A stretch of 64,000 nt of DNA, taken from assembly GCA_002633005.1 (NCBI GenBank), contig NMRA01000097.1, positions 260,686-324,685 of the forward strand. The letters are read 5' to 3'. This stretch comes from Phoronis australis. Taxonomy: Eukaryota > Animalia > Phoronida. Each line of letters opens with the position of its first letter. Position 1 is the stretch's first letter. Shown in pieces: positions 1 through 64,000 of this stretch. A program made the translations under genes and the position numbers. The notes below the pieces were generated by a model. The model searched no databases, was not told where the DNA came from, and was given only the letters and a program-made list of their open reading frames with translations.

Positions 1-1554
1 CCCCTAAATCCGCCTATGGAACTGTCCGTTTACCCCATTAAGACATTTAAATTAGGCCTACCTTCTTATGAACTTGACATTTTTTGTAGTTTCATTCCAT
101 AAAGGTAGCTTTCATTTAATTTTGAAGGTAGCATGATCACTAAGTCGTGGTATGGTTACAAAAGATTACAAGTCTGGTGTGGTAGTTGCAAAAATATGGT
201 ATTTACAAAAATAACTCAAATTCTTTCTTAAAGCTTCATAAATCTAAATATTATATTTGAACAACTCCAAAATGAGCTCTCTCTAACTCTACAGGCATAG
301 TGTATACTAGAGGTACACGTCAAAAGGTAATTCAACAGTTTATCTTTAGTGACAACAGCTCGACCAAGGCTTTGAGTTTCGGCTGTAATCCAGTGGCCTT
401 CCCTGTGCCGATCGAATCTCTGAATTTTGACCGGGAGAGAAGTTCAGTTGAACGCCAGCTTACGGTTTATAAATAACAAAAATGTACCTCTGATACGAAA
501 CGAAATAATGTCCATTAGGTTGAAATAAATAAAAAAACATAAAATAAAAATGTCTTTGAAAACAACAATTTCCGGGGACTACCGCTAGAGTGCTGAGATC
601 CAGCAGGTGCCGAGACAAAGGAGGCCAGACGTAGCCAACTCGGGAGTCAAAATCTGAGATAGCCCTGCGCCATAGCCACCAAGCTGAAATGTGCGTATCT
701 TCGAACTAATATATGTGTGTTTATTATAGCCTTCGAGTTATCACACAACATCGCTAAGTTCAGCTGCTCGTGTGGCCGTAGAGTTTGATACATAATTTAC
801 GGTCTTCAATATCATTTTTCGGCTTAGGATATGCCATAAATGACGGGATATTATTCTGGAGCAGCATAACGGCTGTTGGTACTACACACGTCATATCAAC
901 ACCGTTTCCTCACTCTTAGCGGACAACTTCTTGAGCTATAGACTAAAGTAAATTTTACTCGACTGCGTGTGGTTTGTCGGGTAAAATGGCGGCTTGGACA
1001 CGCAGACGAAGGTGTGCCAAGAATGCTGCGTTCTGATTGGTCTATTAAGCCGTCCGTCATAATCTTGGCGATAGGTCAATTACTGCAGCATACATGTAAA
1101 GTACCGGGAAGTTATGTACACTTCAGCCTCTGTTAAGTCCAATTCGAGTACCCTGGTGGTAGTTGCAAAATGCAACAGAAATACGAGTGTTTTCACTGAT
1201 TCCATTGAGACCTACGATCTAAAAATCTGTGTATTCTCATTCAGAGCTTTGTGCTGGGATAATCTCACCAGACATCCAGGCTACTACAATTCTCCACTGC
1301 TGTTGCAGGGTAGTGCTTTTTTAGCCACTACAATTACATAACAAGTACAAAGCTGATATAAAAAAATTTCCGCACAAAAAACTGCAGAGAGAGGTCAGGG
1401 GTACTGTAGCAGGGCGTTTCTTTTTCTACTGACAATTAATCGCGCTCTTAGCTTATAGATCGTCAGCAAGATGGCGATCTAACGTGGGCGTATAGTCAGG
1501 CTCTTTCGGATGAAAAGGATGATATAGTTCATATCTGTTATTACCTGAAAATAG

Positions 1555-3892
1555 TATCCTATGTGTAAATGGAGACCACCTGACGGCTCTACTATTGATT
1601 CTTTGCATGTTGTGCACCAGTTAGTATTACCAACTGAATACCGCCAGTAGGTGCTGTACTTGGCTCATGAGGAACCTGTGGCTGGAATTAATATGACCAA
1701 AGATCGTGTTCTGGGTTATTTCTTTTAGCCGGGTATCGATAAAATGTTAGGAATTTTTTAGAACTTGTCATGTGTGCCAGTTGGTAGGAAAGCCAAATAA
1801 AGTTATCGCTAAATCACTTTAAAACTAATTCCGGCGTTTGGCGAGTCATTTAGTGGATTGTTTAGGCTCATTGCTTAAAACGAAATCGGGGAATCAGTAT
1901 TTATAGACAGTGATGTGTAGTTCCACACGCTTTCCTGAAATTATTCCATTATGTAAAATGACTACATCAGAGGTAGTAAAGGCTTTGGTAAAGTTCTTTA
2001 CTTTGGGTGGCCTTCCTAAATCAATTCAGTCTAACCAAAGGTCAAACTTTATGACTGGCCTACTTCTTCAGGTGGTTTATTTGTTGAAAATTGGCCAACG
2101 TGTTTCCAGTGCTTATTAACCTTCATCTCAGGGGCTCTTGAAAGGTTTCATCAAACGTTTAAGACAATGTTAAGGGCTTACTGTTTGTATCGTGACAAGA
2201 ATCGTGATGGTGGTGTTCCACTTTAACTGCTTCCGTACAGGGATACAGTGCAAGATTCTCTGGGTTAAACCCATTTAAGTTGTTGTTTTTTAGTGTCAAC
2301 CCCGTGGTCGGCTTAAACTGTTGAAGAAAGGTGGGTGAGTGATGATCCCGCAGTGGATTTATTGAGCAAGTTGTATGTGTCAGATTTTAAAAGAGGTTGT
2401 TTGTGGTTAGAACAGTTGCTCATAAGCATTTGAAATATGCTCAGATATCTATGAAAACGTGCTTTCATCAGCTCATGACACACAATTTAGTCCGGGTGAC
2501 AAAGTGTTGGTTCTGCTATCTGGGGATTATTTGAATGCTAAGTTTTCTGAACCGTACGTGGTTGAGAGGATGCTAAGCAATCTCGACTATGTAGTTAGTA
2601 TTCCTGATCGTGGTAAGGAAAGCAGAGTTTGCCACGTAAACATGCTTAATGAGCATCGCGAAAGGTATGGTGATCATGTTCATAAAACTGTTGCAACTGT
2701 TGAGTCGGGTTATGTTGACAATCAGTCTCATGAGACCGATTTTGGAGGACCTGCTTTAGATGTTTCGCTCATGTATTGCAACTCTCAGTTTCTCAACAAT
2801 TTTCGAGAAAAATTTAGTGATTTTCATGTTGATCAGAAATACTCACTACAAAGTCTCTTAAGGGAATCCAATGAATTATTTCCAGATGTGCTTAGAAAAA
2901 TCTAATGTTCTGTTTCGCGATGTCGTTGTCGGAGATGCTGGTCCAAATACGCAACACCCTTATAGACTTTTTCTCCCCAAGTTGGAATTAATGAACAATT
3001 AGGTTTAGTATATGTTGGATAATGGAAACATTGAACCTAGTCAGAGTAATTGGAGTTCTCCATACATCCTTGTTCCGAAGCCTGACAATTCTTTTAGGTT
3101 TGTGATTGACTGCAGGAAATTGAACTTGGTTACCAGGGGTGATATGTACCCTGCTACGGGGGTTGATGATTGTATTGATCGTGTTGGAAATCCAGCATTT
3201 GTAAGTAAGGTTGATCTGTTAAAAGGCTATTGGCAAGTTCCACTTACTGCTCTACCTAAACAGCTATCTGCATTTGCAACCCCTGATTCTTTGTGGCAGT
3301 ATTCGTGTTATGCCCTTCGTTATGAAAAATGCAGCTGCAACTGTTCAGAAATTGTCAAATACTGTATTGAATGGTTTACCTAATGTTCAGGTTTACATTG
3401 CTGTTATTATAGTTAGAAGTTCCTCTTGGGAGGCACATGTGCGTGATTTGAGGCAACATTTCGAGAACCGGTTTGGTGCTAATTTCTCTGTTAATTTTGC
3501 GAAAAGTGATCTCAATCAAGCGTGTGTGACGTTTTAGGTCATGTTGTTGGAGTAGCGAAAGTGCGACCTCGAGAAGCTGAGATTGGCTTTTCCTATTCCC
3601 ACTAACAAGAAGCCTTTGTGTAGATACCTGGGAATAGAGGTTTTATTGACGTTTTTGTAGAAATTATTCTGAGGTTGTAATACATTTGACTACTTTGACT
3701 TCAAATAATGTGAAGTTTGTGTGGACTGATGAATGCCAAAAAGCTTTTGAAACTGTGAAAGAAATGTTGTCTACGCAGTCTGTGCTTGCTGCTTCTGTTT
3801 TTTGTAAGCCATTGAAGTTGGTTGTTGGTGCATCAGAAGTGGGAACAGGTGGTGTTTTGTTACAGGAAGATGCTCATGGCATAGATCACACT
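1555..3892 (+). mobile_element. Degenerate Gypsy LTR retrotransposon pol, Gmr1-like domain order (INT-RT-RNaseH)
   Basis: Integrase Zn-finger (HQLVLP..LAHE..CHVCQ), core (TRFPEIIPL, GLPKSIQSNQRSNF, ERFHQT) and GPY-like motif (GDKVLV..KFSEPY) come first. RT motifs follow (SNWSSPYILVPKPD, DLLKGYWQVPL, VMPF), then RNaseH (FVWTDECQKAF, GASEVGTGGVLLQ). Many stops and frameshifts. Confidence 0.9.
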
Positions 3893-3932
3893 TTAATTTA
3901 AAGCTACTGAACTTCATACCTACATATTTATA

Positions 3933-4704
3933 GGGCCTTTCATACTAACATCGACGCGTCGATGTTTTTGGGAGTTACTGTCAGTATGAACGCTTAAACT
4001 TTGGTCCTGGAAGAAAGTTAACAGCGCCAGTTAACATCGCACTAAACAGGTGGATTTAGGTACTTAGTGTCAATGCTGTGGCGCAGTATAAACGATCAAC
4101 TTCGGTCTTATCGAAGTTATTGCCATAGGCCACTGTTATCGGTAACAGTTGCATAGTAGTGTGATGGCTAATAGTTGCTTATACCTTGCTCCAATAATTA
4201 CCAATCAATTTAAAAATAAGTTTTATGTCAATTAACACATGTAAATGTTCCAAAATTGTTCCATCTTAGCGTGCAGTGCGTGAGTTGCATGGCGGGCCGT
4301 AAGCAGTTTTGGTGCTCAAGTCACCAGCCACTTTGCGGGACACTCTGGAAAGTGGGACATTTCTTCCTCTGTACGTGAGACGATAGTGAGTACTTCTCGG
4401 TAGGCAGCAACAGCGTGGCATGTTGACTGACTCGTAAACAAAAGCAAACGATGACCGAACTTTCACAACCGTGGTAGAACAATGACTGACTCGACTGCTC
4501 TCACAGTCAGACCGTATGAACAGAAATTGGCGCGAAATTCTTGCCTCCTAAAACGTCACTTCCGGAGTAGACAACGAGTAAATAATTAAATTACGAAAAG
4601 CTGCCAATAAGTGAAAATATGTCTGGGATAATCAATGAATCCCATTTTTGCTCAAAATGACACGAAAAAGGTTGCCTTCGCCTTTATGTCAATGTGAAAG
4701 GGCC
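3933..4704. mobile_element. PIF/Harbinger-like MITE with a nested Kolobok-like end fragment
   Basis: Termini GGGCCTTTCATA / TGTGAAAGGGCC with TA-rich flanks. Other copies at 57156-57550 and 41956-42450 (reverse complement). The segment ~4275-4683 matches the THAP element at 43.8-45.2 kb. Confidence 0.65.
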
Positions 4705-6952
4705 GTATGCTAGACCACAAGCCACTTAATCTTCTTTAGCTGGATCTGCTCGCTTAGCTTCACAGGCAAATAATCCATGTTTTGTGACTACAAACGCGCG
4801 TTTCTGAACTCAGAAAACTGAATTCATAGGTTCATGAGCTGCAACTCTTAAGTGCGTACGTTGTGTTGTCTGGGTAGCCTTCCTTATCCATCGATTGTTG
4901 AAGACTCACTCTGCAACAAAGACAAAAAATTGTAATAACGGACAGGTAAAAGCTATCAGTATAAGAAAACTTAACTTGCTGAATATTTATCGAGTTGTTT
5001 ATACAACACCGATTTTTAAAACTTACTGACTTATATACAAAGCTTAGAAAATAGTTTTCAAACTCAAAATTTAACCGATTACTCTCCAGGATTCAAGTGC
5101 AACACTAGTCTGCAAGTTTACTCCAAGCATGCACTGCAGTGGGTCAGTCTTCCATTTCCTGTTTTGGATAAAGTTTGAATCCTGGATTCGTGACAATCAA
5201 AACAATTTTATTCTACACAACTTGAATACAAAACATGCACATGGTCACCTGCCATGCTATCACAATCTAGAACAAACCGTGCATACGACAAAATTTAATG
5301 TTTTAATAAAAGTTGGACTTCAGGCTAACCAGTTATCGTGTTCTGTAACATTTTAGTTTAAGTTCTATGACAAATCCATTAATATTTTTATCAGATGTTG
5401 AAACTGTTGGCAACTGCAATAAATTACCGTTCCAATTACTGGTATTAGCTTTTCATTGTTTAATTCGTTAATCTGATAAGATAATGCACAACTCTACATA
5501 ATGAGCAGAGCTATTAAAGTTTTATTCTATCTGTCTCCAGCCAGCATAGAACTGAATTGTCTTCTTACTAATTTTTCATGGACATTCAACAGGCACAACC
5601 AGAAGNTTCCATCTTAGCGTGCAGTGCGTGAGTTGCATGGCGGGCCGTAAGCAGTTTTGGTGCTCAAGTCACCAGCCACTTTGCGGGACACTCTGGAAAG
5701 TGGGACATTTCTTCCTCTGTACGTGAGACGATAGTGAGTACTTCTCGGTAGGCAGCAACAGCGTGGCATGTTGACTGACTCGTAAACAAAAGCAAACGAT
5801 GACCGAACTTTCACAACCGTGGTAGAACAATGACTGACTCGACTGCTCTCACAGTCAGACTGTATGAACAGAAATTGGCGCGAAATTCTTGCCTCCTAAA
5901 ACGTCACTTCCGGAGTAGACAACGAGTAAATAATTAAATTACGAAAAGCTGCCAATAAGTGAAGATATGTCTGGGATAATCAATGAATCCCATTTTTGCT
6001 CAAAATGACACGAAAAAAGTTGCCTTCGACTTTAAGTCAATGTGAAAGGGCCCTATGCTAGACCACAAGCCACTTAATCTTCTTTAGCTGGATCTGCTCG
6101 CTTAGCTTCACAGGCAAATAATCCATGTTTTGTGACTGCAAACGCGCGTTTCTGAACTCAGAAAACTGAATTCATAGGTTCATGAGCTGCAACTCATAAG
6201 TGCGTACGTTGTGTTGTCTGGGTAGCCTTCCTTATTCATCGATTGTTGAAGACACACTCTGCAACAAAGACAAAAATTGTAATAACGGACAGGTAAAAGC
6301 TATCAGTATAAGACAACTTAACTTGCTGAATATTTATCGAGTTGTTTATACAACACCGATTTTTAAAACTTACTGACTTATATACAAAGCTTAGAAAATA
6401 GTCTTCAAACTCAAAATTTAACCGATTACTCTCCAGGATTCAAGTGCAACACTAGTCTACACGTTTACTCCAAGCATGCACTGCAGTGGGTCAGTCTTCT
6501 ACTTCCTGTTTTGGATAAAGTTTGAATCCTGGATTCGTGACAATCAAAACAATTTTATTCTACACAACTTGAATACAAAACATGCACATGGTCACCTGCC
6601 ATGCTATCACAATCTAGAACAAACCGTGCATAAGACAAAACTTAATGTTTTAATAAAAGTTGGACTTCAGGCTAACCAGGTATCGTGTTTTGTAACATTT
6701 TAGTTTAAGTTCTATGACAGATCCATTAATATTTTTATCAGATGATGAAACTGTTGGCAACTGCAATAAATTACCGTTCCAATTACTGGTATTAGCTTTT
6801 CATTGTTTAATTCGTTAATCTGATAAGATAATGCACAACTCTACATAATGAGCAGAGCTATTAAAGTTTTATTCTATCTGTCTCCAGCCAGCATAGAACT
6901 GAATTGTCTTCTTACTAATTTTTCATGGACATTCAACAGGCACAACCAGAAG
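4259..6952. repeat. Near-identical 1.35-kb tandem duplicate across an N (4259-5605 / 5607-6952); probable uncollapsed haplotype overlap
   Basis: The copies differ by scattered SNPs and abut exactly at the single N at 5606. Confidence 0.85.
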
Positions 6953-7999
6953 CTTTACGTTGACTTGACCAAATAGCTGCAAGAATCAGTGAGCTTGTTA
7001 AAGATTATAATCCCATTGGTTAAACCAAGGACATATTTCATATTGTTTCAAATTCAAATCCTGATAGCATCACGTTTTTTAACTCAACAATGAAACATAT
7101 GGAGCTCTACCTGCCACGTGGACGTAGACAGCCCAATACCACCCCTGGGTGATTGTTTTGATGCAAATGTTTGGATGTCTAGCTCTTCCAATTACTCCGC
7201 CAAGTTAATAGAGACCTGAAAACAACGAGATATTAGCAAACATAACAGTACAGTATGTGATAGCTTCTTAAGAATCCAGACATAACCCATTTACAGGGAA
7301 TTTTATCCATGTAAAGATCAGGGGCGGTCTGGCGGATCCAGGATTTTAAGTTGGGGGGTTAGGGCAGAATATTAGGTAGGGTTTTGCCCATCTGACATTC
7401 ACCCCCTGCCCCCCCAACTGCCAAATGATCTCGTAGCGTTTTAGTGGGTCGAGTCCATGGCCCCTTAGCTGCCTTCTGAATCCACCACTGGCATGGTCTT
7501 CACAAAGGGTCTTACATAACCATAAAAGTTTACAGTAAAATTATTATCTTATGTACAGTAAACATAAATACACTATATCCTGTACTCCTACCAATCACTT
7601 TACTGGCTGAAATTTGCAAAGATATTAAATTGGGATTCCAAGCAAGTTTCTTGAGGGAAAAGTATACGCAACTACAGATATGGGGAGATCATTCTAGTCA
7701 GTCCATATTCAACTCAACTCCAAAGTAAAGTTGCACCCAGATTAACTATCACTTTCTCCATGACACTGAAATAATTGATTTCAAAAAAAAGAGTCGAACT
7801 TGCATTGAATGTGAACATTTTAAGTCTGAAATATGCTAACTTTTACGACATTCTAGTATTCCACAACCCGGTAAAATTCGAAATCACATACCCAATCCCT
7901 AAGTCAAATCACGCAGATTTTCCTTATTTGCCTTGAATTACTTGGTGCAATTAGATATGGATCATGCAAGTTTCACTGTGCGTAACAATAAGATGTTGA

Positions 8000-10630
8000 C
8001 TGAAAGGAAAAATCATATTTTTTGTCTCCAAGACTTACCTTTCATAGAATCGGACCACGATAGGTTTAGGGCCCGGTGGGTCTTTGGCATTTTTGTGAAT
8101 CCGGAAAGAGGAGACGCACGGGGTGTGACTATCCTAATTAGCACTGCACATACGGTCCTAATCAAGATTCTCCACTTTTTACTAAAATATAGCAGATCGC
8201 ATCTCTCTGTTCAACCCATAATTTATTGTTCTTTGCGGGGATTGGAATTTGGTCCAAGATTATGACCCGGACTGTTTAGTTTATATCAATCAGAACAATC
8301 CTCAGCCAAAAAACAGTTCTAAATTTAAAACAAATTTTTAATTGGGTTGACCCTTGGAGAGAGAGTCTGCAATCCTAACCGTACCCCTTCCACATGGAGT
8401 AGGAAAATCCCAGTAAAGAAATCACGCCTATTTTCCGACGAGTTTTCCTCTTTGTTGAACGCTGTTGGAATAAACCCAGGCTACAAAACTGCTCATTCAG
8501 CCATTCAGTTGGAGATAAAATTTCACTCTTTTGAGGGTGGCAGAGGCTTATGAAAATTTAATAATTCTCTACTGTGGGATAAAAGTTTTTGGAGCAATTA
8601 AAAATTATCATTCAAGACACCAAGAATGAATATGCTTCTGACATTTACGAAGCTTTGCTGTCGAACACGTTAGTACTACACATTAGATCTTTCATTCTGT
8701 CATAGTGCTTTCAATAATAAGGAAGAGAAAACCAGAAAATTGTATTTAGAAAGATAAATAAATACCGTCCACTACTTCGTTCAGAATCCCCATTCTCAAT
8801 TTTTTCAGTGATTGGTTACAACTTCTGGCCCAGTACGAAAAAATAGAAAGGAATACATCAGTGGTTTCATATTGAGATCTCGCGCCCAGTGGATAGAAAA
8901 TGGTGAAAAACCAACAGGATATTTTAGTAATTTAGAATAACAGAATTTTGTTCATAAAACATCTCAAGTTTAATAGATGACAATGGTACATTGATCTGTA
9001 GTCAAAATGGAGTGCTGGGTGAAATAACAATTTGACTACAATCTTTATGCCTCAAAGGATGACCACTTTTCTCAAAATGATTTACATGTACTGTAGATGC
9101 AATTATGGAAATCACTGAATCATCAAAACTGGAAGATAGTATAAGATATTAATTGGAAAGGAGTATTACTCATGATGAAATTCTATTTGTTCTCAAAAAT
9201 GAAAAATAATAAGACACCCATGTCCCGATGGTTTTACAATGGAATTTTACAAATTTTGTGGTCTGATTTGAGCGGTAATTTAGTTGGAGCTTTCAATTGC
9301 ATATCTTTACAGAATTCCCAACGCTCCGCTGTAAACCAAGGTGTTATCCAAATTATCCCAAAAGCTGACAAACGCAGGGAACTTTTTAAAAACTGGAGGC
9401 CAATCCCATTGCTTTATATAAATTATGAATTAATTTCAGCCCGTATTGCTGAACGTCTTAAGTCTGCCTTAAATTGTTTCATGCACGAAAACCAGAAAGG
9501 TTTTAGTGGTGGTAGATTCAATGGTGAATCTATTCGAGTAATCTATGACTTTATCTCTGCAAGGGACCAATTGAATATTCCTGGATTACTGGTCCTGGTG
9601 GATTTTGAGAAGGCGTTTGACTAAAACAATTGGGTAGTTCTACAAAAATTTTTTACTCTTTTGTAAAGACAAGACAACATGGCATTCGTAGGATCTTAAA
9701 ATCCACAGATTCTACACCATAGTAAGTCTCTTGTTAAACACTGATTGAGCATCATTGGATTGCCTATCATTTAGGAACTATTTCTACAGACATGCCGCTT
9801 CTCAAACTGTGCACCTTTATTGGAAGGAACTATTTAATTGTCTGTATCATTTTTGTAATATAATAGATCAAGAGAAAATTCCATATCAACCAGGTTGGTA
9901 TAACACTAATGTCATGATTGGTGGAGAAACTGCGGTTTGGAGAAAATGGTTTGAAATGGGTGTTTATTATATTTCACACCTACTAGACGAGTATGGATAT
10001 TTGTTATCTTTTCCTGATTTTTGCCAAAAGTTCAATTTTAGACCAATGTTTTTGAATTTTTATTGGCTCAGAGAGGCTGTTTGTCAAAAACTAAAAATCA
10101 CATAGAGACAATTGTTTCTTCTACACACCCTTTATCCCATTTTTTGTGAAATTAGTACTTATAGATAAAAAGAGCACACTTTTTGCTACACAAATATTGT
10201 AGGCCTAGGTCTCAGATGAGGTGGCAGACAGAACTTACTATGCCAGACACTATCGAATGGTGGGAAATGCCTACTTTGTAAATTTTACCCTTGATACTTC
10301 GATGGTTTTAATTTAGGTTGTCACATACGAGTAGGAAAATCAACTGTAACTCTTATCTTGTAAAAATTGGGCTGAGTAACTCCCCCTTGTGTATGTTTTG
10401 TAAGAGTGAACCTGAGACATTTCTTCACTTGTACTGGCAGTGCGATGTTGTTCAAATTTTTTTGAACAATGTTGGAGACTGGGTTAGAAAAAAAAACAAC
10501 AATTCCTACATGTAGAAGCCAACCAAGTCCAAATTTTATCTTCTGTCTTTGCAAGTTTCATTTATAGAAGCAACGGCTTTATGGTAAACCTCCTGATTTA
10601 AATATATTGAGAAAAGAAATTGAACTATAC
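8000..10630 (+). mobile_element. Degenerate L1/Tx1-clade LINE ORF2 (APE-RT-CCHC)
   Basis: APE motifs HIFCLQD, ARGVTILI, TWSRK..KSRL, TAHSAI; LRSRAQWIENGEKPT; RT motifs KNWRPIPLL..YELI, HENQKGF..GR, LVDFEKAFD; C-terminal CMFCKSEPETFLHLYWQC. The RT core after ~9624 is deleted. Confidence 0.9.
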
Positions 10631-10632
10631 TA

Positions 10633-11478
10633 TGTCAGAATATAGTCTGACAGTATTTTAGTTGTATTGTTTTGTTTTGTTATTCTGTTTGATTAGCATG
10701 ACCCCTGAGTTAAGTACAATGATGATGTAATTTGTTCACTACAGAATAGTATGGAACTTTCTAGTAGACTGAATTCAGTAGCGATGATGTAATTTGTTTA
10801 CTACAAAAGAGTGTGGAACTTTCTTGAAGACTCAGGTCAGAACAGTGATGATGTAATTTGTTTACTACAGTATAGTGTGGAACTTTCTAGAAGACTCTAG
10901 CATGACAGTGATTAATGCAGTCTGGGATATTCTAGAGAATAGTACATGTTTGTAGAATGGTTGGGTAGATTCAGGAAAGTTCTAGAATGTGCTTGAATTG
11001 ATGAAAAGTTCCAGAACAATGCATTACGCTATAAATACACATGCACGGGTTTGTGTTAGTCAGATCAGGTCAGATTAAGTCAGTGAGATCAAGTCAATTC
11101 AAGAGAAGATCAAGTCAATTCAAGAGAAGATCAAGTCAGTTCAAGTGAGACCAAGTAAGTTCAAGAAGTGAAGAGAATCAGCAGTTACAGCGATAGTCAA
11201 TATAGAGCCAGCTATAGAGACAGCAGGTTATTGAATCGACGAGTGTAACAGTTTCTGGAAGTATCTCAGAAGTTCAACACAAGTCAAGGCTTCGCAGCAC
11301 TGGCTGGAGCATAAACAGACATTACGTCGGACGTTTTGTTTGAGTAGGCTTGTGAACGAACGGTCAGGATTAATGAAGGATTAACTCGAACCAGTCTTCA
11401 GTCAATCTTTGCACCGAAAGCTTTTAGCACCGGTTACTAACCACCTGCGCCCACCCACACACGGGGAAAAACGTGACA
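10633..11478 (+). mobile_element. Solo LTR
   Basis: TGTCA...TGACA termini; flanks TACTA/TACTG (5-bp TSD with 1 mismatch); TATA box TATAAATA near 11030. Internal tandem repeats are 3 x ~63 bp (from 10721) and ~4 x 20 bp GAGATCAAGTCAATTCAAGA (11086-11165). Confidence 0.75.
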
Positions 11479-13348
11479 TACTGTACTACTCCTGTAAAAA
11501 ATACATTAATTCACAAACAAATAGTTTACAAATAGATGGTCACAAATGCATAATCTAATAGCAATGCAAGGATATTTCATCGCTCCAGCACACTTGTATT
11601 CGCTCCCTTTTTAGAGGCATATACTAGTGCACTTTCCTGTATGTTTTATGTGTATTTCTAAAACCCAGTTCAAAATTACTTTTAGCTTTTTAAACTTTTC
11701 TTTCAATGTATTGTAAAGTAATGCAAGGGAATCCCAGATAGAAAAGCTAATCACAGTGGTACCTAGCTGTATTTTGACGATAGTCTCCATACCATTATCT
11801 AGATGGCTGCTCCTCTACATAATGTAAAGTAAAACTAACACCTTACATCAAAATGAATTCACAAACAGATTCATCTATAAATATTGGCGTAAGATGCGTC
11901 ACACTTTTGGCCTACCGCTGGTCAAATGAACAGTTCAATGACCTTTTTGTCATCGATGGTTTTCTGAAATTGACAGGAATTCCCGAGTGTTGCAAGTAGC
12001 GCAAGCTTTTCTGCTGCATAACGTTAACCCGCTATCTTTGAGCAAAAAGAATTTAGCAAAATAGTTCACCTATAAACAATGGCTTGAGATATGACGTTTT
12101 CTTTGGCCTACAGTTAATGGAATGAAGGTTCAAGAACCTCGTCATCGTGGTCACGCAGTTTAAACAGTTGGAAATTGGGTGAAAAGTGTCAGTGTTGACC
12201 CACGGCGTGCCCATGGTAAAACTGTGTCACTTGAGTGCTCATGTTATCGTGAGTGCAGGTACCATCCGCAAATCACAGAGTCCGTGTTCTAATAGTGCTA
12301 TGTTTGTACGTATACGAAAGAAAAAAGGCAGGCATGGGCAATGGTGTAGATTGGTCTCCACCAGCTGAACGCTCACTGCACCCAAGGTTGGGCGCCAAAA
12401 GATGTAACATGGTCGGACTAGGCAAAACACGATGGAGTTGTTAAAAGACTTTAATGTCGTCGAAGAAACTAAACATCAACTTCAGATGATAATTATTGAA
12501 CCCAATGTCAAATCTTCACCTGTAAAGAAATGACCTATAAACCTGCCAAACTAATTGTCGCATCTCTCAAACCAACTGCAGTCTCTATGAACAGGTGAAA
12601 AGACCAAAATGGTTATATAATTACATAAAAACCATACAGAAACACAGTAAAAATGGTGCAGGCCCAACACACTGGGCAACAACCAGACTTGAAAATAATC
12701 ACCCGCGGTTCAAAACTAAAAAAACAAAAATCCTTTCTATAAGTCTATGAAAAAGCAAATGACATCAACGTAAATAGAACACAAGGTAAATCTAGTACAT
12801 AGAAAATATACAACTGCCGCATATGCTTAACGTTCAGTGCAGAGTAGATTAAACATGGACTTATTCCGTAAGATGGATTCACTACAAGTTCGAAGTAAGT
12901 TTTCGTGAAATGTGGATTTGAAACAAATTGCTCGATCCTACTAGTTTTCACAAGCGAAAGTCTTGCTTTACAAAATGAGCCCTTACAGGTTATGTACATT
13001 ATTTTTCACAAAAAATCACTTACACGAATACCATGAAAGATCATTAAGAAAGACAAAGAAAATGGCGAGTACATACATGTACGCGAAACTTACCAAAAGA
13101 CTGAGCACTACATTGACCCATTGTGGCCTTAGTGTTCCAAGCTTTCACAAAATGACAACAATTCCCTTCACTTTGGTGACCCTTGACAACTACGAAGGCA
13201 ATCCTAAAGCAGGAAATTGTGTGAGTACTTAAACAAGTAAAAATGTTTTTCGAATAACGCGCTGAAGTCTACCGAGCACTGGTGCAACCCTGGCATTTAC
13301 GTAATCAAACAATTTGGGCTGCGGTTAGAGCGACTCAGCACACCTGCA

Positions 13349-13494
13349 CTAGTCGACAAGGAATACTTCGTTTGCCATCAGACGACTATTCGACATCCAG
13401 CCAGTGTAAGCTCTGTTGTACCATCTTCCAGGACACGTCTGTACGTGCAGTTCAATGCTGTAGTTCCCTGCTGGAAGTTCGCAGTATCCCCCAA
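13349..13494 (-). CDS. CTHRC1-like domain 3, exon c (ends in TAG)
   Basis: TTGCAG|TT acceptor, phase 1. Encodes GGYCELPAGNYSIELHVQTCPGRWYNRAYTGWMSNSRLMANEVFLVD*. Confidence 0.88.
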
Positions 13495-14106
13495 CTGCAA
13501 GTGAAAGAGCACAAAGTATATTCATAGGAAAGTGGACACTTTCATAAAAATATCCGGAGTGCGGTTTGCATCGAACTGCGTTCAGTTGGCCAAGGGTCTC
13601 GTAAAGCACTCCCAACTGTTCGCTGATGAAACGAGAACAATGCATAATTCCAGTTTCACCAGTTACCGAACGAAGCTTCCACATTTCACTCCCGTAATTT
13701 TGTATAATTTTGCGTGATCTTTATTTTCCTTACTATCTAGCTTGCGTAGTAGCAGGGGCGGATCCAAGATTTTGAGTTACGGGCATAGGAACAACCAGAA
13801 TGTTTCCTCATGCGCGCGCCCAATCTAAAATGTAAGGATGAAGAGAGTCCCGAATTATTGGGGTTCCAGACCTTATTAATAAAGAACGGGGTTGTTCAAC
13901 GCCTATGCAATGTGCCTCGANNNNNNNNNNNNNGGGGAGCATGGCCCCCTTGCCCCCCCCCCCCCAAGTCCTCTACTGAGTAGGTACGTGTAACGCTGCG
14001 ATTATTTTGGATAAATATCGTGACTTCTGGAAAGCAATACGCGGAGTGCAGGTTGGTCTCACGTGATTATATTTTGTGAAAGTGACGTTTTCGAGAACAC
14101 TCTTAC

Positions 14107-14332
14107 ACAGTGAAGTTTGGTGTTGGTTATCGGAAACGTCGTCCGATCTGTGGAACAACGCTTGATAAATTAATGTTGAAATAGGTCCAGGCTTTGAACA
14201 TTCGGCTCCGTTGAAGGTCAGGTACCATCGGGAACATCCGGGTGTGGTGATGGACGCCAGTGCCTGTCCCAGATCTCCGTTGAACTGTACCGCTAGCAAA
14301 CTCTGAGATGACTTCTTGGTGTACGTGGCCGA
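14107..14332 (-). CDS. CTHRC1-like domain 3, exon b
   Basis: CCTCAG|TCG...CTGT|GTAAGA, 226 nt, phase 0->1. Encodes SATYTKKSSQSLLAVQFNGDLG...GCSRWYLTFNGAECSKPGPISTLIYQ. Confidence 0.9.
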
Positions 14333-14813
14333 CTGAGGACGACATAAAATATACAAGAACATCTCACTGAATAACTAGGTGAACGTTATACGATAGCGTG
14401 GAAGTGAGCACAACCCAGTCAACATTACAGTTCTGGACCAGTACTGCCCCATTACCGTCCACGATACTGTCCCAGTACCGCGTGCAGGCCTGTACTGGCA
14501 CAATAACGTCGTGTACACTGGCAAACGTACTGGACCTGTGCTTTGTATTTTGAAAATCAGTAGGATGTAGCGATGGTTCAATCACGCTTTCTAGCTACTT
14601 TTGAACAGCCCAAATGTTCCGCACAAGGTTTTGTAACTAGCGTTCAACACCGTTACAATATGTCAACCACTCGGTCGACTGGGACAAATTGTTGTCTACG
14701 GAAGAGCAAAAATTGTTAAGTACAATCCACGAGGATTTCGAAAATTAGGTAGAAATACACATGTACACTCTGGGTGCACGCAGACCCCCGTTACAACTAG
14801 AATATTTACTCAC

Positions 14814-14917
14814 AGCGCGCTCAATATGCCCGTTGCTTGTACTATCATTCAACGCCCAACTCCATTGGTGAAAGTTGTACTCGGGCAATCGCTGGGTGCT
14901 CCCGTCAGGTGTCTTTA
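14814..14917 (-). CDS. CTHRC1-like domain 3, exon a
   Basis: CAACAG|TA...GCT|GTGAGT, 104 nt, phase 1->0. Encodes KTPDGSTQRLPEYNFHQWSWALNDSTSNGHIERA. Confidence 0.82.
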
Positions 14918-15220
14918 CTGTTGGCAAATGAAATACCGCGTACAAGACATTCCCTAACAACCAGTGCTAAAACTACAGGCGACTAACGACGTAATGTTAC
15001 ATTAAATTCCAACAGCAATCAGAAAACTACATGTATGTACAGCGCACAATTAGGCAGTAACATTTTTCTCTAACTGTAAACAATAAACAAGTAAACAATA
15101 TTATGTGTGACGGAATTGTTCATGTTTTAATAAAACCAACAACAGTCAAATTAAGTAAAAAGAACCAGCTTGGAGCGCCATCTCAGAATTGAAAACTCCA
15201 TATCTTTTAAAGAGCAGTAC

Positions 15221-15373
15221 CTGCACTGATGTCAAGGTCATAGCGAATTTCTTCCACGATAATTTTGCTTGTGGTGTTCCAGCCCGTATAGCCGTCCATA
15301 GAACCCTCCGGTCTGGCAATATGAATTTGAATGGATATCAGTCCTTCTGCGATGTTGTCGCACAAGCCTTCAA
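15221..15373 (-). CDS. CTHRC1-like domain 2, exon c
   Basis: CCGTAG|TT...GCAG|GTACT, 153 nt, phase 1->1. Encodes EGLCDNIAEGLISIQIHIARPEGSMDGYTGWNTTSKIIVEEIRY. Confidence 0.88.
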
Positions 15374-17769
15374 CTACGGAAGGAAAACAAATCAACCAAT
15401 CTTGAGAGAAAGTCTATAATCTGTTTCTATTGAGGTGTTCCAAAACTCGCTGTCGTGGAGCATGTTAGTTTTCAGCCATCCTAGTTTTCTTATGAGCCTA
15501 AATCAGAGCCTCGAGAAACCACAGAGGCGGCTGGAATGACACCCAATTGGTGCGAGACGGCCAGTCGTCTCCCTTCTCACCAGTTTGTTTAATCAACATT
15601 TTTTTCAGGGAAATGCAGAATGCCAGGTCATTGTTTAGAAATTTAGCTTTACAGCCAAGCGCCTGAAATATCGGACTCTGTGGCATCCCATCATGTACAT
15701 GAATCACTGGATATATTACGGACTGTCGTATTTTTTACTGTAATAAAAGTACATTAAAACTAATTTCCATCTTACTAAACCTTGTCAACGAAAGCTACTT
15801 TAAGTTCTGAGTGATCTTTTTGGAACTCAACCAGGAAACAGTCAGAAAGCCTAAACATTGGACACCACGTTGCCATTAAGCTGATTATCCTAAGCAACTG
15901 CACCGCCTATGAACGCCTCAGACGTGCAAAGTCGATAGCATACCAAGCAAAAGTGTCTTATTTCAAAACACAGCAAAACGACTTTGAATGAAGCATGCAT
16001 ATATACTATATATACGCAATGAGTTATAATTACCGAATAACATTGCAAGACAATTTAATTGACAAATTTTCAGGGTGCTCTTTTGAAACGAACCCCGGTG
16101 TAAAACAGGTATTGTGGAGCGAAAAACTACACTATTGCACCTTCAAAACAGCCAACCAGGCTGAAAACTCGAACCCTAACCTTTAAAACGGGAACCACGA
16201 GGATAGGACAGGATAGCCAGAGACCAAAACGCCACTCCTTCACTTTCTATCAAATGTTGTTTGATGGAAAATAACCCCACCTAATTTAAGTAGCTGTTGT
16301 GATATGTCATTTTACAATCGGGATAATTTTAGATATACGCATGACCGAATGGCGTTCTACGTCTGCGGCGATGCGATCTTTTGCGTCGGCATTCGGCGCC
16401 TGATGTAATATTGCGTCACCTATTGGGCAGTTCAATCTCTGTTCTTCTTCCACGAAGTTGCGAAGATGTCAAACATATTATTCAACAATGGCACTCAAAA
16501 GTTGAAATAATATTTTTGAAAATAATTTTGGAGAAACTATTGAATAATTTGAAATTAACTAAATACTCAAGCAGATGACAACGTAATGAGGGTTATTGTT
16601 TAAGATTATGTTGAAATTCGCACTCAGACAAGTTGCACGAGTGTTACCGAAAAAAATCCAATAGCAACGTCAATATAATAATAGTTTTGTTATATTATTG
16701 GAAATTTTTAACTATTAAATGCAGAAAACAACTGCAAAGTACTTGAAGGTGCTATTACTCAAATTCTGAGAGTACTGACAACGGTCTCAAAATTTTTTCT
16801 TGGTATCAAGAACATAAAAACAAAGACATCAAAGACAAAAAAGCAAGCCATCCTCAATCCTAACACACACACAAGCGAGCAAGCGCGCGCTCGCACACCC
16901 GCCCCCACAACGTACCCACACACTTATAGTAGAATGTTGTCCGGAAAACGTTGTGGATGACTAGTATCTCAGGGTGACCTGGCATTCATTTAGATTACCT
17001 TTATCTACTTATACGCAAGCCAAAATCATTGATACTTTTTACCCTACAACACCAAACTGAGTATTATTTCTATCAATAAGTTTATGTTATTGCATTCGAA
17101 AAGGATGTGATCGACCCTGTACTGTTTCAGTTTGTGACTAGCGGAAAGTACATGCATCAGAGTACACTGAGTTAAATGTTTCCGAAAATAGTTCTTTACA
17201 TGTATTCTATGTAACATTTAAAACTGCATTGTATATAACTTGTAGTCTAGTTGCCAGCCTAATAACTCCCATAGTGAACCCTGCAATGTTGATTACTTTA
17301 TTTTTTTGTTGAAATATATTAAAAATGATCAGGAGAACAAAATTAGCTTGGTTGCACTTAGTGCAACATTGTGCATTTTTTTGCAATTCAAGATGGCGGT
17401 TTCCGCCATTTTAAATTTCGACCAACTTTGTTTTTTTCAACTTGGTGATTAACAGGGTCATGTAATACATTGTTTATACCATTTTCTGTGATGGGGAGTC
17501 CATTTTTGGTTTTATTTTCTTAATACGGGTTCATTTTTAAGGTTAATCCATAGGTCAAAGGTCAAAACTGCCTGGCAGCCTTCTGTCATTTTTTTAACTC
17601 ATTATTTTCCATTTCCTTCGTTAACCTCTTCAAGATATATTTTCAAAATGCTCACTATTACATACATGTACTATAGTGGGCCAAACTGTTTGATCACAAG
17701 TTTCATGAGGGTTGTATGGCATGGAAATGCACAAACGATCAGCAGTTCAATGCTCGTGCGTCTAGTATG

Positions 17770-18406
17770 GTTACTGCCCATTACTCCAAAAATACTCCGA
17801 AAAACCTCTACTCCGAAGAAACCCACGTCCCCTCCAAATATGAACGCATTTGTTTTATTTCATAACCTAATACATCCGCGCTCCCAATCTAAAATATTGG
17901 GGGCTCGAATTTTTGGCAATGTAGACCTTTTACAAACAAAAAACATAGAACTAAAAAACGGGATATCACGTTCAGGGCCATGAATTGTGCATTCGCGCCT
18001 TTTTAGTGGACTTTTGTCTCGTTTTCTCAGACTTTTTGTGGTTTTGAGGGGAACGTTTTTGCCACTTCTTCAAATGGATGGCTCGTTCGAGCTCTCCGAG
18101 CCACCCCCTTGGGTGAGCGCATACAGTGTATGATACATTTTCTCTCGATCAAGTGAACCTCAAAGAAGATAGGATACAAGAGTTGTTAACTACAAACACA
18201 GTAATAATGGCAAAAATAAGTCATTAGACTTCATTGTCCAAATTTGTTTTTGTTTGGGTATTTTGTTAGTTTGTAACAAATTAATAAATCGTTAGTGAAA
18301 TTTTGAGAAAATTTCGGAAGATCGAGTAAAATGTCGTAGTAACGGTGTTTTTTCGGAGTAGACGACCTTCGGAGTAGCTGTTTTTTCGGAGTAGTGGCAT
18401 GGGCCA
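17770..18406. mobile_element. MITE nested in the Academ element
   Basis: TACTCCGAA repeats at the left end are mirrored by TTCGGAGTAG repeats at the right end. Confidence 0.55.
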
Positions 18407-20725
18407 TCGGATTATTAACCTCTTACACTCCAGTGTAGTCAACGGTAAGGCTTGAACAGATGCTCTGTAGGTTTACAGTCTCATCACAGACATGATGTAA
18501 CTCCATGTCTACTCAAATGGGGCCAAGTCTCATGAAGAGCTGGTGGTTTACCTAAAGATGGTCCTTCGACAACCGTCTTAAGGAGACCTTTTCTTCATAG
18601 CAGGCCACCATAATTGTGTACGGCACTTGCGCTGGTGTAGCATTCTTCAAAATAAACCAAACGGCGTGGAATTTTTTTTGGCCTAGAATGCAATAGCGTC
18701 TCCATATACGTTGTCTTAATTTTCACAATTTGCACGTAACTTCATTCATAAATAAACAATAAACGACTAAGCGCAATAACGTCAACCTAAACTACGAGAA
18801 AACTTCGACAAAAGTGCGATAAGCATTCAACTAAGATGCCAAACATTTCTGGCAAGAAGTTTATACCAAGTTTAGCAGCGTGACGGAGTTCTTTCGAATT
18901 TTGTTTTGAAGTTTGCTGTGGGTGGAACACCTGTCCAATAATGCCAAGAAGTTCCACTCGAAGCTGCACGCGCACGTGGATGACAAGACCGCTGTAGTAT
19001 CTGTTGACCTATTGTAAGAACAGGCGTACCGTATATCAATAGAGTAAAAGGTTCTGGGGTTATAAGCTCAGCATTTTAATGAGAGCCGAGCAATTAAGTG
19101 GTCATGTGGTTAACAGTGGGTGTGCGCAGCTTGATCCTGCCATGGAGAATATAAATCATGTGGAATGAAGGTGGTGAAGAGCAAACGTCACGTAGTGGAG
19201 TGACAGTAAAAAGACTAAGTACAAGAAGGGAGTAGTGGACCTGGACGAGGATGACTAGACAAAGATTGCAGAGCAGATATAGAAGCACAGACAGCAGATC
19301 ACTCACCAGCTGTCAATTCTCCCATAACTTCTGCAGTCGCCGAGTAGATTCCAGAACGAGCTGGCCATTGGGCATGAGCAGAGCATTCAGATTTTTAGTT
19401 TTGGTGAGCAGTGAATATTACAAAGCAATTAGTAAAATGTCAAAATGCTGGAGATGCTGAAGAAGCCTGTACTGCTAATGGAATGACATTGCGTTTAAAC
19501 GTTGTTCAGTTGCGTGTTAGTCGTAAGCCAGCAATTTAACATTAAGATAGCTTTTTTAATTCGTTTATTTACCCAGAAAGCCTATCATTAATGTATAGCA
19601 GATACGGCTGGGGTTGGGTAGCACCAACTACAGATCTTTACAACTTATTAGAGTATAATACACTGTACATATTATTAATTGAACAAATAAGTATTTGGAA
19701 AATGCATAGCTGATATCTTTCAGTATGAACTTATTGAGTCCACTCACTATAGCCCAGATCGGCAAATACGGCAGTCTGAGGAAGGGTGACAATGCCATTG
19801 TGGTCAAATCTCTTCGATCGCATTATGTCCCAAATAATTCTGCTCCGAAGGTGGTGTTGGTTGTAGATTTAGGTAGCCTTCTAGCCTTCTATCCTTTTGG
19901 CTGTGAAACAATTATTCGCTTTGCAGAAAAATATGACCACGAAGATCCCTACACAAAGGACCCTGAGACGATAACATGAGGAAAAGTTGAGGAATTCATG
20001 CTAACCCCTGTTCTTAAACACCCCTTTTGCCGCTAAACTATTCTACATAACGCTATGTTAAACAACCTTTTATGTGTATGAAGCTATTCCCTTCTATTCA
20101 ACATCGAGTGGGTCATGAAGAGCCACTGTGTAGTTACACATGGTGAAGCAGACGCTGTATAGGTAAATGCTGAAAGTGATGGAAGAAGGCACCCACATCA
20201 TCAGAATCTCTTGTGACAACACTGACGTCTCCGAGCTCTTGATTTATGGGACGACTAATATGCCAGTAGACGTAAAGACTCAAAGGAACAAGTGGAATGG
20301 TAGTATTTCGGACAAGTGCCGCCAGCATGAGAGGTCACAAGACGGGAGGGTACTGGACAGAGAAAAGTTCTTGGTTTGAACGTGCTGTCAGAGACGCCAA
20401 TAACCCCTCTCTGAGTAGACAAGGAGGAGCCAAATTGAACTGATCGCAGTCACCGACACGTGGTCAGTTAACTTTGAAGCTGTTCTCCATGAACACCGAC
20501 GCATGGGGTGGTGAAAGTTTCTCGAGAACCAGTTAGTCATCAATCGTCAGTAGAAGAAGACAGGTGGCTCCGCAAACTTGGGAACTTTATTTTATTTTAT
20601 AATAAGTTCCACAAGTCATAGTTTATGAGTTTTCCATGGATTAGTACAGTGCCCATCCTAGTTTACGTATATGTAACTTGCATGAATTACGTGTAATCTA
20701 TTCACATTTTCCTATGCACTATATG

Positions 20726-20930
20726 AGGAGGCAGTGTGACTTAGTGTACTTCCTCTTCGCAAGGTTGTGTTTTCGAGTCACACGGGGCAAACTTATGGTC
20801 GCCTGATTCAAGTCCCCAGATACTTAGCCCTGTATCAACTAATAAAGCATAAAGATGGTCCAAGGTGATCATTCCGAAGGGCCTTCCTGAGCGCCATGCC
20901 TAGGTATGGTACAAAAATAATTTAAACTAG
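20726..20930 (+). mobile_element. Possible degenerate tRNA-derived SINE
   Basis: A-box-like GTGTGACTTAGTG and B-box-like GTTTTCGAGTCAC with an A-rich tail; motifs are weak. Confidence 0.3.
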
Positions 20931-21779
20931 TAATTGAGATGTTGGGAGATTATCTTATTTCATTCTTTACACAATGGAATCAAAGAAAGGATAATTCAGC
21001 GTAGCCAACAAATTTAACATTTCGTTGCGCAAAAGAGCTGAATTTTCGTTGTTTCAGTTCAACGTGACTTTTGACCTTTCATTTGACCTTGACTTTGACC
21101 TTGATCCATAAAATAATATCATAAATGGACTCTCCGTCCCATAAAACATTAGAAACCATGAATTGCAGGATCCTACACGGTATCATGTTCAGAGTGTGGA
21201 AATTATGCGAAATTCAAGATGGCGGAAGCCCCTATTTTGAATTATAAAAAATGTTCAAAGATGCAACCAAGTTAATTTTGTTCTCCTAACAACGTATAAT
21301 AAATTTCAAAAAGAAAACTTTACAGTAAACAACATTGCAGGGTCAACTTTTTGGCGACTAGACTATTGAAATTATAAGTAGTCTTAAAAGACAATTACTT
21401 TATATTTTTCCAGTCACCACTTCTAAAGTTATAGCCTTCTTCTTGAAACATTTTTGGGCAATAGGCAAATTTTTGTTCTGCCAAACAATTTCTTATATTA
21501 TTTCACATATTGACACGAAGTTAAAAAAATACGTATCTTAAAAGGTATTATTGGTCCATTTACCTTGATTAACTGAATTTGTAACGGTGTTCTCTTCAGA
21601 AACGACCTATTTCAAATATGTGTATGTATATTCGAGAACTCTATAAATTCAATGAATGAGTAAAATCTGTTATTTTCATTAAGTGGATCATTAATAAAAA
21701 GAACACCACCACTAGCATACTTGCTAAAGATAGATTTTATGTCTATTAGTATTTAATCAGTCTGCTATAAACGTGTTGA

Positions 21780-22104
21780 GAGTGTGTCATTCGCAACTTG
21801 ATATTCACCTACAGAGCTCCAATCATTGTTATCAGCAGTGCTTTTTCAATGACTTTGCAATAATACACCAGGCAGTAATAACAAATGAGCTTAAAATTCG
21901 TGAGGCTTTACACATCAGTTGGTGCAAGCCCAATCTCAATAGGCAACTAACACACCACAGGTTGTCATTGTTGGTCTAGTTCATTGTCACTCCCTGTAAC
22001 TGACTGTACATGTATCTGTGCTTGTTGCTGGGCCTAGCTAGGTGGCCACTGTATTATCACTTCTGAGGATGGTGTTGAATAAATGACACCGAAACATGTC
22101 AAGT
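21780..22104 (+). mobile_element. Penelope-like element 3' fragment (GIY-YIG endonuclease C-terminus + pLTR)
   Basis: HLQSSNHC...FAIIHQ...ELKIREALHISWCKPNLNRQL matches the Penelope EN tail (LxIxExLxI...PxLNxQ) and is followed by a hammerhead motif. Confidence 0.8.
22059..22104 (+). ncRNA. Minimal type I hammerhead ribozyme
   Basis: ACTT-CTGAGGA-T-GGTGTT(GAATAAAT)GACACC-GAAA-CATG-TC-AAGT. Stem I is ACTT/AAGT, the core is CUGANGA/GAAA, stem II is 6 bp, stem III is the palindrome ACATGT, and GUC cleavage is predicted after 22100. Confidence 0.85.
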
Positions 22105-22700
22105 CTTAAAACCGTTGTTGTTTTCTTGAAATTTATGGGGCTGTTTATTTATAAACATAGACCAGTTACTTCGAAATTCGTTCCAAAAAGGATTGGTTAC
22201 TTCGATATCATTTTTAATATAATGACTTCCAAAATTCATAGTTGACTTTGCAATCCCTGATCCAAGTTCAAATAATTTCACCCATTTTGATTAAGAGGTA
22301 CAGTAAGTAGTCATTTTATCCATGAAATTTCGATAGCCTTGTTAAAAAGATTTATATTCATCATTTTAACTCCCTCTTCCTTATAAGTTTTAATTAATAC
22401 ATTTCTCGTCACTCTCTCAACTTTGTTATTCCAAATCAACTTAAAAATGTTTGCGTTCAGTTCATTCATAATAATGTTTGATGGAGAAAGCAGTTTTGTC
22501 ATTATGTGAATAATTTTTGGCCCCATCAAGGTCTTTACAACTGTAGTTTTCCTACCATCTAAGAAAAATCTTGTATCATCGGCATACTCAGTAAGTATAA
22601 ATTAATCATTTTTATGTCGATTGTTTATAATTTCCCCATCTTGTTTCGTCATCATAGCTAATGCTTCAGCACATAAAATGCAAACATACAGTATAGTCTC
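22105..22700 (-). mobile_element. L1/Tx1-like LINE RT fragment
   Basis: On the minus strand: FILCAEALA, EYADDT, GRKTTVVKTL..PKIIH, IFKLIWNNK, NPFWNE. Partly duplicated at 24061-24530. Confidence 0.8.
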
Positions 22701-25585
22701 AGAAAATATGAAAGACTGTAAGGTTTCCTGTTTGATTCCCGGTTTTCTTGTTTTAAGGAACAAGGTTCTTGTTTTTTTATGCAGGTTAGCTGTTTTGAAG
22801 GTGCACGTGTCTGTTTTAGGGATATCTGTTTTACATCAACATTCTTGTTTCGATGGAACACTCTGAATTTACACAAATGCATGGACATCTGTCGAGGTTC
22901 ACTCGAGCCTCCCTTGCCTGGTAATGTTCTGAGGTAGTTACTTGAAATTACACCGTTTCACAAGTAGTCCAAACGAAAGAATTCCGCCGAATACGTGTAC
23001 ATGTATTTTTAAATGCTATTTCTGCAAGTGTCAGCCGCCAGATCTCGCATTTTTGCCTAACCCCCGTGACATCAAAACTTTTTGGTGGTTATCGCGCGAA
23101 TAAGTTTACGACGACCAAACGACTGGAGTATGTATCCTTTGTAAAAGTCACCTCAATTCCCGTAGACAAGGGTCATGGAAGATATTTATATAACCAGAAG
23201 AGATAACTTAAGACAATAAGCGACTTTTAAGCGACAATTTTTAGTGTACCGTGTATTTTATTTTGACGAGTTGAAAGCCACTGATTCGGTGACAGTATTC
23301 TACCACCGGTTTAAAACACAAACAATTGAGTTTATGTGTTCCTCGATCACCACTGACATCACTCACTACTAATAAAACATAAAGGTTGGGCACTAAAATC
23401 GATTTCCTCAGAATTTTTCGCCCAAACGTGCATGGAACTCTACGAAATCAGCATCGAAGAAATCGTCAAATACCCTCTCTCATTTCATCACGTCACGTTG
23501 CCTCGAGTGGTGATTTGACGACAAAAATGCCAAAATCACAAATTGTGCAAGGAGACTATTTGGCAACGTTCATGTCAGACAACCCTCGTGCATATCCAAA
23601 TTTTTCATGGTCGCTCCCGAAGCAATTCCGAAGCTCTGATTCCTTGCGCCCATGAATGTTTTTTCAGTGTCCTCCACATAATGATCTTTATAATCGAAAA
23701 AGCACGGATTGCTGGCTATACTAACGCAGGCCTATTACGAAATCTGACAGTTGCCGATGAGAGATTTTCTACGACTAAACGTTCAGACTAACATTACTTC
23801 AATGCTAAATTTAGTAAACCCGATCATTTAAATTGGGGACAATTTTCACAACTTTTTCTTGGCGGTTGCTTGCTCATGCTCGAGATTTTATCTTCGACAG
23901 ACGTGCAAGTACATGTATAAGTACAACTGAAATTCGCTATGTTAAATATTTAGCTTCCTTGAATTCAGAGTTTTCTGGTTGTTATAGAAATTCCGCCGCC
24001 AAATCACCCACAAGGACAATTTAAAGGGATCGGGGGAAAATAAGGCGATACCGATCTAANTGTGAATAATTTTTGGCCCCATCAAGGTCTTTACAACTGT
24101 AGTTTTCCTACCATCTAAGAAAAATCTTGTATCATCGGCATACTCAGTAAGTATAAATTAATCATTTCTTTGTCGATTGTTTTTAATTTCCCCATCTTGT
24201 TTCGTCATCATAGCTAATGCTTCAGCACATAAAATGCAAACATACAGTATAGTCTCAGAAAATATGAAAGACTGTAAAGGTTGGGCACTAAAATTGATTT
24301 CCTCAGAAGTTTACGCCCAAACGTGCATGGAACTCTACGAAATCAGCATCGAAGAAATCGTCAAATACCTTCTCTCATTTCATCACATCACGTTGCCTCG
24401 AGTGGTAAGTATAAATTAATCATTTCTTTGTCGATTGTTTTTAATTTCCCCATCTTGTTTCGTCATCATAGCTTATGCTTCAGCACATAAAATGCAAACA
24501 TACAGTATAGTCTCAGAAAATATGAAAGACTGTAAGGTTTCCTGTTTGATTCCCGGTTTTCTTGTTTTAAGGAACAAGGTTCTTGTTTTTTATGCAAGTT
24601 AGCTGTTTTGAAGGTGCACGTGTCTGTTTTAGGGATATCTGTTTTACCTCAACATTCCTGTTTCGATGGAACACTCTGAATTTACACAAATGCATGGACA
24701 TCTGTCGAGGTTCACTCGAGCTTCCCTTGCCTGGTAATGTTCTGAGGTAGTTTTAAGCGACAATTTTTAGTGTAACGTGTATTTTATTTTGACGAGTTGA
24801 AAGCCACTGATTCGGTGACAGTATTCTACCACCGGTTTAAAACACAAACAATTGAGTTTATGTGTTTCTCGATCACCACTGACATCACTCACTACTAATA
24901 AAACATAAAGGTTTGGCACTAAAATCGATTTCCTCAGAAGTTTACGCCCAAAGGTGCATGGAACTCTACGAAATCAGCATCGAAGAAATCGTCAAATACC
25001 TTCTCTCATTTCATCACATCACGTTGCCTCGAGTGGTGATTTGACGACAAAAATGCCAAAATCACAAATTGTGCATGGAGGCTATTTGGCAACGTTCATG
25101 TCAGACAACCCTCGTGCATATCCAAAATTTTCATGGTCGCTCCCGAAGCAATTCCGAAGCTCTGATTCCTCGCGCCCATGAATGTTTTTTCAGTGTCCTC
25201 CACATAATGATCTTTATAATCGAAAAAGCACGGAATGCTGGCTATACTAACGCAGGCCTACTACGAAATCTGACAGTTGCCGATGAGAGATTTTCTACGA
25301 CTAAACGTTCAGACTAACATTACTTCAATGCTAAATTTAGTAAACTCGATCATTTAAATTGGGGACAATTTTCACAACTTTTTCTTGGCGGTTGCTTGCT
25401 CATGCTCGAGATTTTATCTTCGACAGACGTGAAAGTACATGTATAAGTACAACTGAAATTCGCTATGTTAAATATTTAGCTTCTTTGAATTCAGAGTTTT
25501 CTGGTTGTTATAGAAATTCCGCCGCCAAATCACCCACAAGGACAATTTAAAGGGATCGGGGGAAAATAAGGCGATACCGATCTAA
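22505..25585. repeat. ~1.5-kb duplicate across the N at 24060 with structural differences (probable haplotypes)
   Basis: 22505-24059 vs 24061-25585 are highly similar. The second copy has an extra rearranged segment and lacks ~300 bp. Confidence 0.8.
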
Positions 25586-27440
25586 CGGAAGATTTTATTT
25601 GGATTTGGTACAGATGGGAGTTTAGGGTCGGTAAACTTTTAGTGTCCGACTTTTCTAATATGGTTATCAGTCATCGGCAAATTCGTCTGCCTGTGGCTTA
25701 AAATACACGGGATACATGTAGGATTAGTACTTAATACGAAGGGAAGTATTATAGCCCTGTTCAGCTAGCCAAGATGCCTATTACTACGAGCACATTGCCT
25801 ACAAAACTGTGGCAAGTGCATTTTGATGGATTTGCTGATGGCCTATTCGCTGCAAAATTATCACTAGATTACATGCATAGTTTAAGAGTTCCCACCATGC
25901 ATTTTCTTATTTGTTGAGGTTTCATTTAGCTAATATGAAGTGAATACCATGAAATCGAAAAAAAATATTCATTTTGTTATGCAAAATAGACGCAATTTTT
26001 TATGTTTTTTTAGAAAGTTCGTTATTTCCAATTTTCCCTCGAGGTGATGTATAATGGGTGGAAGACGTTTGGTCATCTTGCAATCAATTGCAATGGCGGA
26101 ACACATCAGATAAGAAGACGTGGATAATTTTGAGCAAGAACTGGGCAACAATTATGCAATAGAGACACTTAACAATCACTGTCAAAGGCATCAATAAACC
26201 TAGGTCACTCGTATTCAAAACTGTGATGATGGAATGAGCACGGTCGAAACACAATACATGTACATTATTTAGCCTACATGTACATGTCGTACTACTCGAT
26301 CTGGGCTGGCGATGAGGGCCTGGCATCACTCGCCTTAGAATTGAACCGGTTTTATCCGTTGCTTATAAAATTTGCAAATACTCTTACACAGTGGCAAGTC
26401 CTTCATCGTAACGCCGCTTTTGTGTTTGGTCAAAACATGATTCCTTAAATAGTGCTAAACAAATGGTGGCTACCGACCGATTTTCATGCTCCCCACTTCC
26501 ATTCCACACTCTTGTATGGCGCACACACCGATCCCAATTCTATGCAACTTTTACGTCTTTAAGAAATTCGAACACATATAGGTTCTTGGTTCATTTTCTG
26601 TTAATATAATCCCCACAAATGCACCTTTTCATGTCTGAAGAAAGAGAGTCTCCGCGAATCTTCCTCACAACTCCTCAGTAACGCATTGGTAAAAAACAAA
26701 AGTCACTGACGGAGACCGTCTTCCACTGTTTACATGCCTTCCCGATAACAGAAAAAGTTGTTTTTAATGTTTGATTTGTTTCTGAGCAATAGGTATACTA
26801 AAATCTATCAAATTTATTAAGGTGTATTAATAAAATTTATCTGAGACACAGGGTCATGGTGGGAACTATTTAATGAAAGCACTGTTTTTTGGATGAATCA
26901 GAGGAAAGCACGTGCAATCTCATTGCATTGAAATGAAACATCCCTCTACGTTATTGGCATGTCGCATGCACCTGCTCTGCCGTACTTCAAATGTATTATT
27001 TAGACAGATGGTATAATTAAACAGTGATGGATTGTCATATCTTTAAATATTTTGATGGTGGAAGAGTATTTTGCATTCAAGGTGGCTTTATATATGTAAC
27101 CGTTTTGTGCAACTGTCTACTTTGGGACGACATGGGGTCAAAATTGCAACTTCTCTACACTGAATAAAAAAGGCGATACCATTGAAGCAACATTGTACCA
27201 GATGTTGAATGCATTGAAACGGAAGGGAAACTGGTGTTATTAATTTCTCAGATTTTGTTTCAACTAAGATGTTACAAACTGACCGTGCTATCAGGGGAGT
27301 CTTCGTCTAGACGTACGCGCGTCACGGCGCCTTTTCGACAAAGTACATGTGAGCTGCAAAGTACATTCCCGTCCACTTACTTAATCCAGTTCCATCATGA
27401 GTTTTGTCAACAACAGCGGGGTCCCAGTGGGCGTAAATAC

Positions 27441-27627
27441 AGCACACATCACGAATTTTTGGCCGACCGGTCGGAAATTGGTCGACGACCGGCCGTCGAC
27501 CGGTCGTCTAGCCGACCAGCAGCCGACCAACAACGGTCGGCTAGGAGCCGTCTACTGAGTCGCCTCTGTGGTCGGCACTTGGGTCGGCTAAGTGGTCGCC
27601 TAGCGTAGACGACCAATTCGGATTAAG
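27441..27627. mobile_element. End of a GC-rich TIR element with GTCGAC/CCGACCGGTCGG repeats, inserted into a copy of domain 2 exon b
   Basis: The sequence diverges from the exon after GCGTAAATAC into palindromic repeats and ends at the N at 27628. Confidence 0.55.
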
Positions 27628-27678
27628 NCTTTTCGACAAAGTACATGTGAGCTGCAAAGTACATTCCCGTCCACTTAC

Positions 27679-27880
27679 TTAATCCAGTTCCATCATGAGT
27701 TTTGTCAACAACAGCGGGGTCCCAGTGGGCGTAAATACCATCTATGGCACCGGGGCTTGGTCAATCATGGCCGTCAAAACGAATAAAGTAGCGCAGAATG
27801 CCATATTGGCTCAAGCAGATGTTAGATTGAAACAGAACGCGTATGGCAGAGTCCGCCGCTCTCTTAAAGTAGTGGTACGT
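27679..27880 (-). CDS. CTHRC1-like domain 2, exon b (in-frame TGA at 27761-27763)
   Basis: TTCCAG|ACG...TTAA|GTAAGT, 202 nt, phase 0->1. Encodes TYHYFKRAADSAIRVLFQSNICLSQYGILRYFIRFDGHD*PSPGAIDGIYAHWDPAVVDKTHDGTGL; the TGA aligns with the Cys of FNGAEC. Confidence 0.8.
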
Positions 27881-29857
27881 CTGGAATACAGCAGGATACA
27901 GTGTGAGCCAAGAAACGCTGCAAAGACATTTATAGGAAGAGGGTTACGTACAGTTACCCCAAAAGGCTTTTGCTCCATCGACATTTTATCGGAAGAAACA
28001 ACTATTAAGACATACATTTCAAAACTAGTTTGAGTGGATGTTATTGCTACCTAAACAACAATGTTGTTATTCATGGCGGTTATAAATTCACTTTAGTGTC
28101 CACCGTTTCGATGGACGAGTTTACAGCCAACGACATAAGCTGTCAATCACTCGAGTACATTGGTCACTCGAGATACATGATGATGACGATGCTTGCAGTC
28201 GTTCCCCTGTACAAAACCTTCAATATTATGTTGACTACAGCCATGCCATTCAACGATATTACGTAAATATACATTGAGCAGATTTGAATCTACGGAGCAC
28301 GCTAAACACTTTTCACTGGTGGCATACCGCACAACCTCTGAAAGCTTGACAAATCCAGTAACATAGTGCGCAGAATCGAACACCATCAAATGGCAATTCG
28401 CCTAATCGAACCAGCAAGTGTAAATTTTAGGATTTTTTGACAGTACTGTTCAAGCTGGACATTTTGAAGGGTGCATTACATCAATAGGAGTTGTTGTACC
28501 CCAAAAGTCATTGTTCATTAATATAATGCGGCCATGAAATTTTTTTCTCTGACCGAAATTGTACTGATACTTTGGTCAACATTAAGAAGCCAAAAAATAA
28601 AATCAAAGCCCATTAATTTTTAGGTTAAGATGGAAGTTTATCTAAATATAGCAATTTGATTTCTAAAATTTGATAGATTTTTCAAAACACATGTACTATG
28701 CAGGTATATCTTGTTAACAAACGAAATAGTGGATTAAGTTTTGGGTCAATCAACAACTCTCCTGCAGTAGTGCGTCTGGAATACAGCGCAAGGCTTTGAC
28801 AATGCAAGGAAAATAGCGAAGCAATTGGCAGGTAAGACCAAAAATGTTATCCAAGTTTTTTTTCTTCTTGGATAAATATTTTAATGACCCTGAACGTGTA
28901 GAATACCTGGGAAGTAAACCAATGACAACTTCTTTAGAGTAAACTGTGGAAATTGGTGACCTAACGTTGAAATGATGTACGGAAGTCGGCCAATGAAATG
29001 TAAAAATTCATGGGACCTTTATTACACTAACTTTACTGTCATGGTGATGACCCCCGTCTGCTCTCAATCTAGTGCAGATGTGTAAACATCAACCTAGTGA
29101 ACACTGAGTTGGGCAAATGGACAAGCCGATATTCACCAGGCCTAGGTGGTGTTCATAAAGAATTGTTTCTCCGTTTAGCATATGTTGGAATGCCGTGCAG
29201 ATACCGACGGTTAAGAAGAGTAAAGTCGAATAAAGTAAAACAAGGAGCGTCGTTACTAAAATATATTAAAACATCTCCCACCTTTCGAGCGATATATTTT
29301 TATCAAGGTCGTGACACAGACTGCCGATTAGATAGATATGCAAGTGCTGTATAAAGTAGCGGTTATCTGTGCTACTTTATATCTATCAGTTCTGAAGCCT
29401 GCATCATGCCCTTGATAAATAGCGTACCACTAAAAACATGGGAAATGTTTTGATATATTTTAGTACGTGCTTTTAATTTATACATGTACATGCATTACTT
29501 AACCTCTGAATAGATCGAGTGAACCTTGTTATACTATAGCCGCCGCCCAGCGAAGTTTGAGTCGCCGACCGACACGAGACTGCGGTTTCAAACGCCAACT
29601 TGAGTACATGTACATATATGTGTAACTAGTAAGAGTGAACACATCGATTCATGTGCATTACCCTCAAAAACAAGTACATGAGAGCAGGAGCTGTGCAACT
29701 CCATTGTTCTCTAAATGCATGGACAAGATTGTCCAACGGTTGTTTGCATGTCATTTCAAGTAAGTTCAGCATTAATAAAAGCTCAATGTTATTCATGAGA
29801 ACCAGCTTTTAACGGCGTTGGAATGTATTGATAAATTGTCAGGGATTTTGGTATTAG

Positions 29858-32800
29858 CAGGAAGAGATTACCAGGAAGGGACAACTGTTTTAGCGCATTT
29901 TAACGTGTTTTCAAAGGCAATTTCAAAAGTAAATGTTAAAGTCGTCTAGAATCCAAGCATTGTGTTTGAAAGCTTAACTCTTTAGCTATAAAATGACACC
30001 ACTTTGGTCCCCAAAGACTGCATATTAATAATACTAGGATGCTTGAATATGACTTGTTTTACCCTTCCAAAAGATGCCTCTTCCCAGGCATGTACTCGGG
30101 CATGATCCTCTTTTTTGAACCAACAGATGTCACTAATATATGCAAATGAGACTCGCATCTCCTACGTCATATGACGTCATACTACGCGAGCTTCGAATTT
30201 GAACCCTCAGGTGCCTATAGTGAATGACACAGTTCTACCTGATTGGCAGATCTAAGAAAATTACTGAAGAACTCACACAAGTCAATGTTCAAAGAACATT
30301 GATTGGTTTCACATGAAAATACATTTAATTGTATTTGGATACGCTTGCATGTGTGTATGCGTGGACTTCGTCATTTCAGTGCTTAAATCCAGATTTAGAA
30401 GCAGGTGTTAGTCAAGAAATTAGCTGCTGGAAAACCACAGTGGCCGGTGTCGCGGCGTAGCTGGGAAGTCTGATCCATGCATGCGCAATTCGACGAACTA
30501 ATGCTAGTCGCTGGTCAGCTCTGCTATGATTCATTCCTTGTTGAAACACGGCCACTGGTCCAGCTTCTGCCGGCGGGCGGCTGGGGAAAATGAACGCGTG
30601 TCCCAAAAATGCACACACTTCAACCCCTCAGTGCAGTTCAAGTTCTTTTCCCGTCAATCACTGTGCGCGGATTCTACGCTGGCAGCCTACTGCATGACTA
30701 CACCTTATTTTTAACGTGGGTGCGTCACTGCCGAGTCACGACATGTCCAGCCTTTGCAGTATGCACGGGAATGGCAAGCAAACGATTCGGTTCTTAGAAG
30801 AACCTAAATTCATTGCACAATACTACTGGGAACTACAAGCATTCCAAATTGATGAGCAATTACTTAACTTCTTTTTCGATCTACGGTGTGGAAATTTTTG
30901 AATTTCATTAGTCTAGTTTTTAATTCAATAAATCATTTAGAGCTGCCCGATATTCATGAATATCACTGTTATCGTTTAGTATCCTTCTTTGCGACCCTAT
31001 GGTGGTCTGATGATGGATCGAATTCTTGCAAGTCAGCCTTCAGGCTTCAACTAATCAGTGACGCACCGCCATTTCTTACAAGACAGCTACTGTGCTGTGC
31101 ACGAATGTTTTGTGTTTTTGATGAATTTGGAATCTCAACTTCCCCTCGTGAGTAGTTGGCAGTGTCATGCCGGAGATGTATAGAGGGCGCAGTACTGAAA
31201 AAAGTGTGGGAGCNGTGCACCTAACGCCTATGGACCACTGAAAAACTTGGACTGAATTAATACGCTCCGCAAAACTTTTGCTTTACAAATTTTCTCGAAT
31301 TTTCGAAATACATGTATGAATGATTAGGTGCACATTTTCGAGGGCGCTTAGACGACCTACGCTGCAAAAACGGAGACCCTAACAACAGTTGTCCTGGACA
31401 GGACCCTCAAATAGTAAACCATACACTGATACCCAGTTGTCAATGTTCTCTTGATTTTTTTCTCTGATCAGTATTCGAAGTCTTTCTTTTTTGTCTTTCC
31501 CCAGCCCCACACCTTTGTCGGCTGCCATGGTTTGACCCTGAAGCATGCAATTTTTTTGGGGTGGCACTCGCCCTCCCCCCGCTTACTAAGGTCCTGATCG
31601 AGTCCATCTTTGGTCCAAGGTCAATGTTGTGTTTCAACACGCACTCGTTGTATAGCTTGAGCATTAAATTGAAGGTTTAAGAAATACAGGATCATTTTTG
31701 CGCATTTAATTGTGCGCGTAAAAGGGTTATGGATTCGTACTGAATTTGTTGCTGCAACTTGTCTCATGGGTCTGTACCCGGCACGTGACGCAAGTCGACT
31801 GTAGCAAAGTGGCCAGTGAAAATGTAAGGCAGCACCAGGCCAGTGGGCGTGTGTGACAACTCGGATTTCTACTCTCTTACTATGAAAACCATTGAATGGC
31901 AATTACCAGCACCTGCAAACAAGAATTTTGAAGTATGGAGAATTTAAACAGGAGTTAGCTGTAGACTTGGTGGCGAAGCTGCCGACATTCCAGCCACGGT
32001 TACTGCCGGTCCTTCGAAGCAATTATAGCACATATACAGAATTTTTTAAGAATGGCAAGGGTGCGTTTTGTGTTGACGGAAATGTCCATGGCGTCGAGGA
32101 AATTGAGGCATTTAATGATGAACAACTGTTGTGGCTTAATTTGGAAAAACACCTAGCAAAACTAACTTCCAAGTATGCATACTGTGGCGGAATTAAGAAA
32201 TACGATTATGGTAGTGCTAATTGTAGCAGAGCCACAAAGTGGGCTAAAATGGTAGGAAATTAGGCATAACATTTCTGTAGCAGACAAAAGGTTGTTTGGC
32301 GCAGGAGAAGGCCGATGTCTTCAATGCTCAGAAAAATTTCGGCAGGCAAGACTTGCCACGAAAACGGCACAGTTGAGTCCGGGCATTCTAAAGGAAAGAA
32401 CTGCAGCCAATTCCAATTATTCGGTGCAACTTCTCTCACCCGACGGCGTTGTTTCACGATACCGCAACCTCAAACAACGTCAAAGAAACGAAACGCGGAG
32501 GGTGAGATATTACAGAGTATTAATATTTATTCTTGGATACAGGTATCTATCTCAAAATGAATTCCCCACGGTCATTCTTTATGCCGATAGCAATGTTTTC
32601 GTCAACTAGGTGAAGAAGAACAGGAATCATAGACAACCCGCGCGCTCCTTCTATGGTTCTGACACTTCAAACTTTTGTCAACATGATAGGTAGCCGCAGA
32701 CAGTTCGATGTTGACCTCATTCTAATCTTCCCTGCAATCCACTGTCAGGGGACGAAAACAATTCAAAGTCCGCTCCTCGAAATAGGGCTTGCTTAACTGG

Positions 32801-33275
32801 AATTCAGAACTGCGGTCATGAGAGTGTTTTCACCTAATGATTGCGAAGCGATCGAGTTCGTTGTGATATCTTCATCAGCGCGTGCTCTCAGCGGGAGGTC
32901 ACCGCTTTATTCACTCAAGGGCTTGACCAACAACTGACGAGAGTCTCAGAACTACCACATGCAAATTTGATATGCAAATGAGGGAGTACTTGACTACTGC
33001 GCCATCTATACATCGACGGAAAGGCTAAATACCCGTGACTGCGTGTGGGAAGTTGCGATTGAGTGCGCTGAAGTCGATATTTTCAAAGTACAATTACACC
33101 ATTGTTTAAGGTTGCAAAGTGACTTTTTTGATATCCTTCTATAGAAAAAGCTTTAATCTCTGTTATAAAATCATCTGTTTCCTTTTAACCGAAACGTACG
33201 TCCTGAAATTAATCCGGGGAAGGAGGCCAAAAACGGCGGTTTAGCTAGTTGTCCCTTCCTGGTTATCTCTTCCTG
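29858..33275. mobile_element. P-element-like DNA transposon (defective)
   Basis: TIRs CAGGAAGAGATTACCAGGAAGGGACAACT / AGTTGTCCCTTCCTGGTTATCTCTTCCTG with a perfect 7-bp TSD GTATTAG. A frameshifted plus-strand coding relic lies at 31892-32520 (CLQC...ERTAANSNYSVQLLSP...RYRNLK). N at 31214. Confidence 0.8.
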
Positions 33276-33806
33276 GTATTAGGTACGTTGCAAGGCCACA
33301 CACTTGTAAATTAAGTCAACAGCAGGGGCAGTAAAAGTATATCTACTCATTAACGAAAATTAGTTAACCCATTGCAATTGCAAATCCTTGCTATCGCTAA
33401 TCACCCCTGCATCTGGGGGCCAGCAAACATAAGATCTGGGGAATAAAAGCTTCCTTCTCTAAGCAACGCAAATTATTCACTCACTCTTGACATCTGAGTA
33501 TATTATCAAGTACTGTTTTCGCCAAATACTCGCTGTATGGTAGTTTAACAGAAATATGCATTTATGGCGAGGTCCCTTATAGCGCAGTGCAATAACCTGT
33601 TTGCTCATTCTACTTAATTTTACACCACGCGAGGGCGCACCCGTTGCGCATGCACAACTCGAAACAGTGGACTCCTTTATTGAAAGAGCTAGCGGCTAGA
33701 TCCGTTATCTGTTGACGTGTTTTGATTCCTTACTCTTTGGCATGAGCTGTCATCTCTACCGTCGTTCACTTAAAGCACGCAGTTCTCCATATGCGTTGTC
33801 CCTTAC

Positions 33807-33889
33807 GTAAAGGAGGCCGTTGTCCGCTTCATTCGCACCAGTCCACGTGTATTGTTTGATGTTGAATCTGGATAGCTTTGGACAGGTTC
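33807..33889 (-). CDS. CTHRC1-like domain 2, exon a
   Basis: CCCTATAG|GA...TAC|GTAAGG, 83 nt, phase 1->0. Encodes TCPKLSRFNIKQYTWTGANEADNGLLY (NxKQxxW...DxG motif). Not in the ORF track. Confidence 0.8.
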
Positions 33890-35379
33890 CTATAGGGAAA
33901 AATCACCTCTGTCATAATACTGAAGAATAAAGTTGTGCGGAAACGTCACTCTACCGATCATCAGCTGCTAAATACATTTTAAAAGCAAAACCAAATATAA
34001 TTAAATGCCTAAGCGCTTGTAGACATGCACCTCACTGAAGGGGTACTGCGGCAGATCTACGTTTTCAATAATGGATGGTTATTATTCAAGCGAATCCGAG
34101 GCGCTTAGTGCCGACCGGTGGAAAGCCCTCCCGTGAAAGCTTTTTTGTTTGTTTTTGTAGCTGATTTAGTTTTCCTGGCGACGTATTTTTCATTTTTGAT
34201 CCTGTCTCGGGGGTTAAATCCACCGAACCCCCGATGGATCCGCCTCTGGTGTAAGCAGAAACAAGGCGAAGAGGACAGCTACGGCGTGAAATATGAATTG
34301 CAGGACTAGGGCCAAGGAAAATATCGGAGGAGGGGCAGCAGGAGGAAGAACGGGAGGTAGGTACGAACGGCAAGTTTGAACGAGTCGACGGACGGACCGA
34401 TGATGAGAGAAAAATGCAAAATACGAAGGCCATGGAGACGATAAAGTCGAATGGAAAATTATCCGTAAGCTTTTTTGGTGTGCGACAAAGGACCACTATA
34501 CATGTTCAGACACCCCAGAGCATTCAGTATACATGGACGACGCACATATTCCGAGGTCCAACCACAGCGCACTTAGATTTTACCATATCACTTATAGAAA
34601 TGGGTGTAAGCCGCTGTCAGCATTCTGGATTTGACCTTGGCACCACAAATTGAGCTAGATACATGTATTGCCGGGTTGTAATCTTGACAAACGAATACTT
34701 TTAATACGTAAATTTAGACAGTCGTAATGTAAAATTCCGTTTTTTGTTTGCAATTGGGTTTTCAAGCACTGCAGGTAGATTACTTTGAGTCTATGCAACG
34801 GTCCTCAACAGTTTGATATAAGTTTCCTGACGAGGCGACGCACAGGACTAGCCGTCATTTCGGCTTTCAAATTAGCATCACGGTAGATCAGTTTTTCACT
34901 AAAACAGCAAACGTTTTGGACAAATTTGGCCAGTCGGGCTTTTGATTGGCTTTGCTCTAAATCTACTTTTTCGTGAGGGTGCCCCCCAGTATTATTGTAA
35001 TCATGAGTGGGGCGCTCGTCTCTAACCCCTGTGTCCAGATTCCTGCGTCGACATTTGATATTGAACGAGTATTTCCTTCAAAGTGGTGTGGTGTGGCCGG
35101 AGGGACACTGCCAATGTCAACCCCATGTCGGCAAAAACTTACGATGTGGACGACACTTACATTGTACGATGTCAACAGTACTCAAGATGTCATGGGACGA
35201 GAGAGCGACACCTTTGCTAAATATCGTACTCTGTTGCTACATACATGTAATGACTTTGACTGGGTTGTCTCTGTCTTCAGATTTGCAATGCATAAAGCTT
35301 GATAGCTAGTAATTCCGTATAATGCACAGTACAGCAAAACGTAATTTGACCATCAAAGTTGTTGTTAAACTTGCCTTAC

Positions 35380-35547
35380 CTGGGCAATGTCCCCATGTTT
35401 GGTCGTTGTCGTAATTAGATGTGGTCGCACACCACGGTTGACTGCGATCCTCCCTAATGCATGCACTGTACGACAGGCCCTTGTAAACGAACGGGAACTT
35501 GCAAGATGAACCACCAGCATTACCGCCATAAGTTGGCAGGTCGGTAT
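35380..35547 (-). CDS. Fibronectin type II domain exon
   Basis: CCACAG|AT...CCAG|GTAAGG, 168 nt, symmetric phase 1-1. TYGGNAGGSSCKFPFVYKGLSYSACIREDRSQPWCATTSNYDNDQTWGHC is a canonical FN2 signature with 4 Cys. Confidence 0.92.
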
Positions 35548-38349
35548 CTGTGGAAAGTATTGTCTCAATACGTTTCATGAGGTACCTTTAATATACATCC
35601 ACGAGTAGATCAGACAAAAATGATCAAATCTATGTGGCTTAATTTCTTGAGGGTTGTCTGATTGCAGTGGTATCCACTTCCATTCTTTAGTGCGCGCTAC
35701 CTTGAGCTTGCTAAGGCAGCAAGGTATTTTTCTGCCAAATTCAAGCCCTTTTGCAGCTACAATTTGGCACAGGAGCCCCCGTTTGGCGTAAAGAGTAAAA
35801 CGGTCCGCCTCAGAGAAACAGAAAATCTGAGAAAACACGACAAACATCCACTAAAAAGGCGAAGGCGCACGGTTCACAGACCTTAAGGTAGTACCCCGTT
35901 ATTTTGTTTAAGTCCTCCCGCCTTTTTTGTTAGCAAAAGCGTCACTTCGTCAGAGATTCGAGCCCTCCATATTAAAGGTTGGGTGCGCGCATGTTTTGGG
36001 TATTTACCTTAAAAGCAAGTGCACACGATGAAATACTGCCACTATATCTCTGAGTTAAGGTATCTTGAAACGTTTCAGCCATAAAAATATTACATATTCC
36101 AGTCACATCTTAGCTATGTTTGAAAGCTACACATTTAGATGCTCGATGGTGATTTTGAAATGTTGAAAATTGACCAAGTTCCTGCAACAAAACGATATTC
36201 GTTTTTTAGACTGAGCTTAGCTCAACGAAAAACATACAACTATAGGCACTTCTTCATATCGCATCAAGCTCTCGAAGTAGGGTACATGAACATCATCGCA
36301 ATGGCAGACTGACCAATATATCCATACCCAAGCATGTATGCAAGGTGTTTCAAAATAAAGCTTTGAATTATTAATTCTACCACTTCAAAAGTATCAAATG
36401 CATTATATTTCAGAAGCAAATCAGATTTTAGACAAAAGAAGAAATAATGCAACAAAGCGTTGTATTTTCCTCGGTCCTTGACGATAATTCTGATTGGAAG
36501 TGCACGTAATTCATTAAAATTTGAGAAACATAAATGTTTATAGCTTGCATAGGTAGGCCTGGGCCTCGTTCCAAAGTTTAAATTACAACTTTGCAATGAT
36601 AAAGTTCCAGCTCCTTGCACTGTTGCTCTTGAAATACATAGCTCCATAGATTTAAATCACAAAGGTTATGGCTTTGAAGTACAGTGTAATCTAACTACTC
36701 TGGCATCATGTCATATGCGTGAGCAAATTACTACGCGTATCACCAAGGACAGGTCAGGACCAGAAAATGAATGTCGTTTTCTGTTTGAATGGTATTCCTT
36801 ACTTCATACATGAAAATTCCCTCATCCTTGGTTAGAAGGTTGTGTAGAAATCTAACAAGTGGGATATTAATATGTCAAACAACTGCAAATTCGACTGACA
36901 CTTAAAGGCACGTGACTAATGGGTTAGATTATAAGATTAATCATAATAGTTGTTCTTATTAAAATGTGCAAAGTCGGTTAATTTTGGTCCGATGCATATC
37001 AATTCAGTGTAGAATAAGAAGAGCTGTATGGGGCGAGAAGTGGGGCAAACGTGAATCATCGGTCAAAACAAAAAAATCAGGCGACGGAGCACTCGATGGA
37101 AAAAAATAGGAGACATATAGAAATTGTATGGGTGGGACTGAATTTTTTTGGTAGAAAAGCTACGATGGGAGAAAACTGATGTCGCAAACAATTTTTTCGT
37201 ATGCTTGTCTTTCAGGCAATTCTATTCAATGTGACTTGCGAACAGCCACGCCCAGCTCTGCCTTTGGAAACCAATATACTTTCTTTCTTCCCAAAAACAC
37301 CGCGTCGCGGATTTGACATCAAATCCCCTGGTGCGACCATTGTAAAAATGGCCATTTGCCGATTACGGAAACTGAACGACGGACTGTTCGAAAAAGTTGA
37401 TTATGGGAGTGTTTGGGTTATGTCTGGATTCTTGTGAAGCCACAGCATATTGTTATGTTTGCTAATAATTCCACTTTGTTTTAGGTCTCCATCGGCTTGG
37501 CGGTGTACTTGGGAGTACATCGACATTGAGACACTCACCACAGTGGTGGCATTGGGCTGTCTACAACCACAATGGTAGAGCTTCATATGTATCATTGTTT
37601 AGTTCAAAAATACTGCGTGAGTTTAAAACAAGATAAAAACGTCGTTGGCTTAGCCAATGTGCTTGCACGCTTGAACAAGAACCTCAGAAATCCATGTAGC
37701 CATTTGTTTAAGCCAGTGTAGGATTCTTGGTTCTGTTGTAACTTGGAAAAGGTAGACGCAAAAGTATGTTGATCAGATAAATATAATTTAAAGTCTAATC
37801 GTGGTTGTGTCTGTTGAATTCCCGTGTAATAGTATTAAGGCGACATTTCAGGACAGTGCTACAGACTGTTAAGTAGAAATATGAAAAGCACTGAGCATTA
37901 TGTAGAGTTCCGCATTGCCTTATCAGACTAACCACATGCATATAAACAAGTTGATAAAATAATGGGAACTGAAATTTATCGTAGTTGCCAATAGTAGCAT
38001 CACCTTAAGTTTAGACTGAGATACGGCTTCAAATAAAAATTTACCATCTACGATATCTGGTTGTTAGCCTAAAGTCCAACTTTTATTAAACGCATTAGAT
38101 GTAAATTTCGTGATACATGTATGCACGGTTTGCTTTAGGTTGTGACTGTATTGTATGTTACCATTGTGACGGGACGTTCGTAACTTTACGCTTATTGTTA
38201 TTCTTATTTACTTGCAAATGTTCAGTTATCCTGATGCTAATGTCTTTGTTGCGTCTCAGTGCGCCTTTGTTACGTGGGCATGCGGGCGCGACTGTATGTG
38301 TCGGGCACTTCGCTACCGACAGGCTTAGGAGAAGGGTGTTTCCTTCCTT

Positions 38350-41300
38350 CCCTTACAAAAATGAACTTAATTTTTTCGTTGAAAACTTAAGTTTTTGGCG
38401 AAAACTGGGTTTTTTCATGTGTGAATTTCTGAAAACTCAAAGGTTTCTATGTGATGGAAATTTACGTTTTCAAGTTTTTAAAATTTGAATATATTCAGAT
38501 ATTTAATTTTTGGTTCGAAATTTTTCCCATTATTTTCAAACAAAAAGTAATTATTTGCTCATGCAAAACCCATCATCTCATAAAAATGCTGCCCGAAAGT
38601 TTCCTTAACATTTATATAGATACAAACCTTAAAACGACGACCGTTTAACCTGGTCAGTACTGATTTAGTGCAATTACGTAATCATTATCGCACGTCTTTG
38701 TGAATTTAAATGTAGACGAACATTAGGTGACCAACAGAAGTAAGAATGCACCCAATGTTAATCCCCTGAGACACTGACCTGGTCAATACAATGTAATCAA
38801 TAGAACTCAAGTAATTCTTAAAAAACGCAGTTATTGTGCAAGTTTCCTTTGTGATGAGTTGTATTCGTAAGGCAGTTTCCACCGGAAGTCAACAATTTGA
38901 ATTTTATAACCAACAGTCATCTTCGAAGAAAAAGTCGTGTGTTGGCTAGACCGCGACAATGAAGTTGATATTACTACGAGCAGAGCCAGCAAGAAGACAT
39001 TTCAGAAGTTTGGAAGTGAGGTTAGTGCCAGAGAGCGTTCTAAAATCGATTGGCCACAATCGGTGGTGTGGTTTCCAACGAACGTGTTCAGTTCAGTTGT
39101 TATTGTCAGCCAGTCAGGAGTCACGTTGTCACATACCGACATGGACTCATTCTGTGTGTGAATTATCTAAACTTCTAACGCGTAATAGAGTTCTGGCGGT
39201 CCATCAGAGGAAGCCATAATGTTCACATAAGGCTATTACTCTATTATATTTCTGTCTTCTGAGGTTGTGTCAGTGTGATCAATGCAAAGGGGGCGGACTA
39301 CCAAGGCAAAGTGTAATCATTTCCCAAGTTGGGTATATTGGCATTGGTTGTGTGTGCTTATGTCTACATTGTATGATCGTAGTAATTCTTGGAAGCTCCT
39401 GATTTTGAAATCTCATATAACAACAGGTCAATAATTTGCAAGGTTCACTTGACTCATCCACTCACCCATCCTAAAATATGGGAGGTGCTCAAAGTTTTGG
39501 GCATGTTGACCCTTATTAAAAACGGGGTGTGTTCAGAGCTGTGCACAGTGCATTCCTGAATTACAGCTTTTTAGTGGACTCGTGTCTCGTTTTCTCATTT
39601 TTTTGTTTCTATGAGGCTGACCTTTTCATGCCCACTTCAGCAAGTGGGGGGTGCTCGTTCGAGCCTCCCCTGGGTGCGCGCATGTGCCTGGTTCTCAAAA
39701 TTAAGAATCACCAATGTAAGTATTGTATTGCCTATTTTGACTGATTTGCTCAGGTTTGTAGGGAGGATCTAGGTTATTGAATGTGAAAGGACATCCCGAT
39801 CCCACTACTAGTACTCTATCTGGAATACCCCCCGGCTTAGGTCACAATGTACCCAAGTGAACTCTCACCATTCACCATGTTAACTATTGTTAAGCACAGT
39901 GAAACTTGCATAATTCCTATCTAATTGCACCAAATAATTCAATGCAAATAAGGAAAATCTGAGTGATTTGACTTTGGGATTGAGGATGTGCTTTCGAATT
40001 TTTACCGGGTTGTGGAATACTAGAATGTCGCAAAATTTAATATCTTTGCAAATGTAAGCCAGTAAAGTGATTGGTAGGAGTACAGGAAATAGTATTTTTA
40101 TGTTTACTGTAGTACATGAGATAATAATTTTATTTTTACTGTAAACCCTAATGGTTACGTAAGAAATCTCATGAAGATAATGCCAGTATCTCAATGGTGG
40201 ATTCAGAGGACAGCTAAAGGGCCATGGCCCCGGCCCCCTAAAACGCTACAAGATCAATTGCCAGTTGAGGGGCAGGGGGTGAATGTCTGATGGGCAAAAC
40301 CCTACTCTGCAATAACCCCCAACTCAAAATCCTAGATCCGCCGACCGCCCCTGATTTTTCCCTTACAAAAATAAACTTAAGTTTTTGGCGAAAATACTTA
40401 AGTTTTTGGAAAATAACTTAAGTTTTAGAGGAAAAACTTAAATTCTTCAGAAAAACTTAAGTTTTTAAAAGAAACTTAAGTTTTTAAAACTGAAGTTTTT
40501 CGCCAAAAACTTAAGTTTTTCAGCACAATGTTAAGTTTTTCAGAAAACTTAAAGTTTTCAGAAAACTTAAGTTTTTTCAAATGTAAAACTTAAGTTTTCA
40601 CAAATAAACTTAAGTTTCAAGTAATAACTTAAGTTTTCATGAAAACTTAAGTTTTTTGTACTAACAAAACTTAAGTTTTTCTGATAACTTAAGTTTATCA
40701 CAAAACTTAAGTTTTTTTAATTTTAAAAACTTAAGTTTTCTTGACTTCTTAAGTTTTTCAGAAAACTGGATTTTTTTCATTTGTGGTAAACTTGAATTTT
40801 CTTAAAACTCTCAGGTTTCTATGTGATGAAAATTTACGTTTTCAAGTTTTTAAAATTTGAACATTGTGAGATATTTAATTTTTGGTTCGAAAATTTTCCC
40901 ATTATTTTCCAACAAAAAATTATTGTTTGCTCATGCAAAACCCATGATGTCAAAAAAATGTTGCCCGAATGTTTCCTTCACATTTATATAGATACAAATA
41001 CCATAAAACGACGAACGTTTAACCTGGTCAGTACAGAATTAGTGCAGTTATGTAATATCATTACGGCACGTCTTTGTGAATTTAAATATAGACGAACATC
41101 CGGTGACCAACAGCAGTAAGAATGCACCCAATGTTAATCCCCTGAGACACTAACCTGGTCAGTACAATGTAATCAATGGAACTCATGCAATTCTTTAAAA
41201 AAACGTAGTTATTGTGCAAGTTTCCTTTGTGTTGAGTTGTATTCGTAAGGCAGTNTTTCATCATTTGATAAAAATATTAATTAATCTGTCATAGAACTTG

Positions 41301-43737
41301 AACTAAAAAGTTACAGAATACGATACCTGGATAGCCTGAAGGCCAAGTTTTATGAACTCATTAAGTTTTGTCATATGCACGGTTTGTTCTAGATTGTGAT
41401 AGCATGATAGGTGACCATGTGCATGTTTTGTATTCAAGTTGTATAGAATAAAATTGTTTTGAATGTCGCGAATCCAGGATTAAAACTTCATTCATTTCAA
41501 AACAGTATGTGGAAACTGACCCACTGCAGTGCATGCTTGAAGTAAACTTGCAGACTAGTCTTGCACTTGACTCCTGGAGAGTGATTGGTTAAATTTTGAG
41601 TTTGAAGACTATTTTCTAGGCTCTGTATATAAGTCAGGAAGTTTTACAAATCAGTGTTGTATAAGCAGCACAATAAATATCCAGCAAGTTAAGTTGTCTT
41701 GTACTGATAGCTTTTACCCGTCTGTTATTAAAATGTTTTGTCTTTATTGCAGAGTGTGCCTTCAACAATCGTTGGATAAGGAAGGTTATCCAGACAACGC
41801 AACGTACGAACTGCAGCTCATGAACCTACATGTATGAATTCAGTTACCTGAGCTCAGAAAGGCGCGTTTGTAGTCACAAAACATGGATTATTTGCCTATG
41901 AAGCTAAGAGAGCAGATCCAGCTAAAGAAGATCAAGTGGCTTGTGGTCTACCATAGGACCCTTTCACATTGACTTAACTCTTGTCTGAGCGGACCATCGG
42001 CGTACACTGCGAAGTTAACTGGACCGTTCCTTCTGGCTTCGGTAGTTAATGAACTTCGAAGTAAACAGTAGGTGACGCTGTCGTGATCGAAGGTATCGAA
42101 GTAGCACTGCACGCTAAGATGTGACAACTTGGGAACATTTACATGAGTTAATTGACATAAAACTTATTTTTAAATTGATTGGTGATTATTATAGCAAGGA
42201 ATAAGCAACTATTAGCCATCACACTACTATGCAATTGTTAATGATAACAGTGGCCCCTGGCAATAACTTCGATAGGACTGAAGTTGATCGTTTATACTGC
42301 GTGGCAGCGTTGACGCTAAGCAATTAAATCCACCTGTTTAGTGCGAAGTTAACTGGCGCTGTTAACTTCCTTCCAGGACCAATGTTTAAGCGTTCATACT
42401 GACATTAACTCCCAAAAACTTCGACGTGCCGATGTTAGTATGAAAGGCCCTATATGTGTATGCAGTTCAGTAGCTTTAAATTAAAGGAAAAAGAATATTT
42501 TTGTGGTCAAAGGTCTAAGTTTTCTAATTTCCATCTCGTATAACCAGGTTGTACTTAGGGTTACTTTTAGTGAAACTTGTTCGCACCATGGAGTGTATTG
42601 GATTTACTGTTATTATGATTGTAAACAAAACGAAACTTTGACTTTTAAATTGACATTTTTAAGGTTGAAAACAATTATAGGTGATTCTAGGCACTATTTC
42701 TAGCATAAGGATTGTACTTCCCAAAATTAGACCTGTGGCCATTGTCGATAAACTTTTAGTTACCTGTTACGTTTCATGTTATGCTTTTGCCTCTGCGGAT
42801 ATTCTTGGATTTTGCATATGAAGTGATTTGTTATTCTTGGTGTCATTGCTGTAATTTTAGTTGAAAAAGTTTGCTGTTGAAACGTAGACTTTTGTTATAC
42901 TCCTTCCTGGCTATGTAATCACATTTTCTTTGGTTAAGTTTCATGATTTGCTAGTGATTTCTCTGTTTGTACATTCCATTTTGCTCCGTCAATTATCGCA
43001 TAATTGTTATAGACTGTGAACGATGCAAATATGAATATACTATTAACCTCATTTAGTTTTCACTGCATTGTATGCATGACACTTGATGAACTGATTTTTG
43101 AAATGGTTCTGTTTTTTAAGATTTTGATATTTCACTTAATATGTTCACATATTTTAAGGAACTAGTGTATTTTAGGAAGTGTGTGTTGTTTTCTGCAATT
43201 AATCACTGTTAATGAAATGTTAATGGAACTCTAGTTTGTTAAATCTTCTTGAGAATCATTAAATTTGTTACTGTACTCCACTCTTAATTTAGTGAAAGTC
43301 GAAAATTTTGAATGCCTGTCCTATTCAAACTTATTGCTTTTAGAAAACTTCAGTTTTCAAAAGTTAATTCCTTGAAAACTTATGTTCGGAAAACTCAGTT
43401 TTCAAAAACTTAAGTTTTTATGACTTATGTTTGTAACTAAAAACTTATTCCAAAACTTAAGTTTTTCAAAAACTTAAATTTCTGAAACTTAAGTTTTTCA
43501 AACACTTAAGTTCTGAAAACTTAAGTTCGTTCCAAAAACTTGTTCTAAAATTCTTAAGTTTTGGAAAACTTAAGTTTTTGAAAACTTAAGTTATGAAAAC
43601 TTAAATTCGTTCCAAAAACTTGTTCCAAAATACTTAAGATTTCGCCAAAATCATAAGATTTCGTGAATGAAAACTTAAGTTTTTCAGACCAAAAACTTAA
43701 GTTTTTCGATGAAAACTGATGTTCATTTTTGTAAGGG
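38350..43737. mobile_element. Non-autonomous EnSpm/CMC-like element with AAAACTTAAGTTTT subterminal arrays; a second left end is nested at 40360
   Basis: TIR CCCTTACAAAAATGAAC (38350; variants at 40360 and 62756) / GTTCATTTTTGTAAGGG (ends 43737); TT on both flanks (2-bp TSD). Palindromic repeat arrays at 40370-40760 and ~43340-43710. The superfamily is inferred from the termini only. Confidence 0.7.
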
Positions 43738-43809
43738 TTTGCCTACATGAAATTGATCGTCATCACGTGTAACAGAACTGATAAGGAAAAATACACGTTT
43801 GATGTTCAG

Positions 43810-45160
43810 TCTACTCCGGAAGTGACGTTTTGAGAGGCAAGAATTTCGCGCCAATTTCTTTTCATTAGTCTGACTGTGAGAGCAGTCGAGTCATGTCATT
43901 GTTCTACCTCGGTTGTGATAAGTTCGGTCGTCGTTTGCTTTTGCTTTCGAGTAAGTCAACATGCCACGCTGTTGCTGCGTATTGGGGTGTACTTATTATC
44001 GTCTCACGTACAGAGGAAGATCTGTCCCACTTGCACTAGTGTCCCGCGACACACTCCCACTGGAGGATGATCTGAGCACCCAAACTGCTTAGATCCCGCC
44101 GTGTGACTCACTCGCCACACACCTGGTACCTTATAAATAGCTCCAATTCAAGTCCACAATAAACTTATCAAACTTATGCTCACCGATCTGTTCATGGATG
44201 ACGAACTGTCCTCTTCACTGGGTGTCGAACTGGGCCTGTATTCAACTCCCACTACTCAACATCGCTTCAGGGCTGCTTACAGGCTCTGGGCTAGAGACAA
44301 CAGCACAGGGCGAATCACTGCTAGTTCCCGGAATTGCACGCAATGGGGTACGTTGGGGTGATAGTAGATGAAGTGCCTCCAGTCACTGTATATAGTGGCC
44401 ACAGCTCGCGAGGCTTCTCGCTTCAAAAACGCACTTCTCGGGGTTGGCGACGGGCACTGCCGGGAATCAACAGCGACGGTATCAGTGGCGGATTTAGAGG
44501 GGGCCAAGGGGGCCATGCCCCCCCCCCCCTAAAAATCTCCCAGATTCCATTGGGCAGTTCGGAGGTGCGAATGTCTGACTGGCAAAATACTGGCTAATAT
44601 GCTGCTCTGGCCCCCCTAACTCAAAATTCTGGATCCTCCCCTGGGTATGGTGCCCTTCTTCAGGCGTTGTTTCGCAGGGACCTTCATCAATTCATATCTC
44701 TGTCGTAATCTGGCTACAGAAAATGTTTGCCACACACTTGCTTTGTACGTTGCGTGTACGGGTGCTGCGTTGTTCACATGAACGAGCTAGCCAAGTACGG
44801 CGAAGTGTGTCATCCTTCGGAAAGCGACGCAAGGTACCCCAAGGGCGTGTAAGACGATAATGAGTTTATCCCGGCATGCAGCAATAGCGTGGCATGTTGA
44901 CTGACTTGTAAACAAAAGCAAACGACGAGGAACTTATCACAATCGAGGTAGAACAATGACTGACTCGACAGCTCTCACAGTCAGACTATAATTAAAAGAA
45001 ATTGGCGCGAAACACTTGCCTCCTAAAACGTCACTTCCGGAGTAGAGGACGACAAATTAATCAAATTATGAAAAGCTGTAATTAAGTGAAAAATGTGTCT
45101 ACGATAATCAACGAACCTTATTTTTGCTAAAAGCGACATGAAAAACGGCTGCCTTCGCCT
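43810..45160 (-). mobile_element. Kolobok-like element with long inverted repeats and a decayed THAP domain
   Basis: The right end is ...GCCTTCGCCT|TTAA. Inverted repeats of ~180 bp lie at 43810-43990 / 44865-45046. The minus strand from ATG 44895 reads MPRYCCMPG*...LRRFPKDDTLRRTWL...CGKHF...RLKKGTIPSL (THAP C2CH motif and AVPT-like box). Confidence 0.75.
44483..44643. mobile_element. hAT-like MITE with a 5-bp TSD inserted in the THAP ORF
   Basis: CAGTGGCGGATTT...GGATCCTCCCCTG flanked by GGTAT/GGTAT; removing it restores GTIPSLL. Related copies at 7319-7490, ~40192-40353, ~13753-13970 and the window start. Confidence 0.75.
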
Positions 45161-45651
45161 TTAACCCTCGACAGCCCTCAAAGTTTGGAGGAAAAATTGA
45201 AAACTCATTTCAAAGGCTTCTAAATGGGCAAGCGTGACCTACGCTTTTAGCGAATTGCACGGGAACTGTGGGGAAAAACACCCCCTGAGAACAATAATAT
45301 CTAAATTTATTTTGTGACATAGGGAGTGTGAGTAATTAGCTAGTTCCTGATTTTATCTTTCAAGACTAACGCCTATGTTTGAATTAGCAGGTGACAAACC
45401 ATGATGGATTTAAATCATCAAGACGGGGTTTAGTATCCTGTTAAACATTTTAGACAGAGGAAAGAAGGAAACTGTGTCTTTCAGCAAATATGATATCCTA
45501 TGATCTGCACTAGGCATTGACGATTTACAACGGTAACTCTTCGAGTAATTGCAGTGCAACGCAATTAAAATTGGCACACATTTCATTCTATTTCCTAAGA
45601 GGACATACCACGTGACTGCGTTACACGGCAATAAAGACAACTGTCTCTCAC

Positions 45652-45807
45652 CAAAAGATCGTCTCATATCATTTTCTTCTACAGTCATGGACACACCGTT
45701 GCCGAGCCAGCCCGTATGTGCGTCACCCACGTTGATGTCGCTGCATTCCCCCACATAGAATTTTATTATGATGTCGCCAGATATTTGTAAATCACAGATG
45801 CCACCAA
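45652..45807 (-). CDS. CTHRC1-like domain 1, exon c
   Basis: TTTCAG|TT...TTTG|GTGAGA, 156 nt, phase 1->1. GGICDLQISGDIIIKFYVGECSDINVGDAHTGWLGNGVSMTVEE matches CTHRC1 EGLC...[26 protein letters not shown]. Confidence 0.9.
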
Positions 45808-45959
45808 CTGAAAGTGTGAATAAAAGATAGAAAGGTAATAAAATATACATTGATGAATGGGTAGACACTTTTGTCTTACCGATCACACTTCTGGCGAAAG
45901 TCCCTTCAACAGTCAACTCAATACCCACGTAACACAATACATGCGAATATAAGACTCAC

Positions 45960-46158
45960 CTTGGGCCGGGCGAAAATCATCCCTTGCTTTGTCTTTGTAC
46001 CACACTATCTCAAGTTTCCCAGGCGAGGAGCATTCTTGATCGTTGAAAGTAAAGTACCAGCGATTGCAGCAATTTCCGCAGTTCCACCCGGCGCGAATAA
46101 TACCTCGGAAACGTACCCTCAGTGAAGTGAAAGAATATTGCTTCTTAAAGGTTGTAGT
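45960..46158 (-). CDS. CTHRC1-like domain 1, exon b
   Basis: TTTCAG|ACT...CAAG|GTGAGT, 199 nt, phase 0->1. TTTFKKQYSFTSLRVRFRGIIRAGWNCGNCCNRWYFTFNDQECSSPGKLE matches CTHRC1 FTKMRSNSALRVLFSG...[21 protein letters not shown]. Confidence 0.9.
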
Positions 46159-47833
46159 CTGAAACATAGAGCGAGTAGGTGTTCTAAGACTTTAAGAGCG
46201 TCCAACAGCGATACGCTCAGTCAAGCTAATTTCTGGAAAACCCCGGTGATATTCGAGTATAATTTTACGAAGAGTTTAGTTAAAAATTAGAATAGAATAC
46301 TCATTCACTTAAAAAGGACCCACTTGTCAAGAGCTTCGTTGCCAAGCATGATAGGATTTTATCCTCGAAATATTACTCTTAGTTAATTCTATGACGAAAT
46401 TCGGCACACATTTGGCGCAGAAAATCGAGAATAAAGTACCATTTTTGGACTAGAATCCGTTTTAACTGCATTTACACCGCGTTAGGAGATCCTTCATACT
46501 CTTTGTCAAATTCTCAAATACGTATCGCCAAGTTCAGTCATACCAATTAGGAGCCAGGCAAAATAACGCCACATGAAACTGGCAAAATTTCTACAAAAGC
46601 GTAATTTTCTTGCGACAAATTTAAGACTAATTGAAAAGCCAAACAATTCTGAGGTCCCATATCAATTCCATGGAAGTACCGAGTTCACAGGACAGTAGAC
46701 TCGTCAAACAGTTGACATCCTTACAGATATGGAAAACATCTATACTGCCAGGACGACAATGCCATGGCTTCATCGCACTGCTAATAAACCATTTTTAACA
46801 ATTTTCATTCGGCCATACATGTACATGTACCTGTCCAACCGCTTTCAGTGGCGGCCTGATTGCTCAGTTTAGGTAAGGTGTGTTCTGATGTGTTCTCGAG
46901 CTCTCTACTGAGACAAGATCACGCGTTACACTAGCCTGGCCATTCGTCTTCCCTGCGCTTGGAAATTAGTAGTCCAAACCAATTTTAAGGTTCTACTTGG
47001 ATACGAAATGAAAATAAATGTCTTTAATTCTGTGCTGGAATATATTGTGGCTTACATGGTTGTTTGTGTTATTTATTTTTACACTTGATCACCAATAAAT
47101 TGAAGCTTTTAGGTCGAGTGTGATTTCGAAATCTCAAATTTTTACTCCTGATTTTCGCTCGAATCTAGGGGTCATCAACTTGTACTAGTCACTTTGACAA
47201 TACCTTCGGCTACGGAATGATGACTAACACTTATTCTGGGTTCGTAATGGACTAGCACGATTACGAGCACAAAGGGTGAACTTCGGGCCCAGAAACTTCG
47301 TTTTTAAAGTAATTCATTACATCAAAGCATTGAATAGATTGTCATACAGTGTATGTTAAACCATTCACAATTTTCAAGTAATGTTAACAAAAAGGAGTGA
47401 GCTAACTCTCAATAAAAAGAGAACGAGCTATGTGTAAAAATGTGTCAACTTCAAGCTAAAACCAACCAAACTCTTGATTGGTCCTCGAGATAAATGTCTG
47501 AATTTAAATCGACATTAAACCCTTGCTTCCTGTCAATAAACAACGGTTGGATTAGAGCAGATGACGGTACAAAAATGGCATTATTGGATTCCGTAGAATA
47601 GCCCTCAGTGCTTGAGAAGGGTCCGTTATTTTTACATGTGTGTATCAAGCATTAACTTTCGCTTTCCTGCAATCAACTTAAAGATGACGAAGAAAAAATA
47701 GAGACCAATGTTATGAAGATCAGTTCCATCAATCAAAACTTGATTTTTGACCCCAAGAATGCACCCATTAATGCCGCTTTAAGAAGTGTGGCGACGAATC
47801 AACCCATACCTTAGCACACAATCAAAGACTTAC

Positions 47834-47928
47834 CAATAAAATTCCGGTGTCACTATGGGAAACGTAGTCCTTGTAGTAGTTAAATCTGATGTTAGCAACC
47901 GGAACTTCGTCACATTCTTGATATGGCG
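47834..47928 (-). CDS. CTHRC1-like domain 1, exon a
   Basis: ACAG|CG...TTG|GTAAGT, 95 nt, phase 1->0. Encodes PYQECDEVPVANIRFNYYKDYVSHSDTGILL, positionally equivalent to CTHRC1 NYKQCSW...DLGKI. Confidence 0.75.
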
Positions 47929-49609
47929 CTGTGTTTGGAAAGAAATCATTTCATTGCCAATGTCTAGTATTAAAATTTTGGACGCTGGTTTAGTAAATTC
48001 TCTTGAGTTGGGAATATCAAGATATGTCTCATTGTAAGCATGTGTTCATATAGTTTCGATGACGTTAAAACAAACTTGTCTACTGTTACTGGTACTGCAA
48101 TAGACAGCAAGAAACAAACACTGTGGCCGAAAAAAATAACTGCTACAGGTGATTTATAGGATACAGCGTTTCACGGTGCCTATCAGGCATGCCTAAAACC
48201 ATTAACCACGTCACCCTTGACTAGGAAATTCGTCTGATAGGAAGAAGATAGGCCACAATCCGTTGGACAGACAATGTCTCCTTCTATCCTTGAAAGGCTA
48301 AACATGATTATTTGACAGACAATCCACATGGATCAATTTCACACAACAGATCTCTATTCCGTTTTGCAAGAGGAGATGTGAAACATAATCAGTTCAAGTG
48401 TTTCATTTCTATCGCACTGTGATATATTAAAAAGATTATGCTTGTACGGTCTGGCCATACTCCAAGGGAACTAGCTTCAAGCTCCGCAGTAATAAACTAG
48501 AATGGATTGATAAACTATCACTTGCGTGAGTATTCTCAGAGATTTTGCACAATGTTGATGGACTAATTCGAGAAGTTCTTTTTTGTGTTTTAAGATAATT
48601 GCATGGCATGCAATTCAAACTTTGTGAAACAATCTTATCAGAAAGCGGAAGTGATACAGCAGATTGAAGAAAAATGTAACCCGACAAAAAGCCTGCTCAC
48701 CACAGCATGTGTACAAGGAAGTGAATGAAAACCCGCTAGATATACATGTAATACTGAAGCAAATTCTGGGTTTTGCTTATGTATCCCTTAGTTACCGTTG
48801 CAGAAATTCCACAAGCGATGAGCTAGTTCTTTTCAATTATATCATAGGAGAAAGTTCTCTACAGTGCGATTTCAGATAAATAGACAAGAGGTCGGTCAAA
48901 ATAGACCAAGAGATTTGTAAAACGCAACCATCTCAGAGCGGTTTTAGATAGTCTCTCACTTCTAAGACAGACCTCTCCTAGGAAGAAACGTCTTTCTCGC
49001 GAGAACAGAGTACCAATTCCACAACGCGCTTGCTGAGTCCAAGGGCAGTCTTTGGCTGCCAGCAATTTAACAATGAAACTGGGATACATTATTTCGTGTT
49101 AAGTGACGCCATATGTGTAAGATGACGAATAATTTGTTGCTTACGTAATTAACGAAACAACTTAAGGTACGGGGTATATGTAATCACTTAATAACTTAAC
49201 ACCACGCATAACGCCCCGCCGTCACAACCTGCTCTTGACCTATCAAGGAGTTCTTATTTATCAGCACCACTTAGGGAACCTGAAGTCTCACATGTATGTT
49301 GTTACGTAATGTTATGAATGACATACCAACGCAGACGCCCACGTTGTTAGTGCAGTCTTTCACACAAGCCTCGCCCCCGTCAGCGCAATTGGCGATCCTG
49401 CATTCGTCGAACTGAAAAGAGCGATTGTATGTCTATATCTAAAATTAGCACTTTCTGTGAACAATTTTATCGCGTTTCTGGTTTCTAAAAATGTGTCCTC
49501 TGTTTCCGAGTACTAATTTTGACCGTTGAATTTTAATCCAATCAAATGCAAAATTCAGAGTGAGTCTATTCAGATAGCAAGACGTGATTGAGGAGTAGGA
49601 TCATTCAAC

Positions 49610-51270
49610 TTAGGTGTGGCCTCTTTGCTGCAATACCCGTTAGCGCCATACCTTTTTATTCTATGTGCAGAGATTATGGGCTGGCTCTTTAGACTAGACA
49701 ATAGCGTTAAGGGCATCCAGGTAGGATCGGTGGAATACAAACTGATTCAGTATGCAGATGATACGGTTATATCTTTAGATGGCTCGGAGCAGTCTCTGCG
49801 GAAAATACTTCACATTTTAAACCCTTTGCAAAATATTCTGGTCTAAAGCCTAATATGGAAAAAAACAATTTGTATTTGGATAAGTTCTATGAAGGGTAGC
49901 TATCAAAAATGTGCTGTGACCTAAAACTGAACTGGGCAACATCAGAATTCACTTTACTGGGTATTCAATTCTCCTGTGTTTTAAATAAAATTCCCGACAT
50001 TAATTTTAACAGCAAACTTGGTGAAATAGAGAAGGCTATAGACATGTGAGGAAAAAAAACTTGACACTTTTTGGAAGAATAACAGTTGTGAAATCGATAA
50101 TTATGCCAAAATTCATTCACGTTTTTACAAGTCTCCCGTTCCCATCACAGCCCTTCCTGAAGCAGCAGAACAAAACGTTGTACTGTTTTATATGGAACGT
50201 TAAAACGGAAAAATGTCGTAAGATTATGGCTCAAGAGTACAATGTTGGCGGAGCTAGAACGATTGACGTCAGCTCTTTTATTGAAGCCATTAAACTAACT
50301 TGGTTTCGTAGACTACTTTGTCAAAGTACTACAAGTCCATGGGCAGTTTTAGCAAATGGCCCGTTATTTCTATTTTACAAAGATGTCCCAGATGACTTCT
50401 AATGTATTTTGGAAAGAGATCCTTCATTGTGTCCATGAATTCAGATTGTTAGTTCCCGAAAGCGATGGAACATTTCAGCCTCTATGGCTTAATTCGAATA
50501 TACTGATTGATAACAAACCTGTTTTCTATAAACGGTGGTATCAAAAGTCAAAACTCATGTACAAGACTTACTTAAATCTGATGGTTGTTTCCTTAATTAT
50601 GAGGACTTTATACAGACGTTTGACTTTACCCTCCTCAAGTAACTTTATTTTACGGTCTACGAAGTTCATTATATGCTAGTTGGAGCCATCTCACAGAGGG
50701 AAAGCATCAAGTAAGTTTACCGCGTCGTCCACGATACATTGAAGTTATTTTGGGAGATGTCAAAGGATTAGATAAAATTTATCACGTTAGTTTCTCTCAG
50801 AATGGTAGAAAAACAACGTGTCAAATGAAGTGGAGTAAAAATTAAACCTCCCGAATACCGCAAAATGGTGGTACAATGTTTTTCTTACATCTATTTATTC
50901 ACCGAAGATGTAACTCTGAGGTGGTGCCAGTTTAGGCTGGTTCATACAATTATAGGTTGTAATTATTTTTTTTACACGATAGACGTAATTGAGATCTCAT
51001 TGTGGACTTTTTGCTTAAACGAGATTGAGTCTATTGCCCATGTGTACTGGTCTGGTAACATTACTCAGCAGTTTTGGACTAATGAAAATAACTAGCTCGA
51101 AGATCCTGTTGGACATTGTTTAGAACTGTCTGTACAATCGGTTCTGTTTGGTGTTCAAGTGAAAGCAGTTTTACAAAATATGATTCTTTGCCTCGGAATG
51201 TATCACATTTATAAACAAAGTAAAATGCAAATATCCGTGCCTTACCATGTTGCATTGTACATTTCCACTG
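49610..51270 (+). mobile_element. 5'-truncated degenerate L1/Tx1-like LINE
   Basis: PLAPYLFILCAE, KLIQYADD, LTLFGRITVVKS, FIWN, NVFWKEIL, LRWCQFRLVH and a decayed CCHC (TFCLNEIESIAHVYW). Ends at a (TA)n tract. Confidence 0.88.
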
Positions 51271-51273
51271 GAC

Positions 51274-51275
<2 letters not shown>

Positions 51276-51313
<38 letters not shown>

Positions 51314-51328
51314 NAGACCTTGCCAGCG

Positions 51329-51359
<31 letters not shown>

Positions 51360-51376
51360 GTATATATATATATATA
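51276..51376. repeat. (TA)n microsatellite spanning an N
   Basis: Directly visible in the sequence. Confidence 0.95.
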
Positions 51377-52792
51377 AACAAAATGAAGTATGGTGAATTT
51401 ATAGAACGCTGTCAAGGTCTTGACCTTGTTTCCTTATTCTGAATGAATCGTAGCCTCTACTGTGTTTTTTCTCAAATGTCAAATTACCTCTGTACATACA
51501 CTGTACATGTATCACCACGTAAACCTCGCTCATTGACAACGGAAGGTCAGGGGTGAAACTAATTATTGTACTATTAGTTGGTAAAAGTACTTAGTAAATG
51601 CTGTCACTACTTTATGTCTTTCAAAAATATCTTTGGAAGGCAAGACAAAGAGGAAAGGCGCCCCTTTGTTCTAGTTTCATTGAAATTTTATGGACAAGTA
51701 ATTAATTGCTTGAATAAAATTGAAATGTGAATTATTCAGTAAATGTATTTGTCATTTAAATTGACTTCAACTAATGAACAGGCGATGTCCAGATGCCGAA
51801 GTTAGATTTAACTCAGCTGCATAACTGAAAAGCAAGGTAGTATGCGTTCAACTAGGCATGTCCTAGAGGCAAAGCAGTGGTTATTTAAATGAGTTGTCTT
51901 AAATCACTGGATAATGGGTGGATTCAAGCTGGGCGTATTTAAAGGAAACGACAAATTCATGTCATGTTCACAACAGTTGGATCATTCAAGTTAAGAATAT
52001 TACGAAAGTATTTTCAGCATCAAAATAGCTAGCACAGTTGCACAGTCTTTCCAATCAATATTCGGCATTTAAAGACAAAACTGTGACTAAACCACATTTT
52101 AACATTTTTAATTTACATGCGTATATACCACTGACTTCACTTTCCGGATTTTATTCTTTAAGTTTCTATGTTTTCCGCTCGAAATTATCGCTTATTGTTT
52201 CAAAATATTGCGCCGGAATTTTTTTCACAAAACATTAAAGTCCAAAATTTGGTCTTACCTGCCACTTTGCAATTTTTTTAATAAGGTTTTAGCAATATAA
52301 TATAGGCACCGTTTGGAAATAATTCGTGCATATTATTGCGATAACTAGCATTCAATGGATATATTCTCAGATAATTTGCATCTATGGTTAAATATATGGG
52401 AAGAGCATCAGCAAAGAATGTAAATTTAAATGTAAACCACGAATTTTCATAGATACAACACAAACGTTAAAACATTTGAAAAATTCATCAAGCATCATCA
52501 TTATTATGCTGACGCGGAAATAAATTATGATTCAGAAATAGTTGTGCAAACCGCACGTCTCCTGCACGTTTCCTGAAAGAGACCCCAGCGAATATTGGTG
52601 TCTTATTTGATTTTGCGAGTACAACAAAATTCATCTAGTTTTCCTTTGGTCATCGCTAAGAACGCTGGGGTAAGTTTGGTAGGCACATCAGGGACCACAT
52701 GTGTTGTCTAAAGAAACATATTTCAAAAAGATTAACACCACATAAATTTCAAGGAATTTAGTCAACTCATTTAAACAATCATGCTTTTCATT

Positions 52793-53628
52793 GGATTTTA
52801 CTGAAAAACCCTCGACCCTCACATCCCTTGACCCCTCGACTCAAGCCCCCTCGACCCACAAACCCGTCGACCCACGACCTGTGGCAATAGAGGAATGTTT
52901 GCGCTTTTTACATATTTCATAATCTTATTACGTTGCTGAGCGATTTTCGCATTAGACATACCTGCACGCGAGTCTGCTCTAGCTGAAGACTGATGATTGA
53001 AAACAAAAAGTGGCGTGAGAACGCCGGTGGTCTTGAATAGTACTTTGTGAGCGAGCTACCTTTGTCCCTGAAATAGTCTCACTAGCTTCTACCTACGGCA
53101 CAGTTCTAATAAATTTAGGGAGGGAGTACGTTAACGGGAATTTACATAACACCATATTTTTATTATTTTCTTTACATTTTATACTCGTTTAGAATAAACG
53201 CCATATAACGTATAACTGTATTTACTGGTGAAATTACAGTTTTGTCGATACCTCGCATTTTTCAATTCACTAAAGAGCAGACGAGACGGTTAGGCTACAC
53301 TCTGCCGGGAACTACATTTGTAAGATTGTCAGTTCTTAGATTTGATTTTGTCGCTTTTTTCTGTTTTTGGATTTCAAACTTGCCGAACGGACTGCTCTAA
53401 TTGCAAAAAACTGGGAAAACCCAGCCGAGCTCACGGCCCAACTCATTGGTCCTACAGTCAGCATGTGTTCTACATGTTTGTTAACATCAAGTCTAGTTTG
53501 TGTAGACGGGGTATACGGGTTGCTGGGTCGTGGGTCAAGGGGATCGAGGGTCGTGAGTCGTGGGTCGAGGGGGTTGTGGATCCAGGGGATCGAGGTTTTT
53601 GGGGGTCGAAGGGATTTCGGAACAAACC
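52793..53628. mobile_element. MULE-like MITE
   Basis: GG...CC termini with mirrored CCCTCGACCC / GGGTCGAGGG subterminal repeats; flanks CTTTTCATT / GTTTACATT (9-bp TSD, 7/9 match). Confidence 0.65.
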
Positions 53629-56596
53629 GTTTACATTTGTATATGGTATTTTCCTCGACTGCTGCTCATGGTGAATTGTGCCATGTGAATATTGCACGTT
53701 AAAATTATTCAAAGGAATTGATCCAGACAATTCCGTCATTACGAGTGGGAAGATCATGAGTTCATCGTTTGAATAGCGTTCTTTCACAACCGAGAATGAA
53801 GGTGGATTGACAGAATGGTTAAAATATGGACACGCTATTCTCTAATTAGAATTTTAACACTATAAATATCGTTACATGTCATTTTGGCTGCAAATATACC
53901 TTGTCGTAGTGACTGGAAACGCTATTTTTTCTGATTGTTGTTTTTCATGATTTGCTCCTGTACAAGTATACAGTGTGTGCAATCATATGATCAGCGACTC
54001 ACTCATTATCCTTTTGGCGAGAGTAGTTGAGGATACCCAAATTCAATTGCAAGGCTGTTATTCGTTGATTTCAACTTTGTTTGAGGGTAAAATTACATCA
54101 CATCCACTGCTTTTTGATCCTGTTTCGCGAACAAGGGACAAGTACCGTTGCTGTTAAAACATGATGATCTGAATATAAAAAGTAAATGCGATTGTTGCGG
54201 CATTATATTGAACTCTCCGACGGTAAAGATCGTGAACTTGTGTGTCCTCCGATCCTTTCCAAGTGAAACTGCAACTCGTTTATTTTTTACGCACAGCATC
54301 ACGTAAACAAAATTCTGTTGCGAAGGAAATTACAGGAAAGTTGGGTGATAGTTTTAAGAAAGACCAAAACTTTGGTTGCTGTAAATTTATCAAAAACGGG
54401 ACAGAAGTATCATTTTCATTGATCAGGGTGTAAGTTCTTACCACGATGCAGTAAAAATCCCTTCAACGTACACATGTAAGGGAGAATACTACATGTTACG
54501 GCGTTTTTTGTTTGCCGCAAGATATTTTAAATTATAAAAGGTATTTTGAGCTCTTTCAGTTGTTATATATCAAAACAAAGTAACTTGTTAAAAATAACAA
54601 TTTTTCAAATGGAAGCTGTGGCGCTTTGATCAACAACTCTCACAATGCACGAACTGTGGGTTTTCTTGGGTGAATAGCATTTGTATTAGTGTTATTACTT
54701 TGTTTTCAAATTATTCTCTTACGACATGCAGCGTGACGTCATACACACTTTTAGAGAGAAGCAGGACTTAGTAGATGCGTGAAACTGAACATACAGTGTA
54801 AGAACACAAATTTGACCCCAGACCTCGGAATACTTCATCGAAAGCATTTCAAAACGAAGTCAGTGTTCTGTTGAACCACGCGTATTTATTTTGTTGCTCG
54901 TTCCTCACCAATTACCGTCGAACGACTTCTGAACCAACTATTGTACTGTAACTTACTGTAGATTCCTAGAAAATGTCTAAATTTGTCTTACTTAGGAACA
55001 TCAAATTGACCTATTACTTGATAACTGTCACTGCAAATCCATGGTTACGTGAAGCAAAAACAACATTTTATGTTCGAAACTTCTAACGGTTTTGTTCAGA
55101 ATTAATCTTGAAATTCTAGAATATCCTATTTTATGGGTGGTTTTGTTTTACTATGACTGAACGTTTCTTTTTGTTAGGTTTTACAAATGATATGGGCAAG
55201 TAAAACAATTGATCACAGATTTTAATCACGTAAAAGCTCAAACTTTGCAGTCTTCCTGAAAATGTAATACTTTTATAAACTAGACCTCTGTGCGGGTGCT
55301 GTAGAGTGTCATTCTGATCCACAAGTGCGGTGATATTGTTTAGCTGTGAACCTATTTCCGGGAAAGTGAGACAACTAAGTTTAAAAAGACTAGACCTTTC
55401 CAAACAAACTTTCACTTTTTTCCAAGAAATGACTTGTGAGTATTCCGGTATTTTATAATGCTTTTTTAAAAAAATATTTAAAACAAAATGAGGGCCTCAT
55501 TTTTGAGTTGAAAGTCGCTCCGTTCGCGCTTATCTCGCGGCAAGTTCCGGGCAAAGTCTTGCTGAGATTCAGTTATCACGCTCGATTCACGCCTCTTTCT
55601 CCGGTCTGTCTCCGTTACGGTCACGCCTAGCCAGACCGGAGGCTGCCCGGATGAAGTCTAATAATTCAGTGGCCGTACTGTAGAAAAAAGCAATTGCTAC
55701 GGTTAGACATTCTAATTAATTTCATGCAAAATGAAGTTACTTGATCTAGACTTCACAAGTGAAATGATTCGAAAGTGAGTAGAAGATGGTCTTGTTATGA
55801 TTTTCTCAAAGAACAATACTGTGTCGTGTAGTGTTGCCGGAAGGATAGTTCGTTATTGCTGGTAATCAGGCTCAAAAAGATGCAATTGGGTGTCAAAACG
55901 GGCCAAGTTTTGCGCCGTGCATGGCCTAAATTGTTAATGAAATTTTACTGCTTTTCAAACTCAGAAACCTATGCCCCGTTTTATGAGTTCCTCGTTGACA
56001 GATGATATTTCCTAACGATATACTTAAAAACATTTTCAATGAGAATGAAATTGGGACATATATTCAGTCCTTCATTTAGCAGTGCTTCGCGAAAAGACCA
56101 TTGCTTATTTTCAACAGGAGAATACAACGTATAGTTCACTCTCCATTGTTATTAAAGCAAAGTACTCGCTACTAAAAATAAAATATCTCCTGCAAAGGCA
56201 ACCTTTGTTTTCACAGATCAAAAAATGCGTAGAAGATTTAGGCAAGTTAGTTTAGGCTATTTCAATTAGCTGGGCATACAACTTACAAGAGTAAAACCCT
56301 TTCTACGCATTCCGATCACTCATAACGCTACATAATGAAGCGAATTTGTATGCAGAAATCACAGTGCACAAAAATCGCTCGTACTTCGTATACTGAGTCG
56401 AACCAGTTCGGAGCAAATCGGAATTGCATGTAAACACAGGCTTAGTCCTACACTACCATTGTACAATGTATACGCAATCGTAAACAAAAATCGGTATTGT
56501 AAGCAGGGTTTGACGTGTCACAAACTGTCGCAGTGCTCAAATAACGACAGTCTGTTCAACACGGCAACCCACATGCTCCCACCATCTAGTTATTAC

Positions 56597-56965
56597 CTGA
56601 TTTGACTTGATGTTGTAAATTCGTATCATGCTCCTAAGATTTTCTCCCTCTTTTTCTTCGTTTCCATGCGACTCCATATCGTGATAACGTTCCTGGGAGA
56701 AGTAACAGACTCCTGTATCGTCTTCGTAATAAGCCGAGGTGCAAGCTGCATTTCTCCTGTAGTAGTGGGCGCACTCTATTTCACTTCTTGTACCACTGTG
56801 TTTCGCGAAGTAGGACCGTGAAAACAACTCAGTTGTACTTGTAACAGAACACGTGAATCCCACCGAAATGGAGGTGCACGTTTGGATTTTTTCTGAAAAT
56901 AGTGTGTCTGACTGACAAAACTTAACCAGGCTTAAAAAAAACGCTGTCCAAACGGACAAATACAT
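56597..56965 (-). CDS. Putative first coding exon: signal peptide + PAN/apple-like domain; possibly the 5' exon of the CTHRC1-domain gene
   Basis: ATG at 56965 gives a hydrophobic leader MYLSVWTAFFLSLVKFCQS, then RSEIECAHYYRRNAACTSAYYEDDTGVCYFS (PAN-like Cys spacing, one expected Cys is Tyr). Donor CAG|GTAATA is phase 0, but the next identified exon starts in phase 1, so the link is unproven. Confidence 0.55.
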
Positions 56966-57155
56966 GCCACGTTTCTTTATCATCAGTGACACTGGCCAAC
57001 TGATCACCAAGGACAGCTTCCCGGAAGTCGATCGATCTCAATCTTGTTTCAATATTAATGGGAAATTAAACAAATACAATTCACACTGCGCTGTTTTCTT
57101 AAAGTAGTAGAATCCGGTTAACGGAAAACAGGTGGCGGTAACGGGCGATTCTATA

Positions 57156-57550
57156 GGGCCTTTCATACTAACGTCGACGCGTCGATGGTTTGGGGAGTTG
57201 CGGTCAGTATGAACGCTTAAATCCGGTTCTGCATCGCAGTTAACAGCTCCAGTTAACATCGCAGTTAACGTCGACGCTGCGGTGCAGTATGAATACTTAA
57301 CTCCGGCCCAGCCAAAGTTATCGCCAGGTGCCACTCAGTGGTTATCGTCAACAATTACAGAGTAGTGCCGTTGCTAATAAACACTTATTTTTTGCTCCAA
57401 TGATAACCAATTGATTTAGAAATGAGTTTAATGCCATTTAGCACATTTAAATGTTCCAAAATTGTCACATTGAAAATAATCTTAGCGTGCAGCGCTACCT
57501 TGCGATAACTTGCTCCACTCAGACCGGAGTTAAGTCAATATGAAAGGGCC
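57156..57550. mobile_element. PIF/Harbinger-like MITE (uninterrupted copy)
   Basis: GGGCCTTTCATA...TATGAAAGGGCC with flanks ATA/TTA; homologous to 3933-4270 and 41956-42450. Confidence 0.7.
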
Positions 57551-59329
57551 TTATAATACGCGGGTGAATTTGAGCAGCCGCCTTCGATACAGTACCGGCA
57601 TTGGTCAGTTAGATAACGACGTAATCATGTGCACACGAAAAGTTTAAAATCCTTATATCAAAGGAAATTCTAGTTCAAAATCTTTAAAATAAAGTTATTA
57701 AGTAATATGTAACACGTCATAATGTCCACATCCTTTCTGGTATCAAACTAAAAGCCTTTTTAGCACAAGTTTGATACCTCGGCCGAGAAAGGAAAAACAT
57801 CGAGTACTCCCGTCTAATTCTGTGACCTGAGTTCCTGTGTGTCAGTTCATCCACAAACGGTGATGTTTCGACAAATAAACGCAAGTTTTATCTCAAAACA
57901 GTGAATTCCAAATCTGTGCCTGATTTTCTTGCCAGGACACTGTGACCGGTGTAGTACCGGTAATTCGCCGGCCTGCATCGCCGTGACACTTCGACGCTGG
58001 GATAATAATCACTTGCTAAATTGGCTTTGATTTTCAATTATCAGGGAAAATATATTTTCAAGGCTCACAAAAACAAACTTGCAAAATATACCTCTGTTGT
58101 GTTTATAGAAAAATTCCGCGCCACAAACCGGGGCGGGGGGAGTGTGGTGAATTTTATTCAATGAGATGAATGTCGGCGTCTGGAAAATATTGCAGTGTTA
58201 GGAGCATGACGCAGCATTTTTCTAACATGGAATTTCACTCATTCAGTGCCGGGCACTGAGCTAATTAATGTTTGTTTATATCGTATCGCGAAGCGCAGAT
58301 GTCCGCGCACGGCAGCTCTGGCGGTCGGTCTCCGCCGGCTAGCACCGGCTTATACGAATGTTTCTGGCTAAGTGCGAATTATTCCTTTTACTTTAAACTC
58401 ATTAATACTTATATTATACCTTTTGGCACCATTGCAAGTTTTTTACCTGAAGTTATTTCGCCACCAGCCAGCCGCCCGGCGTAGCGAAGTCGCGTCTATG
58501 TTTTTTTTTCCATAGTTTTGCAAGTATACATATAACTGTCAGGATTCTACCTGTATAGTAATTTTATTCAATAATTTGATGTTGCATGTTCCTGATTCTG
58601 TTTAAACTGTTTGTTTACCAGAGTTAATTAAACCCAGTAAAACACGCGCATAGCCTAGAACGCCACTAGTCGGCCCCGCCGTTGTTATTAAATCGTTGAC
58701 GCAAGACTGTTACTTGTCCGTAATTTTATACAAGAGTTAGAAACCATCGTTGTACATGTACATGTATGTATGCAGCATACAAGATTTGAACCATTTATTT
58801 CGACAAAACAGCCGGAGGGCGGCATGCTCTCGTCTTTTGTCAGCGCGAGTAGTCTCGATAGCTGTCCACCGGGTCATCCGATTCAGGTCCGAGCCCGAAA
58901 AAATAACTTTTTGTCAAAATTTATTTTGCCACATTTTGTCAGCATTTTCAGTACAGATTGCCCCTATTTTGGTTTTATTTAAGTTGAGGTTCGCTGTCAA
59001 TTATTTATCCCCTTTTGCAGGCTGGTAACAAACACTGCCCCAGTCGCACAGACGGCGTATACTAAGTTTTTGTTCTTGATTTAATTGTACTTCCGGTTTC
59101 GCGGTTAGTTCAAAATGGCGGTGTAATCTTTGTGTCAGAATCGTGAGTCACGCGTTTATTTAAACTTTCTTCGACTACAGATTGCGTATTGGTTATGGGA
59201 TAAGTACTGCGTGGTTCCTTATAATGTCAATAACTATTTAACAAGGGCTAGAAACGCTATAGAGTTACATGTATAAAGTTTATCGATACAGTTACCATCA
59301 ACATTGTCGGCCCACATTCTGAGAGACCC

Positions 59330-59508
59330 AATTGATTAACCTATCAGAGGCTCCTTGAAAAATTCGACAAACAAACCACAAGTTTTACTCGGCAACGTGT
59401 TTTTTGTCGCGTAAAATGTCCACTTGAAAACTATGGTGTGTCAAAAGATTGCTGCGTTCTGATTGGCCAGTTAAGCCGTCTCTCAAAATAACGGCGATAG
59501 ATCAATTA
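59330..59508. repeat. Dispersed short repeat (second copy at ~945-1083)
   Basis: Both share TTTTACTCG...GTAAAATG...GCTGCGTTCTGATTGG...TTAAGCCGTC...GGCGATAG(G/A)TCAATTA. Confidence 0.6.
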
Positions 59509-60644
59509 TTAGAAAGCACAACTTGAAAAGTCATAGTAGCACTTTAAATGGTTATGGGCATGGTTAACGATGATAATGGCTTTGCCTGACGGCAGCCTCG
59601 TGAGCGGATACATTTGATTTCCTAAAACTGCTTTAGTCCCTTCAAGCACCGACTTACCTCTGGAGAGGGTAACCTTTAGAACTGTAAATTTGGTTGAGAA
59701 AAAAGAAAAAAAAATGCAGTAAGAAAGAGACAATATGATAAACAAAGTCTTTTAAAAAGAGTTCCGATATTTAAAATGTTTACAAAAGTGGTTTCATGTG
59801 AACTTTCATTCCGCCTGTGATAGATTTGCCCTCCCATAATTGCTTGGTGTCCTCGTCCTATGTTGTTTTCATTTCTACATACATGTATCAATGAACATTT
59901 CTCGCTTGGTGCTCTGTAAAAATAAAAGTTTTATAGCAGAGTATGAGCGTCACACAAGCTCGCGGTTCATTACAGTGGTGGCGTTTTAACTAGTTTAATA
60001 TCACCAGTTGTGAAATAAAACACTGTGAAACAACCCTGCCAGTCTGTCCGTTGTCAAATTAAAACACCTGAAACATGACCTGATTGATAGATTAGCTGAT
60101 CTGGAGTTAAAGACATTTATTGGTAGATACACACTACGCAAAATCTGGACGACCAATCGAGTCATGCTCCATAGTGTTTTTGATTAAAAGATCGTCAGAT
60201 ATTGCTGCTTGGTTAAAGAGGAATGGAACGCAAAAGCTCATCATGAATATCTTTTAAACAACTTCTGACGAAAGTACCATCTCACACAGTCTGGTACAGA
60301 GTAATTCGCTTTTCCACGTGAAGAGATTTCCGGTTCCTGCGCTCACAGTCAATTGCTTGAATTCGCTTATTAAGGTAAAAGATCAAACTTTTCATCTACA
60401 GTAATTGTACTACGTCTCCGCCTTGCCCTACCAAATAGAGACGTTGGACAAAATCGACGAAGTGGTGAGCAGTTGACATTTGAAACTAAAGGAAAACGCT
60501 TTGATGATTAGAGACATTAAAAATGTTTACGAAAGAACCTTAAAATACCTGGTGAGCAGGTTGAATTATGATGCAGTGGCAGAGAACCAGTTTTAATACT
60601 GATTTTTTTTTAATCTGTTTATCGCGTTCCAGGCCTCTTTAAAG

Positions 60645-61743
60645 TTAAAAGCAGGAATGGCGAGGCGTTGTGTTTGTGGTTGTTGAAGTTGATCTTGCTG
60701 TGGCTCCTTTCGCTTTATCACGGAACCTAGAACAAGTTTGTACGTCCAGAAACTCGGGTGTTGGTTAACACGGAAGCTGGATACATTTGTACGCCACTCT
60801 TACGACAGTGGGGTTAAATCATTTTGAATTCAGGTTCATTTTCTTCAATTTCCCCGTGTTTAAGATTTTTATTTAACGATTGTGATATGCAATTTCACAA
60901 CAGAACTATTAACGATACTGGCGAAGTAGCCAGGTGTGTAAATAAGGTAAATGGTGGTGAAGTCAAATGCCGCAATTCTCAGAATAGTTTTTATCAATTT
61001 CATTCAGTTCACCTTGTCTTTGAAGATATTCACGGATTTCCGTCAAATATCCATCAGTGACAGGATTATAACTGTTGCTGTTATTGATTTTAACCACGAT
61101 GTATTCTGACACGTTAAAGATAATGTAAATTAAAAAGGCATTGACCTTTGGTTGATGTACGTACACTCATCGAGATTATTTGCATGCATGAGGTCATGAA
61201 AAATTTAAAGGCTCATCACAAACCAACATAAAGTAACGATATTGTCCTGGTTGCTGTCGTCATTGAATTAATACATGAAACAGTGTTATTGTTTACATAG
61301 CAGCATGAATGTTAGCAATCAATTTGTCATGCAGGGCCTTATAAACAGCTCTGTGTGATATATCAAACATCAAGAAAATTATACTCGGTAAAAATATATC
61401 TTTAATTTGATTGCTTTCAGTCTGTCATCAGTTGGCAAAGGAGACCATACATGTATCTTTTTGGCTAAAATGTAGCAAAATGAAAGGAAAATTAATATTA
61501 AGAAAACGGTATCGATAACTTGAACAAATTTCATTTGATACAAAACTCTGAAACTAGATCGCTAAAACGATGTAACAGTTAAGCTTAAGTACATTATTTT
61601 GTTTTCGGTTCATAGAACTCTTGTACATGAATTTTCTTGTACATGTCCTATTTTTATACCACACGCGTTGAGTTTGTCCAGGCAACTAAGCCCAAGTAAT
61701 AATGTTTTCCGTACTCACCTCCCCACTACTTCAACAGTGACCT
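60645..61743 (-). CDS. Possible last two exons (61719-61743 and 60645-60726) of an unidentified upstream gene
   Basis: A 25-nt exon (TACCAG| ... |GTGAGT) has one open frame. It joins in phase 2 to TTCTAG|GTTC..., giving VTVEVVGRFRDKAKGATARSTSTTTNTTPRHSCF*. AATAAA lies on the minus strand near 60116-60121. No homology recognised. Confidence 0.3.
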
Positions 61744-62755
61744 CTGGTATGGAAAGTTCAAAGCTAAGGCAATGTTGACTCGACATCGTTAGCAGGTTAG
61801 ATCATCAAACTTTCGGAAAATAGTTTAATACAATTGTAGCTGGGTTAATACCACCCAAAATGCAATCGGGTCTCAATTGTAACATCTGGAAAAGGTAACC
61901 CCTTAAAACTGGCTGCAAATATCCAACCTAACCCCTTGTATCATGACCTCATCGTAATTCTTTATGTAACTCGGGGAAATTTAAAGACTACATCAACGCT
62001 GTCGTGCACATCAGCCCAAAACAGAGAAGAGAACTGACAAATTCTCCTCTTCCTTTGCACCAGCAAAAATTTGTTCTGTTTGCTGGTATCAAAATTCTAA
62101 AACTCTTTTATGTACTGAAATCAACTCCGATAATTTGTTGTGAAGTGTACGCAACCTGGTGAAAGAAAAACATTTGATTAAAGAATCGACGAAAAAGAAA
62201 CTGGTTAATAGGTGACGCAATATTTCACGGTGCCGAAAGCAGACGCAACTATCGTACCACAATTTTAGCAGCAGATTAACAGTAGATTACTAATTTCTCC
62301 AACACATTTAAGGATTTAGTTTACTCAAGGAAAAGTGTAGTTTTTTAGTGACACTAATTTTGTGTCAGATTTTATCTGGTCAGTTCCGTACCCACATCAG
62401 CGCAAAACAGTATGTTTAGTATGCAGATTTGCTCTAAGTCACAGTGGCATGAAGCTGTATTCTGAAAAATGTTTTCATGCAGCTAGCTGGCTAGCTACTC
62501 CACTGCATAAAGTTAAACCAATATCTTAGATCTAAATGCAGAATCAGCTATCATTATCGGCATAAATTAAGACAATCATTTAACCTAACATTGGTCAAAT
62601 CAATTAACCTCTTTCGCCAGGAATTTCCGACGGTAACAAATACTGCAAACACTTCCTATGTATCAGAATTGAGCAAAACAGACTCACCTATCAACATAAT
62701 TGATGTAAGATATGTTTACGTTTGGCCTACCATTGATTGAATGAACGCTCAATAA

Positions 62756-64000
62756 CCCTTACAAAAGTGAACTTAAGTTTTTCGCTGGAAACTTAAGTTT
62801 TTGGCTATTTTGACTGATTTGCTCAGGTTTGTCAGGATGGTCTAGGTTATTGAATGCGAAAGGACATTCCGAATCAGATCCCATTACTAGTACCCTATCT
62901 GGAATACCCCCCCCCCCNNNNNNCCCCCGGCATAGGTCACAATGTATCCAAGTGAACTCTCACCAGTCAAGATGTTAACTATTGTTTTGCACAGTGAAAC
63001 TTGCATAATTCCTATCTAATTGCACCAAATAATTCAATGCAAACAAGAAAAATCTGTATGATTTGTGGTGGGGCGGTCATGTCTTAGGTGCACCAGTCCC
63101 ATTTTCTGGTGCGGCGGTCCCATTTGATCCCCGGAGGTCCTGTTTAGAGGACTAGCGGTCATGTTGTTTCTCACCTGTGAAAACCCTACTCTGCCCAACT
63201 CAAAATCCTACATCCGCCCGACCGCCCCTGATCTTTACATGGATAACATTCCCTGTAAATGGGTTATGTCTGCATTCTTAAGAAGCTATCACATACTGTT
63301 ATGTTTGCTAATATCTCATTGTTTTCAGGTCTCCATTAACTTGGCGGAGTACTTGGCAGAACTGGACATCCAAACATTTGCATCGAAACACTCACCCAGG
63401 GGTGGTATTGGGCTGTTAACACCCACGTGGCAGGTAGAGCTTCATATGTTTCATTGTTGAGTTAAAAATAGTGCCGCTATCAGGGTTTGAATTTGAAACA
63501 ATATGAAATATGTCCTTGGTTTAGCCAATGGGCTTATAATCTTTAATAAGCTCACTGATTCTTGTAGCCATTTGGTCAAGTCAATGTAAAGCTTCTTGGT
63601 TTTGCTATAAGTTTCAAAAAGTACACGCGCAAGTATACATGTGAGATTAAACTTTCAGTTCTAACCCTGGTTGTGCCGGCTAAATGTCCATGAATCATCA
63701 GTAAGAAGTTCTATGCTGGCTGGAGACTTCTAGTTAGAATACAACTAGCTTTGCTCATTATGTAGAGTTGTGCATTTTCTTATCAGATTAACGAATTAAA
63801 CAATGAAAAGTTCATAAAATAATGGGAATTTAAGTTTATTGCAGTTGCCAACAGTTTCATCATTTGATAAAAATATTAATTAATTTGTCATAGAACTTGA
63901 ACTAAAAAGTTACAGAACACGATTCCTGGTTAGCCTGAAGTCCAACTTTTATTAACACATTAAGTTTTGTCATATGCACGGTTTGATCTCCATTGTGATA
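62756..64000. mobile_element. Internally deleted copy of the same EnSpm/CMC-like element, running off the window
   Basis: CCCTTACAAAAGTGAACTTAAG is joined directly to sequence homologous to 39730-39960 and to 5270-7330 (reverse complement). Confidence 0.7.

What the first reader, a model, noticed from the sequence alone, without database searches (positions are those of the whole stretch)
13349..56965. Collagen-less triple CTHRC1-domain protein with an FN2 insert (and a probable signal peptide-PAN N-terminus) hidden among transposon-filled introns
Seen in the sequence: ten GT-AG exons join with compatible phases (about 510 codons) as CTHRC1c-FN2-CTHRC1c-CTHRC1c. Each domain repeats the same three-exon layout (phases 1-0, 0-1, 1-1), which points to tandem duplication of a class 1-1 module. 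No Gly-X-Y repeats were found. Established knowledge: vertebrate CTHRC1 has one such domain after a short collagen helix that supports trimerisation and acts in Wnt/PCP and matrix remodelling; FN2 modules bind collagen/gelatin. Inference: three domains on one chain could form a single-chain pseudo-trimer that removes the need for the helix, with FN2 tethering it to collagen. I do not recognise this architecture from characterised proteins.
Basis: partly seen in the sequence, partly recalled or inferred. Interest (0 to 1): 0.85.

Follow-up and report, generated by a model that had tools for sequence, protein, structure and literature searches.

The report
Triple CTHRC1 protein without collagen stalk
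This gene, likely from a marine invertebrate, strings three copies of the head domain of the tissue-repair protein CTHRC1 on one chain with no collagen stalk, like unstudied lamp-shell proteins predicted to fold into a self-contained trimer, but the copy seen here has a stop codon in its middle domain and is likely broken.

Summary
The architecture is real, but this copy is probably damaged. Twelve minus-strand exons, all with GT-AG introns, give signal peptide, PAN-like, Cys-rich, CTHRC1c, FN2, CTHRC1c, CTHRC1c, with no Gly-X-Y run.

It also missed a second, 110-bp copy of that exon, likely another haplotype, interrupted by a MITE-like element.

The same layout without FN2 exists as uncharacterised Lingula RefSeq proteins, so this is an old family; FN2 is a clean one-exon insert. 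In one of two AlphaFold models of Lingula homologs (pTM 0.71), two domains superpose on neighbouring protomers of engineered single-chain C1q/TNF trimers (Z 11.7-13.0), which supports the pseudo-trimer idea.

RNA reads cover the exons tested on the coding strand, but those on the TGA exon come mostly from ~90%-identical paralogs, and 5 of 7 over the codon read Cys. No splice junction was confirmed by RNA. Selenocysteine is unlikely (no SECIS found). Verdict: new variant of a known kind, interest 0.45.

The parts
56597..56965 (-). Exon 1: ATG, likely signal peptide, PAN/apple-like domain; ends in phase 0
   Evidence: Hydrophobic N-terminus seen in the sequence (no signal-peptide predictor run). 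Pfam PAN_1 E 0.022, below cut-off. Matches the PAN region of P0002 (E 5.7e-5) and P0152.
49327..49411 (-).
   Evidence: AG/GT ends. Its Cys pattern aligns with the same segment of P0001, P0002 and P0005. No Pfam hit.
47834..47928 (-). CTHRC1c domain 1, exon a (phase 1-0)
45960..46158 (-). CTHRC1c domain 1, exon b (phase 0-1)
   Evidence: PF25815 E 2e-13
45652..45807 (-). CTHRC1c domain 1, exon c (phase 1-1)
   Evidence: PF25815 E 5.6e-6
35380..35547 (-). FN2 exon (168 nt, phase 1-1, skippable in frame), inserted at the domain 1/domain 2 boundary
   Evidence: PF00040 E 3.3e-18. A clean 56-residue insert against all aligned homologs. The only FN2 match in the window. Splicing not tested by RNA.
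33807..33889 (-). CTHRC1c domain 2, exon a (phase 1-0)
   Evidence: tblastn to P0002, 57% identity. Sense-strand RNA depth about 6-10 in 3 of 3 RNA runs at 90% likeness or more.
27679..27880 (-). CTHRC1c domain 2, exon b (phase 0-1), holding the in-frame TGA
   Evidence: PF25815 E 1e-3 read with X
27761..27763 (-). In-frame TGA at the nearly invariant Cys of the CTHRC1 domain
   Evidence: The column is Cys in 166 of 168 aligned domains. 5 of 7 RNA reads over it read TGT.
27438..27627 (+). End of a MITE-like, strongly self-complementary repeat joined at a TA inside a second copy of the exon
   Evidence: Fold z -4.85, 0 of 200 shuffles as stable. The junction is present in a 929-nt contig of DNA run X1 (record 1). 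29 X1 contigs break off at 27438, so it is a repeat.
27331..27440 (-). Second copy (likely the other haplotype) of the 3' end of domain 2 exon b and its donor
   Evidence: 100% identical to 27629-27738. Similar 98% duplicates flank the single-N gaps at 5606 and 24060.
15221..15373 (-). CTHRC1c domain 2, exon c plus start of the D2-D3 linker (phase 1-1)
   Evidence: PF25815 E 1.9e-7
14814..14917 (-). D2-D3 linker and CTHRC1c domain 3, exon a (phase 1-0)
14107..14332 (-). CTHRC1c domain 3, exon b (phase 0-1)
   Evidence: PF25815 E 1.2e-13. Sense RNA depth about 4-6 in 3 of 3 RNA runs.
13349..13494 (-). CTHRC1c domain 3, exon c, ending in TAG
   Evidence: PF25815 E 5e-6

Best explanation
The locus is a likely disabled copy of an invertebrate gene family whose products carry three CTHRC1 head domains on one chain without collagen and are predicted to fold into a single-chain pseudo-trimer that likely serves as a secreted recognition and tethering protein. 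SHOWN: 12 GT-AG exons with compatible phases; PAN-like, Cys-rich, CTHRC1c, FN2, CTHRC1c, CTHRC1c order; no collagen; the same layout without FN2 in Lingula proteins; an in-frame TGA at the most conserved Cys; a second copy of that exon joined to a MITE-like repeat; paralogs about 90% identical in the same DNA run; sense-strand RNA on the exons tested. PREDICTED (homolog models): each domain is a C1q/TNF-type jelly-roll, and in one model two of the three pack like neighbouring protomers of a C1q/TNF trimer. INFERRED: short covalent linkers replace the collagen stalk, so three different domains form one head with three non-equivalent faces. The FN2 exon arrived by phase 1-1 exon shuffling into the D1-D2 linker and would loop out from the head to hold it on collagen (FN2-gelatin binding is recalled knowledge). 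The family undergoes birth and death like mollusc multi-C1q recognition proteins. The TGA is most likely a nonsense change or consensus error private to the assembled haplotype, while Cys-bearing paralogs supply the protein. My odds by step: one multi-domain gene 0.9; pseudo-trimer 0.7; FN2 spliced in 0.8; assembled copy non-functional 0.75; recognition or tethering role rather than Wnt/TGF-beta modulation 0.45.
For: GENE MODEL; Pfam. HOMOLOGS: a profile of the three middle exons against 1.84 billion representatives gave 413 hits at E<=0.001, best 150 listed. The top ones have 3 CTHRC1_C domains plus PAN_1 and no Collagen hit: P0001 (Lingula XP_013395411), P0002 (unnamed Logan record) and P0004 (Lingula XP_013399537); also P0154 and P0159. 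The model aligns end to end with them at 28-31% identity, E down to 3e-70. TREE: the three window domains fall in one clade (99/98) with these proteins; best identities are D1 to a D1 (36%), D2 to a D2 (35%), D3 to a D3 (41%). STRUCTURE: AF2 of P0004 gave pLDDT 74.9, pTM 0.71 over 506 residues. Its four best VIA-align matches among 48,161 chains are the single-chain trimers 5HZF (Z 13.0, rmsd 3.6, 229 aligned), 4DOU (12.9, 3.9, 227), 5KCA (12.4, 4.2, 235) and 4ZCH (11.7, 4.1, 224). Each spans model residues ~57-506 against roughly the first two protomers, as expected if the cyclic order is opposite to that of the engineered trimers (my reading of the ranges). Single domains match C1q/TNF-like folds at Z 8-12, as Leclere 2020 proposed (PMC7058181). 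DAMAGE: TGA column Cys in 166 of 168 domains. Of 19 RNA reads on that exon, 0 were 99% alike or more, 1 was 95-99%, 18 were under 95%; 5 of 7 over the codon read TGT. No X1 contig carries the window's letters at 27747, 27752 or 27760. The MITE junction is in X1.
Against: No RNA joint of this gene was listed: 15 joints shown and 82 hidden, none. The FN2, domain 1 and PAN exons lay outside both lays. The spliced window protein itself was not folded; both models are of Lingula homologs without FN2. The P0001 model (pTM 0.53) matched single-chain trimers by one domain only (5HZF Z 8.9, 110 aligned; Foldseek TM 0.20-0.27, rmsd about 14). Foldseek on the P0004 model also gave only TM 0.25-0.33 with rmsd about 15. 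The third domain was never superposed, and I could not see coordinates. Tree forks between D1, D2 and D3 groups are open. The tool's table lists no alternative letter at 27761 for X1 contigs of summed depth 55.1 of 71.5, which read literally means paralogs share the TGA; my contrary reading rests on bookkeeping. The 236 codons after the TGA are open with intact splice sites, so any loss is recent or only allelic. Nothing here tests function or ligand.
Confidence: 0.58

Rival explanations
1. The gene is intact and expressed in the species. The TGA is an assembly consensus error or a rare null allele, and the MITE copy is a second rare allele.
For: All splice sites are canonical and the rest of the frame is open. 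X1 record 6 matches the window at 93 of 93 letters over 27762-27854 but is clipped exactly at 27761, which implies another letter there. The window's letters at 27747, 27752 and 27760 are in none of the 8, 8 and 5 X1 contigs covering them. The site lies 130 bp from a gap with haplotype overlap. Some RNA reads on domain 3 differ at only 1-5 other places.
Against: Only 1 of 19 RNA reads on the TGA exon is 95% alike or more (about a fifth of each run was read). The MITE junction is real in X1. Logan contigs drop rare variants, so absence of the window's letters is weak evidence.
Confidence: 0.25
2. The TGA is decoded as selenocysteine: a CTHRC1-domain selenoprotein with Sec in place of a disulfide Cys, shared by several paralogs.
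For: TGA aligns to a nearly invariant Cys whose likely partner Cys in the next exon is kept. Paralogs carry TGT at the same place. Read literally, X1 contigs of depth 55.1 of 71.5 show no change at 27761, and 2 of 7 RNA reads do not show T>A. The downstream frame is open.
Against: No SECIS: Rfam over 7000-28000 at E<=10 gave 3 unrelated weak hits, and a pattern-and-fold scan found 0 candidates in 4.5 kb after the stop. Contig bookkeeping points to an unlisted non-T letter at 27761: record 4 has 11 of 12 differences listed, record 5 has 3 of 4, record 6 is clipped there. None of 167 other domains shows a stop or X at this column (such proteins might be cut short in databases). Sec is typical of redox sites rather than structural disulfides (recalled).
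Confidence: 0.05
3. The three domains are independent beads, or the chain trimerises between molecules. The protein works as a multivalent version of CTHRC1 in Wnt/PCP or TGF-beta/BMP modulation rather than as a single-chain trimer.
For: One of two models showed no trimer-like superposition. Two-domain relatives exist (P0005, P0006, P0007) and a four-domain sponge protein keeps collagen (P0003). Vertebrate CTHRC1 acts in these pathways (PMC7058181).
Against: pTM 0.71 over 506 residues and two-protomer superposition on four single-chain trimers. Collagen is absent in the three-domain PAN proteins scanned, while the two-domain cnidarian proteins P0009 and P0012 keep it. The two-domain Lingula records may be partial gene models (not tested).
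Confidence: 0.2
4. The FN2 exon is a skipped or minor cassette, or a stray exon, and the main product is the plain PAN plus triple-domain protein seen in Lingula.
For: It is 168 nt in phase 1-1, so skipping keeps the frame. None of the 8 aligned close homologs has it. No RNA test covers it.
Against: Intact FN2 (E 3.3e-18) with good splice sites on the same strand at the exact domain boundary, and no other FN2 exon in the window. FN2 also lies next to CTHRC1_C in 2 of 154 proteins checked (P0003, P0138).
Confidence: 0.15

Closest known systems
Lingula anatina uncharacterised proteins XP_013395411 (LOC106162620), XP_013399537 (LOC106165752), XP_013412409 (LOC106175114), LOC106156679, and unnamed Logan protein P0002
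   Same: Three tandem CTHRC1_C domains in all five. PAN_1 in P0001, P0002, P0004 and P0154, with no Collagen hit there. End-to-end alignment at 28-31% identity for P0001, P0002 and P0004.
   Different: None of those aligned or checked has the FN2 insert (P0159 was not checked for FN2). All have Cys where the window has TGA. They are database predictions with no function assigned.
[quoted passage not shown] 2020, PMC7058181)
   Same: The C-terminal domain (PF25815) and a likely signal peptide. The predicted C1q-like fold agrees with that paper's modelling.
   Different: No collagen repeat; three domains instead of one; added PAN, Cys-rich and FN2 modules. The N-terminal Cys pair of the typical domain is lost in this family. 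The parts of the paper I read describe collagen-less domains only outside animals.
Mollusc multi-gC1q proteins, e.g. HcC1qDC6 of Hyriopsis cumingii (PMC5519582, passages read)
   Same: Signal peptide, three tandem C1q-fold domains, no collagen; a working analogy for a secreted recognition protein (its domains bind bacteria, LPS and peptidoglycan).
   Different: A different sequence family (gC1q, not CTHRC1_C), with no PAN or FN2 in the passages read. The word 'trimer' does not occur in that paper.
Engineered single-chain C1q/TNF trimers (PDB 5HZF, 4DOU, 5KCA, 4ZCH)
   Same: Two domains of the P0004 model superpose on two of their protomers (Z 11.7-13.0, rmsd 3.6-4.2, 224-235 aligned).
   Different: Those are man-made fusions with 6-9% identity. 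Only two of three domains align in chain order.
Sponge Oscarella pearsei protein P0003 (EukProt) and unnamed ENA protein P0138
   Same: FN2 directly before a CTHRC1_C domain.
   Different: P0003 keeps collagen, has four domains and no PAN. Its domains fall outside the window's clade, so the FN2 pairing is likely independent.

Membership tests
CTHRC1 (sensu collagen repeat + C-terminal domain) | CTHRC1 C-terminal domain (PF25815) | tested here: met
   Pfam hits in all three domains; local HMM E 3e-27, 7e-19, 1e-31
CTHRC1 (sensu collagen repeat + C-terminal domain) | Gly-X-Y collagen triple-helix repeat before the domain | tested here: not met
   No run of 3 or more in the spliced product; none of 4 or more on the minus strand of the window
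CTHRC1 (sensu collagen repeat + C-terminal domain) | Signal peptide, secreted | tested here: inconclusive
   Hydrophobic N-terminus seen by eye; no predictor available; exon 1 link not shown by RNA
CTHRC1 (sensu collagen repeat + C-terminal domain) | Acts in Wnt/PCP or TGF-beta signalling, limits collagen deposition | not testable with these tools
   Function known from vertebrates only (PMC7058181)
Lingula-type PAN + triple CTHRC1c family (unnamed) | PAN, Cys-rich segment, three CTHRC1c domains in order, no collagen | tested here: met
   End-to-end alignment, E 3e-70 to 2e-47; PAN weak by Pfam but matches family PAN regions
Lingula-type PAN + triple CTHRC1c family (unnamed) | Domains group with the family in a tree | tested here: met
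   Clade of 29 of 60 rows at 99/98, which also holds Bugula P0007 and the JGI protein P0011; inner forks open
Lingula-type PAN + triple CTHRC1c family (unnamed) | Uninterrupted reading frame | tested here: not met
   TGA at 27763-27761 in the assembled sequence
C1q/TNF-type trimeric head | Jelly-roll beta-sandwich protomer | tested here: met
   Homolog models match PGP3, PLTL, BclA, EDA and C1q domains at Z 8-12, rmsd 2.3-3.5; prediction only
C1q/TNF-type trimeric head | Three protomers around a threefold axis | tested here: inconclusive
   Two-protomer superposition in 1 of 2 homolog models (against 62); third domain not superposed; complex prediction not available
Eukaryotic selenoprotein | In-frame TGA aligned to Cys in homologs | tested here: met
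Eukaryotic selenoprotein | SECIS element in the 3' UTR | tested here: inconclusive
   None found by Rfam or pattern scan; the true 3' UTR is unknown and divergent SECIS can be missed
Eukaryotic selenoprotein | TGA conserved in paralogs or orthologs and present in mRNA | tested here: inconclusive
   5 of 7 RNA reads TGT; state of the other 2 reads and of 3 X1 contigs ambiguous
Fibronectin type II module | PF00040 with four Cys and aromatic core | tested here: met
   E 3.3e-18, full profile 1-42
Fibronectin type II module | Binds collagen or gelatin | not testable with these tools
   Recalled knowledge of the family

The most novel reading that the evidence does not exclude
The TGA is read as selenocysteine in a group of paralogs, making this the first CTHRC1/C1q-fold selenoprotein: a secreted single-chain pseudo-trimer with a Se-S bond in its second domain, whose Cys-bearing sister genes are expressed beside it.
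Probability: 0.05. Interest if true: 0.88.

Novelty: new variant of a known kind. Interest (0 to 1): 0.45.

Why it matters
CTHRC1 is thought to need its collagen stalk to trimerise, and no solved structure matched the homolog by sequence (0 hits at E<=10). A natural, collagen-free, three-domain chain would be a ready-made construct for solving the CTHRC1 head trimer, in the way engineered single-chain C1q was. It would also show that invertebrates turned the CTHRC1 head into a one-chain heterotrimer with add-on modules, in parallel with multi-C1q proteins. I found no description in print, within these searches: CTHRC1 + lophophorate gave 0 papers; CTHRC1 + C-terminal domain + trimer + AlphaFold gave 0; CTHRC1 + fibronectin type II gave 44, and the 10 listed concern human or rodent disease (listing only). 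The layout already sits in RefSeq as uncharacterised, function is untested, and this copy is likely broken, which caps the interest.

Tried and rejected
No whole genome was available, so paralogs could not be retrieved whole.

Word-index protein searches were nearly blind: the domain 1 exon gave 1 candidate and 0 hits; P0002 residues 300-611 gave 2 hits among 1512 candidates; the FN2 exon gave 2 turtle FN2-repeat proteins among 4 candidates. No protein of the window's own species turned up. The ESM Atlas gave no usable hit for P0001. A PDB sequence search with P0001 gave 0 hits.

Complex prediction of the three domains as separate chains was not available; there is no verdict.

The first read lay (20 kb) was swamped by intronic repeats, so gene joints, if any, are among the 82 hidden rows. 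The run search listed no indexed RNA holder, which is no evidence either way.

My first reading, that paralogs share the TGA and so point to selenocysteine, rested on a miscount. Record 4 has 11, not 12, of its 12 differences listed; I withdrew the reading after (entry 3). I considered that the tool hides T>G after GG as a sequencing-error motif, but 11 listed rows were too few to tell.

Candidate domain 1 first exons at 46907 and 51063 were rejected for wrong phase, weak donors or stops. Foldseek's top Cry, reelin and glycosidase hits have TM under 0.2 and were disregarded.

Six short motifs from the triple-domain proteins were not found in the Leclere supplement (0 of 6; line wraps and gaps could hide them). 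Earlier findings of this scan: nothing near the locus or by words; 8 of 21 genome-wide notes were shown and none bears on it.

Full report
1. What is in the sequence. The window is eukaryotic, repeat-rich DNA with 25 N; no whole genome is held. On the minus strand I rebuilt 12 exons from 56965 to 13349. All 11 introns are GT-AG (152 to 12,305 nt) and all phases are compatible, giving 662 codons including the final TAG. Pfam CTHRC1_C hits all three domains, fn2 hits at E 3.3e-18, and PAN_1 is weak (E 0.022). There is no Gly-X-Y run in the product.

2. The middle exon of domain 2 has an in-frame TGA at 27763-27761. In an alignment of 168 CTHRC1 domains that column is Cys in 166, Thr in 1 and the window's X in 1. 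In addition, 110 bp of the same exon and its donor recur, 100% identical, across the single N at 27628. In that second copy the exon is joined at a TA to a strongly self-complementary repeat end. Two other single-N gaps (5606, 24060) are flanked by 98% duplicates, so these are most likely overlapping haplotypes. DNA run X1 holds the repeat-exon junction in a 929-nt contig. The assembled individual therefore likely has a stop on one copy and an insertion on the other.

3. Reads. Three RNA runs (about a fifth of each read) and X1 were laid on 13940-33939 and on 27629-28600. Exon-bearing bins show sense-strand depth of about 2-10 per exon in 3 of 3 RNA runs, with 0 in an intron control bin. No joint of the gene was listed (15 of 97 shown, none). 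The FN2, domain 1, PAN and last exons were outside both lays. On the TGA exon, 18 of 19 RNA reads are under 95% alike, and their loose ends translate as diverged versions of the same exon. They come from paralogs, which X1 also shows: 14 contigs laid, 11 of them under 95% alike. Five of 7 RNA reads over the codon read TGT. For X1, the table lists T>A at 27761 for depth 16.4 of 71.5 and no other letter. Read literally, the rest share the TGA. But record 4 has only 11 of its 12 differences listed, record 5 only 3 of 4, and record 6, identical to the window for 93 letters, is clipped exactly at 27761. This points to an unlisted non-T letter. I take the TGA as probably private to the assembled haplotype; this is inference. 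No SECIS was found.

4. Relatives. A profile of the three middle exons found 413 proteins at E<=0.001 (150 listed). The best are multi-domain. P0001 (Lingula XP_013395411), P0002 (unnamed) and P0004 (Lingula XP_013399537) have PAN_1 plus three CTHRC1_C and no collagen; P0154 and P0159 are further Lingula three-domain proteins. The window model aligns with them end to end at 28-31%, with FN2 as a clean 56-residue insert between domains 1 and 2. Of 154 proteins then held, 2 had FN2: the sponge protein P0003 (collagen, four domains) and P0138; the 263 unlisted hits were not examined. In a 60-row tree the window's domains lie in a 99/98 clade with the Lingula proteins, P0002, Bugula P0007 and a JGI protein with three tandem domains (P0011). 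Inner forks are open, but each window domain is most like the same-position domain of a homolog. The triplication therefore looks old and FN2 a later addition. The host is likely a spiralian, plausibly a lophophorate (inference from these relatives).

5. Structure. The spliced product could not be folded, so two Lingula homologs were. P0001: pLDDT 70.3, pTM 0.53; each domain matches C1q/TNF-type folds (best 4JDN Z 12.3, rmsd 2.3, 119 aligned), but single-chain trimers match by one domain only. P0004: pLDDT 74.9, pTM 0.71; the four best matches among 48,161 chains are engineered single-chain trimers, 5HZF, 4DOU, 5KCA and 4ZCH, with 224-235 residues at rmsd 3.6-4.2, spanning model 57-506 against about two protomers. 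I read this as domains 1 and 3 sitting like neighbouring protomers, that is, a pseudo-trimer whose cyclic order is opposite to the engineered ones. The third domain is not superposed, and Foldseek's whole-chain TM stays at 0.25-0.33. Cys columns covary in pairs, which suggests disulfides: 15/82 (p 4e-23), 113/122 (1e-14), 124/236 (7e-9); related sequences inflate these p values. The window's domain 2 lacks both members of the 124/236 pair but keeps the likely partner of the Cys hit by the TGA.

6. How it most likely works. Shown: architecture, family, paralogs, stop codon. Predicted: C1q/TNF fold and trimer-like packing in a homolog. Inferred: a secreted chain folds its three different heads into one compact trimer without a collagen stalk. 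PAN and, in this lineage, FN2 hang from it; FN2 would bind collagen (recalled). An expanded family with variable loops (several amino-acid changes among paralogs cluster in codons 27817-27799) and gene decay resembles mollusc multi-C1q recognition proteins such as HcC1qDC6. I therefore favour recognition and tethering in the extracellular matrix over Wnt/PCP modulation, at modest odds.

7. Literature. PMC7058181: parts 1-5 of 8 of the main text read, plus term searches in text and supplement. It defines Cthrc1 as collagen plus C-terminal domain, models a C1q-like trimer and lists brachiopod and phoronid expansions; I saw no tandem-domain, PAN or FN2 forms. PMC5519582: passages. PMC12716839: three passages, not relevant. 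Other papers were seen as search listings only.

8. Verdict. This is a real, apparently undescribed variant of the CTHRC1 domain family with a plausible single-chain trimer. It is already present unannotated in RefSeq without FN2, and is seen here in a copy that is likely broken. Interest 0.45.

Noticed in passing
window 4259-6955 and 22505-25585: 98%-identical duplicates on either side of single-N gaps (5606, 24060), most likely both haplotypes scaffolded in tandem, so apparent tandem copies in this assembly need care.
   Followed up: partly
window 2426-3383 (+): Broken LTR-retrotransposon pol fragments: Integrase_p58_C E 1.4e-5 and RVT_1 E 3.1e-8.
   Followed up: partly
window 9145-9624 (+) and 50025-50402 (+): Reverse-transcriptase fragments: RVT_1 E 7.8e-6 for the first; the second looks LINE-like by eye but had no Pfam hit.
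   Followed up: partly
window 29281-33282, 21800-22130, 17880-18040: High-copy intronic repeats with abundant RNA reads on both strands; reads that go back 52 letters or change strand at about 21957-22087 and 30480-30531 suggest hairpin or tandem units.
   Followed up: no
P0011 (JGI/IMG, 904 aa), P0015, P0046: Proteins with three or more tandem CTHRC1_C domains and no collagen hit; P0011 looks prokaryotic or phage-tail-like by eye and its three domains group together (100/100), which suggests an independent triplication.
   Followed up: partly
P0064, P0084, P0085, P0008: CTHRC1_C fused to RING/TRAF zinc fingers, glutathione synthase, a P-domain, or folate-receptor repeats; some may be gene-model fusions. 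A CTHRC1_C in place of a TRAF domain would be worth a look.
   Followed up: no
window 27881-27890: Five RNA reads of run X5 run from a paralog's exon into its intron, matching an X1 contig, so they are unspliced or intron-retaining.
   Followed up: no
window 40360-40844 and 43327-43737: Degenerate low-complexity satellite present in both orientations.
   Followed up: no
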